IMG/VR virus record: IMGVR_UViG_3300048793_000046 | Source of the DNA: a virus | Taxonomy: Duplodnaviria; Heunggongvirae; Uroviricota; Caudoviricetes | Length of the DNA: 64,000 bases | Reading direction: 5' to 3' (one strand) | Shown: in pieces, positions 1-64,000 of the stretch | Numbering within the stretch: position 1 is the stretch's first letter | Layout of the letters: each line of letters begins with the position of its first letter | The notes under the pieces: model-generated | Told to the model about the DNA's origin: nothing | Databases searched by the model: none | The model's input: the letters and a program-made list of their open reading frames with translations, nothing else | Translations under genes and position numbers: made by a program

Positions 1-205
1 CCGTGCAATGCGTGGTCGGTCTCTGCTATCTCACGACCGGCGGCAACGGTCCGAACCACCGCGCCGAAGTCTCGGGCTCCGCCTACACCGATGGTGCCTA
101 TACATTCTACCGCCCTCAACTCACGATGATGATCAAGACGGTCGAGACCCAGTTCGACGAATGGAAAAATGTCGTCGGTTGGAAACTCGACCTTGAGGAA
201 ATCTG

Positions 206-634
206 ATGAAACGGTTTCTCATCCTCGTTGCTGTCGTGATGATGTGCTTGACTGTGCCTGCGGCCAGTCGCGGTCCGGCTGTTCACGTCATCCGACACGA
301 TGACGGCGGCGTTCTCATCAAGTACATCGGCAGATACGTGGGATGGGACGACAACGGGGACCTAGTGCGGCTTGACGGCAAGTGCATGAGTGCTTGCACG
401 CTCATCTTGGGCACCTTCGATAACGACAGGCTATGCGCGACACGTCGCGCGCAGTTCGGATTTCATTCGGCGATCAAGGAAGGCGAGTACACCGCCGATG
501 GGACTGCGTTCATGTGGTTCTTCTACGGCGCGCACGTTCGCCGCGCCCTCGCGCGACGCGAATGGAATTGGCCATCATACCATCCCGAGTTTTTGATGAT
601 CGACGCACAAGAGCTTGTGCGGCCATGCGAGTAA
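206..634 (+). CDS. secreted or lipoprotein-like hypothetical protein (N-terminal signal peptide MKRFLILVAVVMMCLTVPAAS)
   Basis: ORF with hydrophobic N-terminus; plausible codon usage. Confidence 0.4.
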   Translation: MKRFLILVAVVMMCLTVPAASRGPAVHVIRHDDGGVLIKYIGRYVGWDDNGDLVRLDGKCMSACTLILGTFDNDRLCATRRAQFGFHSAIKEGEYTADGTAFMWFFYGAHVRRALARREWNWPSYHPEFLMIDAQELVRPCE

Positions 635-3209
635 AGCAATGACCCTCCCCTTCACATTCTACTGGGCGAATGCGAACGAGACGACGTTCAACCCGAGCAC
701 AATGAACGTGTTCAACGAGAACATCTTCTCATTCACAATTCAGCATGACGAGGGCCAGCATCCGACGCTGGACCTGATCGTAAAGAACCCGCGCATCGGC
801 CTGCTCGCGCCGGGCCGCAAAGTATGGGCATGGTTGGCGTGGCAGAGTGACGCCGTTGATCCGAACTACCACGGCGCGCTAGTGCCGATCTTCTTTGGCG
901 CGCTTGTCGGCGTGCCTACGAGCCTGTTCAAAGAGAAGGTCACTTTTCAATTCATCGCGCGCTCGCCGCAGTTCATACGCGAGAAACAGGCGCTCGCCGA
1001 AACCATGAAGACACCGCCCTTCTATGATCCGATCTTCATTGAGACGAACAAGCGCGATGACCCCGATACTATCCTTGAGGGCTGGTCCGCGCTCTGGCAT
1101 ATCGACCGCACATCGCTTGCGATCACCGCAAGTGACATCCTTGTCGGAGAAGATGGCAACGTCGAGTTCTTCGAGAGCATGGCGTTCTATGACAGTGTGT
1201 CGCTGCAATTGGGCTCGCCGCCGCTCGACAACATCCGTGTCGAAGCAACGGTCAACTGGACCCAGCGCACGTCGGGCTTCTTCACGGTGCCGACTGTGAA
1301 CATTTCCAGCTACACTGGCGAAAGCCTGATGAGTGATTGGCCCAAGGCAGGAGGCGGTATCGGCGGCGGGTACAAGTGCGAGAGCAGCTTCATCACTGAC
1401 TACTACTTCATCGGGGAGACGCCCAACACTACCTATAGCTCGTCGTGGACGAACAGCGATCCTAATCCGGGTCAGTGCTCGAATGCTTCGGCATCTTACT
1501 CGTCGAGCGGCCCGGCACTGCTCTCACCAAACCCGTTGCAGAATGTGCTCACGGAGTATTACAGATCGGGCCTATGTTTTCCAGACAGCGATCCGCCGCA
1601 GAATATCCCGCTGGAGAGTTCATCGAGCGGCATCCTCATTCCGCTTTGGAGTGTCGGGCTCGACATGACCATCCGCTACGACGCGAGCCGTCAGTTTTCG
1701 GAAATCCTGTCGTTCGACATGCTCGCGAACGTGCAGGGCATTCTTGCGTCGCCGGTAGTCGATCAGCATACCGAGTTGCTGACGATAGCGTCGGTTGATA
1801 TCGGGCAGCCGCTCACTGAGTTGGCCGCGTGGACAGATTTTTCTGGGCGCAGTGTCGGGCTCGGGCAAGTAGTCTACCCGAACAACCCGACGACGCCGGG
1901 CGGCCTGTCGTTTCAGATTTGCTTTGTGGCTGGCACCGCTGGCGCGACTGAGCCGGTATTCAGCGACATCCCGGGCGCAGTCACGGTCGATAACAGCGTG
2001 CGTTGGGCGAGCCTCGGCACTCAGGGCGTATCAGAGGCATCGGCTTGGTCGCCCGGCGCATTCGTGCCTTTCGGTCAGATCATGCTCTTGCAGCAACAGG
2101 TGTTCAACCTCAACACCGGCAATTTCGAAGATGTGGTCGGGCAGTCAAGCTATTACATCTGCACGGGCGCTGGCCAAACCAACGGCGTGTACACGGTCTT
2201 CTCGTACACGCCGCCGCTCACATCGAACGTTGAGCCAACTCCGGCGATCAGGAATATCGACTACATCGCGCAGCCCACGTTCTCGACGAGCGTCGGCGTG
2301 CTCATCTCTGATGGCACTGTGCAGTGGACCGTCCTTGGTCAGTCGCCTTCATTGCTCAGCATCCCTATTGGCGGTACGCCGGACAGCGTCACGGCACGCA
2401 CATACTTCCCGACCGGACGCGGGATCGTAAGCGCCGAGTACCTGATCAGCCGTGCCCGCGCTCGGCTGCGCTTCCGGTCGCGAGCGGTGAAGGTCGGATG
2501 GGAAGCGCGCTTCTCCGATGTCGTTCCGCTGTCGTGCCGTCACAACGCGACGCTGTTCGATCCGCGTATACCCGGCGGAGCCGCCACTGGAAAGGTTGTA
2601 AGCTATTCGCTGACGTGCAGCGGCGACGGCGTGATCAAAGGCAAGGTCGAGATCGGATGTGCCATTGGTTTCGGCGAGAGCATCAACGAAATCACCGGCA
2701 CGCCTGAGTATGTCAACGCTGGATACGTGCAAGCTGGTTATCAGGTTTACGATGGCAGCATGATCGCGCACGGCAGCGGAGAGACTACGTTCTCATTGCC
2801 AATCGACGGCGGCGGTTTCGATGACGGCCTACACTTCCCGCTGCGGTGGGAAGACGTAAGCGATGGCGGGCTCGTCAGCGGGACAATTGCCGAGCAAAAA
2901 ATCGCGATTGAGAAGTCGTTCGTCGCGGCCCGTCAATTGCAGTTCTTGAATGCGGCGGGCGGCTCTATCGGAGGCGGCAACAACACCGTCAGCGGCGTTC
3001 CGCCGAACGTCGCATGGCAGATCACGCGCGAGCAACTCGCACTGCTCAGTCAGAACACTCCCTACGTCATGGCTGCGAACCCAATCTCGTGGTCGTGTCT
3101 GCTCAAGCCGTGCGCGGGCAACGGTCCCTTCGGCGGGGCGTATGCCATCCACGTTTCGCCCCTCGTCGTTCCCCAAGGTATCAATCTGGAGGCACCGTCG
3201 TCGCCATGA
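615..3209 (+). CDS. large virion structural protein (864 aa), Ser/Thr/Gly-rich, probably tail-associated
   Basis: long ORF on the late arm, followed by fibre-like genes; no specific motif recognised. Confidence 0.5.
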   Translation: MCGHASKAMTLPFTFYWANANETTFNPSTMNVFNENIFSFTIQHDEGQHPTLDLIVKNPRIGLLAPGRKVWAWLAWQSDAVDPNYHGALVPIFFGALVGVPTSLFKEKVTFQFIARSPQFIREKQALAETMKTPPFYDPIFIETNKRDDPDTILEGWSALWHIDRTSLAITASDILVGEDGNVEFFESMAFYDSVSLQLGSPPLDNIRVEATVNWTQRTSGFFTVPTVNISSYTGESLMSDWPKAGGGIGGGYKCESSFITDYYFIGETPNTTYSSSWTNSDPNPGQCSNASASYSSSGPALLSPNPLQNVLTEYYRSGLCFPDSDPPQNIPLESSSSGILIPLWSVGLDMTIRYDASRQFSEILSFDMLANVQGILASPVVDQHTELLTIASVDIGQPLTELAAWTDFSGRSVGLGQVVYPNNPTTPGGLSFQICFVAGTAGATEPVFSDIPGAVTVDNSVRWASLGTQGVSEASAWSPGAFVPFGQIMLLQQQVFNLNTGNFEDVVGQSSYYICTGAGQTNGVYTVFSYTPPLTSNVEPTPAIRNIDYIAQPTFSTSVGVLISDGTVQWTVLGQSPSLLSIPIGGTPDSVTARTYFPTGRGIVSAEYLISRARARLRFRSRAVKVGWEARFSDVVPLSCRHNATLFDPRIPGGAATGKVVSYSLTCSGDGVIKGKVEIGCAIGFGESINEITGTPEYVNAGYVQAGYQVYDGSMIAHGSGETTFSLPIDGGGFDDGLHFPLRWEDVSDGGLVSGTIAEQKIAIEKSFVAARQLQFLNAAGGSIGGGNNTVSGVPPNVAWQITREQLALLSQNTPYVMAANPISWSCLLKPCAGNGPFGGAYAIHVSPLVVPQGINLEAPSSP

Positions 3210-3443
3210 GTGGTCTTGAACCGATCATCCGCCCGTTCGTGGGCGAGCAAGTAGGTCCTCAACCCTTCCATCCGGGCAACAGCGCGAGTGCGCCGCCGGT
3301 TCGGCTTTCTATCGGCCTCGTCGGCGGATCGAAGACGTTCTCGTTTAGCTCAAGCACGACGCTGTCTTCGTACATGGCTGCCGTTCACACGGAGAAGCCT
3401 TCGGACGCATTCGACATGACGACCGGAAAGCTGGCGCAATAAG

Positions 3444-5186
3444 ATGGCCTTCACCCGCAGAACGCACGTAGTCAGGATTTACGACAACGATACCGGCGAC
3501 AAGGGCGGCGACTTCGTCGATGTCGAAGTTCTCGATGCTATCGCCTTTCGCAAAGAGAACGGGCAGGAAGTCATCCTGAATATGGTGCCCGCCAACTCGT
3601 CGCCGCATATCGTGGACGAGACGGGCGGCGGACACGGAAAGCAGCCGGGCAAGCCTACGCAGCTAACTCACATGCAGCGGGTAGTCGGCAAGAAAAGCAG
3701 CAACAAGCTGGACATCGAAGTCGTGGATGCCATGGCGTTTCGCGATCAGAACGGCGAAGAATGGATTTTGAACGCCAAGGACGTAAGCGCCGACCCCAGT
3801 GTATTCGACACGACGACCGGAAGTGGCGCGGGCAAGGCAACGCGCAGAACGCACAAAGAGAAAATATCGGTCGGCTTCGTCAAGAATGCTTCGGAGTATC
3901 TGACTGTCGAACGGTGCGATGCTATCTCATTCAGGACGACGAACGGAAAAGAGGTTATTTTTTCGTGCCCCTCCAGCGATGATCCCAATGGGTCGGACCC
4001 GCGCGCCGGGACGTTCATCTCGTCGCCAACTGGATACGACCCCACAAACCCAACCGGCCCGGAGCCCCCGAAGAATACGGACGCGCACAACTACGTCTCA
4101 TTCGTCGCGGGAGCAGATGGTTTCCTGACTGACGACGCGCGCATCGCGCAAGGGCCATTTTGGTGGATCAGAAACGTGACCGCTGGGGATATCCTCTTCG
4201 TTGAAGTTTCGTATTTCGCATCTAACCCCACGAGCATGCTGGATAACGACCCAACAGTTCAATTGCTCAATCCGTATGGACCTCGCGTGTGGGATGTCCT
4301 AAACAAGGTCGATCAACTGTTGCCCGGTATCGGCAATCCCCCGCCGATTAAAAATCCGGTCACCGATGCAATGCTGAGTAGCTATTATCAGTGGACCCCG
4401 GTCCCTAAAGTCGAGACGCACTCCGATCTTTCCACTAGTCCGGATGTGGTGTACTATCTTTTACGCCCCGGAGCTAATATCCCCTTCCCCATCACGTCTT
4501 TGAACTATCTGGACCAAATTGTCGTAGGTCATCAAGCTTTTACCGGCAACCCGATATTCGCAACCTTGGTTGACTTCGCGGGAGGCGTATTCGACAGTCT
4601 ACTCGTGGACAATGGACCGGGAAGTCTGTACGACATCGCCATAAAAAACGGGTTCGATATCAACAGAATTTACAAGGGCATAAATCTGTGGTCTTCGAAA
4701 GAGGCTGCCGACTACGCTCAAAACGCTTACGCGGTGATCAACAATATTTTCAACGCGAATAACACGAGCGCTGGCACCATTCCTTTCGTCACTCCCTTCC
4801 AGACAGTAGTTACGCTTCCGCTTTCGTCGAGCAGTCAAGCGAGCACTAGAGCGGGAACTGCGATATTCGAGATGAACATTTCGCAGGTTAAGGCAGCGGT
4901 CTTGGCGGCTACCCCGGCCAGACCGGGAGCGACTTCGGTTGATCTGTTCAAGATTGCAGTGACATTGAACTCTCCATCGGGCAGCGTTTCCGTGACGGCG
5001 AAAGCGTATAAGAAATTACGGAATTTCACGCTCGACAAAAACAATGCCCCAACTTTCACGCCGTGGGACCCGCCGGAGACAGCCGGGGCGTGGGGTAAGC
5101 AAGGTTCGGGTAGCACAACGTTCAATGCCACGATCACCGCGAGCCTCAACCTGAAAACATTGGATATCACTTTCGCCATCGCCTAA
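3444..5186 (+). CDS. structural protein (580 aa) with three N-terminal ~60-aa repeats (TRRTH..D..AF/SFR..NG.E.I)
   Basis: internal repeats visible in translation; position in the structural arm. Confidence 0.5.
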   Translation: MAFTRRTHVVRIYDNDTGDKGGDFVDVEVLDAIAFRKENGQEVILNMVPANSSPHIVDETGGGHGKQPGKPTQLTHMQRVVGKKSSNKLDIEVVDAMAFRDQNGEEWILNAKDVSADPSVFDTTTGSGAGKATRRTHKEKISVGFVKNASEYLTVERCDAISFRTTNGKEVIFSCPSSDDPNGSDPRAGTFISSPTGYDPTNPTGPEPPKNTDAHNYVSFVAGADGFLTDDARIAQGPFWWIRNVTAGDILFVEVSYFASNPTSMLDNDPTVQLLNPYGPRVWDVLNKVDQLLPGIGNPPPIKNPVTDAMLSSYYQWTPVPKVETHSDLSTSPDVVYYLLRPGANIPFPITSLNYLDQIVVGHQAFTGNPIFATLVDFAGGVFDSLLVDNGPGSLYDIAIKNGFDINRIYKGINLWSSKEAADYAQNAYAVINNIFNANNTSAGTIPFVTPFQTVVTLPLSSSSQASTRAGTAIFEMNISQVKAAVLAATPARPGATSVDLFKIAVTLNSPSGSVSVTAKAYKKLRNFTLDKNNAPTFTPWDPPETAGAWGKQGSGSTTFNATITASLNLKTLDITFAIA

Positions 5187-5247
5187 GACCCTTGACGCTG
5201 CCCTAAAATATGGTTAATGACACACTCTCCCCGGAAGGATCACGCAC

Positions 5248-6096
5248 ATGGTCGCCAGTCTCACATACCGCACGAGTGACGGAACGCGCTGGGGTGGCGG
5301 CCTCGGGTCCGATCTCTCTGCTACGCAAGTCGATCTCAACTTCTGGACACTGTTCTCTGCGGTGCAGGGGCTTCAAAGTATTACGCTAGGCGCTGGCATC
5401 GACTTCATCAATCAGCCCGCCGCAGGCAACCTGTTCTTCATCCACTTGACCGATCATCGCGTACTCGGGCCGTTCGTTATTCCGACCGCGCAGTGGACCC
5501 CGCGCGGCCAGTGGTTGCCGAACACAGTATATGCGACTTACGATGTCGTCTCGATCAACGGCTCACTCTACCTCATCACTATCCCGCATACGAGCGGCGC
5601 GACGTTCTCTGCATTCGCGACGGATGGCAGCGGACATCTTCTCTACAATCTATTGCTGCAACAGCCTGCAAACGAACTCCCGACTGGCGGCACTCTCGGA
5701 CAGCGGCTCATCAAGGCTAGCGGTAGCGATTTTGTCACGGCGTGGCAATCCGATTTTATCCGACTGGCCATTTTTGTAGCGGGCTTTCCTAATCCCAGTG
5801 AAACTCTGCTCCAGTATACAGTCGTGGACGATATGTTCCTGCCTGCGGGACTGACCGGCTCGGTCTTCTTTCAGAATACGCCAACTTCTAGCACCGTCAC
5901 CTATTCTATCTTCAAGAACGGCTCTGCCGTTGGCGTCGTCAATTTCAATGGTCCGTCGCCAGAGACCATCACCGTGACGTTTTCGGCGCAAGTCAACTTC
6001 GTCCCGGGAGATGTCATCACACTCACGGCTCCGGCGGTACCGGATGCCGCACAATCAGACATCTCATTCACGTTCCTCGCCACTCTGACGCGCTAA
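5248..6096 (+). CDS. hypothetical structural protein (282 aa)
   Basis: ORF preceded by TTGACG-16nt-TTAATG promoter-like element at 5192-5219. Confidence 0.45.
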   Translation: MVASLTYRTSDGTRWGGGLGSDLSATQVDLNFWTLFSAVQGLQSITLGAGIDFINQPAAGNLFFIHLTDHRVLGPFVIPTAQWTPRGQWLPNTVYATYDVVSINGSLYLITIPHTSGATFSAFATDGSGHLLYNLLLQQPANELPTGGTLGQRLIKASGSDFVTAWQSDFIRLAIFVAGFPNPSETLLQYTVVDDMFLPAGLTGSVFFQNTPTSSTVTYSIFKNGSAVGVVNFNGPSPETITVTFSAQVNFVPGDVITLTAPAVPDAAQSDISFTFLATLTR

Positions 6097-6105
6097 GGAT
6101 TAGTC

Positions 6106-8109
6106 ATGGGCTACCATAATCAACTCGTCAACTATCTGTCGTCCGCGAAGTACGGCGCTGTCACCGCGTGGGCGACCGCAGCGGCAAAGACGGTCGGCCA
6201 GATCGTGCGCCAGACCGCGCCAACGTCGGGCAACGAGCGGCTATGGCTTTGCTACGTCGCGGGCACCACGCACGCAACCACGGAGCCGACGTGGACAACT
6301 TCGCGCGGCGACAAGATCGCGACAGATGGCACTGTCTCGTGGATCGAAGTGACGGGTCTTCCCGCTGTCAACGCCGATAGCGCGAACACGCCTAACTGGA
6401 CGAACGGCGCTAAGAGCCAGTTCAACAATCAGGGTCACCTCATCAAAGACGTGGCTGGCACGCACTATTTTATCTGTACGACCAACGGGACCGGGGGCTC
6501 TGGCGCGGAGCCGACATGGAACACCGCCGCTCTCGGTAACACGACTGTCGATAACGGCGCGACGTGGACCTACATCGGTCTTGTCTCGTCATTCTCTACG
6601 CACTGGGGCGCACCTCACGCGACCATCACTCTCGCCACCAATAACAACTGGATGGAAAACGCGGGAGCGGGTCAAGCGCGTCGAACAATTTTTCTTGGTC
6701 ACGATCACGCGGAGAGCCGTTCGAGCAACTTTATCGGTCTCAATACTGCCAACTACACCAACAATCTGAATAACGGCAACTCGCTGGATATAGTTTGCGT
6801 GAGCACGGCGGGCAGCGTCCCTCCAGTCTCCGCCGACCTGTCCACGGCGGGCGCGATCACCACGACCGGCTCAAACGGTATCGCCATTGCTGGCGGCACC
6901 TACCGATGGGTCTACGGCATCACCTTCACGGCGGGCACCTCAGCGAACATCTCGATTGATTTTTCAGGCGAAAACAGCGACCGCTTCTTTGAGAATTGCG
7001 TGTTTGCTCTCGGGGCCGGTACCGGCTCGGGCGCGAACATGAACTTCAACGGCAGTTGCGGACGCCAGCACTTCAAAGGCTGCACGTTCACGTTCTCGAA
7101 TACCGGCCATAACTTCGGCGGCGGTCGCGTCAATTGCGAGTTCGACAACTGCACCTTCAACGGCAGTTCGCCAACGGTCAATGGTTTGTTCCTCGGCTCC
7201 GCTGGCGGATATGCGATCTTCCGCAATTGCGATTTCAGTGCGTGGACAAATGCGATCTTCCACTCGGGCACCAGCAACGTCAACTCGACCTTCATCTTCC
7301 GCGACTGCAAGATGCCGACAGGTTGGACGCCCGGCGACAATTTCGCCAACGGCGTAACCAACACTTCCGAAACTCTCATCTTCTCCCGCTGCAACACGGC
7401 GGGCGTCGCCAATCAGTGGCAGTTCTGGCAGAACGATGGCGCGGGCAACAACATACAGGCCGACAATCTTACTGCTCGTGTAGGCGGCTTGGCAGACGCG
7501 GGAACGCCGGTCTCGTGGAGGGTCACAACCAAAACCAACGTCACGATGAACTCGTCAGATGCAAGGCCACCGATGCTTGCGGAGTGGAACCCCGTGACTG
7601 GGGCCAACGTAACGGCGACCATCTTCGGTGTCATCAACGCCGCCGCGCTGCCGACCAACGACTACTGCTTCTTTGATATCGATTATCTCGGCAACTCGGA
7701 TACCCTCGGCGTTCGCAAGTCCTCGCGCATCGCCGACTATCTCGCGACGCCCGCCGCTGTTACAGCGGACACGTCGGACTGGACCACCGGAGCGGTCGCG
7801 GCTCGGCAGAACACGCATACCTATGCAGTCGGCGACGCGATCAAACTCGCGAGCAACGCGGGCCGCATTTTCTTCTGCACGGCCTCTTCGGGCAACACGG
7901 CGGGCAGCGAGCCCGGCGGCTACGCCTCTGCGGTTGACGGTGGCTCTGTCACGGACGGCTCCGCCACTTTCTGCGCGGGCATGAGGTTCAAGATGGCTGT
8001 CACACTGACGAGCCCGCAACCGCAACTGGCGGGCAACGTCTATGCTCAGATCAGGTTCGGTGCGCCCTCTGTCATAATCTATTTCGACCCGTCCTTGATC
8101 CTGACCTGA
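6106..8109 (+). CDS. tailspike/tail-fibre protein with right-handed parallel beta-helix (pectate-lyase-like) repeats
   Basis: repeated FxNCxF / NCTFNGS / FRNCDF / FRDCKM coils typical of beta-helix depolymerase folds; Gly/Thr/Asn-rich. Confidence 0.55.
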   Translation: MGYHNQLVNYLSSAKYGAVTAWATAAAKTVGQIVRQTAPTSGNERLWLCYVAGTTHATTEPTWTTSRGDKIATDGTVSWIEVTGLPAVNADSANTPNWTNGAKSQFNNQGHLIKDVAGTHYFICTTNGTGGSGAEPTWNTAALGNTTVDNGATWTYIGLVSSFSTHWGAPHATITLATNNNWMENAGAGQARRTIFLGHDHAESRSSNFIGLNTANYTNNLNNGNSLDIVCVSTAGSVPPVSADLSTAGAITTTGSNGIAIAGGTYRWVYGITFTAGTSANISIDFSGENSDRFFENCVFALGAGTGSGANMNFNGSCGRQHFKGCTFTFSNTGHNFGGGRVNCEFDNCTFNGSSPTVNGLFLGSAGGYAIFRNCDFSAWTNAIFHSGTSNVNSTFIFRDCKMPTGWTPGDNFANGVTNTSETLIFSRCNTAGVANQWQFWQNDGAGNNIQADNLTARVGGLADAGTPVSWRVTTKTNVTMNSSDARPPMLAEWNPVTGANVTATIFGVINAAALPTNDYCFFDIDYLGNSDTLGVRKSSRIADYLATPAAVTADTSDWTTGAVAARQNTHTYAVGDAIKLASNAGRIFFCTASSGNTAGSEPGGYASAVDGGSVTDGSATFCAGMRFKMAVTLTSPQPQLAGNVYAQIRFGAPSVIIYFDPSLILT

Positions 8110-8119
8110 GCATCGCCTG

Positions 8120-8674
8120 ATGGCTAACAACAAGTCCACGCTGATCACGGGGGGACTTATGTCCCCGTATTCTACCGTCCTCCTTTCGGATGACGGTACG
8201 AAGCGTGTGACTATAGTTGATGGCGTCGCGATCAATCAAGTCTCTGGCGGCGGAGTGTGGGCATCTACCGAAGCGCCCGATGTGATGGCCCTCATCGGCT
8301 ACCCGGGTTTCCCCGGCACGTTCGGCGATCTCGCCTCTACTGAGAGCGCGGACATCTTCGCGGCGGCAGGCTATCCGAACATCATCGGATTTTTAGTCGC
8401 GAGTGAAGCCCCGGATATCTTCTCAGCGTTCGGACGGCAACCGCTCTCTGGCGCTCTTGCGGCGACTGAGAGCCCGGATATTTTCGCTGCGACCGGCACC
8501 GGGCAGGGCGTGAACGGCACTTGGGTTTCAACGGAGGGGGTTGACACGTTAACCATGATAGGGAATACTCCCATCGCCGGTACGTGGGCATCCACCGAAG
8601 CCGCTGATCGATTTTCTGCAATTGGCGCTGGCGTCACTCGGGTTCGCCGTCGTCGCACTTTCTTCGCAACCTGA
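8120..8674 (+). CDS. repeat protein with six tandem ~21-aa units (wASTEaPDiFaAxG)
   Basis: repeats STEAPDVMALIGYPG / STESADIFAAAGYPN / ASEAPDIFSAFG / ATESPDIFAATG / STEGVDTLTMIGN / STEAADRFSAIGAG. Confidence 0.45.
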   Translation: MANNKSTLITGGLMSPYSTVLLSDDGTKRVTIVDGVAINQVSGGGVWASTEAPDVMALIGYPGFPGTFGDLASTESADIFAAAGYPNIIGFLVASEAPDIFSAFGRQPLSGALAATESPDIFAATGTGQGVNGTWVSTEGVDTLTMIGNTPIAGTWASTEAADRFSAIGAGVTRVRRRRTFFAT

Positions 8675-8687
8675 TCAGGAGGCTCAC

Positions 8688-9065
8688 ATGGGCGTCGTCT
8701 ACAATACCACGCTAAAAAACACGCGGATGACCAGCGTCGTCACCGCTATCGGCACTGCCGGGTTTCTCAACATCTACACCGCCGGTCTTGCCCTGTTGCT
8801 CGCAACTGTTCCGCTGCCCAACCCGGCGGGCACCGTCACGGGCGGCGTTCTGACTTTCTCGGGCATGCCACTGACCGAGGCGTCGGCGAATGCATCCGGT
8901 ACAGCGGCGGCGGCGACCGTCTCGACCGCTACCGGCGGCACCGGCACCGTGGTCGTCTCGGGCTTGACTGTGTCGTCCACTTCGGGTGACATCGTGCTGT
9001 CTTCGACGAACATCGTCGCGGGTCAGCCGTTCACGATCACCTCGGGCTCGATCACGCACGGCTAA
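8688..9065 (+). CDS. Ala/Thr/Gly-rich fibre-like protein (125 aa)
   Basis: start moved to the ATG at 8688, which has an AGGAGG RBS at 8676-8681; upstream ORF ends 8674. Confidence 0.4.
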   Translation: MGVVYNTTLKNTRMTSVVTAIGTAGFLNIYTAGLALLLATVPLPNPAGTVTGGVLTFSGMPLTEASANASGTAAAATVSTATGGTGTVVVSGLTVSSTSGDIVLSSTNIVAGQPFTITSGSITHG

Positions 9066-10033
9066 TGAAGCCCCCTCTTCATATCCAAGGCATGCATGGG
9101 ATAGGAGACTGCCTGCATCAGCGGGCGGTTCTTCGACAACTGATGCAGACGCGTGACGTGTCGCTGGAGACATCATGGCCAGCGATGTATCACGATCTCA
9201 TCGCGGACGGGCTGCGCGTTGTACGCCGTCCCGTGGCGCTGCGGACCCAGACCAAGAATGCCGTCCGCGAAAGCGAGGCGGCTAAATTTGTTTCACGTCA
9301 TCCGTTCGCGCGGGCGGGGATGCGTATTGCATATGGCGGGGGACAGGTGTTACAAGTCCCGAGCAAAACAGTTCTTGAGGTGATGTGCAATGTTACCGGA
9401 ACGAATTACGCGGAGGCGGACTATCGGCTTCCTGTCCCTGATGTATGGCAGACCGATCTCTTCAAGACCTTGGGAGCACTTCCGATGCGTTCCCGAGCTA
9501 AGCCGTGGATGGTCTACCGGCCCCTCGTCGCTCGACCTGAGTGGCGTGGCAGCATGGCACGCAATGCTGACCCGGAAGCTTACGCCGAACTCTTCAACTC
9601 CATCCGAGACGAGTTCTTCGTCGTCTCGGTCGCTGACCTTGTCGAAGGACAGGAATGGATCGTCGGCCCTGACGCTAAGGCGGACCTGAGTTTTCACCGG
9701 GGCGAGCTTGTATTCGAAACTCTAGCTGCTCTTTTCCAGCAAGCCGATCTCGTGTTCACCTCCAGCGGCTTCCCGGCGATCCTCGGTCCGGCGGTCGGCA
9801 CGCCCACAATTTCAATCGTCGGCGGCTATGAGGACTATCGCTGTCATGACAGCGGGGCGAAGTTCGCCCCCTACCTCGCAATCGGCCCGAGGGTCGGCTG
9901 TTCGTGCTGGACATCGGCCTGTCGCCAAGTGTGTGATAAGCAGATAGATATCGTCGCGGCGAAGGAGAGCATTCGTCAGTTCGTGTCCCCAATCTGTATA
10001 CAAAATCAGGACAGCCCATGCCCGGCTTCGTGA
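9065..10033 (+). CDS. glycosyltransferase family 9-like (heptosyltransferase-like)
   Basis: N-terminal GIGDCLHQRAVLRQL resembles the GT9 SLGDVxxTxPALRAL motif; sits beside gmd and fcl. Confidence 0.45.
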   Translation: MKPPLHIQGMHGIGDCLHQRAVLRQLMQTRDVSLETSWPAMYHDLIADGLRVVRRPVALRTQTKNAVRESEAAKFVSRHPFARAGMRIAYGGGQVLQVPSKTVLEVMCNVTGTNYAEADYRLPVPDVWQTDLFKTLGALPMRSRAKPWMVYRPLVARPEWRGSMARNADPEAYAELFNSIRDEFFVVSVADLVEGQEWIVGPDAKADLSFHRGELVFETLAALFQQADLVFTSSGFPAILGPAVGTPTISIVGGYEDYRCHDSGAKFAPYLAIGPRVGCSCWTSACRQVCDKQIDIVAAKESIRQFVSPICIQNQDSPCPAS

Positions 10034-10656
10034 TGATGCGTCCGCCGCAAGCACCGCTTCGAATGATCGCGCCGACTACTCAGGATGTCGCCGTCGTCAT
10101 GGGCGGAGGCGGCGACCCGTTCGCGGAGTGGGAACTCGCGAAAGAACTTTGCGGGCGCGCAGGCAAACATGCTAGTGTTTTTGCCGGGAATGACATGATA
10201 GAGATGTTTCCGGGAGATATCGATCACGCCGTCTCACTTCACCCCGACAAGCTCAGAATTTGGCTGCCACGCCGAAAGGCCGCAGGCTTCAACGACCCGC
10301 CGAAGGTTTGGGCTCATCGGAATTACGAGGGCGCGGTCACACACTGGACACGGGATTGGTCGGGCTCTACCGGACTGTTTTGCGTCAAGATCGCGCGAGA
10401 GAATGGTTTCGTTCACATCATCCTGTGCGGTGTGCCCATGACATTCGAAGGCGGACACTTTCTTCGGAAACAGCCGTGGGCCGCTTCGACCGGCTTCCGA
10501 CGCGGATGGGAGGGCCGCACACTTGAGCTTCAACCCTATCTCCGAAGCATGGGCGGATGGACGCAAGAAGAGTTTGGAGCGCCGACCGAGGACTGGCTCC
10601 GCACCGATATCGAAGACAGACATCGAAACCTTTACACCGTGGGATTAAAAGCATGA
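10018..10656 (+). CDS. hypothetical protein (212 aa) in the glycan cassette
   Basis: ORF in an operon-like arrangement. Confidence 0.4.
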   Translation: MPGFVMMRPPQAPLRMIAPTTQDVAVVMGGGGDPFAEWELAKELCGRAGKHASVFAGNDMIEMFPGDIDHAVSLHPDKLRIWLPRRKAAGFNDPPKVWAHRNYEGAVTHWTRDWSGSTGLFCVKIARENGFVHIILCGVPMTFEGGHFLRKQPWAASTGFRRGWEGRTLELQPYLRSMGGWTQEEFGAPTEDWLRTDIEDRHRNLYTVGLKA

Positions 10657-10976
10657 TGAAACCTTTCAAGATATTCGGTATCGCGCCGACGCGCGAAAAG
10701 TTTCCGTGGGTGATCTTCTTTCTGCTTACGGTGCTGTTCCTGATCGGCGTCTCCCGGCACGCACATAGCGAAGAAGACATCTGGGCCTGCTACGCCTCGC
10801 AGCGCTATCAAGCCATGTCCTCGGGTTGGCCCGCGTGCAACGAGATGAGCTATCTGTGCTCGCGCGTTCAACAGTACCTCCAGTCTCATACTATTGAAGA
10901 GGGCCGCGCCGAAGGTGAAAAACTTCACATCCCGCAGTGGCTCCGTGCGAAAGCCGAAAGGTGCATCCCCAAATGA
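10653..10976 (+). CDS. small membrane protein (107 aa, one transmembrane segment)
   Basis: start chosen at MMKPFKIF; hydrophobic stretch [14 protein letters not shown]. Confidence 0.35.
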
Positions 10977-11980
10977 ACAGAGCGCTGATCACCGGGATCA
11001 CCGGACAGGACGGAAGCTACCTCGCGGAGCTTCTGCTCGACAAAGGATACGAGGTGCACGGTATCAAGCGCCGTGCTTCTTCGTTCAACACTTCGCGCAT
11101 CGACCACCTTCCGGCTCTAAAACTTCACTATGGGGATATGACTGATGGTTCTAATCTTGCTCGTATTATTCAAGAAGTTCGCCCGAGTGAGATATACAAT
11201 CTCGCTGCTCAGTCTCATGTGCAAGTCAGCTTCGAAACGCCCGAATACACCGCTAACGCGGATGGGCTCGGCGCTATGCGCCTTCTTGAAGCGGTGCGGG
11301 CAGTAGGTCCCGGCTACTGCACGCGCTTCTATCAGGCGTCCACGTCGGAACTATACGGCAACTCGGGCGGTTATCTTCGGAACGAAAACACCCCGTTCAT
11401 GCCGCGCAGCCCATACGCCGCTGCGAAGCTCTATGCGTTCTGGATTACGGTGAACTACCGCGAAGCCTATGGCGTCCACGCGAGCAACGGCATTCTGTTC
11501 AACCACGAGAGCCCGCGACGCGGCCCGACGTTCGTCACGCGCAAGATCACCAAGGCGGTTGCCGCGATCTCAACCGGCGCGCTGGACTGTCTTCGCCTCG
11601 GCAATCTCGACGCGATGCGCGACTGGGGCCACGCCCGGGACTATGTCGAAGCGATGTGGCTGACACTCCAGCAAGACGAGCCGGATGACTACGTGATCGC
11701 GACCGGCGAGGCGCATTCCGTCCGTGAGTTTGTCGAGCTTGCGTTCGCCGAAGTCGGTATGGACATCGGATGGACTGGCGAAGGCGTCAACGAGCTAGGT
11801 ATTGATCATGTCAGCGGCCAGCCCGTGATCCGCATCGATCCCCATTATTTTCGCCCAACCGAAGTTGACCTCTTGCGCGGCGACGCGACAAAGGCTATGA
11901 CGAAACTCGGCTGGCGGCCCAAGATCGGCTTCCGCGCGCTCGTCAAGGAAATGGTTGCGGCGGATTTGGAGGATTGTTGA
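10973..11980 (+). CDS. gmd: GDP-mannose 4,6-dehydratase
   Basis: [34 protein letters not shown] plus full-length similarity to the GMD short-chain dehydrogenase fold; start set at the internal ATG 10973. Confidence 0.85.
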
Positions 11981-12789
11981 TGCTTAACCCGGACACACGC
12001 GTCGCCGTCTGTTGCTATTCGGGTGACGGTCATCAAGTCGTCGAAGCGCTGGAGTTCTACTTGCACCATGAGTGCCCGCTCACAGTTCTCTCGCCCGCAG
12101 ACAGCAAGGTCGATGTCAACTATCCGGGCGTGACGAATGTCTTCGCCGGGAAGGCTGCCTACATCGGGCCGGACAGTTTTGACCGGGAAATGCTCCATCT
12201 CGCGGCGCTGTTGCAGTATCCCGAAAACCACTTCCTGATCCATGACGCCGACAGCATCATGCTCGATCCAAAAATCCCGGACTATCTGTACGCCGAGCCC
12301 GATATGGTTTGGTCGAACCAAGTCACCGACGCCATCCCTGAGCATCAGTCGTTCTTTCCCGAGGGCTGGCCGCACGTCGCTTTTCAGCCGCCGTACTTCC
12401 TGAGCCGCAGGACCATCGAAGCGATGCTCGCGGTCAAGGACGATCCCCGCGTCATAAGGGATCATCCGTGCATGCCGTTCATCGATTTCTACATGGTGCA
12501 GTTGACCATCGTCGCCGGGCTGCCGTGGCGGCGACTGATGGATTGCATTTCGTGTCCGATCTCGATAGACCTTCGCAAGGTCAACCCTCCCGAAGCTGAT
12601 CTCGTCACGTATGACATGGGAATGAAGATAGCGTCCAATGCTGTCCTCCGCGAGGGCACAAGCGTCCTTCACTCGGTCAAGAACTCGGTCGCTATCCGCA
12701 CGCTTGCGGGGTTGCGTCAACAATATCTCGCCAATCACCCGGATGCTCAGCCAAAGTTCTTCCCAGCCCCCACAATCGGAAGAGGCTAA
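11974..12789 (+). CDS. hypothetical protein, possible glycosyltransferase-like (IHDADSIML DxD-like motif)
   Basis: lies between gmd and fcl; DAD motif. Confidence 0.4.
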
Positions 12790-13661
12790 TGCTCGATCTG
12801 TCCCGTGTCACGCTTCTCTTCGTTGAAACCCGAGCCCACGCGATCACCAAGCGCGTGATCGATGACTGTCTGGCCAAGGCCGACTTCGGAGACGTGCTGA
12901 TCTATTCTGACAAGCCAGACCTAATCCCGATCTCCGGGGCGCGGCATATCCTCGTTCCAGACTTCCCGGACAAACGGGAGGCCGGACGCTTCTATTATTC
13001 AGAGGCGATGGCCAAGGTCGAAACCGATTTCGCTCTGATGCTGGAATGGGACGGCGGCATATATGACCCGTCGAAATGGAAGCCCGAGTTCTTTGACTAC
13101 GATTACATCGGAGCGCCGTGGCGGGTCCGCGACCAATACGACGTGGGTAACGGCGGCTTCACGTTGATGTCAAAGAAACTGGGGCACTTCATCTGCGAGA
13201 ATGCGGAGAAATATCCCGTCTGCACTGACATCGATATCTGCCGAGCCCAGCGCGAGAATTACGAGGCCGCCGGGTTCAAATGGCCTACGGCGTTGCTCGC
13301 ATCTTGCTTCTCGTGGGAGCTTGGGCTACGCAATCCAGAGCACTTCGGCTTTCACGGCGCGTTCACGTGGCCCGAAGTGCTGCCCAAGGAAGAGCTTGTT
13401 ATCCGCACCGGGCTACTGACCGAGACATCGTACCTGATGGCGAAGATGTATTACCTCGTTCGCGCGGCCCCTGAAATTTTGAAAGACTTGACACCAGAGC
13501 AGGCCGAACGCTATGTCTCGATTTACGGCGAACCGCAACCGCGCATCCCGGGCCACATCGCAGGCCGCTATATGTCTCCGCAACAGCGCGCGGCAATGAT
13601 GCTTGTTCAGGCGCAGCGACAGGGGCTCATCTCTCATCAACAAAAAGGGCTCAAAGCATGA
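12789..13661 (+). CDS. hypothetical protein in the glycan cassette (290 aa)
   Basis: translationally coupled with neighbouring genes. Confidence 0.4.
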   Translation: MLDLSRVTLLFVETRAHAITKRVIDDCLAKADFGDVLIYSDKPDLIPISGARHILVPDFPDKREAGRFYYSEAMAKVETDFALMLEWDGGIYDPSKWKPEFFDYDYIGAPWRVRDQYDVGNGGFTLMSKKLGHFICENAEKYPVCTDIDICRAQRENYEAAGFKWPTALLASCFSWELGLRNPEHFGFHGAFTWPEVLPKEELVIRTGLLTETSYLMAKMYYLVRAAPEILKDLTPEQAERYVSIYGEPQPRIPGHIAGRYMSPQQRAAMMLVQAQRQGLISHQQKGLKA

Positions 13662-14614
13662 AACGAAATAGCCCCATCCTCGTGACCGGCGCGAACGGGC
13701 TCGCCGGGTCTGCCGTTGTCGAGCATCTCCGCGCCAACGAGTTCACGTGCGTCATTCCAATCACCCGGGACGATGTTGATCAAGTTGATCTCCGTGATCA
13801 TAAGGCCGTGCACGATCTCTTCGAGCGCATCGGCGGCGACCGGGGTCCCTTCTACGTCTTCCACGCAGCAGCGACGGTCTACGGCCTCGGCGGCAACATG
13901 GCCAATCAGGGCAAGAGCATTCTCGACAACACGCTGATCAACACTGCCGTCATTGACGCTGCACAGCGTTCGGGCTGTCGCAAGATCACCGTCATGGGTA
14001 CGAACGCCGCATACCCGTGGCCGACACCGCTGCCCTTCAAAGAAGAGAACCTATACAACGGTCGCCCCGACGCGGGCGAGTTCGGCTACGGGCACGCGAA
14101 GCGTCACATGCTAGCGATGCTCGAAGCATATCAACAGAGCTACGGGCTGGAGTATTGCTACATCGTCAGCGGCAATCTCTATGGCCCGCGAGATACGTTC
14201 AACTCGAAGACCGGCCACGTACTACCGTCCCTGATCGCGAAATTCTCCGCTGCCAAAATTACCGGCGGCACTGTGGAAATCTGGGGCGACGGAACGGCTA
14301 GGCGTGACTTCCTGTACAGCAAAGACCTTGCTCGCGTCGTGCAGTTGCTCATGTCGGAAGACATCAAGCCCGGACCGATCAACATTGGTAGCGGAGAGGC
14401 GTATAGCATCCAACGTATCGTCGATTTGCTATGTACAATCTCCGGCGTCAGTGCGGACCGCGTCCGCTGGGATGCCTCTAAACCGAACGGGCGACTGGAC
14501 TGCCGCGCCGATCTCTCGCGTCTTGGGGCACTCGGCTTCTCGCCGAATTACTCAATTGAACAGGGCCTACAGGAGACGTGGGATTGGTTTAAGCGCGCTA
14601 CGGAGCGGGCATAA
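13658..14614 (+). CDS. fcl: GDP-L-fucose synthase (GDP-4-keto-6-deoxymannose 3,5-epimerase/4-reductase)
   Basis: ILVTGANGLAGSAVVEHL Rossmann N-terminus, YxxxK region, length of about 318 aa typical of Fcl/WcaG. Confidence 0.8.
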   Translation: MKRNSPILVTGANGLAGSAVVEHLRANEFTCVIPITRDDVDQVDLRDHKAVHDLFERIGGDRGPFYVFHAAATVYGLGGNMANQGKSILDNTLINTAVIDAAQRSGCRKITVMGTNAAYPWPTPLPFKEENLYNGRPDAGEFGYGHAKRHMLAMLEAYQQSYGLEYCYIVSGNLYGPRDTFNSKTGHVLPSLIAKFSAAKITGGTVEIWGDGTARRDFLYSKDLARVVQLLMSEDIKPGPINIGSGEAYSIQRIVDLLCTISGVSADRVRWDASKPNGRLDCRADLSRLGALGFSPNYSIEQGLQETWDWFKRATERA

Positions 14615-14686
14615 ACCGGGTTGACACGGGAACATGGTTAATGCTACACGTGGGCGGAAACCTATCCCCCGCGAAAGGGCACCCCC

Positions 14687-14956
14687 ATGTTCTCATTTCT
14701 CACGAACCTTGAAATCAACCTCGCGACCAACGTCGTTTGCCTAATCCTCGGCATGGTCTTCAAGACCAAGATCACGGACTTCTTCAAGGGCATCCCGGCT
14801 CAGGCTCGCGTCGCGCTCAATCAAGTCGAAGCCGATACCGCTTCCAAGCTCCGGGGCGCGCAGGCTCAGGTTATCAACTCGCTTCCCGGCGCTCCCCCGG
14901 CTCCGAAGGCTGCACTTGCGCCCGGCGCATCTCCCCCGGCTGCGCCCGCCGTTTAA
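14687..14956 (+). CDS. small membrane protein, holin candidate (89 aa)
   Basis: single transmembrane segment VVCLILGMVF; immediately upstream of the endolysin; TTGACA and TGGTTAATG elements upstream (14621-14643). Confidence 0.4.
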   Translation: MFSFLTNLEINLATNVVCLILGMVFKTKITDFFKGIPAQARVALNQVEADTASKLRGAQAQVINSLPGAPPAPKAALAPGASPPAAPAV

Positions 14957-14979
14957 TTCCGTCAACCGCTGAGCACATC

Positions 14980-15819
14980 ATGGCCCTCAACACCTACAAG
15001 CCATTCGTTGATCGCATGATCGGCAAGTACGAGGGCGGCTACGGCTGGGATAAAGCGGACACGGGCGGCCCGACGAAATACGGCATCACCTGTTTCGATC
15101 TCGCCGAGCACATGGGCCAGAAGATGGACAGCATGGCGCGCTGGGCTCCTATCGTCCGCGCGATGACACTCGAAACCGCCGAGCAAATTTATAAGACCAA
15201 ATACGCGGGTGCAATTCGCTATGACGATCTCCCCGCCGGTCCCGATGTCGAGATGATGGACTACGGCGTCAACTCCGGTATTACGCGGCCCATCCGCGTT
15301 GTGCGTGCCATCCTCGGCGTCCCCGGCAGTGCGAAGATGGATCAAGCGCTGCTCGATGCCATCAAGAAGGCGGACCCGACCAAGCTCGTCGCCGACATCA
15401 GCGCCGAGCGACTGCACTTCATGCATGCTATCCGCAACGGTTCAGCATGGAATAGTTTCGGCGGCGGCTGGGGCGCGCGTGTGGCCGATCTTAAAGCCTA
15501 CGCCAACCATCTCATCGCTGCTCCGGGCACCGTTGCCGAGCCGCAGGCTCCCGATCTCACGAAGGTCTCGATGCCCAAAGCGCAACACGGTTCTCCGAAC
15601 ACTGTCAAGAACGTCATCAAGACGACAACCGCGACCGCGACCGCTTCCGGCACCGGCAGTCACTTTTCCGGCCTGCCGCTGGAGTTGACTGCGGTCATCG
15701 TCGGGTTCGTTATTGTCGGCGGCATCGCCTACGTTCTGTACGCCAAGCAGAAGGCTGCGAACGACAACGCGACCGTCATCCTTCCGCCGGTCGTGACGCC
15801 CATCCTCAAAGCTGCATAA
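14980..15819 (+). CDS. endolysin, glycoside hydrolase family 108 (lysozyme-like) with C-terminal transmembrane anchor
   Basis: MALNTYKPFVDRMIGKYEGGYGWDKADTGGPTKYGIT is the GH108 signature N-terminus; C-terminal hydrophobic stretch AVIVGFVIVGGIAYVLY; start chosen at ATG 14980 rather than the upstream frame extension. Confidence 0.7.
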   Translation: MALNTYKPFVDRMIGKYEGGYGWDKADTGGPTKYGITCFDLAEHMGQKMDSMARWAPIVRAMTLETAEQIYKTKYAGAIRYDDLPAGPDVEMMDYGVNSGITRPIRVVRAILGVPGSAKMDQALLDAIKKADPTKLVADISAERLHFMHAIRNGSAWNSFGGGWGARVADLKAYANHLIAAPGTVAEPQAPDLTKVSMPKAQHGSPNTVKNVIKTTTATATASGTGSHFSGLPLELTAVIVGFVIVGGIAYVLYAKQKAANDNATVILPPVVTPILKAA

Positions 15820-15828
15820 GGTTTCCTC

Positions 15829-16329
15829 ATGTCCAATCTCGATCACCTCGCCGATCTCCTGCTCCCCGCGCTCATCGGCTTCACGCTGGCGGTGGCGTAC
15901 TTCTTTGGCGTGCGTCCACTGCTAAAGCAGACGCCCGGCTTCAAGCAATTGTATGCGAGCGAAGACACGATCCTCAACGCGCTCGCGGTGAAGCTCAGCG
16001 GCGTGAAGCAAAAGATCACGACCATCTTCCTGTCGGCGGCGGGCTTCATCGTGGTCGCTCACGATGAGATCACCCCGTTCATCACGCAAGTCGGCGTGGA
16101 CCCGGCACAGATTTTGCCGAAGGTGCCGACGTGGGTCTGGCCGGTCGCGTCCGTCGCGGTCCTGTGGCTCATCCAGCATTTCCGAAACCTCGCTGACGTG
16201 CAAGCCCGTGCGAACGCTGAGGCGCTGCTCAATGCCGGTCATCCGCTCGCCGCTCCAGCCCCGGGCCTCCCGCTCGATACGCTGCCGTCCCCGTCGCCCT
16301 TGGCGTCGCTCCCTGACAAGGAAGGCTGA
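15829..16329 (+). CDS. membrane protein of the lysis cassette (holin or spanin candidate)
   Basis: multiple hydrophobic segments; directly downstream of the endolysin. Confidence 0.45.
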   Translation: MSNLDHLADLLLPALIGFTLAVAYFFGVRPLLKQTPGFKQLYASEDTILNALAVKLSGVKQKITTIFLSAAGFIVVAHDEITPFITQVGVDPAQILPKVPTWVWPVASVAVLWLIQHFRNLADVQARANAEALLNAGHPLAAPAPGLPLDTLPSPSPLASLPDKEG

Positions 16330-16332
16330 TCC

Positions 16333-16797
16333 ATGGGTGCTATCGCTGCTATTTTCACTGGACTGTCAACTGTATCGTCTCTCGTCACCGGGATGTTCGG
16401 CACCATCAACGGCATCACCAAGGCGCTCGCAGATGAGAAGATCAACGCGCGCAACGCGACGACCGAGGAAGAGAAAATCCACTCTAATGAGCGGATCAGC
16501 ATGTTACAGGCCCGGCGCGACGTGCTGATCGGGGAAGCCGGGTCCGGTTCGCGTCTCAATCTGATCGTGCGATCTCTGTTCGCCTTGGGACCGCTGAGCG
16601 TTGTCCTCAAGCTCTACTTCTGGGACAAGGTGATCGGCTCACTCGTCGGCTGCTCTCAGGCTCCCGCCGGAACATGCGGGATGTTTACTACCGACCCGCT
16701 CGATGAGAATGGCTGGAAAGTCATGAGCGTCGTGCTGGGCTTCTACTTTGTTTCCGAAATCACGCTCGGCGTCACTCGAATGGTGAAGTCGAAATAA
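16333..16797 (+). CDS. membrane protein of the lysis cassette
   Basis: N-terminal transmembrane segment MGAIAAIFTGLSTVSSLV and additional hydrophobic segments. Confidence 0.45.
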   Translation: MGAIAAIFTGLSTVSSLVTGMFGTINGITKALADEKINARNATTEEEKIHSNERISMLQARRDVLIGEAGSGSRLNLIVRSLFALGPLSVVLKLYFWDKVIGSLVGCSQAPAGTCGMFTTDPLDENGWKVMSVVLGFYFVSEITLGVTRMVKSK

Positions 16798-16813
16798 GCG
16801 GGGGATTTTTCCT

Positions 16814-17515
16814 ATGGCTGGTACATCACAACTTGATCCAGAGAAAGTATCTCTGGCCAACCCGGCTGATCCGAGCCCGAACGTCTTGGATATTGTGCGG
16901 GCTGAAAGCAAATATCAAGACGGCATGCGCGAGGCTATGGGGAAGCTAAACGAGTTCTCACTCGCTGCTCAGACCCAGTTTTCTACTTTTGCCCGCGACA
17001 GTGAAAGCCGGATGCAAACGTGGATGCGTGATGCCGAGACCAAGCGGGTCGATCAGTTGACCGCGCAAAGTCAGAATTATGAAGCGCGTATCGCGAACAT
17101 GCTGGCAGACGCCGTCAAGGACAAGTCGGACCTTGTGGCAATCCAACTGTTGCAGATACAGTCGTCTTTCGGCGAGCGCGTGTCGAAGCTGGAAGAGTTT
17201 CGACTGCTCTCGACCGGGCGAGCGCAGGTTGCTGATCCTCAGATCGCAGCATCGTTCGACATGATCAACAAAAATCTCTCTACAACGCAGGACCAGTTCG
17301 CCAAAAGCTTGACCGATATTTCATCCAAGATGGAAGTGATGGCTAAAGCAATTATAGCGCTTCAAGAGACCTCCACCAAAGGCGGCGGGCGCGAGATCGG
17401 GCGGCACGAAGTGATCGCATGGGGCATCGCGGGTGCTGGTTTTATAGCGTCCATAATTTCCGTAGTCGCTCTCTTCTTTCATCTTTCGCCAATTGCCGCT
17501 CACATCGGCGGATAA
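16814..17515 (+). CDS. coiled-coil protein with C-terminal transmembrane segment (233 aa)
   Basis: heptad-rich middle; C-terminal WGIAGAGFIASIISVVALFF. Confidence 0.4.
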   Translation: MAGTSQLDPEKVSLANPADPSPNVLDIVRAESKYQDGMREAMGKLNEFSLAAQTQFSTFARDSESRMQTWMRDAETKRVDQLTAQSQNYEARIANMLADAVKDKSDLVAIQLLQIQSSFGERVSKLEEFRLLSTGRAQVADPQIAASFDMINKNLSTTQDQFAKSLTDISSKMEVMAKAIIALQETSTKGGGREIGRHEVIAWGIAGAGFIASIISVVALFFHLSPIAAHIGG

Positions 17516-17521
17516 AAGCCG

Positions 17522-17779
17522 ATGTGGCTCGGAAAGACCAGTCTGGTCACAGCCCACATCATCTATCGGATGCCGGATCATCAGTCATTGTTGCAAGACT
17601 TCATCTGGCAGGACTATGATACGCTCCCGGACTTCCCGACGCTTCGAAAATTCCTGCTCTTCTGGCGAGACAATATCGACGGTCCGCTGTACGACGTTCG
17701 GGTCGGTCAAATCCTGACCCGCGCACAGATCATTATCGATCTTCATGATTTTGATTTTAAGGGCAGACCAACATGCTAG
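17522..17779 (+). CDS. hypothetical protein (85 aa)
   Basis: ORF only. Confidence 0.3.
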   Translation: MWLGKTSLVTAHIIYRMPDHQSLLQDFIWQDYDTLPDFPTLRKFLLFWRDNIDGPLYDVRVGQILTRAQIIIDLHDFDFKGRPTC

Positions 17780-17832
17780 TAGTCAGGCTGACGAGCTTGT
17801 GCTAGTCTGGACGAAATGAGAAAGGCCGCGCG

Positions 17833-18264
17833 ATGACATTGCTGGATCACGAAGTCAATCGTCTCGCGGAACGCTTAGCCGAACGGCTCGTCGGTACAAT
17901 TCGGGCTACCATCCGAGAGGAAATGAACATGACCGACCAAGCCATCCTTGACCTGACTGCCGCCACCGACGCCGCGCTCGGCGTACTGGGCGATGTAGTC
18001 GCCACGCTCCAGTCTGATGCCGCGACGCTCGCGTCTTCACTTGCGTCCGCCGCCGCCGCTTCCGGCGCCGCGCTCGACCCGGCCATTGAGGCTCAGGTGA
18101 AGCGCCTCACCGATGGAACCGTCGCGGCCAAGGCTGCTGCCGACGCGCTCAAGGCCCCGGTCGCCGCCGTCGCCGCTGCCGCCGCTGCCCCGGCTCCTGC
18201 CCCGGCTCCAGACGCGGCCCCGGCTGCGGCTCCTGCTCCCGGCCAGCCCGGCGCGACCGCCTAA
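17833..18264 (+). CDS. Ala/Pro-rich hypothetical protein (143 aa)
   Basis: ORF followed by a strong hairpin terminator. Confidence 0.4.
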   Translation: MTLLDHEVNRLAERLAERLVGTIRATIREEMNMTDQAILDLTAATDAALGVLGDVVATLQSDAATLASSLASAAAASGAALDPAIEAQVKRLTDGTVAAKAAADALKAPVAAVAAAAAAPAPAPAPDAAPAAAPAPGQPGATA

Positions 18265-18302
18265 CCAGCGGCCTCCGCAAGCCCGAGAACGGGCCAACGA
18301 AA

Positions 18303-18335
18303 AATGGCCCCGGAGAGCGATCTCCGGGGCCTTTC
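18303..18335. terminator. bidirectional Rho-independent terminator
   Basis: GGCCCCGGAGAGCGATCTCCGGGGCC hairpin flanked by T-runs on both strands, between convergent genes. Confidence 0.6.
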
Positions 18336-18348
18336 TGTTGCGTAAATG

Positions 18349-18585
18349 TCACGCCCGGGCAGCTTTCTTTTCCGCCGCGAGTTCCTTGAGCCGGGCGAAC
18401 CGCTCGGCCTTCTTGGCGGCTTCGGCTGCCTCCAGTTCTCGGCGTAGCTGGCGCGTCGCTGCCTCTTCCACCTTGGTCGGCTTCTCGCGGAACATCGCAC
18501 CTTGTCGGGTCAGCTTGCGACCCTTCCACGCGGCCCGACGTTCGGCTTGCGGGATGCGGAGGAAGTCAGGAAAGTCTTCCATCAC
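18349..18585 (-). CDS. small basic coiled-coil protein (78 aa)
   Basis: ORF only. Confidence 0.35.
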   Translation of the reverse strand: MMEDFPDFLRIPQAERRAAWKGRKLTRQGAMFREKPTKVEEAATRQLRRELEAAEAAKKAERFARLKELAAEKKAARA

Positions 18586-18872
18586 TTCACCCTCCTGTGG
18601 CTTCCGATCATCTCTGGCGCAGGCTGACCATCGACGGTCGGATAGTTGAGGCCGCCCATGTCATTGACGTAGGTGCCTTCTGTGCAACGATAGAGGGACC
18701 ACTCGGTCGCCCTTCCACCGTTGCGGTGCATGTTGGCCATCGCTTCCTTTTCAGTTTCCGCTCGACCCCAACCGTGGTTGTTGCCGACAGCGATGAACCA
18801 GCATGCACGTGCGTCTGCCTTGTCACTCATAATACTCTCCACAATTTCAAACAGCCCCGCGCCCGGGACCAT
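18582..18872 (-). CDS. hypothetical protein (96 aa)
   Basis: ORF only. Confidence 0.4.
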   Translation of the reverse strand: MVPGAGLFEIVESIMSDKADARACWFIAVGNNHGWGRAETEKEAMANMHRNGGRATEWSLYRCTEGTYVNDMGGLNYPTVDGQPAPEMIGSHRRVK

Positions 18873-19073
18873 TCCCGAGCACGTGTGAAGAGTATAGCAA
18901 ATCGACTTTTGAGATTTTCGGATTTTGATACAGAATGCTGATCAGACGCGCACCGTGACTGGGTATCTTGTATCAAAAGATTTTTGTTGACACGGTCGAT
19001 GCTGGCGAAGTTGCACGGATTTTCAACAGCGCATCGCGCGAAGTCACTGCGGCTCTGGAGTAACATTTCGTGA

Positions 19074-19232
19074 TCAAGCGGCCTTGAGCAAGTTGCGGAC
19101 TGACAGCCCAATGACCGTGCTTTGCAGGAACACGACGCCCCAAACGACCGGGGTAAGAAGACAGGCCCAAGCGACCAAGAGAGCGCAGCCTGCGATGGCA
19201 AACCATGCCGACGTGCGCGGTCGTGGCACCAT
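19074..19232 (-). CDS. small membrane peptide (about 52 aa, MVPRPRTSAWFAIAGCALLVAWACLLTPVVWGVVFLQ...)
   Basis: short ORF below the track cutoff with two hydrophobic segments. Confidence 0.25.
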   Translation of the reverse strand: MVPRPRTSAWFAIAGCALLVAWACLLTPVVWGVVFLQSTVIGLSVRNLLKAA

Positions 19233-19420
19233 GAAATAAAAACTGGCACAAGATCGCGAGTGATCCTGACCACTGAATGATCTCTAACATGGATGATCCA
19301 TCTCGCGCCAGCGCGGCAACTTCTTACAGTTGACCCGGCACCACGTATGCATCGATTTGTTGGAGCCGTTGCGCTTCCAGAGCTTCGTGCGCTTCCAGAT
19401 TTTCTTGCGCTTGCGCCAGT

Positions 19421-19669
19421 TCATTTTATCACGCCCACTACAGGCTTGAACTCGAAGCCTTCGTGCCACATCCAAAGGACCAGATGACGCGCGACATTCG
19501 CCTCAGCACCGCGCTCAGTCATGTATCGGACTAGCTTCTCACAAGCCGGGCTCGTGATAAGCCGCTCGGCGATTTCTTTAGGGACTGGATTGACGACGCG
19601 AATGGGGGCCATTTCACATCTCCACTGTCTTGAGAAGCTTGAGCATGAGATACCACTCATTGCCGACAT
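19421..19669 (-). CDS. hypothetical protein (82 aa)
   Basis: ORF only. Confidence 0.3.
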   Translation of the reverse strand: MSAMSGISCSSFSRQWRCEMAPIRVVNPVPKEIAERLITSPACEKLVRYMTERGAEANVARHLVLWMWHEGFEFKPVVGVIK

Positions 19670-20078
19670 GATGCAGCTTGAAGAAACCGAATTTCGAAAA
19701 GTAGTCCGGCTTCTGTGTCATGAGCAGGATCATCTGCCCGTCGCGTTTTCCGATCTCGTCAATGCGCCACTCGACAAGCGCCTTGCCCGCGCCGCTACCC
19801 TGATAAGTCGGGTGCACAGCAATCCAGATCAGATTGAACGCGCCCTTCATCAGCATCGAAGGTCCGAACGCGGCGAAGCCGATTGGCGTCGGAGTGTAAT
19901 CTCGCGAGAGCGGATCACCAAGGTCCATAATCCCGAACGTCGGCGCGAAGTGCCCGCCTCGGAAATACTCGACCATCTGGAGATGACAGCGGTCGGCGGC
20001 TTCGATGCCCCAGTTCTCCAAGACAAGCCCGGAGCAGAACTCGATCTCTCTGTACTTCGGTTCGCGAATGAACATCAC
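19614..20078 (-). CDS. GNAT family N-acetyltransferase
   Basis: AVHPTYQGSGAGKALVEWRI is the acetyl-CoA binding motif A. Confidence 0.65.
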   Translation of the reverse strand: MMFIREPKYREIEFCSGLVLENWGIEAADRCHLQMVEYFRGGHFAPTFGIMDLGDPLSRDYTPTPIGFAAFGPSMLMKGAFNLIWIAVHPTYQGSGAGKALVEWRIDEIGKRDGQMILLMTQKPDYFSKFGFFKLHHVGNEWYLMLKLLKTVEM

Positions 20079-20611
20079 TTGTCCCTGTGACGATAGCGAG
20101 GAATACCCGCCGCCTCTTTGATCGCATCGGCGAACTTGTCGTTCGGACCGCGTGGGTCCTTCGGCTGTTGAAGCTGTTCGTGTCGCGTCGGTTCGAAATT
20201 GTTTCTGATCTCGTCGTCAATCCGCTCGGCAAGCAACAGCACCGAAAGCTTCGGGACGATCATGACTGTATTGGCGCTCTCAGTCATCATGAGATTGATT
20301 TTGTCCTCGCCTTCGAACAAACGGAAGTCTGTGCGATAGACGATGATGGCTTTGTCTGTGCCATAGCCGTAGCCCAGTTCCCAGCACGTGCCGCTGTCCG
20401 GGTCCGGCCCGTCGAGATTGGCAAGAACCAACTGAGCCCAGTCGATGCCTGTCTTGTCAGATTTGAAAATCAGATCAGGCCGGTCGGCGTGATGCTGGCG
20501 CTCTTGCGGAAGAAAAACTTCGTGACCATGAAGTCGAAGCGCCTCTGCGAGAGCGAGATTGAAATCGCACTCGGCTGTTGAGAACAGCGGGCCTGCCATA
20601 TAGATACGCAT
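20075..20611 (-). CDS. nucleoside 2-deoxyribosyltransferase-like protein
   Basis: MRIYMAGPLFSTAECDFNLALAEALRLHGHEVFLPQ matches the NDT/Rcl family N-terminus. Confidence 0.6.
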   Translation of the reverse strand: MRIYMAGPLFSTAECDFNLALAEALRLHGHEVFLPQERQHHADRPDLIFKSDKTGIDWAQLVLANLDGPDPDSGTCWELGYGYGTDKAIIVYRTDFRLFEGEDKINLMMTESANTVMIVPKLSVLLLAERIDDEIRNNFEPTRHEQLQQPKDPRGPNDKFADAIKEAAGIPRYRHRDK

Positions 20612-20721
20612 GGGGACACTCCGGGAAAGTATGCCCGGCTCCGCTGACCGAGGTGCACCGTCAGCGGAGCCGTTTAGGGTCTATGATCCGTTAATTACGC
20701 GGACCCTCCCCCAAGCATTCG

Positions 20722-21201
20722 TTAAACTGGACCGGCACGCACTGAGCCGTCTTGAGTGGTAAGGGCATCGATCTCAGACCTGATCTCGTGAATAGTGTAC
20801 GGGTCTTCGCCGGGACCATGCATCGGAGCGAATGGGCGACGCTCTTCGGGACCAAAGCGCAGGCTCTCGCCGATCTCGTGGTTCATCACGCGAAGACACT
20901 GCTCAAGCATCCACCGTCGCCACGAGTTGCCATTGTAGGTCACGCCAGCGGGCACCGGCTGCATGTGATTGACGGTCCGCTGTCGTCGGGGATCGTAGTT
21001 GTCAACGCCCGTGATCTGGATGACAAGTCGCTTGACGCCGTCTTCATCGATCAGGCGAAACGACCAGCCCGGCTTACATCGGGTCTCCGCGACAATGGCC
21101 GCGAGAAGCTCGTAGGTGTCAGCCATGAAGCACCCAGAACAGCGTCGAGGCCACGATAGCGACGAAGACCAGACCGAAGCAGCCCGCGCCGAAGTCGTCA
21201 A
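20722..21201 (-). CDS. hypothetical protein (159 aa)
   Basis: ORF only. Confidence 0.4.
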   Translation of the reverse strand: MTTSARAASVWSSSLSWPRRCSGCFMADTYELLAAIVAETRCKPGWSFRLIDEDGVKRLVIQITGVDNYDPRRQRTVNHMQPVPAGVTYNGNSWRRWMLEQCLRVMNHEIGESLRFGPEERRPFAPMHGPGEDPYTIHEIRSEIDALTTQDGSVRAGPV

Positions 21202-21358
21202 TGCGAAGAAATTTCCTCATTGCTTCATCCTCCAAAAGCGACCCGCCGTAGTGTGACCGTGGCCTCCGTGCTTGAAAACGTCGTCACGTTAGGGCGACGG
21301 ACGCGGCAGGGTCACATACGACGGGACCCGCACTTGTTAGCGCGGGTCCCGGATCATG

Positions 21359-22489
21359 TCAAGCGGTCTTCGGGGTGTTCGTATCCCACGAGAGCCATGC
21401 CGTCGAGCCGGGCTTCCGCCGCTCGGCGCTGTCAAGATAGATCGGCCACTGAGCCGTGATCCCGCGTTTCGGATGGATGAATGCCAAGGCTTGCGTCGGA
21501 CGCGTCGGCGCGCAGCGAAGCATGAGCCGACCGTACTCGTTGTACCCAATCAGTGAACCGTTGGCGAGCACCGGGACTGCGTCGCCCCGGGGGATGTAGA
21601 CATGGTAGTGACCGATCAGAAGCGTGTCGAAGTCACGACCGCATTGAGCTTCGGAACGACCGACTTTGATAGCACCTCTAGCGATTGGGCCGAGCGCACC
21701 AATGATGCCGTCGCCGCCCTTCACGCCGAGGGTGTCGCCGTGCGTGAGCATGAAGCGATGACCGTAGATCGCGAAGTGAGCATCGACTTCGTTCGGCACA
21801 TGGATCGTGACGCGCGGGTCTTTCACGAACCACTTCTCCAGATGTTGATAAATCACCCACTCCCAACTATCGAATACGCGGTTCTTCGCGCGTGGCTTGA
21901 GCGTGGTGCGCCCGTGATTGCCCGGTACGCACGGAACGAAGACTTTGCCGAACTTGTCCGCGAGCATCGTAATGAAGCCGATGAGTTGCTCTTCGACTTC
22001 GACGACGGACAGCGTCACCGGGCCGTCGTTGGTTTCGCGAAGGTCCTCGTGAATGCCGCCAGTGATCATGTCGCCGCCGACTGCGAACACAACACCCGGA
22101 TAGGTTGGATTTGTCATGTGATTAAAACAGAGATCGATCACGGCATCGCCCATGATCTTCACCCGCTCTTTAGCGATCTTCCGGTTGAAAGCGTTCATGC
22201 CACCAACCTGATCGGGGTCCACGGTCTCGCCCCAGTGCCAATCCGATGCGAAGATCAGAGGCACGCCGGTTGTCTTATGCGTGCCTAGAGTAGGCGTCAG
22301 CCACGTCGGCGGTTCGCGCGTGTAGGCTTCGAGCCCGAAGATTTCCCGCCGGAGGCTCTCGGCGGTGTCGTTGACTTGCGTGCGACTGCGGAGTTCGCGC
22401 TGGAGCGCGTTGATTTGAGTTTGCTTGGCGCGGATGATGTCGTTGGCGTCGAGCAGACGCTCGGCATCTGTTTTCTGTTTTGTAGACAT
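21359..22489 (-). CDS. calcineurin-like metallophosphoesterase with about 85-aa N-terminal coiled extension
   Basis: IFASDWHWGE, GDMITGGIHEDL and PGNHGR metallophosphatase motifs. Confidence 0.65.
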   Translation of the reverse strand: MSTKQKTDAERLLDANDIIRAKQTQINALQRELRSRTQVNDTAESLRREIFGLEAYTREPPTWLTPTLGTHKTTGVPLIFASDWHWGETVDPDQVGGMNAFNRKIAKERVKIMGDAVIDLCFNHMTNPTYPGVVFAVGGDMITGGIHEDLRETNDGPVTLSVVEVEEQLIGFITMLADKFGKVFVPCVPGNHGRTTLKPRAKNRVFDSWEWVIYQHLEKWFVKDPRVTIHVPNEVDAHFAIYGHRFMLTHGDTLGVKGGDGIIGALGPIARGAIKVGRSEAQCGRDFDTLLIGHYHVYIPRGDAVPVLANGSLIGYNEYGRLMLRCAPTRPTQALAFIHPKRGITAQWPIYLDSAERRKPGSTAWLSWDTNTPKTA

Positions 22490-22561
22490 TGGCGGTAACT
22501 CCTGTCAGTCGCGAGACCCTTTGGTGATTGACGATAGAGACGCTTGTTGTTGAGGTACGTC

Positions 22562-22641
22562 GGAGAGTGACGATAATTCAAACGTCGCTCTCTCCCCTTC
22601 GGAGAGTGATGATAATTCAAACGTCGCTCTCTCCCCTTCGG
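22562..22641. repeat. tandem direct repeat (2 x 40 bp), each unit an imperfect palindrome GGAGAGTGACG-ATAATTCAAA-CGTCGCTCTCTCC
   Basis: exact duplication visible; located upstream of the metallophosphoesterase start. Confidence 0.7.
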
Positions 22642-22699
22642 TGAGTGGTTGTAGCGTATGTTGCGTGCGCGCTCTTTATTCTTATCCTTGTAGGCCATC

Positions 22700-23116
22700 C
22701 TAGCACACGCGGATGGGGATAGCGAACCCCATGTTTTTAAGCTGTAGCTCAAGCTGACGAAGGCGTGCGACCGGGATGTGCTGCTCGGGAAATTTCTTTC
22801 TGACTTCGCTTGAGACGGCATTGTGCACGCGGCGACCGTTCCACCGCAGGAGCAGCGCCTTGGCATAATCCTCCGCCACTGTTCGGCGCGAGCGACGGCG
22901 CACAGGGAGCCGTTCACTGCGGTTGAGAATGTAGGCCATGTCCTGTAGCCATCGCCGCGAGGTTCGCGCTTCCGGGAATTGCTCTTTGATCCTGTCGAGA
23001 ATGAAACTGTAGTCGTGGCCAATGTTGCGACCGTAGATATCGACGAAGTTGACCTTCACAAAATACTCGTGAGCAAACTTCTTGATGGTAAGCTTCTTCG
23101 GTGCTCTTGAAGGCAT
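22700..23116 (-). CDS. hypothetical protein (about 138 aa)
   Basis: start trimmed to MPSRAPKK so it does not overlap the upstream VRR-NUC gene. Confidence 0.35.
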   Translation of the reverse strand: MPSRAPKKLTIKKFAHEYFVKVNFVDIYGRNIGHDYSFILDRIKEQFPEARTSRRWLQDMAYILNRSERLPVRRRSRRTVAEDYAKALLLRWNGRRVHNAVSSEVRKKFPEQHIPVARLRQLELQLKNMGFAIPIRVC

Positions 23117-23117
23117 C

Positions 23118-23555
23118 TTACCAGCCTTCGCAGGCCCGCAAGAGCACTTCGGCGACACTGGCATGTGCATCGCACGATGCCATTGCAGCGAGGTCGGCTT
23201 CGGTCGCGATGATCTTGTCGTACCAAAATCCGGGGATGAGATAGAGCTTTGCTGCATGCGCCTCGCCAACCTGTATCAGTACCCAGTGAATGCGGCTGCC
23301 CGCTGCCGTCCGCTCGTTGTGCCAGATCGATTGGCTCTCTCGCGTCTTCGACCGGATCACCGTGCCCGGTCGTTTCGGTCGAAGGTTCGATTTCAATTCG
23401 ATCCAGCACTGATCTCCGTTGATCACTCCCTCAACATCGGGATTGCCTTCGCCTGCGGAATTTTCCAGCCTACAGAAGTGGGCCACATGGCCGCGCTTCC
23501 GCAATCTATCGACGCCGTTTCGGCATCGTGTCCAGAGTGAACTCTCGCGTGCCAT
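23118..23555 (-). CDS. VRR-NUC-like nuclease
   Basis: GNPDVEGVINGDQCWIELKS resembles the VRR-NUC G.PDl...g...fiEvK core. Confidence 0.45.
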   Translation of the reverse strand: MARESSLWTRCRNGVDRLRKRGHVAHFCRLENSAGEGNPDVEGVINGDQCWIELKSNLRPKRPGTVIRSKTRESQSIWHNERTAAGSRIHWVLIQVGEAHAAKLYLIPGFWYDKIIATEADLAAMASCDAHASVAEVLLRACEGW

Positions 23556-23562
23556 CAGAACA

Positions 23563-24003
23563 TCATGCGCTTCCGACGCTTGACGCGCGTATGTTTGCTT
23601 CGATGAGCACGTTGTCCAAATCTTTTTTGGATGCGAGCCGTGCGGCGGCGATCTCGCGGTTCTTGGCGATCACCTCTTCATCCCAGAGCGGCAGTCCGGC
23701 GGCCTCGCGCGCTTTGAGCGATGTCTCCAGATGTGCAAAAGCGCGCCACGCGAGTTTTCCCTCGTGAAGCGCGCCATCGTCAGGGTCGAACGTTCCGGTC
23801 TCGATCACGTGACGCACGATGCAGTCAGGATGATCCATCGACTTGCCTTCTGCCCAGTGAAGCGCCTCACCGGGGTTATGTTTTTCGTTGCCGAGTACGG
23901 AAATGCGCGCAACATACGCGGCAGCGTGCGGAAAGTATTTCAAGAAGCCGGTATAGATCGGGGCCTCTTTTCGAAGCTTGCTATCGGTCGGAAGCAAGGA
24001 CAT
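23563..24003 (-). CDS. dATP/dGTP pyrophosphohydrolase-domain-like protein (phage nucleotide pyrophosphatase family)
   Basis: KEAPIYTGFLKYFPHAAAYVARISVLGNEKHNPGEALHW..HPDCIVRH pattern as in phage DUF5664-type proteins. Confidence 0.4.
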   Translation of the reverse strand: MSLLPTDSKLRKEAPIYTGFLKYFPHAAAYVARISVLGNEKHNPGEALHWAEGKSMDHPDCIVRHVIETGTFDPDDGALHEGKLAWRAFAHLETSLKAREAAGLPLWDEEVIAKNREIAAARLASKKDLDNVLIEANIRASSVGSA

Positions 24004-24081
24004 GGGGGCGGCTCCCAGATATGGTTAATGCAGGGTGTGGCCTACACGAACTCTGGGGCTATTGCAAGGGGGTTGGGCAAA

Positions 24082-24121
24082 CGAAAAACGCCGCCCGGGG
24101 TGTAATCCAGAGCGGCGTTTT
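24082..24121. terminator. bidirectional hairpin terminator at the 3' end of the minus-strand tRNA array
   Basis: AAAACGCCGCCCGGGGTGTAATCCAGAGCGGCGTTTT hairpin with T-runs in both orientations. Confidence 0.5.
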
Positions 24122-24274
24122 AGGGACGCGGGTGCCTCCAATGTCGGCAGTGAGCGAAACGCATAATTGACCCTAGCTCAAAGATTAGTCGCGGAGCCCG
24201 GGGTCATACAAACGCTGCGGCTCCGCGCGACATTTGAGTAAGATACGCACATCCGGCGATCTCTGTCAAGATGG

Positions 24275-24347
24275 CATGAGTGGAAGGAGTTGAACCCTCG
24301 CTGGCACGGTTTTGGAGACCGGCGTGCTACCGTAACACTTCACTCAT
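24275..24347 (-). tRNA. tRNA-Trp (anticodon CCA), CCA not encoded
   Basis: 7-bp acceptor ATGAGTG/CACTCAT, T-arm GAGGG-TTCAACT-CCTTC, anticodon loop CTCCAAA. Confidence 0.55.
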
Positions 24348-24350
24348 AAA

Positions 24351-24427
24351 TGGTACTGCCTTAGCGATTTGAACGCCATCCCATCGGTTCACAGCCGACG
24401 TGCTCATTGCCATCGAGCATAGGCAGC
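24351..24427 (-). tRNA. tRNA-His (anticodon GTG), no G-1, A73, G1:U72; CCA encoded
   Basis: acceptor GCTGCCT/AGGCAGT, canonical T-arm TTCAAAT, anticodon loop CTGTGAA. Confidence 0.55.
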
Positions 24428-24428
24428 A

Positions 24429-24499
24429 TGGTCGCGCACCACGGTTACGATCCGGGCTGACAGCCGTATGAAAGCTATTTCCTCACCAGAGGGAGCGCG
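24429..24499 (-). tRNA. tRNA-like element, anticodon unresolved
   Basis: tgg followed by 6/7 acceptor complementarity and a cacgg-ttacgat-ccggg arm; fold not resolved by hand. Confidence 0.25.
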
Positions 24500-24504
24500 T
24501 TTAT

Positions 24505-24575
24505 TGGCAGCCGCTTTCGGTGTCGAACCGAACTCTTCAAGCTTCAAAGGCTCGTCGGGTCCCGGACCAGCGGCA
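24505..24575 (-). tRNA. tRNA-Gln (anticodon TTG), short D-region
   Basis: T-arm ttcgg-tgtcgaa-ccgaa, anticodon hairpin reading codon CAA, 1:72 unpaired. Confidence 0.4.
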
Positions 24576-24583
24576 AAAATAAT

Positions 24584-24658
24584 TGGCCCTGCTTCCGGGT
24601 GCTGCCCCCGGTTTTCCCGCTTGAAAGGCGGGGCTCTTAGCTGATGGAGGAAAGCAGG
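24584..24658 (-). tRNA. tRNA-Glu (anticodon TTC) with non-canonical T-loop GGCAGCA
   Basis: perfect acceptor cctgctt/aagcagg, perfect anticodon stem cccgc/gcggg, loop reads codon GAA; CCA encoded. Confidence 0.45.
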
Positions 24659-24659
24659 T

Positions 24660-24734
24660 TGGAGCGAGCACGGGGACTTGAACCCCGACCGCAACGCTTG
24701 GAAGGCGCGCGTGCTGCATTGACACTATGCTCGC
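24660..24734 (-). tRNA. tRNA-Gly (anticodon TCC), tentative
   Basis: perfect acceptor gcgagca/tgctcgc, canonical T-arm cgggg-acttgaa-ccccg, loop reads GGA. Confidence 0.45.
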
Positions 24735-24738
24735 AGAT

Positions 24739-24827
24739 TGGCGGAAAGACGGGGACTTGAACCCCGAAGCGGCTTACACCGCCGACAGTTTAGCAAACTG
24801 TTCGTTTGACCATTCACGCATCTTTCC
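24739..24827 (-). tRNA. tRNA-Ser (anticodon GCT), type II with long variable arm
   Basis: perfect acceptor, canonical T-arm, anticodon hairpin acagt-ttagcaa-actgt, variable-arm hairpin gcgg/ccgc; 86 nt. Confidence 0.6.
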
Positions 24828-24831
24828 AAGT

Positions 24832-24909
24832 TGGTCTTGCCGCGAGGACTTGAACCCCGACAACAGTCGTTTAGGAAACGACGGCTCTTTCCAGTTGAGC
24901 TACGGCAAG
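24832..24909 (-). tRNA. tRNA-Arg (anticodon CCT)
   Basis: perfect acceptor cttgccg/cggcaag, anticodon hairpin gtcgt-ttaggaa-acgac, D-stem gctc/gagc. Confidence 0.6.
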
Positions 24910-24914
24910 GAGAT

Positions 24915-24996
24915 TGGTGATCCGGGCAGGATTTGAACCCGCGTTTGCAGCGCCGCTACGGATAATCGCTTAGAAGACGAAACCGGCTACCGGACC
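24915..24996 (-). tRNA. tRNA-like element (79 nt), anticodon unresolved (possibly TCT)
   Basis: CCA, acceptor ggtccgg/ccggatc with G:U, T-arm gcagg-atttgaa-cccgc; internal fold unclear. Confidence 0.3.
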
Positions 24997-25000
24997 CTAA

Positions 25001-25075
25001 TGGAGACGTGCGGGCGAGTTGAACGCCCCTAGCATCGCTTTGCAGGCGAGCACATAGCCGCTCTGACAGCACGTC
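25001..25075 (-). tRNA. tRNA-Cys (anticodon GCA)
   Basis: perfect acceptor and T-arm; loop reads codon TGC; D-arm AGAGCGGCTATGT resembles the unusual E. coli tRNA-Cys D-arm. Confidence 0.6.
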
Positions 25076-25079
25076 GTAT

Positions 25080-25153
25080 TGGCAGCCCCACTCAGTGTTG
25101 ATCTGAGGTCTCGCGGTTCAGAGCCGCGCACTCTCCCGTTGAGCTATGGGGCA
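25080..25153 (-). tRNA. tRNA-Gln (anticodon CTG)
   Basis: perfect T-stem ctcag/ctgag, perfect anticodon stem cgcgg/ccgcg, loop reads CAG; 1:72 unpaired as in the other Gln. Confidence 0.5.
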
Positions 25154-25155
25154 AT

Positions 25156-25232
25156 TGGTCTGCGTAGCAGGCTTCGATCCTGCGGCCTCTCGCTTCCGGG
25201 GCGAGCACTCTTCCAGACTGAGCTATACGCAG
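25156..25232 (-). tRNA. tRNA-Pro (anticodon CGG), apparent C33
   Basis: perfect acceptor ctgcgta/tacgcag, perfect T-arm, anticodon stem ctcgc/gcgag with loop CCCGGAA. Confidence 0.45.
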
Positions 25233-25233
25233 A

Positions 25234-25315
25234 TGGTACTCGCGGCGTGGGTCGAACACGCATTTGCAACTCCATTACGGATACGACGTTCGTAGCGTCG
25301 CTCGGTTACGCGAGT
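25234..25315 (-). tRNA. tRNA-like element with perfect Arg(ACG) anticodon hairpin but aberrant D-arm/variable-region lengths
   Basis: 7/7 acceptor actcgcg/cgcgagt, canonical T-arm gcgtg-ggtcgaa-cacgc, hairpin CGACG-CTACGAA-CGTCG; spacing between elements is non-standard. Confidence 0.35.
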
Positions 25316-25329
25316 GTGAAGTGTTTGTT

Positions 25330-25403
25330 TGGGGCTGCTAGCGGGTTCTGACCCCGCGCCGCCGGTTTGAGGGACCAGCATCCTCCCATTAGACGATAGC
25401 AGC
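25330..25403 (-). tRNA. tRNA-Glu (anticodon CTC), tentative; apparent C33 and T-loop GTCAGAA
   Basis: perfect acceptor gctgcta/tagcagc and T-stem gcggg/cccgc; anticodon loop CCCTCAA. Confidence 0.35.
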
Positions 25404-25407
25404 GTTT

Positions 25408-25482
25408 TGGCTCCCGCAGCACGTTTCGAACGTGCCTTCTCCGATTAACAGTCGGACGCCCTCACCGAGATGGCTCTACGGG
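25408..25482 (-). tRNA. tRNA-Asn (anticodon GTT)
   Basis: canonical T-arm gcacg-tttcgaa-cgtgc, perfect anticodon hairpin tccga-ttaacag-tcgga. Confidence 0.6.
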
Positions 25483-25490
25483 AATAAAAA

Positions 25491-25565
25491 TGGTGGACCT
25501 TCACGGTTACGATCCGTGTCTCCCGCATTGCAAGTGCGGTGTGCTCCCATTATCACTAAAGGCCC
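25491..25565 (-). tRNA. tRNA-Ala (anticodon TGC) with G3:U70; T-loop ATCGTAA
   Basis: perfect anticodon hairpin ccgca-ttgcaag-tgcgg; acceptor GGGCCTT/AAGGTCC gives the G3:U70 identity pair; CCA encoded. Confidence 0.6.
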
Positions 25566-25566
25566 G

Positions 25567-25641
25567 TGGTGCCTAGTCACGGTTTCGATCCGCGCTCTCC
25601 TGCTCTTCACGCAGGCGCTTTCCCAGATTAGCTTACTAGGC
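25567..25641 (-). tRNA. tRNA-Phe (anticodon GAA), tentative
   Basis: perfect acceptor gcctagt/actaggc, perfect anticodon stem cctgc/gcagg, loop reads TTC. Confidence 0.5.
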
Positions 25642-25644
25642 AAT

Positions 25645-25718
25645 TGGTGCGGACAGGGAGAGTTGAACTCCCGCTACTTCGTTGGCAACGAAGCCGACTT
25701 CCGTAATCATTTGTCCGC
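25645..25718 (-). tRNA. tRNA-Gly (anticodon GCC)
   Basis: perfect acceptor, T-arm gggag-agttgaa-ctccc, anticodon hairpin cttcg-ttggcaa-cgaag. Confidence 0.6.
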
Positions 25719-25724
25719 ATTTTT

Positions 25725-25810
25725 TGGTGCTCCATCGAGGTAACGATCCTCGCCAGCCCGAAGGCATCTGTTTTACAGACAGCGCGGCGTCCTTAGCCAC
25801 CTACTGGAGC
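25725..25810 (-). tRNA. tRNA-Tyr (anticodon GTA), type II
   Basis: perfect T-arm cgagg-taacgat-cctcg, long variable arm gcc..ggc, loop tttacag reads TAC; 5' acceptor boundary uncertain. Confidence 0.4.
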
Positions 25811-25814
25811 GTAT

Positions 25815-25891
25815 TGGTTGCGCAGGTTGGAATTGAACCAACAATAAATCAGCTTATGAGGCTGACTAGCCTACCAAGGCTTGTCCGCGCG
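25815..25891 (-). tRNA. tRNA-Met (anticodon CAT; initiator, elongator or Ile2 not distinguishable)
   Basis: perfect T-arm gttgg-aattgaa-ccaac, perfect anticodon hairpin tcagc-ttatgag-gctga; possible 1:72 mismatch. Confidence 0.45.
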
Positions 25892-25901
25892 ATAGAAGAA
25901 T

Positions 25902-25990
25902 TGGCGGAGGGCGGGTAGATTTGAACTCCATGCCTTTCGGCACCCTCGGTTTTCAGGACCGCGACAGAACCCCGTCTGCTTCTGCCCTCC
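25902..25990 (-). tRNA. type II tRNA-like, possibly tRNA-Ser (anticodon TGA); imperfect T-stem
   Basis: 7/7 acceptor ggagggc/gccctcc, variable-arm hairpin, anticodon hairpin cggt-tttcagg-accg; 86 nt. Confidence 0.35.
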
Positions 25991-25994
25991 ATTT

Positions 25995-26070
25995 GGTGAT
26001 CTCCCGGGGAGTTGAACCCCGATCTCCGAGTTTCGGAAACTCGCGCTCTGTCCAGTTGAGCTAAGAGACC
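25995..26070 (-). tRNA. tRNA-Arg (anticodon CCG)
   Basis: canonical T-arm cgggg-agttgaa-ccccg, perfect anticodon hairpin cgagt-ttcggaa-actcg, D-stem gctc/gagc with GG in loop; CCA encoded. Confidence 0.6.
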
Positions 26071-26074
26071 TTTT

Positions 26075-26551
26075 TTATTTCATGCCTTTGCGTCTGACAT
26101 TGCCGCGCCGATCATAAGCTCCAGTGGGCCAAAAACAATCCATCGTGACGCGAGCGATCAAACCATCATCTGTGAACACCGCCGGTCCCTTGAGAGTTTT
26201 GCCGTCTACCGCCTGTTCGAATGCAAGATAGCTTCCGCCGCGATCAGGAGACGCTGGATCAACGAAAAACAAATCCAAGTCCGTAGGCTCATCCAACGGG
26301 ACCGGCACTCCAGCGGCCTTGCACGCCTCAAAGAGAGCGGTTCGGTATCGCTGTATCACCGCGAGATGCATCCGACGATGCGGCGCGTGATGGATCGATA
26401 GCCGCAACAGGGCTGGGAATTGATCGGGAAAGTATTTGACGATGATCTTCATTTCAAAGTCCTTTGGTGGGCCGCTCCGGTTACGATCCGGATCAAGGAA
26501 CAGCCGTCCGCTGCTAAAGAGCTTATAAGGCTCTCCCGTGTCCAACACCAC
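26075..26551 (-). CDS. hypothetical protein (158 aa) embedded between the two tRNA blocks; weak RusA-like resemblance (DLD..DDG)
   Basis: ORF flanked by tRNAs on the same strand. Confidence 0.35.
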   Translation of the reverse strand: MVLDTGEPYKLFSSGRLFLDPDRNRSGPPKDFEMKIIVKYFPDQFPALLRLSIHHAPHRRMHLAVIQRYRTALFEACKAAGVPVPLDEPTDLDLFFVDPASPDRGGSYLAFEQAVDGKTLKGPAVFTDDGLIARVTMDCFWPTGAYDRRGNVRRKGMK

Positions 26552-26561
26552 AGCCCATTTC

Positions 26562-26635
26562 TGGTCTCCGCACGGAGTTCCGCCTTCCGGCCTCCGCCTT
26601 CCAAGGGCGGCGCTCTTCTCACGAGCTTTGCAGAG
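26562..26635 (-). tRNA. tRNA-Pro (anticodon TGG) with GG-containing T-loop GGCGGAA and a GG-less D-loop
   Basis: perfect anticodon hairpin ccgcc-ttccaag-ggcgg, D-stem gctc/gagc, acceptor with one G:U. Confidence 0.45.
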
Positions 26636-26640
26636 CTAAC

Positions 26641-26714
26641 TGGCGCGGCTAGGGAGTATCGATCTCCCGTCATTCGGTTGACAACCGAGCGCTCTACCTT
26701 TGAACTATAGCCGC
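26641..26714 (-). tRNA. tRNA-Asp (anticodon GTC)
   Basis: perfect acceptor gcggcta/tagccgc, perfect T-arm gggag-tatcgat-ctccc, loop ttgacaa reads GAC. Confidence 0.55.
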
Positions 26715-26721
26715 AAAAATT

Positions 26722-26796
26722 TGGTGGGCTCCCACGGTAACGATCCGTGTTCTCATGGGTTAAGAGGCCAGCGCACTACCTTTGTGCTAGGAGCCC
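26722..26796 (-). tRNA. tRNA-Lys (anticodon CTT), weak anticodon stem, T-loop ATCGTTA
   Basis: perfect acceptor GGGCTCC, D-stem GCAC/GTGC, anticodon loop CTCTTAA with only 3 central base pairs. Confidence 0.4.
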
Positions 26797-26797
26797 T

Positions 26798-26872
26798 TGG
26801 TGGACCGCCCCGGTACTGCCCCGGGTTCTTACGGGTTAAAAGGCCGACGTGCTACTTTCCTACTCGCGGTCC
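26798..26872 (-). tRNA. tRNA-Lys (anticodon TTT), weak anticodon stem, T-loop GGCAGTA
   Basis: perfect acceptor ggaccgc/gcggtcc, perfect T-stem cccgg/ccggg, loop CTTTTAA. Confidence 0.4.
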
Positions 26873-26874
26873 GA

Positions 26875-27060
26875 TCAGGACTGCGACGGTTTCAGTGTAG
26901 CCTCAACGCACACCACGATCTGTCCCGTTGCAGGGATGTGATGCACGATCTGGCGCTTCATCTTGAAACGTGTATCGCCCACAGCGCAGAGCGGGCACTT
27001 TTCTGTATCTTGCATGCTCGTCTCCTGTTGTGTTGGTTGACCCTGCTGGTTTCGATCCAA
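26875..27060 (-). CDS. small Cys-containing protein (61 aa, CPLC motif)
   Basis: short ORF inside the tRNA block. Confidence 0.25.
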   Translation of the reverse strand: MDRNQQGQPTQQETSMQDTEKCPLCAVGDTRFKMKRQIVHHIPATGQIVVCVEATLKPSQS

Positions 27061-27108
27061 CTTTCCACGGTTATCGACCGCGTGCCTTAGCCACTAGACG
27101 AAGGGTCA
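27034..27108 (-). tRNA. tRNA-Ile (anticodon GAT), tentative; apparent C33
   Basis: perfect acceptor tgaccct/agggtca, T-arm gctgg-tttcgat-ccaac, anticodon loop TCGATAA. Confidence 0.4.
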
Positions 27109-27112
27109 GTGA

Positions 27113-27187
27113 TGGTGCGTCTTGCAGGGGATGATCCTGCCGCCTCTCGCATGTCGAGCGAGCGCTCTTCCGCTGAGCTAAAGACGC
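27113..27187 (-). tRNA. tRNA-Val (anticodon GAC), tentative; apparent C33
   Basis: perfect acceptor gcgtctt/aagacgc, perfect T-stem gcagg/cctgc, anticodon stem ctcgc/gcgag with loop TCGACAT. Confidence 0.4.
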
Positions 27188-27192
27188 GGAAT

Positions 27193-27274
27193 TGGTCGGA
27201 GGGGTATTTCTACACCCGGAGCGCGTACTGGTCCCCCGCCCTTTCGGGCGAGCCAACGCCATCTCTACCCTCCG
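27193..27274 (-). tRNA. tRNA-like element (79 nt), unresolved internal fold
   Basis: CCA plus perfect 7-bp acceptor cggaggg/ccctccg; G-rich interior with CCC-GAAA-GGG hairpin. Confidence 0.3.
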
Positions 27275-27305
27275 CCGGGCCTGCCTCGTTGCGCTTGCGC
27301 GCGAT

Positions 27306-27380
27306 TGGTACTCCCTCCCGGGATCGAGCCGGGTCATGTCGGTGTGTAGGACCGATGCCTTCCCATCTGGCGCAGGGAGC
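27306..27380 (-). tRNA. tRNA-Val (anticodon TAC), tentative; apparent C33
   Basis: perfect T-arm cccgg-gatcgag-ccggg, perfect anticodon stem tcggt/accga with loop CCTACAC. Confidence 0.4.
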
Positions 27381-27381
27381 G

Positions 27382-27457
27382 TGGTGTGAATGTCGGGAGT
27401 TGAACCCGAAAGGCACGGGGTTTAAGCCCTGCCGCGTTTCCGCTTCGCCACACTCAC
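27382..27457 (-). tRNA. tRNA-like element with TTA/TAA triplet in a 6-7 nt anticodon loop (class I length)
   Basis: CCA, acceptor gtgagtg/cattcac, canonical T-arm tcggg-agttgaa-cccga; stem cgggg/ccctg closes a tttaag loop. Confidence 0.3.
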
Positions 27458-27458
27458 T

Positions 27459-27534
27459 TGGTGTCGGTCGCGGGAGTTGAACCCGCAAGAGTTGGCTTTT
27501 GAGACCACCCATGTTTCCACTTCACCAGACCGAC
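27459..27534 (-). tRNA. tRNA-like element, anticodon unresolved (CAA-like loop CTCAAAA)
   Basis: perfect acceptor gtcggtc/gaccgac and canonical T-arm gcggg-agttgaa-cccgc. Confidence 0.35.
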
Positions 27535-27539
27535 AAAAT

Positions 27540-27622
27540 TGGTACCCCCGGGGAGACTTGAACTCCCAATCCTTTCGGCGCTAGTTTCTAAGACTAGTGC
27601 GTATGCATTCCGCCACGGGGGC
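27540..27622 (-). tRNA. tRNA-Leu (anticodon TAG), type II
   Basis: canonical T-arm gggag-acttgaa-ctccc, perfect anticodon hairpin ctagt-ttctaag-actag, long variable region; 80 nt. Confidence 0.55.
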
Positions 27623-27623
27623 G

Positions 27624-27697
27624 TGGTGCTCTCTGATGGTTACAATCCATCGTCGGCCCCTTACCAAAGGGCAATTCTGTCATTGAACTAAGAGAGC
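27624..27697 (-). tRNA. tRNA-Thr (anticodon GGT); T-loop ATTGTAA lacks C56
   Basis: perfect acceptor gctctct/agagagc, perfect T-stem gatgg/ccatc, loop ttaccaa reads ACC. Confidence 0.5.
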
Positions 27698-27701
27698 GAA
27701 T

Positions 27702-27776
27702 TGGAGCCGATTGCAGGAATTAAACCCGCGACATCCGCGCTACAAGGGCGGCGTTCTATCACTGAACTAAATCGGC
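27702..27776 (-). tRNA. tRNA-Thr (anticodon TGT)
   Basis: perfect acceptor gccgatt/aatcggc, D-stem gttc/gaac, loop ctacaag reads ACA. Confidence 0.5.
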
Positions 27777-27778
27777 AA

Positions 27779-27852
27779 TGGTGCTGGTTAGGTAAATCGA
27801 ATACCTGTTTGCGCCTTACGAGGGGGCTGTTCTGCCACTGAACTAAACCAGC
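27779..27852 (-). tRNA. tRNA-Thr (anticodon CGT)
   Basis: perfect acceptor gctggtt/aaccagc, canonical T-arm aggta-aatcgaa-tacct, loop ttacgag reads ACG. Confidence 0.55.
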
Positions 27853-28745
27853 AAAATTGAAGTTGCTATGCTGGAGACCGGCCACGCGAGGTGACCACCA
27901 GACAAAGGGCATACTTATCCATGAGGTATGCCAGCAAAAATAATTTCAGGCAGGGGAGGGATCAGGTATTTTCTCATCTGCCTTTCGGCAGAGGGCGGAA
28001 CCCGGAGCCGATTTAACTTCTTGATATCCTATGCCCTGCTTCGGGCTGCGTAGTACGCGCACAGAAATTATCCGAGCCTAAACTGGCCCAGATTTGTTTC
28101 TGCGGATATGTAATGGCGTAACGCATCATATGTCTTTCTTCGTTTTCGATGAGTAGGCGCGCACTGTCGCCTCGTTCGCTTCCTACGGGCAGCCCCTGCC
28201 CATTTAAGGGCTGGGTCTTGTGGACCCGGGGCGTCAAGGTGACGAGCCCCGTAGGCTCTCGTCGAGTAGGGTGCGGCTTATAGACGAAACCGAAACCGTT
28301 GTCAATCCTCTATTTCAAAAACATGAAGGATCAAATGCCCGTCGTCCAAGCTCGCTGTTCCGAGATAGTGTTCCATCAGCGGCTTCGGCAATGAATGCCC
28401 TGTTCCGGCAATGGCGATTTTGCGCGGTACTTTCGGTGCGTCAGGGTCGCATGTATACCAAATGCAAGCATCCCTGTGCTGTTCACGCGCGCACAGTATT
28501 TTTGCGCCAGCGGGGATCATGATCTCCTGAATAGGGAGCGCTCTTAGCGCCGTTTTCCAGATAACCATTGGTGCTGCCATGTCCGTAAAACTCCAACTAG
28601 AGGGGCATGCTGTATAGCTCGAATAATAAGACCGGCAGTGCGCCAGCAAAACGCACCGCCGGTCCCGACGCAACGCCTGTCCCTCGGGGGAAAGGGACCG
28701 ACGTAGCCGAAGGGCCGATGCTTTCACACCGGCCCCTAGCTCGTG

Positions 28746-29777
28746 TTAGGCAGCGATCAGGAGCCTGTCCTGAATACGGGGCAGGAGCAAGCCCATCGCC
28801 TTCGCCTTGATATCGGCACCATGACCGAACTGGGTCGAGATGAACCGCTTTTCGTCCGACGCGGGCTTCGAAGAGAAGACCGTATCGTGATCAACATACC
28901 GGGTGATCGAGTTGAGGGCGGCCCACGCGGTGTTCTGCGGGGTGCCTTCGGCGACGGTCGCCTTGTACGACTGATTGAGCGCTTCGAACTGATTAAGCTT
29001 GCGCCCAGAGATGTCGTCCTTCTTGGCATCGAACGGGATGTCAAGCACGTTCTTGAAGAAGACCGAAATCTCATTCGGGGAGATCGCGTTCTGCGCCAGC
29101 GCGTCGCCGATCTTCTTGTAGGCGGCGAAGCCCTGCGCGATAGTGGACAATTCTTTGCCCACCTTCTCGGCGTCGAACTTGGTCGAGTGCCGCGTGCGGA
29201 TCACCGCGCGCTTGTCGGCCAGCGCAACATCGAGAGTATTGTTGCACACGGTGCGGGTCATCGTGGCTTGATTGATCGTCGAACCCGAACCATCGAACGT
29301 GGTCGTCATCAACAGGCGAGCAACATGCCTGTCACCGGCAACCGAGAGCGGCTCGCGAAACGTCGCAGTCGCCCAGATGATCTCGCCCTGTTTGAGCGCG
29401 CCAGCAACGTCAAGCTGGAAGCGGTCATCGACCGAGATGTATTTCTCGAACCAATTCAGAACATCGACCGGCTGCACCGGCTGATACTGATCGGACACGT
29501 AACCGAGCGGGTGACCGTTGTCGGACCGCACAACGAAGTTGCGGTTTTCAACTACGGCGAAACGCTTGTCAGCGTCGATATGGTCGAACTGCGCGCCTTG
29601 AAGAGCCGCAATCGCGGGGACTTTCAAAGCGGTCCAATCGAGTTGAGCCTGCTTCGCCCAGTCTTCGATTGTCTGGCCGGGCTGCATTTCTTGCCCGTGT
29701 CTGTGCCAGATGTCGTTGCGTGAACCGAGGAAAGCGATAGCTGCTTTGCCCGTCGAGAAGTCGAGATTATGTGACAT
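28746..29777 (-). CDS. DUF932-like phage/plasmid protein (343 aa)
   Basis: overall resemblance to the phage/plasmid DUF932 family; leads the minus-strand arm. Confidence 0.4.
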   Translation of the reverse strand: MSHNLDFSTGKAAIAFLGSRNDIWHRHGQEMQPGQTIEDWAKQAQLDWTALKVPAIAALQGAQFDHIDADKRFAVVENRNFVVRSDNGHPLGYVSDQYQPVQPVDVLNWFEKYISVDDRFQLDVAGALKQGEIIWATATFREPLSVAGDRHVARLLMTTTFDGSGSTINQATMTRTVCNNTLDVALADKRAVIRTRHSTKFDAEKVGKELSTIAQGFAAYKKIGDALAQNAISPNEISVFFKNVLDIPFDAKKDDISGRKLNQFEALNQSYKATVAEGTPQNTAWAALNSITRYVDHDTVFSSKPASDEKRFISTQFGHGADIKAKAMGLLLPRIQDRLLIAA

Positions 29778-29873
29778 TTGCTGTCTTTCTAAAGAGGCAT
29801 GATTGCCTCAACCGATACATAGCAGACCCGGCGAAAGTCGCAAGCATCTAATAGAATGATGGTTAATGAAAAA

Positions 29874-29900
29874 GCCCCGGAATGACCCGGGGCTCTTTGC
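29874..29900 (-). terminator. Rho-independent terminator (AGCCCCGG-AATGAC-CCGGGGCT) with a T-run on the minus strand
   Basis: strong GC hairpin followed by TTTTT in minus orientation, just downstream of the 29903..30160 gene. Confidence 0.55.
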
Positions 29901-29902
29901 GC

Positions 29903-30160
29903 TTACTTCCTGATGATCAGCGCGCCGCCGTCACGGTCACGGTCGCGGTCGCGGTCGCGATCCCGGTAACGGTCCCGGTCGCGATCACGGTCGCGATCAC
30001 GGTCGCCGGGTACGATGACCACGGGCTTGCGCTCGCGGTCGCGACGATAGTGGCCGTTGTCGTTATCGGAGCCGATAGTCACGCCGAGCCCAACTTCGGC
30101 GCTGGCCGCAACGGGGAGTGTCAGTGCAGCCAAGATAGCCGCAACAAAAGCTTTCTTCAT
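29903..30160 (-). CDS. secreted small protein with (D-R)n dipeptide repeat tract
   Basis: signal peptide MKKAFVAAILAALTLPVAASA; DRDRDRDRDRDRYRDRDRDRDRDRD encoded by a cggtcg-type DNA repeat. Confidence 0.45.
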   Translation of the reverse strand: MKKAFVAAILAALTLPVAASAEVGLGVTIGSDNDNGHYRRDRERKPVVIVPGDRDRDRDRDRDRYRDRDRDRDRDRDGGALIIRK

Positions 30161-30572
30161 AGTCGATTACCTCTCTGGTGTGTGATGCGCTGGACAACTA
30201 CGCGGGGACTGGAATGTTCCGCCACCCTTCCGGGCTCCACTGGCGGACTGCTCTAACGCCTCCGGGCCTCCGGTAGTATTCAATGTCGGTCGGCGTGAAG
30301 TCGTTCTGTTGGCCTCCCGGCACGCCCAGAACCCAGAGCCAATGACGTGTCTGCCCCATGATTATCCTCAATCCGCGAAGTGCGTATAACTTGGCCCGGC
30401 GCGCTGAGCGCAGCCGGGCCTCGTTTCTCGTTGACCCCGGGGGTAGCCGGGACCGCCGCGTCTTCAATGCCCTTAGACGGTGGATTGCACGAAGGCACAC
30501 GGACCAGACCGCAGGACATCTGTTTGGTAGAAAGCGACCGACGAAGCCGCTCCGCAAACGCCCGGTCCGGGC

Positions 30573-31271
30573 CTAGCGGTATTGCTTCCCGATGCGCTCG
30601 TTGCGCTGGTGCTCAGCACCGCAGAGAGCGGCCTCGGGTATCTTGTACTGGATCGGTGCGTCGTTGTCGTTGACGACCTTGTGCCACTTGACACCGTGGC
30701 GCGTAACCTCGCGGTACTCGCCATGATAGGCCGGACGCGAGCCGCCGAGAGATTTCACCGGCTCCGCAGGCACAGCGCGTAAGCCGTCCCACTTCTTGCC
30801 GACAAACATCATCGCGCCGACCGGGGTCTCACCGCCGTTGAAGAGCGGGCGAGCTTCCTGATACAGGGCCTCGGGTTCGCCGAGACGTTCGCGACGTTCA
30901 TTGAGATCGGCCCAGAACTCGATGAAGGGCGGCTGATCGATACCGGGCTGGATACGATCTTGCGTGCTCGTCGCGCCGTTGGCGTGACGACCCGGGCCGT
31001 TGACGATGCCGTCGATGATCGCACCGACCGCGAGATCGGCGAGGATGCCAGCGACGATAACGTCGCCCTTGCTCGGTCTCGGGTCATTCTGATGTTGACG
31101 AGCTTCGACGCGCTCGCCATGGAAAGCCTGAGCCCGGCGACGCACGTCCGCGAGATTGCTTTCGAAACTACGGTTCACATCCGAACCGTCCGTCCGTCGC
31201 GCGCCGAAGTGTTCGTCAGAGCGATGATGGGGGTTTTCGTTGGTCTCATGAATTTCGCCAATTCCACGCAT
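30573..31271 (-). CDS. hypothetical protein (232 aa)
   Basis: ORF only. Confidence 0.4.
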   Translation of the reverse strand: MRGIGEIHETNENPHHRSDEHFGARRTDGSDVNRSFESNLADVRRRAQAFHGERVEARQHQNDPRPSKGDVIVAGILADLAVGAIIDGIVNGPGRHANGATSTQDRIQPGIDQPPFIEFWADLNERRERLGEPEALYQEARPLFNGGETPVGAMMFVGKKWDGLRAVPAEPVKSLGGSRPAYHGEYREVTRHGVKWHKVVNDNDAPIQYKIPEAALCGAEHQRNERIGKQYR

Positions 31272-31459
31272 TTGAATATCTCCGTTTTTGAGGTTGCTAG
31301 TCAGGTCTATAGGTTCGTCGATACGCCTGCCTCAGATGTTGGTCAAGAGGAAAATTTGGCAGGGTTAATAGATCACATGCTTATCCGCTTGACACATGCA
31401 CCTACCAGTGCTATATAGATGGCAGAGGCCAAGAGGGCCTTGGTTAACAGGAGTTTGAT

Positions 31460-31942
31460 ATGTGGCGAACAATTGAAACTGCCCCAAAGGACGGGTCGGG
31501 CTTCCTTGCTTGCAACGGTCAATGGATGACTGTTTGCCACTGGCACAGACAGCAACAGTGTTGGGCCTCGAATGGGCCGGTCTATTCCCCCTATCCGGCT
31601 GATGAACAGCCGACGCATTGGGCACCGCTGCCAAAAGCCCCTGACGAAATGGAAAAGGCTATCGAGATACCGATGGACAACTGCGGCCTTTCGATAAATT
31701 GCGGAAGGGATGGAACTTGGCTGCATTTCACGGCGAGCAACGGGCACCACGCCTCGATCAATGTGGATTTGATGGATAATGGTAGCAGCATTACAAAGTC
31801 GGCGCTGCGCGGTTGGTGTGCTGACCGGCAAGAACAAGCTAAAAACCTGCAACCCGTTAAAAACGTAGCCGAGTCGTATCCTGACGGGCCGGGCTACATC
31901 GACGCCAACGGAAGGCGTGTCCATGACGCGATAACTGGCTAG
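31460..31942 (+). CDS. DUF551-like phage protein carried inside the IS (MWRTIETAPKDG...)
   Basis: N-terminal W..IETAPKDG motif typical of DUF551. Confidence 0.4.
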   Translation: MWRTIETAPKDGSGFLACNGQWMTVCHWHRQQQCWASNGPVYSPYPADEQPTHWAPLPKAPDEMEKAIEIPMDNCGLSINCGRDGTWLHFTASNGHHASINVDLMDNGSSITKSALRGWCADRQEQAKNLQPVKNVAESYPDGPGYIDANGRRVHDAITG

Positions 31943-31945
31943 GTC

Positions 31946-33013
31946 ATGGTTCACGACATTCACAAATGGGAAAAGCTGCCGTTCCCCAAGTCGCTGCCGC
32001 AGTTTCAAAAACTGTTCCCGAGCAACGATGCGTGCGCCCGCTATCTGGAAGGCGCGAAATGGCCTGACGGCTTCCAATGCCCGCACTGCAAGGCCAGTGG
32101 CGAGCCTGTACGCATTGCCAAACGCCCGCTTGTGCTGGCATGTCGCAAGTGCCGCAAGCAAACGTCCCTGACGGTCGGCACGGTCATGGAAAGCACCCAT
32201 ACGCCGCTGACGACTTGGTTTTGGGGTGCTTACCTCATTTCCAGCATGACACCCGGCCTGTCTGCCGTTCAATTCCAGCGCCAACTTGGCCTTACCCGTT
32301 ACGAGACGGCTTTCGGCATCCTGCACAAGCTCCGCGCGGGCATGGTGCGCCAAGACCGCGACCGGATCGGCGGCAGCATTTCGGGTCGCGACCATATCGA
32401 AATCGACGAAACCTACATCGGCGGCGTGCTGCGCGGGGAGGGCAAAGGCCCCCATGCCGACCAAAAGACGCTCGTAGTCGCCGCCGTCGAGGTTCGCACC
32501 AGACCGCCCAAGAAGGGCGACAAGCCGCAACGGCGAGGCGGACGCTACGCTGGTCGTCTCAGGCTGGAAATCGTGCCCGACCGTACCGCTAAGTCGCTGT
32601 GCGGCTTTGTAGAGGCTGCGGTCGATCCTACGTCCAACATGGTCGTTACCGATGCTTGGGGTGGCTACAATTCGCTTGCTGATCGCGGCTACGCTCACAT
32701 GCCGGTTGTCGAGTCGAACAAGCCCGAAGTGGCCGAAGAATACCTGCCTATAGTTCACTTGGTTTTCAGCAACCTTAAGGCTTGGCTGCAAGGCACGCAC
32801 CACGGGCGCGTCGAACCTAAGCACCTGCAAGCCTACCTCAACGAATTTACCTTCCGCTTTAACCGCCGGTTCTACCCGTTCAACGCCTTCCGCTCGCTCT
32901 TGGGCATCGGCGCGAACGGGGAAAGCCCGACCTATGACGGGCTTTACAGTGGCGAGTGGACGCACCCGAATGTCAGTCATGGAACGCATCAACCACTAGA
33001 CGCTGCATGTTGA
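31946..33013 (+). CDS. IS1595-family transposase (zinc-ribbon N-terminus plus DDE domain)
   Basis: CPHCKASGEPVRIAKRPLVLACRKCRKQTSLTVGTVME, IEIDETYIGG and KTLVVAAVEV match ISXO2/IS1595 transposases. Confidence 0.7.
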   Translation: MVHDIHKWEKLPFPKSLPQFQKLFPSNDACARYLEGAKWPDGFQCPHCKASGEPVRIAKRPLVLACRKCRKQTSLTVGTVMESTHTPLTTWFWGAYLISSMTPGLSAVQFQRQLGLTRYETAFGILHKLRAGMVRQDRDRIGGSISGRDHIEIDETYIGGVLRGEGKGPHADQKTLVVAAVEVRTRPPKKGDKPQRRGGRYAGRLRLEIVPDRTAKSLCGFVEAAVDPTSNMVVTDAWGGYNSLADRGYAHMPVVESNKPEVAEEYLPIVHLVFSNLKAWLQGTHHGRVEPKHLQAYLNEFTFRFNRRFYPFNAFRSLLGIGANGESPTYDGLYSGEWTHPNVSHGTHQPLDAAC

Positions 33014-33033
33014 AACCGGATAAGCATGATAGA

Positions 33034-33258
33034 TCATAAAGGGTCCCACGAGCGGAGTTTTGGATCGCGGTCGAACCGTTCTACTATCTCTCCGGGCGAA
33101 ACAGATACAGCGATCCAGCAATCATCATTCACATACAGCACGGCCTTCGCGGCACGTATCGAAAGCGTTGTCGGCACGTTCATGTGATCGAACATATTGG
33201 TGACCGCGCGCCATTCGCCCTGCCACTGCATCATGTACTTGCTATCGGGCATGCTCAT
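33034..33258 (-). CDS. hypothetical protein (74 aa)
   Basis: ORF only. Confidence 0.3.
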   Translation of the reverse strand: MSMPDSKYMMQWQGEWRAVTNMFDHMNVPTTLSIRAAKAVLYVNDDCWIAVSVSPGEIVERFDRDPKLRSWDPL

Positions 33259-33509
33259 TTGAGAACCGCGCGCCCTCCGACATATTTGTAGGCGCTCGGC
33301 GGATGGCCAGACTGTTTTGCCGCGCGATCTATCGCCCGGCGGACCGGCCCCATGGCTTCGCGCTTCTCGCCCGCGACGGTCAGACGTTCGCTGTTCTTGT
33401 AGATGTGGCCACGGTCGCGCAGGATTTGCAGAGCCTCATCGCGAGCGTCGGGGACTTTATCTTTCGCAAGCTGCCGGGTCAGGCGCGTGATCAGGGGAAG
33501 ATATGCCAT
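33255..33509 (-). CDS. hypothetical protein (84 aa)
   Basis: ORF only. Confidence 0.3.
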   Translation of the reverse strand: MAYLPLITRLTRQLAKDKVPDARDEALQILRDRGHIYKNSERLTVAGEKREAMGPVRRAIDRAAKQSGHPPSAYKYVGGRAVLK

Positions 33510-33512
33510 GGG

Positions 33513-33770
33513 TCACCTCAAATCGATCTCAAGCCATTCGATGCTGAACGGGATTGAATGCTTATCGTCGGGGCCTTCCTTCTTGAGACGCTCTCGGATG
33601 ATGCAGCTATCACGACCGAAGAAATTCACCGATGGATCATGAGCCGACCCCAGCTTGATGATCATCTCCACCACTGTCGTCTCTTGTGTGGGGTGGCCGT
33701 CCACGACGACGATGAGTTTTCGGCTCGGCGGATACTCCAGCAGAATTGTTTCGAGTTGCTTTGCATTCAT
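33513..33770 (-). CDS. hypothetical protein (85 aa)
   Basis: ORF only. Confidence 0.3.
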   Translation of the reverse strand: MNAKQLETILLEYPPSRKLIVVVDGHPTQETTVVEMIIKLGSAHDPSVNFFGRDSCIIRERLKKEGPDDKHSIPFSIEWLEIDLR

Positions 33771-33862
33771 TGGCGTAGTCCTTCAATCTGGCAAGCAGCA
33801 CCGGATCAAGGTGCCCCGTCTTAATGAACCCATCGCAATACGCGGTGAGAGTGTGTGCGATA

Positions 33863-35383
33863 TTAGACATCGGTCCTCATCAAGAGATCGCGCAGTCCGC
33901 GACCACTGAGATCATCGGCCACGGTTGTCTTCCCATCGACGATTGCCCAGTTGCGGTCATCGACTGTGCCGGGAGTTCGGATGCGAACGAGGGTGACCGG
34001 ATGTCCCCACTTCTCAGTGCCCCGCTCTTCGCCCTGATTGACATGGATGGCGTTAGGAGTTGAAGAGAAATGAATGATAGCATGCGCTCGACTAAAATCA
34101 AGTCCCTCTCCGCCAGCAGCGGGATGCCCGACAAGCACGACGGGCTTATCACTGTTCTGAAATTCCAGTCGCACCTTTTCGCGCTTCCCGACCGGGATGC
34201 CGCCGTGAAATTCGAGATAGGGAATGCGCTCACGCTTGAGCCGCTTGCATACGCGTCGGATGTCTTCGCGATACCTACACCAAACAATTGAGTTCTCCGG
34301 GAACGTGCCGACGACTTCATCCACGAGCGCATCATAGATGGGAGCGTTGGGATCGATTTCAATGATGCGGTCGCCATCTTTAACGTACCCATTCAGAATT
34401 TGCTGTAGCTTCTGCACACGGGCACCGCCGTCCTTGGCAGTGACCATGTTCTCACCGATCTCGACGAGGTGCCGGGAGACCATCTCCAGATACGCCCGCC
34501 GCTGGATTTCACTCATAACAACTATTCGTTCGGTCCGCAATAGCTCTGGCATGCCCTCAATGTCGTCCCGGGTAACCACGCTCGACCACGGGGCCATCTT
34601 GTCCCGTAGCTCATCAAGGTTCTTGTAGCCCTTGATCGTCTTATAGCGACGACGCTTGGCACGGTAGCTCGGCGCGTTCGGGTCGATCTCCCATTCAGCA
34701 AAGTGCCGCGCGAATTTCTCATACGTGTCGCCAGCGTACTCCGGTCCGAGCGCGAAATTGTCGAGAATTTTGTAGATGGAATATGCCCGAAGCGGGGAGT
34801 TCAAGAGTGCGGTGCCGGTTTCAAGCGTGACGAACTTGGCGTTTCTTCCGAGATTGCGGGCGAGGTTTGTACGTTTTGCTCCGGCGCGACCGAAGTGATG
34901 CGCCTCGGAAATCACCAGCATGATCTTTCCGCGACACGATTTGATGAAACGACGGACGGTCCTGATGCAGTCTAGGTGGCTCAGCGCCTCCATGTTGACA
35001 GTCAAATAACGAATGCCGTCATGATAGGCTTCGAAATTTTTAAGCTCGTCGATACGCGACCAATCGGCGCGCTTCGGGGTCTCCCATCCGAAAGCCATGT
35101 ACTCATTGAAGGGCCACGACCAGCGCGGGATTTCGTTGAGTATCCAGTTGAGATGAATGCCATTCGGTGCGAGCACGACGACGCCTTCGATAGCGTTCTT
35201 GGCGAATTGGTATTCGGCCTTGTCGATGACAGCCTTCGATTTGCCGGACCGCATAGTCCACAGATACACGCGGCACCTGTCGTCGCGGTGCTCGTCGAAC
35301 TCTTTCTCCTGATGTCGCCACGGAAGTTTCTCAGGCTCAGGACCTAAAAGATCGAACAGTTCATCGTCGGAAAGGATTTTCAC
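33863..35383 (-). CDS. SNF2/DEAD-like superfamily 2 helicase
   Basis: Walker-like MRSGKSKAV, motif II VISEAHHFG (DEAH-like), helicase C region LEFHGGIPVGKREK...LVGHPAAGGEGLDFS. Confidence 0.6.
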   Translation of the reverse strand: MKILSDDELFDLLGPEPEKLPWRHQEKEFDEHRDDRCRVYLWTMRSGKSKAVIDKAEYQFAKNAIEGVVVLAPNGIHLNWILNEIPRWSWPFNEYMAFGWETPKRADWSRIDELKNFEAYHDGIRYLTVNMEALSHLDCIRTVRRFIKSCRGKIMLVISEAHHFGRAGAKRTNLARNLGRNAKFVTLETGTALLNSPLRAYSIYKILDNFALGPEYAGDTYEKFARHFAEWEIDPNAPSYRAKRRRYKTIKGYKNLDELRDKMAPWSSVVTRDDIEGMPELLRTERIVVMSEIQRRAYLEMVSRHLVEIGENMVTAKDGGARVQKLQQILNGYVKDGDRIIEIDPNAPIYDALVDEVVGTFPENSIVWCRYREDIRRVCKRLKRERIPYLEFHGGIPVGKREKVRLEFQNSDKPVVLVGHPAAGGEGLDFSRAHAIIHFSSTPNAIHVNQGEERGTEKWGHPVTLVRIRTPGTVDDRNWAIVDGKTTVADDLSGRGLRDLLMRTDV

Positions 35384-35582
35384 GGTCCGCCTTCGCCGTC
35401 TTTGAGCAGTCGGAGCAGAGATGGTCTGTCCCGCTTATCGTCCATCCGTCATCGTGTAAGACCCGCCAGCACGCGTGGAAGTTCTGAACGTCGTCACCGT
35501 CAGCCCTTGAGAACTCATGCACGTCGAAGCAGACGTTGCACTGAAAGACCAACATCCCTCGCGCTGGTCGTTCGAAGCTCAT
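35361..35582 (-). CDS. small Cys-rich protein (73 aa)
   Basis: ORF only; CNVC...CSDC pattern. Confidence 0.3.
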   Translation of the reverse strand: MSFERPARGMLVFQCNVCFDVHEFSRADGDDVQNFHACWRVLHDDGWTISGTDHLCSDCSKTAKADRENPFRR

Positions 35583-35821
35583 TCCATACCCTCATCCGCG
35601 TTGATGTGCATGCGATGGAGCAGCCGCGTGACTGAGCCCAAGAGCAGCAGTTGTTGATCCGAGCTAGTAGCCTCGTGGACCCCGGTCCCGTCCGGCTGCA
35701 CGGACGCCAAAGCGACTGCCGTGATCTCCCCCTTCTTGGCCATCTGGAGGAAGCTCTCCAAAAGCTCCACGGTCTCGGCGGAGATCGCAGCGGGGCGGGT
35801 TATCAGTTTATGGACTGACAT
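35579..35821 (-). CDS. hypothetical protein (80 aa)
   Basis: ORF only. Confidence 0.3.
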   Translation of the reverse strand: MSVHKLITRPAAISAETVELLESFLQMAKKGEITAVALASVQPDGTGVHEATSSDQQLLLLGSVTRLLHRMHINADEGME

Positions 35822-36719
35822 TTCCCGGCTCCCTCAATTCAAATTTGCCGTGCTCCCACCGCCACTGCCCCCGGGGAAACCTGCCGCCGGTCTCATCCCG
35901 GACAAGGATGCCGTCATCGTCACGCACCTTCACGCGTCCGACGCCACCCCTGACATCCACTTCGATGAAGTCAGTCGGGCTTATCATGTCGCCGCCGCCC
36001 GCATGCAAAATACGCACAGGGATGCCCCACTCGTCATTGATGTATTGGTACGTGCCATAAACCTCTTTCGAGTAAGCGGCGTACTGCATCAGAAATTGTT
36101 TCTCCGAACTCTCGGGCGACCAAGGTTCGATGCGAATGCCGAGCGGCTCCAGATTGTGCCCCCAGTCGTTGCGACGCGCCTTATCCATCAGTTGGGCGCG
36201 CTCATCGACGATGATCCGACTGTCGATCTCATCCTGTATCGGCAGCATGGGCAAATCTTTCCAGCCCATCCACTCGCGGACGACATCATTGATCGCGTGA
36301 TCCCAGACGCGGTACTCCGGCATGTACTGCTTGACTGGGCGAGCGATGTCCACGAGGTAGGCTTCGGGCGCGTCGTGCATCAAGATTTGCAGACAGTCGA
36401 GCGCCGAGCCGCCACGGTTCGCGACCCATGTTGCGAGCAGGCAGCAATGCTGAGCCACGGAATAAAAATGCTGCACGTGGCCTGTGTATCGGCATTGATT
36501 GCTCAGCGCATGCGCGATGTCGATGACAGACAGCGCCTCCATCGTCGGCTGGAGCGGCCAGAACGCGCGTCCCGTGTAGGTCTCGATGAAAGTCGCGGCC
36601 TTGTATCTGGTGTCGGTCTTGAGCACAAGCGCCCGAGTAGCTTCGCTCGGATCGATCATATCTTGAACTTTATCCGCAAGCTCATTGCGAACAGCATCTT
36701 CATAATCTTCGGGGGACAT
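35808..36719 (-). CDS. HD-domain phosphohydrolase
   Basis: HVQHFYSVAQH ... LMHDAPEAYLVD H..HD..E metal-binding pattern. Confidence 0.5.
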   Translation of the reverse strand: MSPEDYEDAVRNELADKVQDMIDPSEATRALVLKTDTRYKAATFIETYTGRAFWPLQPTMEALSVIDIAHALSNQCRYTGHVQHFYSVAQHCCLLATWVANRGGSALDCLQILMHDAPEAYLVDIARPVKQYMPEYRVWDHAINDVVREWMGWKDLPMLPIQDEIDSRIIVDERAQLMDKARRNDWGHNLEPLGIRIEPWSPESSEKQFLMQYAAYSKEVYGTYQYINDEWGIPVRILHAGGGDMISPTDFIEVDVRGGVGRVKVRDDDGILVRDETGGRFPRGQWRWEHGKFELREPGNVSP

Positions 36720-36728
36720 GGGGGCCTC

Positions 36729-37019
36729 CTATAGTCCTTCGAGTTTGTCATACGCCCGGAGAAGTCTCTGGGCCAGATCGTAAATGCTTTGGCTATCCGC
36801 GACGAAACTGCTCAGCACACCGCGCTCATTATGGAATTTGAGGATCACTTCGTTGTCCGGGATACTAAAGCCGATGCTGTATGTCGTCGCATCGATCTCA
36901 TCAATAAGCTGGATGATCGGTTCGTTGCCGTCCTCTATTTTTAACATCGCAATCCCCCTTACTTCCGCAGTCTTTGACCGACCCAACCCTCCGCCGTGAT
37001 CGGCATGCCCGGAGCCCAC
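36729..37019 (-). CDS. hypothetical protein (96 aa)
   Basis: ORF only. Confidence 0.35.
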   Translation of the reverse strand: MGSGHADHGGGLGRSKTAEVRGIAMLKIEDGNEPIIQLIDEIDATTYSIGFSIPDNEVILKFHNERGVLSSFVADSQSIYDLAQRLLRAYDKLEGL

Positions 37020-39241
37020 CCCGGCACCACAGACATGATTGCCTCAAATTCCTTAACTGTGCAAGTGCCTTTAGCCGCCTCAGCGATGACTTCGTCATGG
37101 ATGGAAAGTAACAGAGCGAACTCATCCATCTGATCGACGCGGAACATCGCTTCGGCGAGAAGGTCGCGCGAGCTTGCCTGATCGTAATTCTCGACGAGAG
37201 AGCCGCCGTGCGTACCGCACCGCTGCCACTGCTTGGTGATGATGTTGCGACCCATGAACGAAAGGTGCGGAGAGACAAAGCTCTCTGGCGGATCGGGTAA
37301 GAGCGTCTTGAGTTGCTTCTCCGCCAGCTTCTCCGCGTGCCAGCGAACGCGGTGCTGAGGCACGCTCTTCTTCGCCGGGAAGTTGACCATGGTCGGTCGG
37401 CCCCGCGCGTTGAGCGCGGCAAAGCGGTAGGTGACGCGCATGTTGACGCGAGGATAGAGATAGGCGAGCAGACGCCCGGATGGCAGACGACAGTGTAGGA
37501 AGTTTCCGTCGTCACTCATGAAGTAGGAGACCCTGCCGTCGCCGGTCAGGTCATCGCCGCCGCAATAATGCTCGCCGCCTTCGACGACCGCCGCGATGGC
37601 CGCCTTCTCGGATGAACGCCAGAGCGTCGGGACTTCTGGATATTTTTCTTTACGGTAGACGCGCACGACCATCTGACAGAACTCGTCTTCGAGCCAGATA
37701 CCCTCTTCCATGTAGACCGTCGCTTGGAATTTCTCCCAGCCCATAGAGTAGCCCAGCCCGAGGATGGCTTTCTTGCCGAGTTGACGTTCGACCTTGTCGG
37801 CCTTCGTGATCAAGCGTCCATAGATGCCGCTCGCCATGTCGCAATAAATATCTTTGCCCGGGACGAACATCGCGAGCATATCCGAGCAGCCTGAGAGCCA
37901 TGCGAGCTTGCGTGCTTCGATGGCATTGAAGTCGGCAGCATATAGCTCTTTGCCCGGCGACGCGATCAGCGCGCCTCGGCAGGCTTTGGCGAGACAAACC
38001 ATTGGCTCGCCCCAGATCAGCGTGATCAACTCGCGGTCGAGCGTGAGGATATCTTTCCACGCGTCGGTCATTTCGTTGTCATAGGCCGGGCCATAACCGC
38101 GAACGAAGTTGTGCGGCTGCACGCCTTTGCCGGACCATCGCGCCGTGCGGTCGGCTCCATTGAAGAGCATTAGATCGTGCAGCTTGCCGTCGTCCGAACA
38201 GACGCTCTGCTCCATGCTCCGGTATTTGGCGACGGACGAACGATTGACTTCCATGCAAATCCGAAGGGCACGGCTGACACGGGCACCTTCTTCGCCGAGA
38301 CTATCCCATCTCTCTTTCGATGGCTCGGCAGCGGCCTCGCGCGCTTCGTCACCGGCCTTGGTGGGAACACCATCGAGCGCGAAGCTCAATGTGTCAGCCT
38401 TGGTATTGGCGAGCGGCTCCTGATCAAGTTCAACGAGCCGCCCATTCGCCCATTTTAGCAGCGCGGCTCGTTGAGACCCTTTCAGAACTTGACCGCTAGT
38501 GATGCCCTCAAGCTCGGTGTTGAGGCGTTCGGCTTCCAACTTCGCAAGTCCGAGAGCCTCGTGAGCCGCCTTCTTGTCGAGCATGACGCCGTGATTGTTC
38601 ATGCGGAAGTCCATCAGCCAATACTCGCGCTCGCGCGGTATCATCTCTGGACAGAAGTTCGACAGGCCACGTTCGGCTCGCACATCCTGTTTGCAGTATT
38701 CCCAGTTACGACGATGCTCGACTTCCTCTTCGCAGAAAATGATGACGCCATCGCCCTTGTTCTTGCCCCGGCGGATCATCGGCTTCGAAAGTTTGTTGAT
38801 CAGGCGTTTGCCATCTGCGATCTTGTGCTCGGGCAGGCCGACCGCGCGAATGGCGTCTTCCAATGCGCGTGGCAATGAGAGACACGATGCCTTCGCCGCC
38901 GAGCAGTGCATCTGTTCAATTTGAAGTTTGACTTTGAATGCGGGAAAGTCGCGAAGAAGGGCTTCATTCCAGATGTGAAATTCGAAGCCCGCATTGTGAG
39001 CTTCGACCGGCTCACCGTCCGCAATGCGTCGGATCAATTCATCATCCGGCTCGTCCGCGTAGCACCAAGGCTCGTCAGCGTCGGGCTCTTGATGGCCGCG
39101 ATGCCAGAGATGAACTTCCTCTTCCTGATCGTAAGCCCACGCAAGGCATAAAGCTTGAGTGCTCGTATCGGTGGCGTAGCGCCGCTGACCCACCTTTGGT
39201 AGGTCGGGGACGCCACGCGTTTCGAAGTCGAGTGTGATCAT
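36959..39241 (-). CDS. family A DNA polymerase with N-terminal 3'-5' exonuclease domain (T7-like)
   Basis: Exo I ITLDFETRG; PolA motif A DFNAIEARKLAWL, motif B RQLGKKAILGLGYSMG, motif C LSIHDEVIAEA. Confidence 0.8.
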   Translation of the reverse strand: MITLDFETRGVPDLPKVGQRRYATDTSTQALCLAWAYDQEEEVHLWHRGHQEPDADEPWCYADEPDDELIRRIADGEPVEAHNAGFEFHIWNEALLRDFPAFKVKLQIEQMHCSAAKASCLSLPRALEDAIRAVGLPEHKIADGKRLINKLSKPMIRRGKNKGDGVIIFCEEEVEHRRNWEYCKQDVRAERGLSNFCPEMIPREREYWLMDFRMNNHGVMLDKKAAHEALGLAKLEAERLNTELEGITSGQVLKGSQRAALLKWANGRLVELDQEPLANTKADTLSFALDGVPTKAGDEAREAAAEPSKERWDSLGEEGARVSRALRICMEVNRSSVAKYRSMEQSVCSDDGKLHDLMLFNGADRTARWSGKGVQPHNFVRGYGPAYDNEMTDAWKDILTLDRELITLIWGEPMVCLAKACRGALIASPGKELYAADFNAIEARKLAWLSGCSDMLAMFVPGKDIYCDMASGIYGRLITKADKVERQLGKKAILGLGYSMGWEKFQATVYMEEGIWLEDEFCQMVVRVYRKEKYPEVPTLWRSSEKAAIAAVVEGGEHYCGGDDLTGDGRVSYFMSDDGNFLHCRLPSGRLLAYLYPRVNMRVTYRFAALNARGRPTMVNFPAKKSVPQHRVRWHAEKLAEKQLKTLLPDPPESFVSPHLSFMGRNIITKQWQRCGTHGGSLVENYDQASSRDLLAEAMFRVDQMDEFALLLSIHDEVIAEAAKGTCTVKEFEAIMSVVPGWAPGMPITAEGWVGQRLRK

Positions 39242-39426
39242 TTTACTACGCGAAGCGTCGGCGCGAGAAGCTCTTTGAGCGAAGCCTTCAACACATCTCG
39301 CGCGTCATGAAGGTTCTGCATATCGGCAGCGCGCTCTTTGCCGGGGGTCGTCGCGACGATGCTCGCGAGCACGAGAGCTTCGATGGCCTCCGTGACGAGT
39401 TCGATCTTGGTTTCGGATGTGGACAT
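39238..39426 (-). CDS. hypothetical protein (62 aa)
   Basis: ORF only. Confidence 0.3.
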   Translation of the reverse strand: MSTSETKIELVTEAIEALVLASIVATTPGKERAADMQNLHDARDVLKASLKELLAPTLRVVK

Positions 39427-39582
39427 TCAGGACCCTCCCGAGATGCTCCAATGAACAAGTGCGCGACCCCCTGTCAACATGGTTGGGGCCGATATCGTTT
39501 TACCGATACCGGCCCCGATCTTCCCCGTGTTCTCACGGACGGATCATGGGCTCGGAAGCCCACTACGGCACTGTGGCCAAGC

Positions 39583-40215
39583 TTATCCCAGATCGTCGTC
39601 GGCACCGTCGCCGAGATCGTCGCTGTCTTCGGAGAAACCTTCCTCCGGCTCATCGCCGAAATCGTCCTCCGCCGACGTGAAGCCTTCGAAGCTCTCATCG
39701 TCGCCGAGCTTCTTGATGTTGCCCAGACCGACCGCCAGACCCTTGCCGATCTTGTCGAAGGCGTAGGGGTTGACCGAGGCGCGAGCCCAGCAACCGGCAT
39801 AGAACTCTTCCGAGTTTTCCGCAGTGATCGGGTTGCCGTTTATGTCGAGGATTTGCGGGCGACGCTTTGAGTTCGCCATGGCGAAGTAGACCATGTCCGG
39901 GTCGCCGTAGCCCTGATAGGTCTTGTCGCTGCCCTTGTGGAACGGGATTTTGAACTCCCGGTTTTCCTTCATTTCCTTGACGGTCTTCTTGAAAAATTCC
40001 TTGCAGACTTCGCCGAGCTTGACCCGGATGGCCTCCCACTTCGCCTTGTCGGCCTCAGTGAATTGCTTCGGGAAGAAAAGGCCCGTAAGCGAATAGCGGG
40101 GCGTCCCGTTATTGTAGCTGGCCTTCTCGAAGACTTGGGGGAAGCTGACGCGGAATTTCGGGGTCAGCAGGCGGGAGCCCTTTTTAGCGGGCGCGGCTGT
40201 AGCGGTTGTTGCCAT
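39583..40215 (-). CDS. single-stranded DNA-binding protein, T7 gp2.5-like (DUF2815-like) with acidic C-terminal tail
   Basis: N-terminal LLTPKFRVSFPQVFEKASYNNG pattern and C-terminal DDFGDEPEEGFSEDSDDLGDGADDDLG tail. Confidence 0.5.
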   Translation of the reverse strand: MATTATAAPAKKGSRLLTPKFRVSFPQVFEKASYNNGTPRYSLTGLFFPKQFTEADKAKWEAIRVKLGEVCKEFFKKTVKEMKENREFKIPFHKGSDKTYQGYGDPDMVYFAMANSKRRPQILDINGNPITAENSEEFYAGCWARASVNPYAFDKIGKGLAVGLGNIKKLGDDESFEGFTSAEDDFGDEPEEGFSEDSDDLGDGADDDLG

Positions 40216-40266
40216 GGTGTGTCCTTTCGAGTTGATGTGATATGATGTGGACCGTTGGCAGGATGT

Positions 40267-40286
40267 GGTTAATGCAAATTAACCAC
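40267..40286. promoter_or_regulatory. palindromic element TGGTTAAT-GCAA-ATTAACCA
   Basis: perfect 8-bp inverted repeat about 50 nt upstream of the SSB gene start; half-site recurs elsewhere. Confidence 0.5.
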
Positions 40287-40290
40287 GAAG

Positions 40291-40986
40291 TCAAGCGACA
40301 AAATGGTGCCATCCAAAGAAAACTGCGGCACCCAAAATCGCCCCGGGGACAACGTCCACAACGTAGTGCTGCTTGGTTTTGAGCGCCGACACCGCGATGA
40401 GCAGCGGGAAGAGCCCACCGACATACCCGGCGACCGGCCAGTTCTGCCAGATGGTCAGATCAACCATCATGGCGACGCTCACGTGCATGCTCGGCAGGCT
40501 GTTGCGGAGCTTGTCATAGCTCCATACGAGATCGAGCATTTGCATTGAGTGCGGCCAGAGCACGCTCGCGCGCTCGCGATGAATGACGACCCTTTCGGTC
40601 GCCAGCAAGCCGCCTGCCATATCGTTGTCAAGGGCCTGCTTGACTACCATGTGCTCGCGCCAGTGGGGCGGAATAGCGACCGGCCAGAATATAAAAGAAG
40701 CCACCTGCACGGCGAGCAACGTCAGAAAGCAGCCGACCGTGTAGGCGTAGGCTTGCCACGTTGGCACCGTGAGCGCCGCGAGCAGGATCATCGGGTAGTA
40801 GAGCCCGGAATAAATCCAGACCCATCGCGGATCGAAATTGATCCTCTGATCCCAGCGCGTCTCGAAATAGCGAGCGTCGAAAAACGTCTGGCGCTGAGCC
40901 CAGAAATAAAATTGATACCCGCCGACGATCAGGACGACCGTGATGAAGAGTTCAAGAACCCGGTCGAACATCTCCATCGTCATCAT
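40291..40986 (-). CDS. PAP2-superfamily membrane phosphatase
   Basis: PSMH (PSGH-like) and SALKTKQHYVVDV (SRxxxxxHxxxD-like) acid-phosphatase motifs; multiple transmembrane segments. Confidence 0.55.
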   Translation of the reverse strand: MMTMEMFDRVLELFITVVLIVGGYQFYFWAQRQTFFDARYFETRWDQRINFDPRWVWIYSGLYYPMILLAALTVPTWQAYAYTVGCFLTLLAVQVASFIFWPVAIPPHWREHMVVKQALDNDMAGGLLATERVVIHRERASVLWPHSMQMLDLVWSYDKLRNSLPSMHVSVAMMVDLTIWQNWPVAGYVGGLFPLLIAVSALKTKQHYVVDVVPGAILGAAVFFGWHHFVA

Positions 40987-41242
40987 CCCTTATGCGCGGG
41001 TCGAAGTTGATCATGTACTTGATTGCCATCGCGGCGACGTGCGATGCCTCCGTGCTCGCATCGAGCGTATATCCTGTGTCGGCCTTCACATGGTCCCAAA
41101 GCTCTTCGAACTCTTCTTCGATGACCGAATGGGCCTCGTGAGGCGATGCGAACTCAAGCCCGTGCTTCTGCTCGGCATGAGTTAGGGCAGCGCGTACAAG
41201 GCTGAGCGCGTACTCAATTTTTGCTTGTGTCGTCGGCATCAA
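40952..41242 (-). CDS. hypothetical protein, weak MazG-like NTP pyrophosphohydrolase resemblance (EEEFEELWDHVK)
   Basis: acidic EExxEL..D motif. Confidence 0.3.
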   Translation of the reverse strand: MMPTTQAKIEYALSLVRAALTHAEQKHGLEFASPHEAHSVIEEEFEELWDHVKADTGYTLDASTEASHVAAMAIKYMINFDPRIRDDDDGDVRPGS

Positions 41243-41386
41243 GCTCTCCGCGTTCGGCGGCCTCGTTGCGGAGCCGCATGTAAACTTCGTGGATGTTCGG
41301 TCCCATCGGCTGCATCGTCCACTGCCTTGTGGCTTCGAGCATGAGCGCCATTTCTTTGCGCCGCCGTTCGCAAGCCGCGCACGCCA

Positions 41387-41797
41387 TTACTTGATCGGCC
41401 AGAGAATATAAGCGAGCAGCGCGAACGCGACAGCCCAGCCCACGAGAGACCGCAACGTGTTCGTTGTCAGCGGGTGCCGCGACATCGTATTCGGATATGT
41501 CTTAAAACGGCCCGGCTGATCGCAGCCGTCTGGGCAGTCAGGGTACTCGCATGTCATGAAGCGATTTTGATCACCGCTACAGATCGGACAGCGGTATGCC
41601 TCAAGATGGCGGCGCTCGATGCGATCATGAAACTCTTTGACAGTCCCCGGGCAGTGAGCCGGATACGCCGGGCCGTGCTCATCGTAACCCATATCGTTAC
41701 TCATGACCGTGCGCCTCTTCGTTGATCGTGATGGCAGCCTTCTCGTCTTGTGCATGCACATAGGGCACGAGTGCGGGCTCGACCGGGTCCACGACAT
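41387..41797 (-). CDS. Cys-rich protein with C-terminal transmembrane segment (136 aa)
   Basis: ORF only. Confidence 0.35.
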   Translation of the reverse strand: MSWTRSSPHSCPMCMHKTRRLPSRSTKRRTVMSNDMGYDEHGPAYPAHCPGTVKEFHDRIERRHLEAYRCPICSGDQNRFMTCEYPDCPDGCDQPGRFKTYPNTMSRHPLTTNTLRSLVGWAVAFALLAYILWPIK

Positions 41798-42035
41798 AGG
41801 CGCGCATCGGGGGCTGGGTAGTCACACAGAGGCCGATCTCAACGACGCCGCCGTGGAGCAGGCGCACAAGTTCGTCGGCGCTCGGCCTCCACGTGCTGAC
41901 CAATTCGACAATGTCACGCTCGCCGAAACAGTCAGCACGTACTTGAAGATCGCCACACGGACCATCAGTGCTGGCGTCCCAGTTCTCGGGCGCTTGGAAA
42001 TTATGCGTCGCTCCGCGCGTGACTGTCGGTTTCAT
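41697..42035 (-). CDS. hypothetical protein (112 aa)
   Basis: ORF only. Confidence 0.3.
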   Translation of the reverse strand: MKPTVTRGATHNFQAPENWDASTDGPCGDLQVRADCFGERDIVELVSTWRPSADELVRLLHGGVVEIGLCVTTQPPMRAYVVDPVEPALVPYVHAQDEKAAITINEEAHGHE

Positions 42036-42267
42036 CGGAGCGGCTTCTTCACTGCTTCCCCTTCATAGGAGAATGTCTCTATCAGCTTGTAGGTCCCGAT
42101 CAGGACCTTCTCGCCCATAGGAACCAGATTTGCGATGTCGGTATCCGCGATGGGGTATTCAGTGTCCCCGTCGCGCTCAATCTTGATGAAAATTTCCTTG
42201 GGAAGCTTACGCATGGGACATTCCTTTGTTTAAGGGCGGGGTGGCCTAGCACACAGACAGGGCCGCG

Positions 42268-43566
42268 TCAACCGAAGTCATCGTCATCATCGTCATCGGC
42301 GGCGAACTCATTCTGAGCGTCATCGAGCGCGCTCGCCACTTCGCGCGGGTCGGTGATCGGCGCAATCGTCAGCGCACCGTTCGGCATGAATGCCAACTCA
42401 CTGACGGCGAGCTTGACAAGCTTGCGTTGTGGCCGACCCACGCCGAGCTTTTCCATTTGCGCTGGCGACTTGAGTTTCGGCTCAATCCAGAGATCGGCGT
42501 CATCGATCCCGATATCCACGCCGGTCATCTTGGTCTGCACGGCTGTCGTGCTGAGCCAGCGGCGCTTCGCTCTACCCCGAACAAGCTTCCAGCCGGAAAC
42601 CTCGTTGCCGTTCTCAAGCTCGCGCTGTATGTCGGCCTTGATGTTGGCAACCCACGCTTCGATAACCGGGACCCACGTCATCTTGTGCGCGAGTTCTTCG
42701 GTGCTCTTCGGTAGCGGAAGGATAGCGGGAGGCTCATCCTCCGAGAAATCGGCTTTCGCTTCTTCGAGCATCATCTCATCGAACTCGGGACAACGCGTCT
42801 TCGCCGGGCACCATAGGCACCAATCGCCAGCACGGCGCGGCGCGTTTGGTTTCGAAGTCGCTTCGGCGGCTTCCTTGACCCTGATCTCATAGAGTTTCAA
42901 CTCGTCAATAGAAAAACTCTCGGAGCGGATCAGGCCGTCTTTGTGAGGCGAGTTCGGTTGTGAGATGGTAACTGTCACGCCTTCGGCTTCGGGATACTCA
43001 TGCGCCGCCAGCATCGCATACTGCTTGAGTTGATCGTTGTCCTTGGCCTCAACGAGGATGTAACCGTTCTTGTGATCGACCACGTCGAGCCAGCCGAACG
43101 GCTCGATAATCGGAACGTCAAGCGTTCCGCCGAGCCGACTGTCGAGCCACGAACCGTCTAGGTAAACTTCGGAAAGGACCTGAGTGCCTTCGCATCTTTC
43201 GCCCCGGATGCGATCCACCTCATCAATGGTTTGCTGCACGCCTTCGACCATCTTCTCGTCGGCGACGAACATAAACCATCCCGGGCGCGCGTTCTCAGGA
43301 TCAAGCGCGGGAGCGCCGGGCGGGTAGTACTCAGTCTCATGGTCCTCGCCGTCGTCGTCGCCGCCGTAGACGAGAAAGGTCGAACCCAGATAATCGCGAG
43401 CTTCATGATCGCCCGCGATGATCATGACTTCGATCAGCTTGTGCGCGGCAGTGCCGAGCATCGCGGCTTGATTTGTCGTCGAGCTTTCGTCGCCGATGAG
43501 GGCAACAGAGCCGGGACAATTCATCCATATGTGCGAAGCTGAGGGGGGAAGCTTTGCGTGAGCCAT
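42268..43566 (-). CDS. PD-(D/E)XK nuclease, Cas4/RecB-like exonuclease with C-terminal Cys cluster
   Basis: DVVDHKNGYILVEAKDNDQLKQYAM (D..EAK..QxxxY RecB motifs) and CLWCPAKTRCPEF cysteine cluster. Confidence 0.55.
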   Translation of the reverse strand: MAHAKLPPSASHIWMNCPGSVALIGDESSTTNQAAMLGTAAHKLIEVMIIAGDHEARDYLGSTFLVYGGDDDGEDHETEYYPPGAPALDPENARPGWFMFVADEKMVEGVQQTIDEVDRIRGERCEGTQVLSEVYLDGSWLDSRLGGTLDVPIIEPFGWLDVVDHKNGYILVEAKDNDQLKQYAMLAAHEYPEAEGVTVTISQPNSPHKDGLIRSESFSIDELKLYEIRVKEAAEATSKPNAPRRAGDWCLWCPAKTRCPEFDEMMLEEAKADFSEDEPPAILPLPKSTEELAHKMTWVPVIEAWVANIKADIQRELENGNEVSGWKLVRGRAKRRWLSTTAVQTKMTGVDIGIDDADLWIEPKLKSPAQMEKLGVGRPQRKLVKLAVSELAFMPNGALTIAPITDPREVASALDDAQNEFAADDDDDDDFG

Positions 43567-43578
43567 TTCGGGGTCCGA

Positions 43579-43941
43579 TCAGGGTTGGCAGGGAAACGTC
43601 ACCGGCATGCGACTGTTGCTCGATATCTGCAACCACGCCTCGGTTTCGTTCTTGAAGACTTCCGGGCAGCGCTTGTTCTGCCAGAGCGGGCTGCCGCTCA
43701 TCTCGGTTACATCATCCCATTCATCATCCGCGCCGGTCAGTGGCGTGAGGGAGCGATGATTGGCGAGCCGGACGAACGTATCAAGCGTTTGCCTCGCACT
43801 GCCGCCGGAATGGCCATAAGCGCAGAACGTCTCCATCAGCGCGGTGACTTGCACGCCGATCTCGCCATTGTAGTCGCTGTCATCGTCGAACAGGCCAGCG
43901 GCGCGCAGTTCGGATTTGGCATGCTGGAGCAAGCTTGTCAT
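43579..43941 (-). CDS. hypothetical protein (120 aa)
   Basis: ORF only. Confidence 0.35.
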   Translation of the reverse strand: MTSLLQHAKSELRAAGLFDDDSDYNGEIGVQVTALMETFCAYGHSGGSARQTLDTFVRLANHRSLTPLTGADDEWDDVTEMSGSPLWQNKRCPEVFKNETEAWLQISSNSRMPVTFPCQP

Positions 43942-44360
43942 TTGAACCTCTTGATGATCGTACCGTTGAGGATGGCCCTACGCATTCGTGTGGCGATATG
44001 ACTGCCATCACCGTCATAGCCGTCTTCGTTGACCGTGATATTCGCAACCGTTGTGATGTGAGTTCGCGTGATCTCTACAACGAAACCGACTGTCTCGCAA
44101 AACGATCCCGTAAGTAGTTTGGGGATTTTCTTGATCGGCTCCCACGCGCTGCCATGATAGGAGCAGTGATCCTCCCAGCGGAAGTAAACGAGATCGCCGA
44201 CCTTCGGAGAAAATCTAGGCACCAGATTTCTCCGAATAGAGGATATCGACAATGCCGTTGTCCAGCGTCTTGATCGCCATATTCTGAGTTGGGCCGGGAC
44301 TGGCGACAAGCAGGCGACTTGTTTCGGAGCCGTCGTCTGAGGCGAGGACTGCTTCGACAC
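43938..44360 (-). CDS. hypothetical protein (140 aa)
   Basis: ORF only. Confidence 0.35.
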   Translation of the reverse strand: MSKQSSPQTTAPKQVACLSPVPAQLRIWRSRRWTTALSISSIRRNLVPRFSPKVGDLVYFRWEDHCSYHGSAWEPIKKIPKLLTGSFCETVGFVVEITRTHITTVANITVNEDGYDGDGSHIATRMRRAILNGTIIKRFK

Positions 44361-44461
44361 TGCCGTCTCTGAGACTGAAAACGATTACGCGATAGCCCCT
44401 CGCGGGTGCAATGGTAACGTGGTTCTTGTCGATATGTCGGACAACCGCGACGGGGGCCTCG

Positions 44462-44782
44462 TCAGTTGATCGCATGGGGGTTCTCCGCCTTGATCCTTGC
44501 CACGTTATTGTTGTGTTGTGCGTGCCTCAGTTTTTCCTTGAGCCGGGCCTGCTTGTTCATCATGTCTTGTAGCGCCGGACCAAGGCTCTCCCACGCCTCG
44601 TCGCCCTGATGTGTCGAGATCGCGCGCCACGACCAATCGGTCGGGTCGAGTTGCTCGACGCGGAATTTCATGTTGAGGTCTTCGGAGATCACACGAAGTG
44701 CGCGGGTCGGGACAGCGGCGGCGATAACGTGCCAGCCCGCAGGAACGGCGTTCATGATCTTATCGATTTCGGCTAGGTCCAT
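44462..44782 (-). CDS. hypothetical protein (106 aa)
   Basis: ORF only. Confidence 0.3.
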   Translation of the reverse strand: MDLAEIDKIMNAVPAGWHVIAAAVPTRALRVISEDLNMKFRVEQLDPTDWSWRAISTHQGDEAWESLGPALQDMMNKQARLKEKLRHAQHNNNVARIKAENPHAIN

Positions 44783-45067
44783 CTGGAGTATATCGCCTGT
44801 TCACTCGCCGTCCCCGAAACTGTAGCTTCCCGTTTTCTACGCGATGATCAACTGAGTGGATTAAGCCGCAGTCGCAACATTTTTCCCGCTGCCCCGTCCA
44901 AGCGATAGTGACCCATTCGTCCTCGTCGATTTCAACGTCAGGTACTCGGGGTCGGCGACGGATCATTGCAGCCTGTCATCCAGTCTTCATAGTCGTCGAA
45001 GTCTTCTGGTCCGCATTCTTGTCCGAGGGATTGTCGCCCGTCATCGGCCTCGCTATAGCGGCGCGTT

Positions 45068-45427
45068 TTAGTTCTCGTCGGCTTGTTCGGCTCTTTGCGT
45101 TTCGGAAGGTTGCGCATCGGGTAGCTCCCATTCGACAACCATCACGCCGGAGCCCGCAAAGCGCGGGTCGCGCGACTTGGTCGCGGTCAGCTTCCTGCCA
45201 GCATCCATAAGTGGCGCAACCTCGGCGGCAAAACCGCGAGGGAAATACCCCAATTTTTGCTGAAAAATGTAGACCGCGATAGCATTGTCATCGTAAGGGT
45301 TATTGGGCTCCCGTTCAACTCGCAATCTCTGGCCGGGAGCCAATTTTGCAATCCAGTCCCCTGCCCCGACATGGAAGCTGGAACCCACTAAGCTGACTTG
45401 CCTTTTCTCGGTGGCCATCAGAACCAC
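45068..45427 (-). CDS. hypothetical protein (119 aa)
   Basis: ORF only. Confidence 0.35.
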   Translation of the reverse strand: MVLMATEKRQVSLVGSSFHVGAGDWIAKLAPGQRLRVEREPNNPYDDNAIAVYIFQQKLGYFPRGFAAEVAPLMDAGRKLTATKSRDPRFAGSGVMVVEWELPDAQPSETQRAEQADEN

Positions 45428-46020
45428 CTCTGGAGGGAGTTGCGAACCGCGAGTGAGACTTCCACCGGGGTAGCTGGGCGCGGCATGGCGTCAACCCAGT
45501 GTGTTCCGTAGGGCCAGAAGACCCGGGCGTGTTCGGTGTCGCCGATGCGCTCATTGAGCGTTACCGCGCCATCGACGAAAAGCGTCTCGTGAATTTCGTC
45601 GGCACGCTGATGATAGACATCGCCCGGCTCATAGGGCTCTTTGGATTTGGGCTCCAACACACATGCGTTGAATGAGGATTTATCCAGCCCACCATCTTCG
45701 CCGGTCTTGATAGTCGCGTAGGCGTGCGTGAACTTCCCGGGCGCGTCTCTCGAATAAGCTAACGTCGTCTGGCGATATCGCTGATTGATAAACTCGCCAG
45801 CGACAATGACAGAGGTGAAATCCCACGGGTGATCATGGATGGTTGAAACATTCGGAACGGTGAAGCGATGATCCCAGAGATTGAGACGGAAGCGCTTCGG
45901 CGCATCCGCCGGACCGAAATAGGTCCGCAGAAAGCCGAAGCCTTGCACGGTCCACTCGCGATGTTCGTCTCGCAAAATCGTCGAGACTAGCGGCTTGAGA
46001 AAAGTCAGATCGGTTTTCAT
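45418..46020 (-). CDS. hypothetical protein (200 aa)
   Basis: ORF only. Confidence 0.4.
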   Translation of the reverse strand: MKTDLTFLKPLVSTILRDEHREWTVQGFGFLRTYFGPADAPKRFRLNLWDHRFTVPNVSTIHDHPWDFTSVIVAGEFINQRYRQTTLAYSRDAPGKFTHAYATIKTGEDGGLDKSSFNACVLEPKSKEPYEPGDVYHQRADEIHETLFVDGAVTLNERIGDTEHARVFWPYGTHWVDAMPRPATPVEVSLAVRNSLQRWF

Positions 46021-46081
46021 GGGGAGTTCTCACAAAGAGAACGGGCGGCGCATCATTGCGCCGCCCCGCGCGTCGGTCTGC

Positions 46082-46591
46082 TTAACCGAACTCGTCTTCG
46101 GGCTCCGCAGCGGTAGCCGTCTGACCGCCCTCGCCCCGGAGAAGAACCTGACAGGCTTCGAAGACCGCGTCGTATTTCTCGGGTTTGAGAGCGTCGCACC
46201 GTTCGACGCCGCCGCCGTCATCCAGCAGGATATCCTTGGCATCTTGCCTGCCGACATCGGCGGCAACCTTGCGGATCATCTCGCGGACCTGATCAAGGGT
46301 GTGCTTGCCGCCCTTGGCTTTGGTGCTTCCAGCAGGACCGCCGGATGCGGGTGCGCCGCCGCCGGTCTTCCCAGCGGCGACCTTGGCAGCCGCCTCAGCC
46401 GTGGCCCGGGCCTTGGCCTTCGCATCGATAACCGCCTTATTGTCGCCGCCGGGCGCGGTAGCTCCAGTGGCAGCGGGTCTTGAAGTGGCACCGGGAGTGG
46501 CGGCACCGCCACCGCCCTTGGTGAGCGCAGCGTGAATGTCGCCGAGCTTCTTTGAGATTTCAGTGAGCAGTGCATCGGACATGGGGGACAA
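46082..46591 (-). CDS. Ala/Gly/Lys-rich low-complexity protein with structured C-terminal domain
   Basis: ORF only. Confidence 0.4.
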   Translation of the reverse strand: MSPMSDALLTEISKKLGDIHAALTKGGGGAATPGATSRPAATGATAPGGDNKAVIDAKAKARATAEAAAKVAAGKTGGGAPASGGPAGSTKAKGGKHTLDQVREMIRKVAADVGRQDAKDILLDDGGGVERCDALKPEKYDAVFEACQVLLRGEGGQTATAAEPEDEFG

Positions 46592-46663
46592 CTCCGTAAG
46601 GTTAATGTGGTGCGGTCCTACCCGCCTGACAGCGCGCTGTCAAGCGGGTTTAGGAAACCATTT

Positions 46664-46930
46664 TCAGACGCGAAGCGGAGCGCCGTAAAGCTCCATCGCG
46701 GCGACGCCGAGTGCGGCCACCTTGCGGATGTCGTCGAGACATTTCGAGCCGCCGTCTGGCGTGTACCACGTCTCGCGGGCGCGATTGAGACATCGCTCCA
46801 TGCAGAGAATGTATTCGCCCGGCGTCATGTCCGGCATGCCTTCGTGCCGCTTCGCGTTGCCGCGACCGGCATCTTGATACGCCCGCTCGCTATCGACGGC
46901 GGCGTAAACTTCTTGACGTGTGGCACTCAT
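46664..46930 (-). CDS. hypothetical protein (88 aa)
   Basis: ORF only. Confidence 0.35.
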   Translation of the reverse strand: MSATRQEVYAAVDSERAYQDAGRGNAKRHEGMPDMTPGEYILCMERCLNRARETWYTPDGGSKCLDDIRKVAALGVAAMELYGAPLRV

Positions 46931-47159
46931 GGGGTATCTCCTGTTAGTGCGAACAACAGTCGCACGGCGCGGTTCAATCTTCGGTCCTGACCACCACCGC
47001 GATGAACCGATTTGCGGTAGCGTTTTTCTGTCTCGCGCTTCTGTTCGGGATGCGCCCTTATGTAGACACGCTGCCGAAACCGAAGGCGCTTAGCGCTGCA
47101 TTCGGGCGAGCATGTTTTCCAATTCCGTTTAGGGGCGAACTCTTTCCCGCACGCGCAGA

Positions 47160-47537
47160 TCACGAGGGGACGATCCAGCGGGTCTCGGCGACCGGCAGTT
47201 GAACGGCCTTGAGGGCTTCGACATACGCGCGGCCCCTGTCGGTCGCCTTGTATGCCCAGCCCGGCCACTCTTCGCGCTGCTCGCGGGTCGGGCGCTCGAT
47301 CAATTCGTCAGCGAGCAATTGCTTGACGAATTTCGTATAGGCCGGGGAGATGCGGGACTGCTCAGGGGTATACGGACCGACCGTGGTCGCGAAGTGGATC
47401 ATCATATCAATCTTCATCGCGGTGGAATAATACGGTTTCGGTAGCGGCTCTCCGACCATGAGGATCATGTCAGTGATCAGTTGAGCGGCAGCGTGTGCAG
47501 AGTGTTGCATGTGGGCTCTCTCGATTAGGGGACACAC
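47160..47537 (-). CDS. hypothetical protein (125 aa)
   Basis: ORF only. Confidence 0.35.
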   Translation of the reverse strand: MCPLIERAHMQHSAHAAAQLITDMILMVGEPLPKPYYSTAMKIDMMIHFATTVGPYTPEQSRISPAYTKFVKQLLADELIERPTREQREEWPGWAYKATDRGRAYVEALKAVQLPVAETRWIVPS

Positions 47538-47647
47538 TATCGGCGGTATACCCCGGGCGTCAGATTGTCAAGGGGCTCAAGGGGCTTGCCATAGTTAACG
47601 GGCTCTGCTAGGGAAACATCGTCCCCGCCCTTCTCCGAAAGGTCCTC

Positions 47648-49978
47648 ATGCCTATTCGCAAGCGAACACTCGCCCTCGCGCGGGATTATGTTGACCGGCA
47701 TTTTTACGTCCGCAAACTCTTCCCAATCAAGCCGGGCGCAAAGTTTCCACCGTTGATCAAAGACAATCTTGCGAAGGCGTCGAGTGACCCCGCGCAGCTT
47801 GAAGCATGGGAGGCGATGTGGCCGGGCTGTAACTGGGGCCTCTCACATTCCGTCTCTAACGTGATGGGTGTGGACGTTGACACCAATCCAACCAAAGGCA
47901 AGATCGGTCAAGAGACATACGACACGCTCGACATGCTATATGGCTGGCCCGAGACTGAGATGACGACGACGCCTTCGGGCGGCTTCCACAAAATTTATGA
48001 GTGCTTACCCGGGCAGCCGCACATCATGGCGCTCGGCGAGCACGGCATCGGCAAGGACATCGACAGCCCGAACTACACGTTGATCCCCGGTTGCACATTC
48101 GATGACGGCACCGAATACGTCGGCAACGGTCTCGACGCCACTCTCTGTCCGCAGTGGGTGTACGACACCATCAAAAATTCGAAAGCGAAAGCGCGTATCA
48201 CGGACGCAGGCGACGTTGTTGTCGAGCTTGATCAGGAACGCAACATCGCGACTGCAATCGATTTCCTGCTCAACGATGCCGAGCCATCTATTCAAGGTTC
48301 AGGCGGCGACTACAATCTACTCAAGACCGCTTACTACCTGAAAGACATCGGCATCTCGCAACAGTTGGGTGCCGATCTTCTCAACGAGTATTTCAATCCG
48401 CGCTGCGAACCACCGTGGGATATGGATGATCTCGTCAAGAAGATGGTCGGAGCGTACAGCTACGCGAACCTCTCGAAGGTCGGCGGCAAGACAGCCGAGG
48501 CCGACTTCGCTGACGAGGTGGAAGAGCCGATTGTGCCGATGGGTACATGGGACAAAGTGGCGAAGAAATATGTTCTCAACACGAAGAAAGTTAAACGCGA
48601 AAAGCGCGACCGCGAGAAAGACCGCAAGCGCGAGGCGAAGAAGCCTGTCGATACGGAAGCTGCAAAGACCAAAGAGAAGGTCATTGAGCAGTGGGTCTGG
48701 ATAGCGGGCATGAAACGGTTTATCAATACGCGCGACCCGAAGGGCGCGAACGAGCGCGATACTTGGGACACAAAATCCTTTGACAGCAAATTCAACGACA
48801 TCATCTGTCCGAAGCGCGGCAGCGCGTCAGACATTCTCTTTCGTCAAAAGACTGGCGGCGTCTCGAAATACTATCGCGTCGGGTTCAAGCCGGGACAGCC
48901 GCAGATAATTGACAACGGGCAAGCGTTCAATATGTATCGCGAGCCGGACATCGCGCCCGCTGAGGGCGACATCTCGTGGTGGAATGAGCATCTCGAATAT
49001 CTCTTCCCGGAGCAGGAGTACCGCGACCATCTCTTGAATTGGATGGCTTGGCTTCTACAGAACCTCACCAAGAAACCGAAGCACGCTTTGATTATTCAGG
49101 GCGAGGTGAACGGCACAGGCAAGAGCTTCATCGGCTGGGTTCTAACGGCTATTCTTCATCAAGCCAATGTCTCTCGCGTGCCGCAGAACGGTCTCTCAGG
49201 CCGGTTCAATAGCTGGGCGCTCCAGTGCAAGCTCATCGTGATTGAAGAGTTGCGCGCCTCTGACCGGGCTGCGGTCAAGGAAGCGCTCCACGACATCATC
49301 ACTGAGGATGTGATCAGCGTCGAGAAGAAGGGCGTGGATCAGATCAAGGTCGAAACCTGTTTCGGTGTGATGGCCTTCACCAATAACGACGCGGCGCTTC
49401 AACTCGACAATACCGACCGCCGTTATCTCGTTGTCCGTACCGACGTGACACCGCGCGACCCCGGATATTATATCCGGTTGTTCGACAAGCTCAATGATCC
49501 GGCAGCGATGGCCGCCGTGATGTACTCGCTCGTGAACCGCGATCTCAAGGGTTACAGTGGGCAGCAAGCCGCTCCGATGACCGCTGCGAAAGCGGACATG
49601 AAAGAAGCTGGCATGAGCGACCTTGATCATCACCTAGCCGACAGTCAAGACAAGTGGCCGCTCAATGGCCGGGTTGTCTGCATCGACGATATTATTCTGG
49701 ACCTTCCGAAACGCCTAGAGAGCAAGAGCACGCGACTTGTCACCACTATCAAGGCGTTCCTAAAACGCAATGGCGCAATCGAGCTTGGTCAGTGCACAAC
49801 GCCAAAAGGCGCGCGTCCGCGTCTATACGCGATGGGGCCGCAAGCGCTCTTCATCGAAAAGCAGACCCGAAGTTTTGCAGGCAAGCTCTATGAGAATGAT
49901 AACGCACAGGCCAAGAAAAATCTGCCGCTTGACGATCTCGACGCGAGCGATGAGTTCGGCGAACCTGAACCCTCTTGA
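47648..49978 (+). CDS. bifunctional primase-polymerase (Prim-Pol) / D5-like SF3 helicase
   Basis: N-terminal Prim-Pol-like region; Walker A GEVNGTGKSF and Walker B LIVIEEL in the C-terminal half; 776 aa. Confidence 0.7.
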   Translation: MPIRKRTLALARDYVDRHFYVRKLFPIKPGAKFPPLIKDNLAKASSDPAQLEAWEAMWPGCNWGLSHSVSNVMGVDVDTNPTKGKIGQETYDTLDMLYGWPETEMTTTPSGGFHKIYECLPGQPHIMALGEHGIGKDIDSPNYTLIPGCTFDDGTEYVGNGLDATLCPQWVYDTIKNSKAKARITDAGDVVVELDQERNIATAIDFLLNDAEPSIQGSGGDYNLLKTAYYLKDIGISQQLGADLLNEYFNPRCEPPWDMDDLVKKMVGAYSYANLSKVGGKTAEADFADEVEEPIVPMGTWDKVAKKYVLNTKKVKREKRDREKDRKREAKKPVDTEAAKTKEKVIEQWVWIAGMKRFINTRDPKGANERDTWDTKSFDSKFNDIICPKRGSASDILFRQKTGGVSKYYRVGFKPGQPQIIDNGQAFNMYREPDIAPAEGDISWWNEHLEYLFPEQEYRDHLLNWMAWLLQNLTKKPKHALIIQGEVNGTGKSFIGWVLTAILHQANVSRVPQNGLSGRFNSWALQCKLIVIEELRASDRAAVKEALHDIITEDVISVEKKGVDQIKVETCFGVMAFTNNDAALQLDNTDRRYLVVRTDVTPRDPGYYIRLFDKLNDPAAMAAVMYSLVNRDLKGYSGQQAAPMTAAKADMKEAGMSDLDHHLADSQDKWPLNGRVVCIDDIILDLPKRLESKSTRLVTTIKAFLKRNGAIELGQCTTPKGARPRLYAMGPQALFIEKQTRSFAGKLYENDNAQAKKNLPLDDLDASDEFGEPEPS

Positions 49979-50444
49979 CATCATAGTCGGTCAGCGTAAG
50001 ATCGCGAGGCTGACACATCGGACAAGGCTTTGGCCACGTGAAATTCGTGGATAGGCGGCGAGTGGATGACCAGTCAGTGACGGTTCTGAATGATACGACG
50101 GACTGCGGTCAGACCCGGGGGCAGTACCCGGCACCTCCACCATGGTCGGCGCGAAGTGACATGGATGTCATTCGCCATAGAGCGAGCTACCCAGCGTGGA
50201 GCACGCGCCGACTTTGACGGGGGTGAAACAGGATCGATGGACGCTCGGAAAGTCGTAAAGTGAACTCGGTATTGTTCCGCCGTTATCGGGCTACAAACTA
50301 AATGTGAACGACAACGTTCCCATGAACGAAATGCGCCTCGCGGCGTAAGTAGTTCGGGGCCGGTCACCTAGCAACAGAACGACCAAACGAAACGCCCGGG
50401 CAGTGATGCCCGGGCGTTTTTGTTTTTCAGTTGGCCGCCGAGAT

Positions 50445-51116
50445 TTACTTCGCAGGGGCCAGTGTCTTGCTCACCCAATCGCTGATGCTGGATGGAAGCC
50501 ACCATAGCGAGACGCTAGACGGGACAGCACCGTTCCACTTGTTAGCGACGGTGCGAGTACCCTCCGCCGTGGCAAGGGCCTGTAGGGTCCCCGTATGGGG
50601 TGCCAGCCACGTCGCGACGGCAAGGTCTTGCGACGCGATGTAGCGCCGGTCGATTGACGCTTGCACAGCCTTGTCGAACTCGAACGTGTCGGCCCATCCG
50701 ATGAAGTCGAGCGTGATCCCGACTGTCCCCATATAGGCTTCAACATTCTTCTGGATATTGGCCATGGTCAACGCCGCTTCCGCGTTGTTCTTGTCGAGCG
50801 AACGCGAAGTCAACTCGTTGCATACGAGCGACTGTATGCGAGAGCGGACGGGGCCATCCATGACCTGTGAAAGCGACTTGCCATACTGGACCGACTGGAA
50901 AATCACCTCCGGAGCATTACGGTCCCCGGCAGGCGGATTGACGCCGAACCGGAACAGGAATTTCGGTGCGTTGTCTTCATCGACCGATGCACCAACAGCA
51001 ATCCCGACCGTGATGTCGAGCCCTTCGGACGACTGACACGGGAAGGACTGATCGGACTTGTCAGTGCCGCGATGCGGTGCCTTCACCCACTCGCGAGATA
51101 CCGGCGTGCGGTCCAC
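50445..51116 (-). CDS. hypothetical protein (223 aa), possibly SPFH/band-7-like
   Basis: weak overall resemblance only. Confidence 0.3.
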   Translation of the reverse strand: MDRTPVSREWVKAPHRGTDKSDQSFPCQSSEGLDITVGIAVGASVDEDNAPKFLFRFGVNPPAGDRNAPEVIFQSVQYGKSLSQVMDGPVRSRIQSLVCNELTSRSLDKNNAEAALTMANIQKNVEAYMGTVGITLDFIGWADTFEFDKAVQASIDRRYIASQDLAVATWLAPHTGTLQALATAEGTRTVANKWNGAVPSSVSLWWLPSSISDWVSKTLAPAK

Positions 51117-51468
51117 GACGATAAGACGGCCTGCCGGAACATAGAAGTCTGACCACGCGCCAGAATTGCTAAGCTTGGCATGCGGGATTTCAAAACGCTT
51201 CGCCGCGATCGCCGCGCATCTTGTCCATATCGAAATGATTGGAGACGATCATCGTGTGACGATGGAGCAACGGCCTCGGCGGGAAGTCAAGCTCGACTTC
51301 GAGCCAGTTCATCCGCGCATGCCGACCAAGGAAGGCGACGCATCTCAGTGTCTCTTGCATCGAAACCGCTCCATTGCATTGTTGATCCGGCGAGAGTGCT
51401 CTATCTGCTTGCGCGCCTTGGGGAGACGCCACACAGACCGTAGCGCCTTGCGTTGCTTCTTGTTGACT

Positions 51469-51855
51469 TTATTCACGCCAGCGCCTCTTCATTTTGTTGT
51501 ATCCTTGATCGCCCACATCACTCATGAACGCACCGCCGCCGACATGGTCGATGACGCGCGGAGTTTTGCGTTTACGCTTGCGCGGTATCACAACCGGCTT
51601 GCGCGCGGCATCATCGAACAGCTTGGCGAGTGCAGTCTGGAGCGCGAATGTGTTGGCGTTGAATGTCGCCAGCCGCACATTGTACTCGCACAGATAGATG
51701 CCGACCCGCTTGTCCTTGCCGGTCCTGATCTCGTATTGATCCCAGTCGATGGCTTTGGCGCGGCCTGCGTAGGGTGCTTTGCAACTTTTGCATTGCACCT
51801 TGCATGTCGGGCCGCTGAACTCTTCGCTCTCGCATGGGAAGCTAGACAGCGCCAT
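51469..51855 (-). CDS. zinc-ribbon-containing hypothetical protein (about 128 aa)
   Basis: start trimmed to MALSSFPCE; CKVQCKSCK motif. Confidence 0.3.
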   Translation of the reverse strand: MALSSFPCESEEFSGPTCKVQCKSCKAPYAGRAKAIDWDQYEIRTGKDKRVGIYLCEYNVRLATFNANTFALQTALAKLFDDAARKPVVIPRKRKRKTPRVIDHVGGGAFMSDVGDQGYNKMKRRWRE

Positions 51856-52323
51856 CGGAGCCGCTCCAGTCGCCGTAGAGTTTCGGGGGTAGCGCCTTGG
51901 CCGCCACGGTGGCCGCCTGTCGCTTTGTGACCGCCGCCGCCACTCCAGCGCGGTCGCGCAGCGCGCGAGACAGGAGAGCCCGGGGCGTGGCTGTACAGCC
52001 GCTCGGGCCAGAGCCGGACTGTCGCCCAACACCGCCGCGCTTGATCCACACGAACCGCAGATGCTTCAACTGGCCGCCAATCAGCGGCTCATTCCATGCA
52101 GCCTGTCGGCGCATGCTACTTAGTGCTGTTACTCCGCCGCGCCCGCGCATTTTCAAATCCCTTTCGCCATGCCCGCCAGAATGCGCGAGCCCACGTTACC
52201 CCACCGAACCACGTTCGTTGATCCCCGTAGGGGTTGCCCGCGTGATAGTCCTTGCCGTCATAAAATGCTTTCGCACCTTTATCTTCGGCACCACCGAGCG
52301 CCCCACGACCGCGCTTCTTCACA

Positions 52324-52617
52324 TCACATCCCCCACGCGAGCCAGTGCCACACCGCACCAAAGCCCAGCATCGTGAGTGGCCACAATATCGATGCGATAA
52401 TAACCTCCGCGTCGTTCTCTTTGACTAAGCGAGGGCGAGGCCACGCGGCGTGAATAACGAACATCACACCCACGGCTGCATAGATTGTCGGAGGCGGCAG
52501 ATTGGGCGACAACGGAGTGACGAACCACTCCCAGAGCCGAACTACAACGTAGCCGCGAAGATACGTGATCGGAGCCCAGAGAGCTAACCCAATCAAAAAG
52601 GTCCACATCGCTTTCAT
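52324..52617 (-). CDS. small membrane protein (97 aa)
   Basis: hydrophobic segments. Confidence 0.35.
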   Translation of the reverse strand: MKAMWTFLIGLALWAPITYLRGYVVVRLWEWFVTPLSPNLPPPTIYAAVGVMFVIHAAWPRPRLVKENDAEVIIASILWPLTMLGFGAVWHWLAWGM

Positions 52618-52934
52618 CCCATCAAATCCTCATCATGATCCGCATCCCATATTGCTTTCAGCACGCGCGCCTCCAGCTTTTTCGTATTGACGCGGCGAGC
52701 AGCGGCTAAGCTGGTGTCTGGATCATCTTCGCGCGAATGCGCTTGGCTTGTGCCGGTCAAATCACGCTGTAGCGCGTAATGTACCTGTTGACCGTCACGC
52801 TTGATCACCGCGCCATGGGTGATCAAAATCGCAATCAATCCTTTCTCCCGCAATGGCTTAAAGCGGGGCGACACACTGCGATAATCCAAGCCGGTAGCTG
52901 CACACGTCTCGTTGGCTGTCAGTCCACGCATCAC
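52614..52934 (-). CDS. possible HTH/winged-helix DNA-binding protein (106 aa)
   Basis: TCAATGLDYRSVSPRFKPLREKGLI helix-turn-helix-like segment. Confidence 0.3.
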   Translation of the reverse strand: MMRGLTANETCAATGLDYRSVSPRFKPLREKGLIAILITHGAVIKRDGQQVHYALQRDLTGTSQAHSREDDPDTSLAAARRVNTKKLEARVLKAIWDADHDEDLMG

Positions 52935-53335
52935 ATCAAATCCTCAAAGTTGTCTTTGTCTGGAAGCTCAGCAAACCGCATGCGCTGATCGCCGATCTCG
53001 TCTGGATACACCGGAGCGCTGATGCAGTAAAGCAGAAAATCGGGCTCACTGATCAGCGCCTTCACCAATGCAGCACACCGCGCCCGCTCGTCATCGATAT
53101 ATTCCTGTATGAGACGAGCGGGCTCGAATTGCTGAGCGGGCACCCGGTTCATTTGCGTTTCCTTTTGAGACGCGCAGACTTCTCGGCATTGTAGGTTGCT
53201 TTGCAGATGTCTTCGCCCTTCTTGAGCACGAAGCTGTTCAACCGGAGCCGCGCAACGATGCGTTCGCCGTTGTTCTTCGATCCTGTCTTATCGACTAGAT
53301 CGAAAAACTTCACGCGGTCGGCTCCAGTGAGTTGA

Positions 53336-54052
53336 TCAGCCATTGTTCCAGTGGCTCCATACTTGCCACGCTTGCACGATGCAATCGTACACGGGCTCAT
53401 GCGGCACGCCCGTCCCGGGCGGATCGACATCGCCGATAGGTGCGATGCGCGTCGCTGGCGTCTCGCGCACAAACGTCCGCATGTCGCGCGGCGCTTGATA
53501 GTGCCAAAGATCGGGCTGCCCGTCCTCGCCTAATTGTCGATTGAGTTCGACGAGATTAGACAGATCGAATTGATTACCATTCGCCCAGACGCGAGATTTT
53601 CCGTCACAGAACATCTGAACCATACGACATACGGAAGCAAGGTTCGTGCGTCCGGTGTCGGCGTCCATCCAATGAGCTTGAGCTTCGCGCTTTTGGCCTT
53701 TCCACCACGCTTGCGTGCCAACACTGACTTCGCGACCGAGCAAGAGTTGCTGTTCGATATTGGGCAGGATGAGTGACCGCGCGCCGACCTTCAATAGCCC
53801 AACGCCTGCCTGCTCTTGCGCGCCAGTCGGATCGAACTCAATCATGCCGATGGAAAGAATGAGCGCATTGTTGGGGCTCAGCGACATGGTTTCGATATCG
53901 ATCATCACATGATCGAACTCGGGCGCTTTGATATCAGAAAGGGATGTCGTCGCCATTATCAATCCTCGGGCGCTGATGGCTCTCGGCGCGGCGTCGCACG
54001 ATAGCGATGCTGGACGAAAAGCCGGGGACCATATCATTGTAGGTCGCGTCAA
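53336..54052 (-). CDS. DEDD-family 3'-5' exonuclease (DnaQ-like)
   Basis: Exo I HVMIDIETMSL, later acidic motifs consistent with the DEDD fold. Confidence 0.5.
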   Translation of the reverse strand: MTRPTMIWSPAFRPASLSCDAAPRAISARGLIMATTSLSDIKAPEFDHVMIDIETMSLSPNNALILSIGMIEFDPTGAQEQAGVGLLKVGARSLILPNIEQQLLLGREVSVGTQAWWKGQKREAQAHWMDADTGRTNLASVCRMVQMFCDGKSRVWANGNQFDLSNLVELNRQLGEDGQPDLWHYQAPRDMRTFVRETPATRIAPIGDVDPPGTGVPHEPVYDCIVQAWQVWSHWNNG

Positions 54053-54404
54053 CTCTCGTGATCGTATAGCCCCAGAGCGCGGCGGATGTCAACCATCGTC
54101 TGGCGGTTGCGCTGTCCAGTGTGTCGATGCCGACTGTATCTTTCTTTGTCCAGTCATAGTGAGACAGCGGACAGGCTTTGAGCCCGGGCGGCCTGATGTC
54201 ATGATCGATTGCGAACCGATAGGGCTTATCACCAAGCTCCATGCATCGGTCGGCGATCATCATCGCCACCTGTCGGTCAACGAACTCAGGCGTCACAGCC
54301 AACAGCTTTTGAGCTATTGATTTTGTGTGCATGCCCTTCAACATTGGCCGCGCTCGCATGCCCGCCATGAACCGCAATCCATGGGCGCTGGACATTTTGG
54401 ACAA
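53934..54404 (-). CDS. hypothetical protein (156 aa)
   Basis: ORF only. Confidence 0.3.
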   Translation of the reverse strand: MSKMSSAHGLRFMAGMRARPMLKGMHTKSIAQKLLAVTPEFVDRQVAMMIADRCMELGDKPYRFAIDHDIRPPGLKACPLSHYDWTKKDTVGIDTLDSATARRWLTSAALWGYTITRVDATYNDMVPGFSSSIAIVRRRAESHQRPRIDNGDDIPF

Positions 54405-54871
54405 GGTGTCCAGTGATCAAGCGGCACTCCGCCGGGCATGCGACGCAACAGATCAGCCGCTTGCTCCGGTGTCAGCGCTTGCTGCATCAGATTGATTTTC
54501 TCAGCCTCGCGCTCTTTGCGCTCTAGCTCGCGCGGATCATAGCCCATGCGAATGCAGTGGGCGACGGCGTCAAATGCTTTGCCTACCGCCTCCATATCAC
54601 GCGCGGCCTTCTCCCACTTATAGGCAATATGCGTGCCGCCGAACAGGCCCCGAAACGTGCCGTCCTTACGAAACTTGGCCGCGCTTTCGCGTGCGATGTC
54701 ACCACGCATCTTGCACAGAAGCGCGCAGCGTTCGGTCTCATCATCGCGAGCCCGATCAATGCCGCGCTGGTAGTCGTCTGCAAAAGGTAGCGGACCATCC
54801 GCCCATTGTTTACGGCTCATTTGCGTGCGCTCCGTTTTAGTGGCAGCATCGGACCCATGCCCTTGATCCAC
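54338..54871 (-). CDS. hypothetical protein (177 aa)
   Basis: ORF only. Confidence 0.3.
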   Translation of the reverse strand: MDQGHGSDAATKTERTQMSRKQWADGPLPFADDYQRGIDRARDDETERCALLCKMRGDIARESAAKFRKDGTFRGLFGGTHIAYKWEKAARDMEAVGKAFDAVAHCIRMGYDPRELERKEREAEKINLMQQALTPEQAADLLRRMPGGVPLDHWTPCPKCPAPMDCGSWRACERGQC

Positions 54872-55173
54872 GCCTTGACTTCGGCATCGTTGAGCAGCAA
54901 GCGAAACGTCGCCTCATCAAATGAGTGAGCGCCGTCTTCGGTCATTTCATCGGCGTGCACGATGATGCTGCCCAGCTTGCAGAGCAGGCCCGACGATGGA
55001 TTTAGAACATCATTTTTCTTCACGATACGGCTCCGGATTGTTGCATCTCTTGTCCGCGCGCAGGCACGATGCCTTCGGCAGGAACCAAAAGTCATTACCG
55101 AGTTGCTTGTGACAGTCGCAATGATAATCGTCCACGCGCTGCACCGTCTCGGGCAGATGAATGATGTTGCCAT
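54817..55173 (-). CDS. hypothetical protein (118 aa)
   Basis: ORF only. Confidence 0.3.
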   Translation of the reverse strand: MATSFICPRRCSAWTIIIATVTSNSVMTFGSCRRHRACARTRDATIRSRIVKKNDVLNPSSGLLCKLGSIIVHADEMTEDGAHSFDEATFRLLLNDAEVKAWIKGMGPMLPLKRSARK

Positions 55174-55542
55174 CGTGTGTGCGAAACTCGCGCATCACCC
55201 TGATCTCCCGTCCCGGTCCGGCGTGATGGTCTCCACAACAATGTTGCCCCGTGTCATCGTCTCAACCGCCGCTTCGAACCGTTGCAGCCAATCATCAAGG
55301 AAATTCTGATGCCGCTCCAGTGCGCCGTGGATATTCATCGCAGCACTGCTCATTGTCTCAGCCGCACGGGCCATGGTGTGGCCCGCGCTACGAACATCTT
55401 CGGCTCCGATCAATACGGGATTGCGGTCACTCATCGACGACTACTCCATGTGCTAATAACGAGCGCACTACCTCGTGGATTTCGTGTTCGAGCAACACTT
55501 TGAGATGTTCTTTCATGGAGGCTTCCAATTGCGAACTTCATG

Positions 55543-55800
55543 TTATGGTTTCCGCCGTCGCATGCTCGATGCGTCGGGCATTTCCAAGAGATCGTGAATG
55601 AGATCGTTGCCGATCATGATACTGATCGGCAGGCGAGGTGTTGCGTATGCGAGCAACTGAGTAGCAATAGCATGGTCGCCGACGCCGCGCGTTTCGATAT
55701 CAACAGTCAGCATCTCACGCTTGCGCTTCACTGATTTCAACTGTGCTCGCATGCGAGCGCCCGCGCGTCGTCGGTTCGGTCGTCGGTTGAGGCTCATCAC
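55543..55800 (-). CDS. hypothetical protein (85 aa)
   Basis: ORF only. Confidence 0.3.
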   Translation of the reverse strand: MMSLNRRPNRRRAGARMRAQLKSVKRKREMLTVDIETRGVGDHAIATQLLAYATPRLPISIMIGNDLIHDLLEMPDASSMRRRKP

Positions 55801-56111
55801 ATATCGATCCCAGTGAACCGTTCGCCGTAGTCGGCCGGAGACAAAACATCGCCCGTGCGCGCCTGCTCAATCTTGATCGCACAGTCGATCAGCGTTCGGA
55901 CTTCCTCGGAATTGAGACCATCGAAGCTGATTGCCAGATCATGATTGGGATCGTCGTGCATGGCTGGCGGCAGCTTGAGCATGCAAACCCCGATCAGCTT
56001 CGGTTTCGCAATTGAGTTTAAGTCGTCGGTCACTATCGAAGCCATTTCATTCTCCTTGCTGTACGAGCGGTACGACTTTGGCTGCGCTGCGAGCCTGCTG
56101 TAGCCGGTCAA
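55797..56111 (-). CDS. hypothetical protein (104 aa)
   Basis: ORF only. Confidence 0.3.
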   Translation of the reverse strand: MTGYSRLAAQPKSYRSYSKENEMASIVTDDLNSIAKPKLIGVCMLKLPPAMHDDPNHDLAISFDGLNSEEVRTLIDCAIKIEQARTGDVLSPADYGERFTGIDM

Positions 56112-56244
56112 GAGTGATCAGCAACTCCCCGGCCTCGTCATCAGTCAGGTTCTTGAACGCAAGCTCCAGCCGCCGCCCCGGGCCTTTGTTGGGGTCGGTC
56201 TCCGGCATCAGGTGCACCGCGTACTGGATCAGATCGATGATCAT
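56047..56244 (-). CDS. hypothetical protein (65 aa), first gene of the leftward early operon
   Basis: ORF adjacent to the divergent control region. Confidence 0.3.
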   Translation of the reverse strand: MIIDLIQYAVHLMPETDPNKGPGRRLELAFKNLTDDEAGELLITLDRLQQARSAAKVVPLVQQGE

Positions 56245-56479
56245 TTGGACTTCGATATCACCGCTCTGGGATGATTGTCAAGCTGGGCCTGTCATTTTTC
56301 GTACCCCCTGTTTTTCGTCTTCAAAATGAAAGTTGTCCCTGTGCCGCAGCGGTTCATTTTTTCAGCGCATTCATGTTTTTGCGGCATGCGAGGCTCGCAA
56401 GCTGGGGGCCGCAATTAACCTCAACTGTCGCTAACCTATTGTGTCGCGTAGCGTATTTGTGCTATGTGAGGCAAGTTGT

Positions 56480-57000
56480 CAAACCCTCAATTTCTCAGCC
56501 TTCTCAGGCAATGGTCGGATGCTGAGTAATGGATGTCCTTGATAACACATCATTTCTCGACCTTCTCAGACTTCTTACTACTCTACTCGTGCTAGTATGA
56601 ATTGTATAGTAGCGGTATAGAACAGCCGAGAAACCCGAGTAAGCTGAGAAATCACCGTCCATTTGTTGACTATGGCTGCGCTACCCAGTGACAGGCAGCA
56701 GGGCTAGATTGAGAGTTAAGGTAAATGCCACATCGTGGCCCGTTAACCTTAATTCTTAACCATCTTAGGCGCGGAGCCCCTATTTACCTTAATTCTTCAC
56801 CATCCCTAGCCTTGCAGATCATTGGTTTACCTTACTTATTCACCCTAATAGGGTGCCTGTGAGGTACTACGCTGCCTATTAGGCGCTGTCAACCATACTA
56901 TACTACCATATGCGATTAACCTAAACTATGTACGTTAACGCACGATGCACACATGCATGCGATGCTAGTCATTAACCTTAATTCTTAACTATGCTGCACG
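56480..57000. promoter_or_regulatory. AT-rich divergent control / putative origin region with iteron-like repeats
   Basis: three copies of ACCTTAATTCTT(A/C)AC(C/T)AT (56746, 56786, 56964) plus an inverted partial copy at 56713; two copies of ATTTCTC(A/G)(G/A)CCTTCTCAG (56490, 56550); GC content drops sharply; genes diverge on either side. Confidence 0.55.
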
Positions 57001-57231
57001 TATGCGCTTGACCCGTCAATCAGGTTGGTCTACCCTGCCGCCCGCGACTTACCGGGTAGGACCCGCAAAACGCATCGACGGCCAATGTGCAATGTGCCCC
57101 TGCTCGCACACACTTCATCGCTTTAGTTCTCAATTCCGGAAAAATAAAAATATGGAGTTAAGGAAAAATCCCCTTGACACCTAGATCGGTTTTCGAATAG
57201 GGAAGGCGAGCAACTTCACAAGGCCCCCGAC

Positions 57232-58095
57232 GTGCCCGACTTGATAGCGCGACAAGATGCCAGCGATCTCGGACTGACCCGGTTCTGCACTGGGCGGCCT
57301 TGCTCGCGTGGCCATATCGGGGATCGCCTGATCAGCAACGGCGGATGTATCGCATGCATGAGAGATGCCCACAACGTGCGACGCAAAACGCGAGCGTATA
57401 AGGATCACCTCAACACGCACCTATCAGCGAAGCGCGCAGCGGCGCGTGAGCTACGGACTTGCCTTGTCTGTCAAACGCCATTCGACATCATGCTGAACAA
57501 TCGGCTTTCCGCGAAAACCTGCTCACCAGAATGCTCCGGGATTTTGCAACAGCAACGGCAGGCGGACAAACTCAAGAAGCCGGACCGCGAGTGCGAGCAC
57601 TGCTTCGAGCTATTCGTGTCACGCAATTCGGGACACGTCACATGCTCGATTGAGTGTCGCGAAGCTATCGACGCCGGGCGGCGAGCGGCTCGCACCAAGA
57701 CATGCCTCCAGTGCAGCGAGGTTTACAATCTCTCCGCCGCCGAGCATGGATGCAATGGTTTTTGTTCTGACGAGTGTCACGCCAAGCAACAGGTGAAGAA
57801 CCGAGCGCGAGCACATCAGAGGCTTCGCCTTGATCATCCAGAGCAGTTGCGCGAACGCCGGGAGAACTATAAGATCGTGAATGCCGAAGCGCATCGCACC
57901 ACGACGCGCAACGTCAATGCAAGACGGATACAGCGCGAGATTGAAGCGATGGCCGTTTGTCAGACCTTGATCCCTGCCACGTTGGCGGGAATTAAGAATT
58001 ACCGCCGTAGGGTCAGAACTGCGGTTGAGTTTTTGAGTTCTATAGGCGTCAATCACCCCCCACAAATGGAGAAGAACAATGTCCCCCTTCGATAA
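57232..58095 (+). CDS. Cys-rich multi-zinc-ribbon protein (287 aa, at least 8 CxxC-type pairs)
   Basis: repeated C..C pairs (CIAC, CLVC, CSPEC, CEHC, CSIEC, CLQC, CNGFCSDEC). Confidence 0.45.
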   Translation: MPDLIARQDASDLGLTRFCTGRPCSRGHIGDRLISNGGCIACMRDAHNVRRKTRAYKDHLNTHLSAKRAAARELRTCLVCQTPFDIMLNNRLSAKTCSPECSGILQQQRQADKLKKPDRECEHCFELFVSRNSGHVTCSIECREAIDAGRRAARTKTCLQCSEVYNLSAAEHGCNGFCSDECHAKQQVKNRARAHQRLRLDHPEQLRERRENYKIVNAEAHRTTTRNVNARRIQREIEAMAVCQTLIPATLAGIKNYRRRVRTAVEFLSSIGVNHPPQMEKNNVPLR

Positions 58096-58870
58096 GATCA
58101 AAGCCGACTTGATCATTCCGCTGATCAAGAATAATTCGAGTGCGTCCGACAGCGAGATTTTCCGTCTCGCGGTCCGTCACTTCGAAGCGAACCGCTCATC
58201 GCGCGACTTGTGCTATGAGTACATCATCAAGAACATTCTCGCCTCGGTCGAGCGCGTGAAGCCGCAAGGTGAGAACTCAATCGCCGTACTGCCCCGGGAG
58301 CGCGTCACTGCTCCAGTCCCGGGTCCCGTTCGTGCTGATGTCGAGCATCGCGTTTCAGCGCTGACGACGCGACGGGATATTGTCGCTGAGGTGAGACGCG
58401 TTGCGCCAACGGCTCCGGCTACAATCCAGAAGAAAATTGTCGCCGAAGTCGAGAAGCAATTCGAACGCCCGCTCGTGCGAGCATCGATTGCTACCGAAGC
58501 TGTACAGCACATTCCGGCAGTGACGCGGGTCTTGCCTGCTCATCGCGAGCAGGCGGTTACTACCGCCGTCGCCAAGGCTGTCGCGGTTGAGGTGCCGAAA
58601 GCCATCGTGAAGATCGACCGCGTCGAGCAGATGAAGGTCGAAGCGATTGCTTGCGTACTACTCGACTATGTTCTGCCGGATGGCACGCCGGTCCGAGAGG
58701 CTACGTTTGGCGCTCTTGCCAAGCTTGGCGGATGGGCGACAGCCGTTTCGAAATTGGGACCGGCGAATGCCAAGGTCGGCGGCCTGCGCGGTGTCGATGA
58801 GCAGACGTTGCAGAACATCATGCTCCGCTTCACCGACGAGACGACTGCTCCCAAGGCGCGCGTCGCGTAA
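58079..58870 (+). CDS. hypothetical protein (263 aa)
   Basis: ORF only. Confidence 0.4.
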   Translation: MSPFDKIKADLIIPLIKNNSSASDSEIFRLAVRHFEANRSSRDLCYEYIIKNILASVERVKPQGENSIAVLPRERVTAPVPGPVRADVEHRVSALTTRRDIVAEVRRVAPTAPATIQKKIVAEVEKQFERPLVRASIATEAVQHIPAVTRVLPAHREQAVTTAVAKAVAVEVPKAIVKIDRVEQMKVEAIACVLLDYVLPDGTPVREATFGALAKLGGWATAVSKLGPANAKVGGLRGVDEQTLQNIMLRFTDETTAPKARVA

Positions 58871-58917
58871 CGGACGAAAACTTCCCGGGGCAATTCCGCC
58901 CCGGGCAACAGAGGCCA

Positions 58918-59142
58918 GTGATGGCGTCACACAACAACACCAGCACCAGTGCGGAGATGATCGCGATGCACGACCGGCTCGTGCGCGACGGCTTCCTCGC
59001 TGTCATCGAACTACCCGGCGGCGGATCGCAACTCAGTTTCCCGCAAGGCACTGAAAGCGAGCCCGTGCGTGAATACCTGCGCACGATCAAGCAACGCGGC
59101 ACGCAGCACTACTTTCTACGTCGCGCGCCAAGTATCTTTTAG
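58918..59142 (+). CDS. hypothetical protein (74 aa)
   Basis: ORF only. Confidence 0.3.
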   Translation: MMASHNNTSTSAEMIAMHDRLVRDGFLAVIELPGGGSQLSFPQGTESEPVREYLRTIKQRGTQHYFLRRAPSIF

Positions 59143-59151
59143 GGGTCCCCC

Positions 59152-59679
59152 ATGCCAGCATATCAAATCGAAATCGAACATCGCCGGACCGATCAGGTCT
59201 TCTCGTACTACCACGGTGAGCCCGGGTCCGCGAGCAGCCTCGGCATGCTGCACTTCAACGCGACGCTGCTCGCGCGCTTGCACAAGCAGATGCCGAAAGA
59301 GTTTCGCCGCATCACGATGGACATCGGTCAAGCCGAGTACGATCTCTGCATGAACAATCGCGGCATCGAAGAGCCCAAGGTCGAGCGGCTCCGCGCCAAG
59401 GATTTACGCGAGCCCGGCTACGGCGTCCTGTTCGATCCCGATCCCGCACGAGGGGAAGGACATGGCTTGTTCACGATTGTTGACGGCCACCATCGCGTCG
59501 TGCGACGCTATCGCGGCGGCGCTCGCACAATGGACTTCTGGATCACGCATCCGTCAGTCTGGAAAGAGTGCCTCATCGAGTACGATCCCGAAGTCGAAAA
59601 GAAACTCGCCGGGGCGATGCCGCCGAAGGTGGACAACCCGGAGATCACCAAGACGCATGCGAAGGTTCACGCGCCATGA
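59152..59679 (+). CDS. hypothetical protein (175 aa)
   Basis: ORF only. Confidence 0.4.
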   Translation: MPAYQIEIEHRRTDQVFSYYHGEPGSASSLGMLHFNATLLARLHKQMPKEFRRITMDIGQAEYDLCMNNRGIEEPKVERLRAKDLREPGYGVLFDPDPARGEGHGLFTIVDGHHRVVRRYRGGARTMDFWITHPSVWKECLIEYDPEVEKKLAGAMPPKVDNPEITKTHAKVHAP

Positions 59680-59900
59680 CATATGAGAATTTAGAGGCTG
59701 GATTACGGCTTGCAGTCAATATGCTTTCGCAGTATGAACCTGCCGACAGTCGCGCGGTCTCGTGCCGCCGAACCTCTACGCGGCAGCCTAAGCTTGGCGG
59801 GATGTCGCGCAAGCACGTCAGCGATAAATACTGCGGAGGCATCACGTGCCTGCCCGGTCTTGGCGGTGGATGCGTCGCGTGCAGCGAGGATGATGACTGA
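59676..59900 (+). CDS. small Cys-containing protein (74 aa)
   Basis: ATGA start/stop overlap with the upstream gene. Confidence 0.3.
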   Translation: MTYENLEAGLRLAVNMLSQYEPADSRAVSCRRTSTRQPKLGGMSRKHVSDKYCGGITCLPGLGGGCVACSEDDD

Positions 59901-60129
59901 TATGAAATACGTTTCGATCAATGGACAAACGATCCGGCACAACGCGATAACTGGCGAACGTAAAGCACCGATCAGGATTGCGCGTTCAAGGTCCGATGCT
60001 AAACCAAAATACGCACACGAGATCAGGATCGAAGGCCGCGCGAGGCTAGTCTATCAGCCGAGCAAGCCGATCATGCGCTGCGGCGCGAGGCTCGTCTTGA
60101 TCGCAGACGATGTAACGGTGATACGATGA
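59890..60129 (+). CDS. hypothetical protein (79 aa)
   Basis: ORF only. Confidence 0.3.
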   Translation: MMTDMKYVSINGQTIRHNAITGERKAPIRIARSRSDAKPKYAHEIRIEGRARLVYQPSKPIMRCGARLVLIADDVTVIR

Positions 60130-60458
60130 GTGGCAGACCAATCAACGAAGACCTTTCGCTGGCGCGCTTCCTTGGCGAGAAGACCTACATCGGCGCGACA
60201 CACGTGAGGTGCGGGACCGCCGTGCGGTACGTCTCCGGCGGCGGCTGCGTTCACTGCGCGCGGGTCATCGCGACCGAGCAGCGCGAGGCGTTGAAGTATC
60301 TCCAGCGCGCTAACGCCGTTAACGATGCATTCATCGACGCCACCGAAGAGAGCGACGCGGCAGAGATTGAGATTGACAATCGGGACGATGATGGTTTAGA
60401 CACGGATGACAATGTCGAAGCTCGAAGACGGTCGGGTATCGACGACGATCTTATGTGA
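60126..60458 (+). CDS. hypothetical protein with Cys pair and acidic tail (110 aa)
   Basis: ORF only. Confidence 0.35.
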   Translation: MSGRPINEDLSLARFLGEKTYIGATHVRCGTAVRYVSGGGCVHCARVIATEQREALKYLQRANAVNDAFIDATEESDAAEIEIDNRDDDGLDTDDNVEARRRSGIDDDLM

Positions 60459-61087
60459 CCATGGAGCAATCACAATGGCCGACTTCATCCCGCGAGACGC
60501 ACGTCACGAGGCAATTCACGGCGACAGTCAGCATCGCCGGTCGCCAAAATTTCCCACAGTCAATGAAGCGACGGAACGCCGTCAGCAACTTCGCGAGACC
60601 ATCGCGACCAGAACGTTGCTCGTGATGGCAGCGCTGTTCGGCGCGGCTACGCCGTTTGCTGGCCGTCCTTTCTTCGTAGGGCTCGCCTCTGGGGCGTGCC
60701 TCATCGGCTTTGTCATCATGTGCTTCGTTGCGGGTAACCGCTGGAAGCACGGAGGAAACGGCAATGGCCGCCGACCGTTCTGATCCCGGCACCGCGAAAC
60801 TCATTTGTGATTTCCTCGTCGGCTACGGCGTGGCGGTCTGCGTCATTGATCCTATCAGGGCAATTTTCCGGGGCCAAATCTGGGGCTCCGAAGTTTTCCT
60901 AGCCGGGGCCATCGTCGTTGCGGCTGCGGTGTTCGGTGAGCTATATTTCCGAGACCAAGACGATGCCGTATAATAAAACACACTTCGCTGCGGAGACCGA
61001 AGCGATCTATGCGAACAGACCATTCTCGCGCTTGCCGCGCGAGGCTCTGCATAACTGGATCACCAACCTGATAAGGCTGCTGTCACA

Positions 61088-61333
61088 ATGAGCCACGTCT
61101 ATGAAAGCGCCGTGATCCACATCATGGACTGGCTGCATCGCGCCGAGCGTGATCTCGTCGGCCATTCGATCAAGACGTTCACGGGCCGCATGGGCATCGT
61201 GCGCGAGGTGCGGCTTGACGAGCATCACGGTCTGTGCTTCACCATTGCCACAGAGCGCGAGCACGGGGAGCCAGAGCGGCGCTGGTACCCCGTCGCAACT
61301 ATCAAGGTTCACGGACCAAAGGAAAAAGCGTGA
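61088..61333 (+). CDS. hypothetical protein (81 aa)
   Basis: ORF only. Confidence 0.35.
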   Translation: MSHVYESAVIHIMDWLHRAERDLVGHSIKTFTGRMGIVREVRLDEHHGLCFTIATEREHGEPERRWYPVATIKVHGPKEKA

Positions 61334-61700
61334 GCAATACGATCAAGAACACTGACAATGTCGCGCTCAGCCCAGAACTCAGGGAAGCGATGATCCGGCG
61401 TCACCAGCCGCACTGCATCGGCTGGGTCCGTGCGAGCGCGTCACTCTGGGGCATGGCCGACGATCACGATCTCGACGAGCCGGTACGCTTGACTGAGGAA
61501 GCTCCCGTGCGTATGCGTTATCAAGCTCAGAATTTATCGACGCGGATCATCACCACTGATCGCGCACTCTCGCTGAAAACAATTCGCTGCGGCCATCACG
61601 TGGCGATGCGCCTCTACCTCAAGAACGGAAAATTTTTCGAAGTCGAACTCTCGGGCCTTTCACAGATCGGGCACGACGCCGAAGTCGTTGAGGTGAGCGC

Positions 61701-61973
61701 ATGTTGATTTCAGAGCCTCCGAAGTCTGGCATCTTCTTTGCTATCTGGCCGCGCCGCGTGCCCGAGGGCCTAGTGGCTTTCGAATGGTTGCACTGGGAAT
61801 GGGTTGAAGCGCCGTGGGATGCATCAAACTACGGTCACTTTCGATACGCGCGTTGGGTCCCGCCGGATCGATACGACGCGGGCGAGCGTCGCAACTTCAA
61901 TCCGCATCCGGGCGCACAGGCAGAGTTCTTCAAGACGCCCCCGTTCGAACCTTTCCATAGGCCGGGGCCATGA
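61701..61973 (+). CDS. hypothetical protein (90 aa)
   Basis: ORF only. Confidence 0.35.
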   Translation: MLISEPPKSGIFFAIWPRRVPEGLVAFEWLHWEWVEAPWDASNYGHFRYARWVPPDRYDAGERRNFNPHPGAQAEFFKTPPFEPFHRPGP

Positions 61974-62227
61974 CCGACACGCTCGCACTCGCCGCTCGCG
62001 CCGCCGAGAAACTCGAAGGTACGTGCGACAGCCTTGAAGACCTTGTCGAGCGCGACGCGGAGATCGCGGAAGTCGCAGACCTGAAAACTTTTCTGCAATA
62101 TCTCGATACCATGGTCTTCTGTTGCGTCTCGTGCAATTGGTGGTACCGTCAGCGTGAGAACGCGACGCCGGATGGCGCGGAGTGGGAATGTCACGCTTGC
62201 CACATAAACGGAGATGTCGATGAGTGA
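61970..62227 (+). CDS. hypothetical protein with C-terminal CxxC...CxxC (85 aa)
   Basis: ORF only. Confidence 0.35.
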   Translation: MTDTLALAARAAEKLEGTCDSLEDLVERDAEIAEVADLKTFLQYLDTMVFCCVSCNWWYRQRENATPDGAEWECHACHINGDVDE

Positions 62228-62404
62228 GCATCCCGGAGATCAGTGGATCGATATCAGTTGCGTTGGCGAGGACTGGGAAGTTCAGTTCAACACCGAAGCC
62301 CGTGACAGCGTCATCGCGACACGGACATGGCGCTATCGCTCTGCCAATATCGGTCGGTTTCGCACGGATTGGTCTTACGGTAAGCCGCCGACCGGAGCGC
62401 ACTC

Positions 62405-62749
62405 GTGAGCTACATCGTTCACAAAATCAGAACGCCGTTCAAGACGATCAAGGTCGGCAGTACAGATGTACGCACGCAATGCGGGCTCGTCGGCTACCCC
62501 GATAGTTTCGACGGCGTCTACGTGCTCGTTGCGGAGCGCGGCAATCTCTTCTACGGCTCGACGGCCAAAAGCGCAGTGACGTGTCAGAAGTGTATCAACC
62601 TCCTAACTGTAGGGACAATCCATGACAAACCGAGTGGGACCGCCAACTCCGAAGAGCAACGAGCCGTGGCGCATGCCAAGCGTCCCGCTGCCAGAGCAGC
62701 CCGGGCGGCTGGCCGTCCCCGCCGCGCCCGATGCAGTCAAACCTTCTGA
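62405..62749 (+). CDS. hypothetical protein (114 aa; C-terminal third may be frame read-through)
   Basis: ORF only. Confidence 0.3.
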   Translation: MSYIVHKIRTPFKTIKVGSTDVRTQCGLVGYPDSFDGVYVLVAERGNLFYGSTAKSAVTCQKCINLLTVGTIHDKPSGTANSEEQRAVAHAKRPAARAARAAGRPRRARCSQTF

Positions 62750-62960
62750 GCCGCCTCTCACGGGGCGCGACGCCTGCTTTCAGCAGTGGTTCGACAAAAA
62801 CTCTGTTCCGGGCGTGCACGAGGTAGTCTTGAAGAACGCATTCAGCGCGGGCTGGGAGGCGCGCAAGCGTGCCGAGTACGGCCAGAAGAAGCCGCTTGAC
62901 AATGCCCGGCTTCCCGTGGCAACTCTGTTCCCGACAGACGCGGAGCTTGATCCCAAATGA
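62622..62960 (+). CDS. hypothetical protein (112 aa)
   Basis: ORF only. Confidence 0.3.
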   Translation: MTNRVGPPTPKSNEPWRMPSVPLPEQPGRLAVPAAPDAVKPSEPPLTGRDACFQQWFDKNSVPGVHEVVLKNAFSAGWEARKRAEYGQKKPLDNARLPVATLFPTDAELDPK

Positions 62961-63233
62961 ACACCGTCGCATATCGCACCGAAGCTCTCTGGCGCTTTCG
63001 CGCGCTGACAGCTTTCGTCGTGCTCGACCTCATCGTCTGGAGCCTCGTGCGATGGATTTGAACAGCGCAATACATACGGCGGAATGCGGGGGCCACGTTC
63101 GCGACGACGCGACGATGCGTGCCGACTGGAGCATTCGTTATGTCAAGGAAGAGAAGTTGCTCTACTACTTCAACCCGCAGGGCGAGCGGGCGCACCGGGT
63201 CAAGTTCAGCGACGCGCAGCGCGCATCAACTCA

Positions 63234-63656
63234 ATGGAAGACAACGCCGTGAAGAGCAATAACCCCGAGAGCGTGATCTTCGATGCTGACCGCGAGCACT
63301 ACTCTGAATGTCGCAATCGCGGACAGGCTACGCCGCAGTTCATCAGAGACACTCGCGGATGGATTTTGTTCGGGCCGCAAGATGTTCGGAGCAGTGCGCG
63401 GAGCTTTACGTTCTGTCTCCAGAAGCTTCCCGGCCAAAAACTTCCTCGCGTGCGCGCGGGCTGCCGCTACTACACCCTGCCGAAGGCGTGGCATCACTGG
63501 AGCCGCAAAATCAGGACAGGGTACACAATCGACAAGAACGAAGGCCGACAGGCGCTCGCACTCTTGCTTCTACAGGCGCAGGCATACGGCCTGATCTCGA
63601 TCTACGCCTCGCCGATAAAATTCGACAGCACCATTCTCAAACCGAAGAGGAAATAA
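63234..63656 (+). CDS. hypothetical protein (about 140 aa)
   Basis: start trimmed to MEDNAVKSNN within the longer ORF. Confidence 0.35.
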   Translation: MEDNAVKSNNPESVIFDADREHYSECRNRGQATPQFIRDTRGWILFGPQDVRSSARSFTFCLQKLPGQKLPRVRAGCRYYTLPKAWHHWSRKIRTGYTIDKNEGRQALALLLLQAQAYGLISIYASPIKFDSTILKPKRK

Positions 63657-63660
63657 AGCG

Positions 63661-63978
63661 ATGTCTCCCTATGGTGTCCTTGGATTGCTATTGTTGGTCG
63701 TGGTGTTGGTCGTGATCTTCCGTCTTCTGTTCGGCAAGCGCGCGGACCTTTTGTCCGGGAAAACATTCGACGGTCCCGCCTATCGCGAGGGCGGTACGGT
63801 CGGCTTTACCGGGCCGGTAGACGAGGGCGATGATCGCGGGCGCTACGGCCTGCAACCGCGCAAGTCTGATATCCCGTATGAGGGCTTGGACCCGGACCCC
63901 TACGCCACCATCGCAACTGCGGCTGCCGCGAGAAAGAGCGCTAGCTCGTCGCCATCGAGCAGCGGCGACGGCTCGTGA
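63661..63978 (+). CDS. small membrane protein (105 aa; N-terminal transmembrane segment LLLLVVVLVVIF)
   Basis: hydrophobic N-terminus. Confidence 0.35.
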   Translation: MSPYGVLGLLLLVVVLVVIFRLLFGKRADLLSGKTFDGPAYREGGTVGFTGPVDEGDDRGRYGLQPRKSDIPYEGLDPDPYATIATAAAARKSASSSPSSSGDGS

Positions 63979-64000
63979 AAGTCCTTGACGAGCAGGAGAC

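Follow-up and report, generated by a model that had tools for sequence, protein, structure and literature searches.

The full box of CtrA, the master response regulator of the alphaproteobacterial cell cycle, is TTAA-N7-TTAA(C) (PMC6180460, PMC3692519, PMC4083442), and its ungapped half-site is TTAACCAT (PMC6180460, PMC3692519). The ChIP consensus of SciP, (G/A)TTAACCAT(A/G), has been termed 'half a CtrA box', and in Caulobacter SciP is located at such extended half boxes (PMC4083442). CtrA also binds and regulates promoters of alphaproteobacterial phages unrelated to the one described here (the 'lytic deferment' idea), in Brevundimonas phage Delta, phiCbK-like phages, Sphingomonas phage MMDA13, and the Rhizobium phages Palo and Pasto, which have a gap region of roughly 1 kb rich in TTAA and TGCGTTAACCAT repeats (Mascolo et al., 2022, PMC9437464). 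Host master regulators are read by other phages too, through Spo0A boxes in phi29-family promoters and through LexA boxes in several temperate phages (PMC9437464). The locus described here would share with them the logic by which host transcription-factor sites in phage promoters tie the lytic programme to host physiology; the regulator, the motif, and the host clade are different, and the likeness is an analogy only.

The window, that is, the whole 64-kb stretch of DNA that we analysed, is part of a novel uncultured tailed phage that encodes 27 tRNAs and a two-piece tmRNA of alphaproteobacterial type (132.7 bits), and its nearest cultured relative is Roseobacter phage RDJL3. The tmRNA, the homologs of an IS1595 transposase (mostly in MAGs of Alphaproteobacteria), and the −10 elements of GCTAnA type indicate that the host is an alphaproteobacterium; the presence of CtrA in this host is presumed from its class only. 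The original prediction described a motif recurring upstream of operon-leading genes and attributed it to a dimeric DNA-binding regulator or a phage-specific promoter element. The recurrence is real, as all of the cited sequences were found, and both the frequency and the positional bias of the motif exceed expectation. In the window, TGGTTAATG has five exact copies versus 0.21 expected, and its GGTTAAT core 11 copies versus 2.7 expected, with none of 100 shuffles reaching either count. All 11 cores are intergenic, although intergenic DNA makes up only 14% of the window (hypergeometric P = 2e-10). The reverse complement of TGGTTAATG contains TTAACCAT, and the other-strand reading of the motif is (G/A)TTAACCAT(A/G); as a 10-mer (RTTAACCATR), the latter has four exact copies in the window versus 0.09 expected. 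The window boxes thus match the Caulobacter 8-mer and 10-mer exactly, and boxes of related phages match the full box. The best explanation is that the motif is a CtrA-type box, an extended half-site of TTAA-N7-TTAA.

TTAA itself is intergenic in 28 of its 60 occurrences in the window (P = 8e-10), and 12 copies fall within the 1374-bp gap at 56245–57618 (P = 5e-9), 10 of them in 56700–57000. AT-rich words might simply pile up in the noncoding DNA of a GC-rich genome in which TAA is avoided in genes: TTAA, with a stop codon in it, is as a rule underrepresented in coding sequence, the intergenic GC content (55.9%) lies a little below that of the whole window (~58%), and mononucleotide composition alone predicts about 21 intergenic TTAA, so that 28 is only mildly high. 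Such a compositional origin is nevertheless effectively refuted, and deserves hardly any credence, given the excess of the 9-mer and the 10-mer, the column-wise conservation in orthologous promoters (alignments A1–A3), and the exclusive N7 spacing of TTAA pairs in the relatives.

The boxes overlap or adjoin sigma-70-type promoters, which in the window follow TTGACA-N17-TAnnnC. The tail-fibre operon, led by a CBM5/12 tail-fibre-like gene (5248–6096; Pfam CBM_5_12) with further genes downstream, has a plus-strand promoter at 5192–5220 (TTGACG-N17-TAATGA) that holds the minus-strand box ATTAACCATA (5209–5218); a near-full CtrA-type dyad, CTAA-N7-TTAA (5203–5217), spans its spacer and −10, a layout identical to that of the SSB promoters of relatives. 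The plus-strand lysis-cassette promoter (14621–14649; TTGACA-N17-(G)CTACAC), which serves a holin-like gene (14687–14956) and a GH108 endolysin gene (14980–15819), carries ATGGTTAAT (14634–14642) in its spacer, and the plus-strand promoter of the Prim-Pol/DUF5906 gene 47648–49978 (47586–47614; TTGCCA-N17-TAGGGA) carries the half-site AGTTAAC (47593–47599) there. In the minus-strand promoter of the SSB–DNA polymerase operon (40266–40294; TTGACT-N17-TAACCA), whose SSB gene gives an Enc34 ssDNA-binding match, the palindrome TGGTTAATGCAAATTAACCA (TTAA-N6-TTAA, 40266–40285) fills the spacer and the −10. This is the TGGTTAAT-GCAA-ATTAACCA palindrome of the original prediction, which had placed it one base to the right, at 40267–40286. 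It is the sole good dyad of the window, where exact TTAA-N7-TTAA is absent and N7 is not enriched even at one mismatch; the 'perfect palindrome' is the N6 form of a dyad whose spacing is N7 in the related lineages L001–L003.

Three minus-strand promoters have the box beyond the −10. That of the 23563–24003 operon (24021–24067; TTGCAA-N17-TAGGCC at 24067–24039) is followed 8 nt past the −10 by CATTAACCAT (24030–24021), at about +1 to +10 and 17 nt before the ATG, a layout that recurs at 46598–46643 and at 8924–8980 of lineage L010. In the 46598–46643 promoter, which belongs to gene 46082–46582 (TTGACA-N17-TAGGAC), CATTAACCTT (46607–46598) begins 7 nt past the −10, also at about +1 to +10, before the Shine-Dalgarno sequence GGAG. 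A weak member at 42230–42271 (TTGACG-N17-TAGGCC) has a bare TTAA 9 nt past the −10. Upstream placement is seen on the minus strand at the DUF932 gene 28746–29777 (29816–29868; TTGCGA-N16-TATGTA at 29843–29816), where CATTAACCAT (29868–29859) lies 15 nt upstream of the promoter, just past the upstream gene's terminator hairpin; the L010 DUF932 promoter (TTGCAG-N16-TATGTT) has a full N7 box, TTAACCGGATGTTAACCAT, at the same distance. Within the divergent control region 31318–31448, GGTTAAT (31363–31369) lies between the back-to-back promoters 31346(−) (TTGACC-N17-TATCGA) and 31389(+) (TTGACA-N17-TATATA), and GGTTAAC (31442–31448) adjoins the RBS of gene 31460.

Most positions given by the original prediction hold: ATATGGTTAATG lies at 5208–5219 and 24019–24030, TGGTTAATG at 14635–14643, and GATGGTTAATG at 29858–29868. 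The motif is also present at 46598–46607, although this copy, AAGGTTAATG, has one mismatch. Independence of orientation is seen relative to the genes preceded (two plus, four minus) but not in the exact 9-mers, as five of five TGGTTAATG copies are on the plus strand. The TTGACG and TTGACA upstream of the motif are genuine −35 hexamers; their distance from it, however, varies among sites. The box lies 3, 4–5, or 9–11 nt after the −35, overlaps the −10, follows the −10 by 7–9 nt, or precedes the −35 by 15–22 nt. Because its position relative to the two hexamers varies, the box behaves as an operator and not as a core element.

Across 10 lineages, the −35, the box, and the GCTA −10 of the lysis promoter are conserved; the spacer reads ATGGTTAA in nine and ACGGTTAA in the tenth (alignment A2), and in nine the box is 2–3 nt upstream of the −10. 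All nine TTAACCAT 8-mers in 100 kb of relatives lie at the lysis promoter. In the Prim-Pol promoter, GTTAA is invariant in seven lineages while its flanks vary (alignment A1). Judged from these alignments, the boxes of the lysis and Prim-Pol promoters are under purifying selection. The nearly constant position at the lysis −10, the regular vicinity of the motif to promoters, and the TG upstream of TTAAT are what an extended −10-like or phage-specific core element, recognised by RNA polymerase itself or by a sigma factor or RNA polymerase of the phage, would lead one to expect. Such an element is nonetheless very improbable: the box moves relative to the conserved hexamers from promoter to promoter and is used in both orientations, it is shifted by 3 nt in the L109 lysis promoter with total spacer length unchanged, the strong tRNA (28305) and tmRNA (49975) promoters lack it, GTTAAT and TTAATG do not have the A that a −10 hexamer critically needs at position 2, and searches revealed neither a phage RNA polymerase nor a phage sigma factor. 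The 'phage-specific promoter element' of the original prediction is therefore not upheld, while its view of a regulatory element at operon-leading promoters, distinct from an extended −10 and best explained by a DNA-binding regulator, is.

The relatives also show turnover between full and half boxes. Over about 190 kb of contigs from uncultured relatives, pairs of TTAA are spaced by N7 eight times and by each other spacing from 0 to 20 at most once, and all eight N7 pairs are intergenic, at the promoters of SSB, the 46082 ortholog, and DUF932 and at two others. The SSB promoter has TTAA-N7-TTAA in L001–L003 (alignment A3). At the 46082-ortholog promoter, L026 and L028 have a full box, TTAA[TC]GAATTCTTAACC, that starts equally far (9 nt) from the −10, and L024 and L025 have a half-site. 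The match to the CtrA/SciP consensus stays unchanged across phages whose proteins are only 50–85% identical, as expected of a host factor.

Taken together, we consider it probable (about 0.65) that the boxes are operators for host CtrA, perhaps together with SciP, and that most of them serve to repress phage promoters. We infer the binding protein to be CtrA, with or without SciP, and likewise infer the direction of regulation and what the host is. The phage would have placed the boxes as operators in or beside its own sigma-70-type promoters in three layouts. With the box inside the spacer or across the −10 (tail-fibre operon, 5192; lysis cassette, 14621; SSB/DNA polymerase, 40294; Prim-Pol, 47586), or at about +1 to +10 (genes starting at 24003, 46582, and, weakly, 42214), CtrA~P, once bound, is expected to obstruct RNA polymerase. 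Boxes 15–22 nt upstream of the −35 (29868, 31363, 56915, and 56972) could activate or act cooperatively. The published placement logic of Caulobacter, in which a site near the −35 activates and a half-site over the −10 represses, also fits the phage sites. By contrast with Caulobacter, the phage boxes lie within promoters that have a strong −35 (TTGACA) of their own, mostly in repressor-like placement, and their binding by CtrA and SciP is predicted from sequence. As CtrA-type half-sites lie inside the promoters of the lysis, replication, and tail-fibre operons, the phage probably times these genes by the host cell cycle; the net effect would be that they follow the CtrA state of the host (cell cycle or motility), as in 'lytic deferment' (Mascolo et al., 2022).

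The gap between the divergent early blocks fits this scheme less well. Its box cluster (56414–56992, no strand assigned) comprises ATTAACC at 56414, 56915, and 56971 and a 21-nt repeat, TTAACCTTAATTCTTAACCAT, at 56743, 56783, 56826, and 56972, with an inverted partial copy at 56709–56727, interleaved with promoters 56892(−), 57008(+), and 57174(+). The related units predicted for 56700–57000 are thus present as four 21-mers, with an exact TTAACCAT in just one. The array, like its equivalents in L029, L133, and L135, is built on TTAACCTTAA with a 13-bp period and spacings of N2, N3, N9, and N15, not N7, which a classic CtrA dimer would not explain. These conserved arrays would suit a phage-encoded DNA-binding protein that uses the boxes as operators or iterons and reads ATTAACC(A/T)T as a unit, both in the gap (as an origin or control region) and at single sites in operon promoters. 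An early repressor, a Prim-Pol/DUF5906 replication initiator, a ParB/KorB-like global regulator, or a mimic of the CtrA DNA-binding domain could be that protein. The window has half-sites and the N6 palindrome only, and its single boxes have an identical 9-mer in common, their shared core CATTAACCA being longer than the TTAA needed by CtrA. In RDJL3, a receiver-less Trans_reg_C protein shares 43% identity with the DNA-binding domain of CtrA, so a phage-borne CtrA mimic is not far-fetched. A phage regulator could be encoded in the part of the 74.8-kb source contig, roughly 10 kb, that lies outside the inspected DNA. KorB, a member of the ParB family, binds 12 OB operators on plasmid RK2, 13-bp palindromes, through its HTH. 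The phage resembles that system in one short operator scattered among many promoters, at distances that vary, and also clustered, and in a conserved gene beside the gap (59152–59679) with ParB/Srx-like fold matches.

Several findings make a phage-encoded protein unlikely all the same. The fold matches of 59152–59679 are weak (E at least 0.03) and it has no HTH, and the motif equals a host-factor consensus, in half and N7 forms alike, across the diverged phages. No CtrA-like, OmpR-family, or other recognisable regulator was found in the window, the 7.6 kb upstream of it (~72 kb in total), or the relatives' loci, nor was a CtrA homolog, an RDJL3-protein homolog, or an HTH family in the ~72 kb of phage or ~40 kb around the relatives' gap. 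The HTH protein proposed as a candidate, 52614–52934, matches no DNA-binding family, and its ortholog is absent from L029, L133, and L135, all three of which keep boxes; it is not supported as the cognate protein.

With host CtrA as the preferred regulator, the phage is best read as a new lineage within the group of CtrA-exploiting phages reported in 2022. It differs from them in having mostly single extended half-sites over many operons of recognisable function (lysis, SSB/DNA polymerase, Prim-Pol, and tail fibre), whereas the published cases concern a few genes of unknown function; in the lack of an exact N7 dyad in the window and the N2/N9 spacing of its gap arrays; and in belonging to a different lineage, uncultured and equipped with a tRNA array and a tmRNA. 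It resembles them in the concentration of TTAA-N7-TTAA, half-sites, and TGCGTTAACCAT repeats in intergenic DNA, in a TTAA-rich gap of ~1–1.4 kb between divergently transcribed blocks, in the turnover of sites ahead of orthologous genes, in its alphaproteobacterial host, and in a DNA polymerase with distant kinship to the AAT-1/Delta group.

The strings named in the original prediction all occur in the window, and its palindrome is also present, one base away from the position first given, at 40266-40285. TGGTTAATG has five copies against 0.21 expected, and when k-mers were compared between intergenic DNA and the whole window, GGTTAAT/ATTAACC came out on top, with 11 out of 11 GGTTAAT copies being intergenic (P = 2e-10). 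TTAA is clustered as well, 12 of its 60 copies in the window lying in the 1374-bp intergenic region (56245-57618) between the divergent early gene blocks, hereafter the gap (P = 5e-9). These figures show that the recurrence is real and far beyond chance. Read on the opposite strand, the sites become CATTAACCAT. TTAACCAT is present six times in the window, five of them intergenic; RTTAACCATR occurs four times against 0.09 expected; and the exact 10-mer (G/A)TTAACCAT(A/G) is found at three of the predicted sites (5209-5218, 14633-14642, and 24020-24029). The literature gives TTAACCAT as the 'ungapped' half-site of the CtrA box TTAA-N7-TTAA(C) (PMC6180460, PMC3692519), and in Caulobacter the SciP ChIP peaks share the consensus (G/A)TTAACCAT(A/G), described as half a CtrA box that frequently overlaps CtrA sites (PMC4083442). 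The window thus carries both the half-site and its extended form. Judged by its sequence, the element is a CtrA-type box, a known kind of site with CtrA and SciP as putative binders, instead of the phage-specific promoter motif that had been proposed.

Several other kinds of element were considered and rejected. Sigma-54, ECF-sigma, and MerR-type layouts are ruled out by spacing, and the alpha-type LexA box (GTTC-N7-GTTC), FNR, and IHF consensus sequences do not match. An RNA-level 5′-leader element is excluded by those boxes that precede the predicted transcription start, and a TAATG stop/start overlap lacks flanking ORFs. A strand polarity like that of Chi or KOPS is not significant at five out of five copies on one strand, and the opposite strand carries the gap copies.

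To place the boxes relative to promoters, every intergenic TTGAC in the window was listed with the sequence 17 nt downstream. An E. coli-style promoter scan found the tmRNA promoter alone; it requires T at the last -10 position and is too strict for this genome, so our TTGAC-anchored listing was used together with conservation. The listing revealed a family of sigma-70-type promoters, TTGACA-N16-18-TAnnnC, four of which are kept in relatives (alignments of the Prim-Pol, lysis-cassette, and SSB promoters). No GGTTAAT copy is more than 22 nt away from a TTGACA-N16-18-TAnnnn promoter, and some lie inside one, a location in keeping with a CtrA box. The box occupies the spacer or -10 region of the promoters of the tail-fibre operon (5192-5220, as the near-full dyad CTAA-N7-TTAA), the lysis cassette (14621-14649), SSB/DNA polymerase (40266-40294, as the N6 palindrome), and Prim-Pol (47586-47614, as a GTTAAC half-site). 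It lies at about +1 to +10 at 24021-24030, at 46598-46607, and, as a bare TTAA, at 42230; it lies 15-22 nt upstream of the -35 at 29859-29868, at 31363 (between two divergent promoters), and at 56915 and 56972. No box is present at the strong tRNA-array promoter (28305) or the tmRNA promoter (49975). A core promoter element, whether an extended -10 or a phage-specific promoter, would hold a fixed position and orientation, but the box ranges from 22 nt upstream of the -35 to about +10, is used in both orientations, and is shifted by 3 nt in one related phage. Its variable position and orientation, together with its absence from some promoters, indicate an operator rather than a core promoter element. 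In this respect the original reading of a regulator site was right in kind, as the boxes behave as operators at promoters.

The weak point of the identification within the window is the full dyad. No exact TTAA-N7-TTAA pair is present (0 pairs), and with one mismatch allowed N7 is not enriched over other spacings; the sole match at a motif site is CTAA-N7-TTAA at 5203-5217, the other intergenic match, TTAA-N7-TTGA at 31444, not being a motif site, and the dyad of the SSB promoter is N6. The full dyad does occur at the equivalent promoters of relatives, which are uncultured phages with 50-86% protein identity drawn from IMG/VR, JGI metagenomes, NCBI, and ENA. Over about 190 kb of these relatives, TTAA pairs with N7 spacing number eight, compared with 0-1 for any other spacing from 0 to 20; all eight are intergenic and belong to the promoters of SSB, the 46082 ortholog, and DUF932 and to two others. 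The SSB promoter of L001-L003 reads TTGACA-N4-GGTTAA-N7-TTAA, a canonical CtrA dyad, while degenerate dyads are found in L005 and L006 and an N9 version in L004; by this comparison the palindrome of the window is an N6 variant of the same dyad. Upstream of the DUF932 gene, L010 has TTAACCGGATGTTAACCAT (N7) at the same distance from the conserved -35/-10 as the lone half-site of the window. At the ortholog of the minus-strand gene 46082-46582, TTAA[TC]GAATTCTTAACC begins 9 nt after the -10 in L026 and L028, exactly as does the TTAA of the window; the half-site is kept in L024 and L025, and none is present in L023.

The half-sites are likewise conserved. At the Prim-Pol promoter GTTAA is invariant in seven lineages, with variable neighbouring spacer bases. 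At the lysis-cassette promoter, ATGGTTAA(C/T) is found in nine out of 10 lineages, the tenth having ACGGTTAA, and the box stands between a TTGAC and a G(C/G)TA -10 that are both invariant; in about 100 kb of the relatives' lysis loci all nine TTAACCAT 8-mers fall at this promoter. In L109 the box of the lysis promoter has moved by 3 nt with the total spacer length unchanged. An unchanged motif combined with site turnover and the interchange of full and half sites is the signature expected of sites for one stable factor, and these comparisons match the motif to the CtrA box in its two published forms. No relatives were found for the 5211 site or the gap-side genes (queries 6106-8109, 3444-5186, 58079-58870, and 57232-58095). 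Two further features were noted. The 5′ leader of the SSB gene (40216-40265, minus strand), CTGCCAAG...ATCACATCACATCAAATCGAAAGGA, is conserved in L001-L006 too, to a degree exceeding that of the promoter, and may act as an operator in translation, for instance one through which SSB regulates itself. Beyond what corresponds to the right end of the window, L133 (16950-17000) and L135 (14855-14905) have a second divergent control region with a conserved TTGACA...AGGATA...gtgTTAACCAC, another box of the same type.

The gap of the window contains four 21-mers, TTAACCTTAATTCTTAACCAT. The equivalent arrays in three relatives (L029, L133, and L135) are built on TTAACCTTAA with a 13-bp period and spacings of N2, N3, N9, and N15, N7 appearing once only. 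The gaps of L133 and L135 hold 17 of 36 and 19 of 26 TTAA copies, respectively, these being TTAA word counts in N2/N3/N9-spaced arrays and not canonical sites. The arrays are clearly conserved and functional, but their spacing is not that of classic CtrA dimer sites; half-site arrays, origin iterons, and sites of another protein are candidate explanations. In alphaproteobacterial phages, Mascolo et al. reported that divergent gene blocks are separated by stretches of about 1 kb in which TTAA or TGCGTTAACCAT repeats abound, and in phages with a clustered CtrA-site signature (LPEG phages) the distribution of CtrA sites is strongly skewed towards the gap or terminal-repeat region (PMC9437464). 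In the window, 12 of 60 TTAA copies are in the gap, in arrays of non-canonical spacing. The first rightward gene after the gap (57232-58095, plus strand; 287 aa) has repeated Cys-X2-Cys zinc-ribbon-like motifs, matches phrog_1081 with a weak NinG/Rap-like stretch, and is absent from L133 and L135; the choice of this ORF over the antisense ORF 57619-58116 agrees with the public gene call on an identical Logan contig.

Whether the boxes serve a host or a phage protein bears on their meaning. Binding by a phage-encoded factor would fit the lack of an exact or enriched N7 dyad in the window and the conservation of gap arrays that are not classic CtrA sites. However, Pfam and PHROGs searches of nearly all window genes and the gap ORFs revealed no response regulator, SciP-like, or HTH protein. 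With a CtrA sequence that Pfam recognises as Response_reg plus Trans_reg_C as the tblastn query, no match was found in the window, in the 7.6 kb upstream, or in any relative's locus. The HTH candidate of the original prediction (52614-52931) fares no better, having no ortholog in L029, L133, and L135, which keep boxes. The search covered all but about 10 kb of the phage's 74.8-kb contig, which leaves some room for such a factor. Roseobacter phage RDJL3 (OK283305.1) encodes at 32899-33738 (minus strand) a protein annotated as 'CzcR-like response regulator' that lacks a receiver domain. Its Trans_reg_C wHTH shares 43% identity with the DNA-binding domain of CtrA over 74 residues (KIIDVFVCKMRKKL versus KIIDVFICKLRKKL in CtrA), a second HTH lies at the C-terminus, and the protein may be a phage-borne CtrA mimic, which suggests that such mimics exist in the wider group. 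No CtrA-type box is present in the first 50 kb of RDJL3, and tblastn with its wHTH protein gave no match in the available sequence of this phage or around the gap in relatives.

A possible variant of this explanation is a global operator system of the ParB/KorB type, in which a phage-encoded ParB-family HTH protein acts on palindromic operators. The conserved gap neighbour 59152-59679 (plus strand), an early gene with 84 homologs and an invariant DGHHR motif, gives a confident AlphaFold model (pLDDT 90) with weak fold matches (E 0.03-1.5) to the ParB/Srx-fold proteins Osa, Atu1540, sulfiredoxin, and the ParB N-domain; an identical protein is encoded on the 74.8-kb JGI contig. The protein shows no HTH in its model or fold matches and matches no Pfam family, and most of the boxes are not palindromes. 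Given the missing N7 dyad, the gap arrays, the possible RDJL3 mimic, and 59152-59679, we consider a phage-encoded factor unlikely but worth keeping in mind beside host CtrA, the more probable binder.

The window (GC about 58%) belongs to the genome of a tailed phage that lacks close relatives in culture: neither megablast, run with 20 kb against cultured phages, nor tblastn of two large structural proteins gave a match, and the nearest cultured phage is RDJL3, with 42.7% identity in the family-A DNA polymerase. The tail-fibre proteins have no informative homologs that would point to a receptor such as pili or flagella. The window is 100% identical to two Logan contigs of run SRR35912384, and no continuation was found past position 64000. 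A plus-strand block of tail-fibre, sugar-modification, and lysis genes (1-18264) is followed by a long minus-strand block (18349-47510) with 27 tRNA genes and replication genes (SNF2 helicase, DNA polymerase A, Enc34-type SSB, and DUF2800 nuclease), then on the plus strand by Prim-Pol/DUF5906 and an alphaproteobacterial two-piece tmRNA, and finally by two divergent blocks of small early genes on either side of the gap. The alpha-type, permuted tmRNA, the IS1595 transposase (31946-33013), whose closest homologs are mostly from Alphaproteobacteria MAGs, and the GCTAnA-type -10 elements, which resemble Caulobacter promoters, are evidence for a putative alphaproteobacterial host. Among alphaproteobacteria, the part of CtrA that recognises DNA is highly conserved.

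The boldest reading of these data, to which we give a probability of roughly 40%, is that in a widespread group of uncultured tRNA-rich alphaproteobacterial phages most operon promoters are wired to host CtrA/SciP by single extended half boxes in the spacer or at the start. The operons concerned would include the holin-endolysin cassette, SSB/DNA polymerase, Prim-Pol, and tail-fibre genes. In the lysis, tail-fibre, SSB/DNA polymerase, and Prim-Pol promoters and in those of the genes starting at 24003 and 46582, the box overlaps the footprint of RNA polymerase, and CtrA~P, alone or with SciP, might occlude the promoter. This would keep replication and lysis genes down as long as active CtrA is abundant and free them once it is cleared; the upstream boxes (29868, 31363, 56915, and 56972) could act in activation or cooperatively. 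Such occlusion would parallel the reported repression of the DELTA_120 gene of phage Delta (PMC9437464) and the silencing of the Caulobacter origin by CtrA (PMC4083442). Under CtrA/SciP control, the TTAACCTTAA gap arrays would combine multiple half-sites in an architecture that is new, and they might form a phage origin that CtrA silences in the manner of Cori.

The phenomenon itself is already known: phage use of the cell-cycle regulator CtrA was proposed only in 2022, when CtrA was found by EMSA and reporter assays to bind and regulate promoters of several unrelated alphaproteobacterial phages (Mascolo et al.; PMC9437464). What is unusual here is the use of half-sites only, the non-canonical gap arrays, and the location of boxes inside lysis-cassette and replication promoters, whereas the published sites are upstream of genes of unknown function. 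These promoters are recognisable, conserved across many metagenomic lineages, and directly testable targets for a role of CtrA or SciP in gating phage replication and lysis, and for its mode of action. If the wiring to CtrA/SciP is real, it would be the first direct link of CtrA to genes for lysis and replication in phages and would give 'lytic deferment' a concrete mechanism. Scans for the full N7 site alone would miss genomes like this one, with mostly half-sites.

Several other features of the window were noted. The 27-tRNA array (24272-27852, minus strand) includes one tRNA with an odd anticodon loop and lies downstream of an apparent consensus promoter, TTGACA-N17-TATAAG (28277-28305, minus strand), that carries no CtrA-type box. 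The tmRNA (50025-50389, plus strand; 132.7 bits), with a tag reading frame of roughly ANDNVPMNEMRLAA, has its own promoter, TTGACA-N16-TAAGAT (49975-50002), and a strong terminator (50389-50420). The best sigma-70 promoter of the window, TTGACA-N17-TATATA at 31389, serves the IS1595-family transposase locus (31460-33013, plus strand), which lies on the opposite strand within the minus-strand block and comprises a DUF551-like gene followed by the transposase (DDE_Tnp_IS1595 plus zinc ribbon; nearest homologs 63-77%). A Tad3 homolog, an inhibitor of type I Thoeris defence (43579-43941, minus strand; Pfam E = 2e-28), adjoins the DUF2800 nuclease. Between the tail-fibre genes and the lysis cassette, a sugar-metabolism block kept in relatives (9185-14614, plus strand), with a GDP-mannose 4,6-dehydratase-like gene (10973-11980) and an NAD-dependent epimerase-like gene (13658-14614) recognised by sequence inspection, may modify the virion or host surface. 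Downstream of the 24003 promoter lie nucleotide-metabolism genes (23563-24003 and 20075-20611, both minus strand), one with a weak match to a dATP/dGTP diphosphohydrolase N-terminal domain (26.5 bits against a cutoff of 27) and another being a nucleoside 2-deoxyribosyltransferase, which hints at nucleotide-pool or DNA-base modification.

Follow-up and report, generated by a model that had tools for sequence, protein, structure and literature searches.

What does a phage make with a block of sugar genes placed between its tail-fiber and lysis genes, and what does it decorate with the product? This question is raised by positions 9065 to 14614 of a 64,000-nucleotide stretch of DNA, called the window here. 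The window belongs to a phage, as shown by 27 tRNAs, a family A DNA polymerase, and a primase-polymerase. Neither an integrase nor lysogeny genes were found among its ORFs scanned, and the phage is of the virulent type. All ORFs named in a preliminary description of the locus proved to be real, with the same coordinates and on the plus strand; the ORF read there from 11974 was also called from 11980 by an independent gene call. The region is very probably a glycan-synthesis module. Our best explanation of the whole, to which we give a probability of roughly 0.5, is a phage-owned late module that would use the product of a reductase and place glycans on virion proteins.

The cassette lies in the late arm between tail-fiber and lysis genes, as had been described. 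Its upstream flank encodes tail-fiber-like and virion proteins (phrog_7049, a CBM_5_12 match, and phrog_3758). Also upstream, a gene at 8120-8674 (plus strand) encodes a 184-amino-acid (aa) protein with six repeats of ~21 aa (core [AS][ST]E..D.F.A.G, recognized by eye and by regular expression) but without a match in Pfam or PHROG. The gene at 8688-9065 (plus strand) encodes a small virion structural protein of 125 aa (phrog_3758, "virion structural protein"; 3e-8), in which Ser and Thr make up 29.6% of the residues, and the gene for transferase A starts within the stop codon. From this virion gene through the last cassette gene (8688 to 14614), neighboring genes overlap by 1 to 16 nt. Downstream on the plus strand follow a small membrane protein with a single predicted transmembrane segment (14687-14956) and a GH108 endolysin (about 14980-15819; PF05838, 1.4e-16; phrog_315, endolysin), which are the start of the lysis cassette and lie outside the sugar module. 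This flank also encodes a holin-like protein with three transmembrane segments, and in one relative GTA_holin_3TM was found two genes further on. A strong bidirectional terminator-like hairpin (18306-18331; 11-bp stem with 9 G-C pairs, T-runs on both strands) is predicted to mark the end of the rightward late unit containing the cassette, and no comparable site was detected between 5 kb and 18 kb. The gene layout suggests that the cassette is part of a late (tail to lysis) transcription unit and would be coexpressed with it.

The first step of sugar synthesis is well defined. The gene at 10973-11980 (plus strand) encodes a genuine GDP-mannose 4,6-dehydratase, in line with the preliminary description: Gmd scored 560 bits against TIGR01472 (equivalog cutoff, 415 bits) and 1.6e-146 against PF16363, shares 64% identity with E. 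coli Gmd, and retains the catalytic residues T124/E126/Y148/K152. It would convert host GDP-mannose to GDP-4-keto-6-deoxy-D-mannose. The claim that gmd and fcl together make GDP-L-fucose fared less well. The "fcl" product (G; 13658-14614, plus strand) is an extended SDR of the GDP-fucose synthase (GFS) family, and GDP-L-fucose synthase is its top family match (NF047922), but the score of 204.7 bits is far below the equivalog cutoff of 500 bits. In the PDB, G is closest to E. coli GFS (3.7e-40), with the C. jejuni reductase entry 7ANC matching about as well (8.8e-39) and 7ANH less well (2.9e-32). G keeps T115/Y144/K148 and H187, and the equivalents of GFS residues His179, Tyr136, Lys140, and Asn165 are conserved. 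However, Ala117 replaces the general base Cys109, and Ala also occupies this position in 15 of 16 homologues from the relatives of the phage.

The C116A variant of human GFS is inactive (PMC12362431). Two natural Cys-less GFS homologues, DdahC (T/H dyad) and MlghC (Y/R dyad), reduce but do not epimerize, and restoring the Cys in DdahC did not confer epimerase activity (PMC7949155). Based on Ala117 and on these reductase-only homologues, G is probably a C4 reductase of GDP-4-keto-6-deoxy-D-mannose. Without 3,5-epimerization the product would be a GDP-6-deoxy-D-hexose, with D-rhamnose or 6-deoxy-D-talose more likely than L-fucose. It is unlikely that G is instead a divergent but complete 3,5-epimerase/4-reductase and that the glycan is fucosylated, even though the family and PDB matches and the conserved active-site residues point that way. 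Two further observations favor a complete synthase: the homologue in one relative (L001), whose gene is otherwise syntenic, has Cys at the base position; and neither the cassette nor ten other small ORFs revealed a separate epimerase gene, so that an epimerized product would need G itself. The absence of an RmlC-type cupin from the same ORFs, on the other hand, accords with reduction without epimerization. Against a complete synthase stand the low NF047922 score, the prevalence of Ala among the relatives, and the behavior of the Cys-less enzymes. The Ala-form G enzymes might use another base.

Four putative transferases accompany these enzymes. The two unknown enzymes for which DxD-like motifs had been reported can confidently be modeled as GT-A-fold glycosyltransferases. 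One of them, E (11980-12789, plus strand), is GT31-like, and its DxD motif (D91-A-D93) is invariant in 53 homologues. Its family (243 database relatives) was found only on phage-like metagenomic contigs and was absent from the isolated phages searched and, in a pattern scan, from 185,579 species genomes. E always adjoins the sugar-nucleotide genes in the cassette, which makes it the strongest candidate for transferring the 6-deoxyhexose. The other, F (12789-13661, plus strand; 484 database relatives), is a DUF5672 protein with invariant W87-D88 (in E-W-D) and D105. DUF5672 is common in giant viruses.

Transferase A (9065-10033, plus strand; phrog_6804) had been called GT9-like, and profile comparison moderately supports this GT-B-type assignment. 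Although Pfam gave no match, hhalign aligned A end to end with E. coli WaaC/F/U/Q (76.6%, E value of 2e-5, 272 columns), compared to 3.5% for a GT4 control, and A residues G14-D15 fell on WaaC G12-D13. Some of its 476 database relatives are labeled heptosyltransferase by JGI, and its donor is probably ADP-heptose or a similar host donor. A conserved cluster of four Cys (C279, C281, C286, and C290) is located at its C terminus. The adjacent gene, B (10018-10656, plus strand), was overlooked as a transferase gene in the preliminary description. B appears to be a Rossmann-type protein; no direct match was found in Pfam, PHROG, or NCBIfam, and a faint likeness to MptE/DUF115 (Maf family) proteins and Cst-type sialyltransferases makes it a tentative fourth transferase. 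It has 1066 representatives in a 50%-identity library, and 21 of 97 homologues matched PF01973 weakly (best, 3.3e-4), with no other family recurring. Its sole PDB profile match was Cst-I (E value of 0.52), on an SSG...CGVP motif, and the B domain is frequently fused to methyltransferase domains. No transmembrane segment was detected in any cassette enzyme, A included, and all are predicted to be soluble. Of the small membrane proteins mentioned in the preliminary description, one lies within the cassette and the other after it. The former, C (10653-10976, plus strand; 107 aa), has one hydrophobic segment (aa 15-33), four Cys in its C-terminal part, and no family match in Pfam, PHROG, or NCBIfam; it is kept just 5' of gmd in many relatives.

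Is the cassette the phage's own? About 18 related uncultured phage contigs carry it at the same position, in the order tail fiber, repeat protein, virion protein, cassette (A, B, gmd, one or two copies of E, F, and G), and lysis genes. A homologue of the repeat protein is encoded 1 to 2 genes 5' of the cassette in most relatives, and homologues of the 8688-9065 protein (47 to 89% identical) are encoded directly 5' of it in the relatives that have one. Gene content varies and the internal order is shuffled in some contigs; one relative has 5 kb of an additional sugar pathway (HldE-like, SIS, and TPP enzymes and an epimerase). Copies of the same gene set at the same position show only 44 to 83% identity, so the cassette is old; it is a variable module of the phage rather than a recent host capture. 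A recent host-derived island (moron) without a conserved phage role, an outcome that the preliminary description had allowed for, is thus largely refuted and highly improbable. In its favor, gene content differs between relatives, and the nearest cellular relatives of gmd are mostly from Alphaproteobacteria, the likely host group. However, the best cellular gmd match is only 70 to 72% identical, cassette G+C is uniform at 0.58 to 0.59 and does not differ from that elsewhere in the window, the pattern scan gave no cellular homologue of E, and the flanks are phage genes. The description of such a pathway as uncommon in phages agrees with 185 of 50,697 phage records matching G, but there is a precedent in cyanophage P-SSM2.

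In the mechanism that we propose, A, E, F, and possibly B would build a short hetero-oligosaccharide in the cytoplasm, with E adding the 6-deoxyhexose and A drawing on ADP-heptose or a similar donor. The acceptor would be at least one virion protein made concurrently, for example a tail fiber or one of the Ser/Thr-rich products of the genes immediately 5' of the cassette. Genes for a lipid-carrier initiating enzyme, a flippase, a polymerase, and a ligase are missing from the cassette, which is fused to the tail-fiber/virion block; virion proteins are therefore the most likely target, at about even odds. Consistent with this, Pseudomonas phages D3 and PAJU2 carry A homologues (33% identity) within their head-tail modules, and Paracoccus phage Pkon1 has a B homologue directly 3' of its major capsid gene. 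The virion protein at 8688-9065 is a candidate acceptor, and the repeat protein at 8120-8674 a speculative one; no acceptor motif was identified.

Two other targets have to be considered. On the cytoplasmic side of the inner membrane, the transferases may act on lipid A-core or undecaprenyl-linked intermediates of the host, so that infected cells or their debris would carry an altered LPS or polysaccharide; superinfection would then be blocked, or progeny kept from adsorbing to lysed cells. We regard this, the main rival reading, as possible but doubtful. The canonical members of GT9 are heptosyltransferases of the LPS core, and a conserved small membrane protein, C, is encoded within the cassette; both facts also speak against virion proteins as the target. 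Furthermore, gmd and genes of the fcl family are typical constituents of loci for O-antigen and capsule, such as the E. coli colanic acid locus, and the P-SSM2 cluster (gmd, an fcl-like gene, and GT2, GT1, GT11, and GT6 genes) is similar in makeup. Cyanophage gmd/fcl/glycosyltransferase clusters, including that of P-SSM2, are usually read as LPS related. However, the late, tightly packed position in fusion with virion genes would leave little time to export new LPS before lysis, the E family is absent from the cellular genomes scanned, and A- and B-type genes of unrelated phages lie in head or connector modules. No acyltransferase or Gtr-type membrane protein was found in the cassette either, although the missing flippase and ligase are weak evidence, because soluble transferases can use host machinery on lipid-linked or lipid A-core acceptors. 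Phages are also known to glycosylate their DNA, and a nucleoside 2-deoxyribosyltransferase is encoded at 20075-20611. Yet it is very improbable that the transferases glycosylate phage DNA (as hypermodified bases) for evasion of restriction: the cassette genes belong to the late structural/lysis block, apart from the replication genes, and the ORFs scanned showed neither a base hydroxymethylase nor a related enzyme. Neither GDP-6-deoxyhexose donors nor GT9/GT31-like enzymes are known from DNA glycosylation.

Among known systems, the P-SSM2 cluster (PSSM2_257-268) is also phage encoded: in one co-oriented block, gmd precedes a gene for an SDR of the GDP-fucose synthase family (36% identity to G), together with five glycosyltransferase genes. 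In contrast to G, its fcl-like protein retains the catalytic Cys (GSSCIYP); its transferases are not of the GT9-like, MptE-like, GT31-like, and DUF5672 types found here; and it lies among auxiliary metabolic genes of a 252-kb T4-like genome rather than between tail-fiber and lysis genes. Phage genes also alter surface glycans in P. aeruginosa D3, but the A homologue orf12 lies outside the D3 seroconversion genes. Seroconversion systems of temperate phages, such as Gtr, rely on membrane proteins and on expression from the prophage; no integrase or Gtr-type protein was found in the ORFs scanned here, and the suggested seroconversion of lysogens does not fit this phage. Giant viruses are reported to glycosylate their own particles (as outlined in PMC4691112). 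Chlorovirus PBCV-1 (GMD/GMER, A64R) is a eukaryotic virus with a different genome context, and its GMER is a complete epimerase/reductase.

Like G (A/H), C. jejuni DdahC and MlghC (7ANH and 7ANC) are GFS homologues with an altered Cys/His dyad, but they act on GDP-heptose derivatives together with separate cupin epimerases (PMC7949155), whereas G presumably takes the hexose that Gmd produces. The bacterial autotransporter heptosyltransferases TibC and AAH are GT9-related GT-B enzymes that use ADP-heptose for the O-glycosylation of a protein in the cytoplasm and have a four-Cys metal finger close to the C terminus; GT9-related enzymes such as TibC can O-heptosylate proteins (PMC4358343). The Cys spacing differs (C339/C342/C358/C370 in TibC; CxCx4Cx3C in A), and A (322 aa) lacks the N-terminal beta-barrel of the 406-aa TibC; the resemblance is no more than a lead. 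[quoted passage not shown] Their host is of the Gram-positive type, glycosylation was demonstrated there whereas we infer it here, and the likeness drawn is one of function. As far as that summary goes, the soluble transferases of Che8, Corndog, and Myrna, which act in the cytoplasm, are the functional model for the glycosylation of virion proteins proposed here.

The cassette (9065-14614, plus strand) encodes a GT9-like protein (A, 9065-10033), a weakly MptE/sialyltransferase-like protein (B, 10018-10656), a small membrane protein (C, 10653-10976), Gmd (10973-11980), a GT31-like GT-A protein (E, 11980-12789), a DUF5672 protein (F, 12789-13661) and an fcl-like SDR (G, 13658-14614). Each ORF listed in the preliminary description was found on the plus strand with its coordinates unchanged. 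From the virion gene at 8688-9065 through G, each gene overlaps the next by 1 to 16 nt, and the G+C content (0.58 to 0.59) is uniform over the cassette and its flanks. No membrane segments were predicted in any of the six cassette enzymes. The sole strong terminator-like site of the rightward block is a hairpin (18306-18331) whose 11-bp stem has no mismatch and which has T-runs on either strand. It is located after the lysis genes, between the rightward late block and leftward genes, and looks like a bidirectional terminator.

Synteny was compared among 27 loci from IMG/VR plus two other contigs. A common order is seen in about 18 relatives: a tail fibre gene, a repeat protein gene and a small virion protein gene, then A, B, gmd, one or two copies of E, F and G, with C as an optional member; on the 3′ side follow a small membrane protein, a GH108 endolysin and holin-like proteins. 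Local shuffles were observed in some of them, in which B follows G or F precedes gmd. Since this order is shared by relatives with protein identities of 44 to 83%, and since the nearest cellular gmd genes are only 70 to 72% identical, we conclude that the cassette has long belonged to this phage lineage, in which it is conserved and diversifies. A recent host-derived insertion with host-like flanks, raised in the preliminary description as the contrary case, was rejected on synteny, G+C content and identity levels. In a second lineage with the order fcl-gmd-E (locus L018), Pfam and PHROG scans of the neighboring genes were uninformative.

Diversification is exemplified by the relative L017 (IMGVR_UViG_3300037316_000027), which carries a 5-kb insert within the cassette (11391-17301). 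Its genes specify a further DUF5672 protein, an HldE-like kinase/nucleotidyltransferase whose domains (CTP_transf_like+PfkB) stand in reverse order, a fusion of SIS_2 and E1_dh, a transketolase-like protein and an SDR epimerase. This set suggests that the phage encodes a pathway for a heptose or a branched sugar.

The window scan indicated a phage of the virulent, tailed type, with 27 tRNA genes in a single dense array covering most amino acids (24272-27852, minus strand); one odd call in it (27382-27457) has a two-base "anticodon". The replication and DNA genes comprise a family A DNA polymerase, a primase-polymerase, a DUF2800/PD-(D/E)XK nuclease, an SNF2 helicase, exonucleases and a Gp2.5-like SSB. 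No close isolated phage was found: the DNA polymerase had its best match in Roseobacter phage RDJL3 (43%), and a megablast search with the cassette in 50,697 phage records gave zero matches. A nucleoside 2-deoxyribosyltransferase gene (20075-20611, minus strand; PF05014, 8.3e-20) belongs to a family that is also present near the cassette of one relative. Downstream of the cassette, the GH108 endolysin (14980-15819) has a hydrophobic segment at its C terminus (aa 228 to 246), which suggests a membrane-tethered lysin. The two ORFs after it (15829-16329 and 16333-16797) encode membrane proteins, and a relative's homologue of the latter weakly matches GTA_holin_3TM. Upstream, a tail-fibre-like protein (5248-6096) matches the carbohydrate-binding module CBM_5_12 with 30.7 bits (cutoff, 26.2), a hint that the receptor may be a polysaccharide.

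As the preliminary description had stated, Gmd is indeed a GDP-mannose 4,6-dehydratase. It scored 560 bits with TIGR01472 (curated cutoff, 415), matched PF16363 over its full length (1.6e-146) and shares 64% identity with E. coli Gmd, with T124, E126, Y148 and K152 aligned to the catalytic residues Thr133, Glu135, Tyr157 and Lys161. From its sequence, the Gmd route is certainly predicted to make GDP-4-keto-6-deoxy-D-mannose.

The earlier proposal that gmd and fcl together yield GDP-L-fucose held for gmd and for the relationship of G, whose nearest relatives are GDP-L-fucose synthases, but not for the catalytic equipment of G. The top NCBIfam model for G, NF047922 (GDP-L-fucose synthase), was matched with 204.7 bits, below the cutoff of 500. 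G is 31% identical to E. coli Fcl, and its PDB match to E. coli GMER (3.7e-40) is about as strong as that to MlghC (7ANC; 8.8e-39), one of two GDP-fucose-synthase-like C4 reductases of Campylobacter jejuni (PMC7949155); the match to the other, DdahC (7ANH), is weaker (2.9e-32). The reduction triad T115, Y144 and K148, the GxxGxxG-type NADPH-binding motif VTGANGLAG and H187, the equivalent of His179, are all kept in G. However, Ala117 stands in place of the general base Cys109, in a part of the alignment that is ungapped and of high confidence. When the G-type homologues of 16 syntenic relatives were compared, 15 had G-T-N-A-x-Y and one had G-S-N-C-A-Y-P, whereas G-S-(S/A)-C is kept in E. coli Fcl, in the P-SSM2 homologue and in a second phage lineage. 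The corresponding C116A variant of human GFS is inactive (PMC12362431). Furthermore, a nonexhaustive search of the cassette and ten other small ORFs detected no RmlC-type epimerase. Because of the Ala117 replacement, the inactivity of C116A, the 7ANC and 7ANH matches and this negative search, the predicted pathway most likely reduces GDP-4-keto-6-deoxy-D-mannose without epimerization, to GDP-D-rhamnose or GDP-6-deoxy-D-talose. GDP-L-fucose is a possible but disfavored product, which we consider improbable.

The sole Cys-bearing G among the 16 relatives (GSNCAYP) is that of L001 (GCA_040383985.1, JAWVHF010000073.1). In this locus (2487-3086 and 3083-4024), a NUMOD3-like ORF, recognized by a faint Pfam match, lies between F and G and possibly encodes a homing endonuclease.

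For E, the predicted structure has a GT-A Rossmann-like fold with GT31 structures as the nearest ones. Its DxD region, F87...H90-D91-A-D93-S94, is located at the end of strand 86 to 91 and is invariant or nearly so in 53 sequences. E and its listed homologues had no match to Pfam (including the Galactosyl_T and Fringe models), NCBIfam or PHROG. E is better regarded as a distinct GT-A family restricted to phages than as a sequence member of GT31. A pattern scan of 185,579 species genomes, the outcome of which depends on the patterns used, retrieved no relatives of E. F matched DUF5672 (PF18922) with 39.7 bits (Pfam gathering threshold, 24.4), this domain was present in all 120 listed homologues, and the predicted structure of F also has a GT-A glycosyltransferase fold. 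Neither E nor F had significant matches to PDB sequences in single-sequence or profile searches. The two show no sequence similarity to each other, and the idea that they are paralogues was rejected. Since E always adjoins the fcl-like SDR, and usually gmd, even in lineages without A, B and F, it is the leading candidate for transfer of the 6-deoxyhexose.

The GT9-like character of A, noted in the preliminary description, is suggested by profile comparison but was not recovered by sequence searches. In hhalign, the A profile and that of E. coli WaaC/WaaF/WaaU/WaaQ aligned from one end to the other (76.6% probability; E value, 2e-5; 272 columns), while the GT4 control reached 3.5%. In this alignment, G14-D15 of A corresponds to the catalytic G12-D13 of WaaC, whereas WaaC D261 and H266 are not conserved. 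A had no Pfam match at an E value of ≤0.1, Glyco_transf_9 included; its profile (38 homologues) retrieved no GT9 chain from the PDB sequences at an E value of ≤1, and the single-sequence PDB search gave nothing significant. A conserved C-terminal Cys cluster, CxCx4Cx3C (9899-9934; residues 279 to 290), may be a metal finger by analogy to TibC, a GT9-related protein O-heptosyltransferase with an iron finger (PMC4358343). The HldE-like, SIS-domain and epimerase genes added to the cassette in L017 give an indirect hint that ADP-heptose could be the donor of A. The A homologue of Pseudomonas phage D3, orf12 (7748-8575 of locus L006), has CRCTMKQHNCDK at the position of the Cys cluster.

B, to which the preliminary description had given no interpretation, is a member of a very large family (1,066 representatives at 50% identity). 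Neither PF01973 nor a solved Cst/Maf structure was matched by the window's own B protein. MptE-like/DUF115 (PF01973) was matched weakly, below threshold, by 21 of 97 homologues (best, 3.3e-4), and no other family recurs among them; one B-domain fusion protein matched it at 9.7e-4. The sole PDB match of the B profile was to a single motif of the sialyltransferase Cst-I (E value, 0.52). The domain is frequently fused to methyltransferases. Together, these weak matches make B a tentative candidate for a fourth transferase. A conserved A-B pair across phages was considered and rejected, B being dissimilar to D3 orf13, which is a methyltransferase.

What does the cassette modify? The preliminary description had offered glycosylation of virion proteins or a change of host LPS/O-antigen, an interpretation that is supported in part. 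Modification of virion proteins is the best-supported reading, to which we assign a probability of about one-half; in the cytoplasm of the host cell, the soluble transferases would glycosylate them. It is favored by the soluble nature of the transferases, by the physical fusion of their genes to virion genes, and by the position of A-type genes within the head-tail gene set of Pseudomonas phages related to D3 and of a B-type gene directly 3′ of the capsid gene in Paracoccus phage Pkon1. Three precedents point the same way: virion proteins are glycosylated by mycobacteriophages (Freeman et al. 2023, as cited in PMC12363180), giant viruses are described as self-glycosylating (PMC4691112), and the GT9-related TibC heptosylates protein (PMC4358343). 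Remodeling of host LPS or polysaccharide by the cassette is rather unlikely. The cassette encodes no initiating phosphoglycosyltransferase, flippase, polymerase, ligase or Gtr-type protein. As to a lysogeny module, no integrase was found among the window ORFs scanned (the window covers all but about 10.8 kb of the genome, a 74.8-kb metagenomic contig), and no membrane enzymes of the Gtr/D3 type (GtrA/B/C, Wzy and O-acetylase) were found in the cassette. Glycosylation of the phage DNA was rejected on genome context.

For virion-protein modification, the candidate acceptors are tail fibres and two Ser/Thr-rich proteins encoded upstream. One is a 184-aa protein (8120-8674) with six repeats of about 21 aa (core, [AS][ST]E..D.F.A.G), which matched nothing in Pfam or PHROG; in relatives it is conserved, one or two genes upstream of the cassette. 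The other is the small virion protein (8688-9065), 30% of which is Ser plus Thr.

A more far-reaching reading, less likely than not, is that an uncultured siphovirus-like clade, probably infecting Alphaproteobacteria, decorates its own tail-fibre-region proteins with a variable glycan that contains 6-deoxyhexose and possibly heptose. The transferases would be largely phage restricted (the E family, DUF5672, the GT9-like protein with its metal finger, and an MptE-like protein), and the sugar would come from a GDP-fucose-synthase descendant without the epimerase base. If this is true, the cassette is a diversifying "glyco-island" tuning adsorption or shielding virions on Gram-negative hosts. To our knowledge, self-glycosylation of bacteriophage particles has been demonstrated mainly in mycobacteriophages to date; if the cassette acts likewise, this would extend it to a widespread group of environmental phages of probably Gram-negative hosts, and would give a role to two uncharacterized families, DUF5672 and a GT-A family without a Pfam model. 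As a practical warning, the best-hit label "GDP-fucose synthase" is wrong for G if the enzyme is a reductase only. Because one relative retains the Cys, the G family is a natural experiment on epimerase loss or gain. Virion glycan coats also matter for how therapeutic phages adsorb, how stable they are and how the immune system recognizes them.

Among known systems, mycobacteriophage and giant-virus virion glycosylation are the closest functional models. Like the mycobacteriophage systems, the cassette has phage-encoded, predicted soluble transferases linked to virion genes. It differs from the Gtr/D3-type seroconversion of temperate phages by its virulent-type genome and by having soluble enzymes only. 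In D3 itself (5951-9143 of L006), orf12 is followed by the methyltransferase gene orf13; both lie within the head-tail block, as does orf7, annotated as a sialyltransferase gene, which suggests that virion-protein modification in D3-like phages is worth a look. The closest precedent in gene content is the cluster of cyanophage P-SSM2 (gmd, fcl-like, epimerase and GT2/GT1/GT11/GT6). In contrast to the precedents, the cassette has different transferase families, an fcl-like enzyme that has lost the epimerase base and, in this lineage of medium-sized phages, a fixed site with tail-fibre genes on one side and lysis genes on the other.

Follow-up and report, generated by a model that had tools for sequence, protein, structure and literature searches.

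A leftwards-transcribed cluster of nuclease-like and nucleotide-handling genes following the tRNA array of a soil phage

The window analysed is a 64,000-nucleotide stretch of DNA from the virus IMGVR_UViG_3300048793_000046. The gene cluster described here lies directly after an array of 27–28 tRNA genes (24272–27852) and has the following features, listed from right to left:

24240–24269, minus strand: promoter-like site (TTGACA—18 bp—TATCTT; 10 of 12 matches, a consensus match only)
23563–24003, minus strand: stand-alone DUF5664 protein of the Xp10 p33L type, 146 aa (PF18909, phrog_27780)
23118–23555, minus strand: putative PD-(D/E)xK nuclease, VRR-NUC-like, 145 aa (phrog_2165, invariant motif)
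22700–23116, minus strand: small basic protein, ~138 aa (phrog_16873, direct reading of the sequence)
22468–22697 (end approximate), minus strand: small ORF of SPKG repeats (tblastn, direct reading of the sequence)
21359–22489, minus strand: metallophosphoesterase (MPE), 376 aa, with an N-terminal coiled helix (structural matches)
20722–21201, minus strand: phrog_1540 protein (phrog_1540 match)
20075–20611, minus strand: NDT-family enzyme, 178 aa (PF05014, PDB NDTs)
19614–20078, minus strand: GNAT acetyltransferase, 153–154 aa (PF13508, PF00583, PDB 2r7h)
18306–18331, both strands: predicted bidirectional terminator hairpin (11 bp with 9 G-C pairs; T-runs on both strands)

The initial annotation had named five of these genes (DUF5664, nuclease, MPE, NDT and GNAT) as a minus-strand group adjoining the tRNA array, and their coordinates, strand and adjacency are all confirmed; it had missed the phrog_1540 gene, the basic protein and the SPKG-repeat ORF. 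The co-orientation of the cluster genes carries little weight, because the entire 18.3–47.5 kb stretch is transcribed from the minus strand. The promoter-like site is situated between tRNA-Trp (24272–24347, the last tRNA) and the DUF5664 gene and is a possible start of a transcription unit; four such consensus sites are present in the region, compared with 2.3 expected by chance. The hairpin is predicted to terminate both the minus-strand operon and the lysis operon that converges on it.

Comparison of the window proteins by tblastn with 29 IMG/VR loci reveals about ten related viral contigs that keep the core gene order, with the NDT and phrog_1540 genes coming and going. Loci L004–L013 are organized as DUF5664, nuclease, basic protein, MPE, (phrog_1540), (NDT) and GNAT, with the SPKG-repeat ORF just before the MPE gene. 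The NDT is absent from four of the ten close relatives (L005, L006, L007 and L012), phrog_1540 is variably present (L004, L005, L010 and L011), and the GNAT is found in all ten, with or without the NDT. At 22 of the 29 loci, no more than 2.5 kb separates the MPE gene from a DUF5664 gene, which can belong to one of two subtypes and be placed on either side, and this linkage persists across phages whose MPEs are only 38–60% identical. In Xp10 and one phiKMV-like phage, a DUF5664 gene of the type seen in the window closes a block of polymerase, exonuclease and endonuclease VII genes. Such tight linkage of MPE and DUF5664, involving two subtypes and both gene orders, hints that the two may function as a pair and is poorly explained by a combination of replication and pool hygiene.

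The small basic protein matches phrog_16873 (E = 5.8e-7, PHROG search) and has homologs in L004–L013 and L023; the ORF-finder call reached 23269, and the true start is likely the ATG at 23116 that overlaps the nuclease stop codon (TAAGATG). The SPKG-repeat ORF is built of 13-aa ‘RY-x-x-SPKG’ repeats, contains a 39-nt tandem repeat at 22560–22647, and runs at its 3′ end into the MPE start; tblastn matches are located just upstream of the MPE gene in L004–L015 and L023 (E = 1e-10 to 1e-17). The phrog_1540 protein (E = 8.6e-10) probably starts at an internal Met near 21123, and its homologs among GenBank phages are only in Mycobacterium phages. The GNAT scores above the cut-offs of both PF13508 (30.3 bits) and PF00583 (27.5 bits) and matches PDB 2r7h (E = 7e-6) with the acetyl-CoA loop ‘YQGSGAGKAL’ aligned; its start codon and the NDT stop codon overlap (TGATG).

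The putative assignment of the 23118–23555 product as a VRR-NUC protein is the weakest call in the cluster. A Pfam scan returned nothing at E ≤ 0.01, and the protein matches phrog_2165, a family labelled ‘DNA helicase’, at E = 4.6e-23. It carries an invariant G-x-P-D...E-L-K motif, with E31, P39-D40 and E53-x-K55 as the invariant residues of the protein, is 52–84% identical across the related loci, and has homologs of 36–40% identity in Xp12/PaMx74-like phages. It resembles the VRR-NUC nucleases (PF08774, 4qbo) in being a small PD-(D/E)xK protein with a G-x-P-D...E-x-K signature in a replication module with an SNF2 helicase. However, it falls below Pfam detection, the sole PDB match of its family profile is the VRR-NUC domain 4qbo with PD...ExK aligned but an E value of only 1.2, and its gene is 10 kb from the SNF2 gene with the tRNA array between them.

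The MPE shows the hallmarks of the calcineurin-like superfamily, an alpha/beta sandwich with five metal-binding motifs, and its best structural matches belong to the nuclease branch (PolD DP1, SbcD and Mre11). Judged by this ranking of fold matches, it is probably a nuclease that acts on DNA, of the DP1/Mre11/SbcD type. It differs from these proteins in having only ~15% sequence identity to them, no Pfam Metallophos match, and a unique N-terminal helix in place of the OB-fold. No DP2, Rad50 or SbcC partner gene was found, with no ATPase gene either at 18.3–24 kb or adjoining the MPE gene in related loci. The window PolA itself carries Exo I and Exo III motifs, and therefore a trans-acting proofreader would be unnecessary. 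In distant phages the MPE gene sits beside PolA or recombination genes, with PolA, a DUF2800 exonuclease, exonuclease VIII and SSB as conserved neighbours: it directly follows DUF2800-PolA in L016–L022, and in the cyanophages S-CBS1 and KBS-S-2A it comes after genes for exonuclease VIII and SSB. There is a precedent for a role in host-DNA degradation in mycobacteriophage A10ZJ24 Gp48, an early-expressed phage MPE that degrades host DNA (PMC12287305). However, Gp48 has no detectable homology to the window MPE (none of 94 tblastn hits is in a Mycobacterium phage), and its motif I is at residue 10 such that it does not have the N-terminal extension seen here.

These matches and neighbours do not bear out the proposal in the initial annotation that the cluster degrades nucleotide second messengers. 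A phosphodiesterase destroying cyclic-oligonucleotide or other nucleotide immune signals is a very unlikely identity for the MPE; several homologs are labelled ‘predicted phosphodiesterase’ by JGI, but the top structural matches are nucleases and the genes conserved around it function in replication and recombination. The known signal-degrading phage enzymes also have other folds, Acb1 being a 2H phosphoesterase and Apyc1 having a metallo-beta-lactamase fold, and Pfam, PHROG and structure searches of the cluster genes turned up neither of them. A literature search revealed no instance of signalling nucleotides being degraded by a phage MPE, the substrate of Gp48 being host DNA. The initial annotation had itself held that SbcD-like housekeeping homologs together with unmodified DNA would speak against it, and the SbcD-like MPE comes close to the first of these.

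The DUF5664 protein matches PF18909 (dGTP_diPhyd_N; residues 23–100) with 30.7 bits against a cut-off of 27, and phrog_27780 at E = 2.5e-33. PF18909 is its sole Pfam domain, with no fused DUF550/MazG-like domain, and stands alone in all 180 detected relatives that have Pfam domains on record. The protein thus differs from the SH-Ab 15497-type dATP/dGTP diphosphohydrolase, in which DUF5664 is fused to a C-terminal DUF550/MazZ catalytic domain. The AlphaFold2 model (pLDDT 91.7) is all-alpha, with residues 101–146 forming one long helix, and gave zero significant fold matches in a PDB structure search. The invariant residues are G38-N39-x-K41-H42-N43-P44-G45...H49...K54-S55-x-D57...R64-H65...W86-R87, few of which are acidic. 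A stand-alone DUF5664 enzyme of Arthrobacter phage Wayne is a pyrophosphohydrolase that converts dATP, dUTP and dGTP to dNMP (PMC12884076), and because of this the window protein is a putative dNTP pyrophosphohydrolase that, by analogy, most likely hydrolyses selected dNTPs to dNMP and pyrophosphate. The window protein is only remotely related to the assayed DUF5664-1 subtype (hhalign probability 45%, E = 2e-4): the two subtypes have in common only the core G-x-x-K-[HY]...R-H...G-x-x-H, with the other invariant residues differing, and a tblastn search of the window with the Wayne DUF5664 gave no match.

The NDT matches PF05014 (71.5 bits against a cut-off of 28.8; E = 8e-20), with a further match to PF15891 (48 bits), and aligns with the PDB NDTs 7m5h (E = 4e-9) and 6evs (E = 8e-9), including the catalytic Glu in ‘CWELG’. 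Its family profile matches true NDTs at E = 1e-25 to 1e-8, DNPH1/Rcl at 7e-3 to 0.09, and dNMP/NMP N-glycosidases as a whole at only 4e-4 to 0.09, favouring true NDTs over dNMP N-glycosidases by more than 15 orders of magnitude. Across 40 homologs Y4, Q36 and D72 never vary, and D67, E78 and N106 are kept in at least 90%. E78 corresponds to the Glu of 7m5h and 6evs, Y4 and D67 are the supporting Tyr and Asp, and the Asp at −6 from the Glu is aligned with that of true NDTs. The NDT-type active site is intact, and D72 and N106 supply the Asp and Asn of a nucleoside-type (5′-OH) pocket, as mapped onto Lactobacillus NDT residue numbering. Asp and Asn binding the 5′-OH mark a nucleoside rather than a nucleotide substrate (PMC12884076). 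The window NDT most likely exchanges or frees bases, with free deoxynucleosides as its substrates.

The likeness to bacterial NDTs (7m5h, 7o62 and 6evs; Lactobacillus NDT/PTD) extends to the catalytic Tyr, Asp and Glu, the Gln, the 5′-OH-binding Asp and Asn, and the length and fold of the core. This ~132-aa core shares ~65% identity with 143-aa NDTs encoded on soil-bacterial chromosomes, on bacterial contigs of 477–857 kb, and was apparently acquired from, or is common to, soil bacteria; the phage copies differ by an additional variable C-terminal tail of 30–60 residues, often ending in Y-x-H-x-D-K. Of four phage-contig NDTs that have been assayed, the two from canonical contigs were inactive, as was a third from a dZ contig (10.1101/2025.10.22.683976).

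DNA base hypermodification, which had also been suggested initially, is not supported by the gene content of the window. Among ~90 window ORFs, Pfam searches identified no PF00709 (adenylosuccinate synthetase, PurZ family) member, thymidylate-synthase-like hydroxymethylase, DpdA/Que gene or DNA glycosyltransferase; there is also no dUTPase, and Pfam and PHROG searches of the whole window revealed no base-modification enzyme. The most specific form of the idea is a 2-aminoadenine (dZ) or other purine-substituted genome, with the DUF5664 protein and the NDT in the roles of DUF5664-1 and DmtZ (or NDT-M2), depleting dATP and dA in favour of the modified purine. DUF5664-1 and the NDT-like DmtZ work together to supply dZTP in the PurZ0 phages (PMC12884076), and in dZ-enriched metagenomic contigs PF05014 is found alongside HD/YfbR-like domains and PolA (bioRxiv 10.1101/2025.10.22.683976), domain types that are all present in the window. 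As in Wayne (gp51/gp53) and Gordonia phage Ghobes, PF18909 and an NDT-superfamily protein are encoded by one phage near its DNA polymerase.

Such a genome is nevertheless extremely improbable here. The defining enzyme PurZ is absent from the 64-kb window, from the 6.5 kb upstream and from the regions flanking every related locus, tblastn with Wayne PurZ0 giving no match in the window or any locus; neither DutZ nor DUF550/MazZ is present in the window, and the YfbR-like model matches the HD protein at no better than E = 0.012. Neither the PolA nor the DUF5664 protein of Wayne has a close match in the window, whose DUF5664 is of the Xp10 p33L subtype. The window NDT is also unlike DmtZ, a dAMP hydrolase/deoxyribose-5-phosphate transferase in which small, uncharged, space-saving residues form a 5′-phosphate pocket where the window protein retains Asp and Asn; DmtZ is modelled on the Rcl/DNPH1 dNMP hydrolases, which the window NDT matches at ~1e-2 compared with 1e-25 for true NDTs. 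Furthermore, 3 kb separates the DUF5664 gene from that of the NDT, and sister phages can do without the NDT, which 4 of 10 of them lack.

The interpretation we favour, with a probability of about 0.6, is that the cluster is the distal end of the leftward early/DNA-metabolism operon of a soil phage and not one pathway, with a replication/repair core and variable nucleotide-pool accessory genes. The core layer would include the DUF5664 protein, the VRR-NUC-like nuclease, the basic protein, the SPKG-repeat protein and the DP1/Mre11/SbcD-like MPE, and would act in DNA replication, recombination or host-DNA processing together with dNTP-pool hygiene: the two nucleases would cut or trim DNA, and the DUF5664 protein would convert selected dNTPs to dNMP and pyrophosphate. 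The variable tail would consist of phrog_1540, the NDT and the GNAT. The NDT substrates could be deoxynucleosides made by a YfdR-like HD phosphohydrolase encoded next to PolA, and the NDT would therefore rebalance the salvage pool. All of these catalytic activities are predicted ones, as is the chain dNTP to dNMP to deoxynucleoside to base exchange that they would form. Of the roles first proposed, nucleotide-pool manipulation is thus retained, based on the family shared with the Wayne enzyme and the intact NDT active site, while hypermodification and second-messenger degradation are not.

The same enzymes could act in anti-defence, with the DUF5664 protein, the HD phosphohydrolase and the NDT draining dNTPs, dNMPs and deoxynucleosides used as immune triggers or signal precursors. 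T5 Dmp defeats the Kongming system by depleting dAMP (bioRxiv 10.1101/2024.12.20.629578), and the window HD phosphohydrolase is filed with dNMP phosphatases in PHROGs; however, it is YfdR/Atu1052-like, no link to T5 Dmp itself was found, and its gene is 12 kb from the cluster. The window encodes a Tad3 anti-Thoeris homolog, and the phage therefore carries counter-defence genes, but the phage dNMP kinase that is the Kongming trigger was not found. Variable presence of the NDT and phrog_1540 is common for accessory anti-defence genes, although the NDT has close chromosomal housekeeping homologs. On balance this role is unlikely.

That the MPE and DUF5664 proteins form a two-enzyme functional unit not characterised before is a speculative proposal with decidedly low odds. 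If true, a nuclease might be coupled to an enzyme that processes dNTPs or dNMPs; such a unit could remodel or control the deoxynucleotide pool while host DNA is being broken down, blunting host immunity that senses nucleotides, and would need neither PurZ nor any base modification.

The genome fragment is ~58% G+C across the window, and a near-identical DNA search of GenBank phages with the window gave no match. Pieces of the window are contained in the Logan assembly of run SRR35912384, and proteins identical to those of the window are present in a protein database on a 74.8-kb JGI contig; the 6.5 kb added upstream of the window contains tail genes, and no sequence was gained past position 64000. 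The main features are:

1–18264, plus: tail, sugar-nucleotide and lysis genes
10937–11980, plus: GDP-mannose 4,6-dehydratase (488 bits)
12789–13661, plus: DUF5672
13658–14614, plus: NAD-dependent epimerase/dehydratase
18306–18331: strong bidirectional terminator hairpin at the end of the minus-strand block
18349–47537, minus: single long early/DNA-metabolism block
19614–20078, minus: GNAT
20075–20611, minus: nucleoside 2'-deoxyribosyltransferase-family protein (NDT)
20722–21201, minus: phrog_1540 gene
21359–22489, minus: metallophosphoesterase (MPE)
22468–22697, minus: SPKG-repeat ORF
ATG at 23116 (probable true start): basic protein of ~138 aa
23118–23555, minus: nuclease
23563–24003, minus: DUF5664 protein
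24272–27852, minus: array of 27–28 tRNAs, followed in the block by the genes listed from 24003 down to 19614
28746–29777, minus: DUF932
33863–35383, minus: SNF2 helicase
35808–36719, minus: YfdR-like HD phosphohydrolase
36959–39241, minus: family-A DNA polymerase (PolA)
39583–40215, minus: gp2.5/Enc34-like SSB
40291–40986, minus: PAP2 phosphatase
42268–43566, minus: DUF2800 PD-(D/E)xK exonuclease
43579–43941, minus: Tad3 homolog (PF25185, 104 bits, E 4e-30)
45068–45427: stand-alone HIRAN domain protein
47648–49978, opposite strand: primase-polymerase/DUF5906 protein
53336–54052: Rv2179c-like 3'-5' exoribonuclease

The minus-strand genes at 19614–24003 constitute a real, conserved and co-transcribed-looking set, and every gene named in the initial annotation is present at its listed position. 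The NDT-like gene matches PF05014 (71.5 bits), the GNAT gene matches PF13508 (30.3 bits) and PF00583 (27.5 bits), and the protein described as dATP/dGTP pyrophosphohydrolase-like contains the DUF5664 domain alone (PF18909, 30.7 bits). Three conserved genes had been overlooked, namely the phrog_1540 gene, the basic protein gene and the SPKG-repeat ORF. Antisense plus-strand ORFs inside the block (e.g. 21602–22288) are taken as spurious, because protein-level conservation across related loci tracks the minus-strand frames. The components are new members of known families, with no indication of a new type of system, and we infer every catalytic role. A core comprising the DUF5664 protein, the nuclease, two small proteins and a DP1/Mre11-like MPE would act in replication or repair and in dNTP hygiene, and a variable tail of phrog_1540, NDT and GNAT would supply accessories for remodelling the nucleotide pool.

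These layers were read by mapping the window proteins onto 29 loci found in an IMG/VR scan with the MPE (36–90% identity). The ten closest contigs (60–127 kb) all keep the order DUF5664, nuclease, basic protein, MPE, GNAT. The NDT gene is found in six of these ten (missing from loci L005, L006, L007 and L012) and is a dispensable add-on to the block; the GNAT gene stays with or without it, and phrog_1540 is present in four. At seven loci of more distant phages (L016–L022, ~43 kb) the MPE directly follows DUF2800-PolA, and in cyanophages S-CBS1 and KBS-S-2A it follows exonuclease VIII and SSB genes. A DUF5664 gene of either the Xp10-p33L type or the type found in Arthrobacter phage Wayne lies within ~2.5 kb of the MPE, upstream or downstream, at 22 of the 29 loci. 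The type carried in the window also closes a block of polymerase, exonuclease and endonuclease VII genes in Xp10 and a phiKMV-like phage. The stable association is therefore that of MPE, DUF5664 and replication/recombination genes, and ordinary explanations leave a single feature not fully accounted for, the persistent MPE–DUF5664 pairing.

The MPE family contains ~2,700 proteins and has no Pfam model; Pfam gave no match to the window protein, which matches phrog_284 ('exonuclease', E 2.9e-45). All five metallophosphoesterase motifs are invariant among 36 homologs, and the structure model has a calcineurin-like sandwich preceded by a conserved N-terminal helix. The single sequence matched nothing significant in a PDB sequence search, and no Rad50/SbcC-like ATPase was found accompanying the gene. 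As the best fold match is DP1, a role as a trans-acting proofreader for PolA was considered; PolA itself contains Exo I (DFET) and Exo III (YCKQD) motifs, so this role is unnecessary and was dropped. Degradation of host DNA by a phage MPE is on record for a mycobacteriophage (PMC12287305); that protein is not a detectable homolog of the window's MPE. Degradation of nucleotide second messengers, an earlier suggestion for the block, is disfavoured, in that signal-degrading enzyme folds of known kinds are absent from the block proteins and both the MPE fold ranking and the gene context point to DNA.

DUF5664 relatives with Pfam domains on record have PF18909 as their sole domain. The window protein gave nothing significant in a single-sequence search of the PDB, and its all-alpha model (pLDDT 91.7) gave nothing significant with Foldseek against the PDB (best match iMazG, E 1.3). 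In Wayne, a stand-alone DUF5664 protein turns dATP, dUTP and dGTP into dNMPs, and in PurZ0 'Z-genome' phages DUF5664 works alongside DmtZ, an NDT-like enzyme that hydrolyses dAMP and passes deoxyribose-5-phosphate on to 2-aminoadenine (PMC12884076, 2026). The Wayne and window proteins have their Pfam family in common but are of different subtypes, which hhalign relates with a probability of only 45%; the core present in both is G-x-x-K-[H/Y]...R-H...G-x-x-H. Among the invariant residues of the window subtype, His, Lys, Arg and Ser are frequent and acidic residues scarce. Because the subtype differs and no solved structure was matched, we infer a putative dNTP-hydrolysing role by family membership only.

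Among the domain labels, VRR-NUC is the least secure: in the nuclease, a PD-(D/E)xK protein, the signature G-x-P-D...E-L-K is invariant, and the only structure matched by its family profile is VRR-NUC 4qbo at E 1.2, with no significant match for the single sequence in a PDB sequence search. Full-length homologs (36–40% identity) are found in Xp12, PaMx74, Xoo-sp2 and Elanor, and a dihydrofolate reductase gene directly adjoins them in Xp12/PaMx74-like phages; Xp12 is the classical 5-methylcytosine phage. Neither a dihydrofolate reductase gene nor a thymidylate-synthase-like gene was found in the window. The SPKG-repeat ORF, just upstream of the MPE gene and running into it, encodes 13-aa 'RY-x-x-SPKG-x5' repeats, contains a 39-nt tandem duplication (22560–22647; two repeats 95% identical) and is kept at loci L004–L015 and L023. 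GenBank phage homologs of phrog_1540 are confined to 173 Mycobacterium phages (30–38% identity, all hypothetical), an odd distribution given that other genes of the phage resemble those of proteobacterial or acidobacterial phages.

An NDT family profile built from 40 homologs reaches E 1e-25 to 1e-8 against genuine nucleoside 2'-deoxyribosyltransferases, but only E 4e-4 to 0.09 against the dNMP/NMP N-glycosidases BlsM, MilB and Rcl/DNPH1. Y4, Q36 and D72 are invariant, and conservation is 90% or more at D67, E78 and N106; these residues include the catalytic Tyr, Asp and Glu and the 5'-OH-binding Asp and Asn of true NDTs. In DmtZ and Rcl the 5'-OH Asp/Asn are replaced by small uncharged residues that admit phosphate (PMC12884076). 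Retention of the nucleoside-type Asp/Asn indicates that the window NDT should act on deoxynucleosides and not on dNMPs; it is not a DmtZ. Bacterial contigs of 477–857 kb, one labelled as a Bradyrhizobium MAG, singly encode NDTs of 143 aa with ~65% identity to the core of the window NDT, consistent with a host-derived auxiliary salvage gene. Phage NDTs add a variable C-terminal tail, often ending Y-x-H-x-D-K; the linker (20075–20210, minus; also L004, L008 and L010) is poorly conserved yet shares this terminus. The C-terminus of classical NDTs extends into the active site of the neighbouring subunit, and by analogy the phage tail may be functional.

Base hypermodification, also proposed in the initial annotation, is not supported. 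PurZ is the defining enzyme of Z-genomes, and tblastn with Wayne PurZ0 together with Pfam (~90 ORFs) found it absent from the window, the 6.5 kb upstream and the flanks of all related loci; Pfam scans of the ~90 ORFs revealed no thymidylate-synthase-like hydroxymethylase, DpdA, Que genes, DUF550/MazZ or dUTPase. A preprint (10.1101/2025.10.22.683976) reports co-occurrence of PF05014 with domains of the HD and PolA types in dZ-enriched contigs, and all three are present in the window, but as PurZ is missing this is not evidence for dZ. The HD protein adjoining PolA matches phrog_318 ('dNMP phosphatase', E 1e-51) and PDB 2gz4 (E 4e-8), and falls below cut-off with the YfbR-like model of Pfam (E 0.012). 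The protein could provide the NDT with deoxynucleosides; its identification as DatZ or T5 Dmp is not supported, the evidence showing YfdR/Atu1052-like similarity only. The block may have an indirect anti-defence role: T5 overcomes the Kongming system with a dNMP phosphatase that removes dAMP (10.1101/2024.12.20.629578), and this phage carries a Tad3 homolog elsewhere.

The main effect of the result is to remove a false lead: adjacent NDT, 'dATP/dGTP pyrophosphohydrolase-like' and phosphoesterase genes are no sign of hypermodified DNA in this soil phage lineage. The link of DUF5664 and NDT to 2-aminoadenine genomes dates only from 2025–2026, and because both occur in a lineage where PurZ was not found, these enzymes probably serve more widely in managing the nucleotide pool, independently of PurZ. 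The consistent linkage of the MPE family to DUF5664 and replication genes provides a defined target for biochemistry, which the MPE–DUF5664 pairing merits.

The Tad3 homolog, a homolog of a type I Thoeris inhibitor, is directly beside the DUF2800 exonuclease gene; no other anti-defence gene was recognised in the window. Rfam over 17.5–28.5 kb reported tRNAs only, including one (25333–25403, minus) missed by ARAGORN; another (27382–27457, minus) is an ARAGORN call lacking a determined anticodon, and a 158-aa ORF inside the array (26075–26551, minus) overlaps a predicted tRNA-Ile(tat). The sugar-nucleotide genes (10937–14614, plus) are located between tail-fibre-like genes and the lysin gene and may modify a host surface glycan or the virion.
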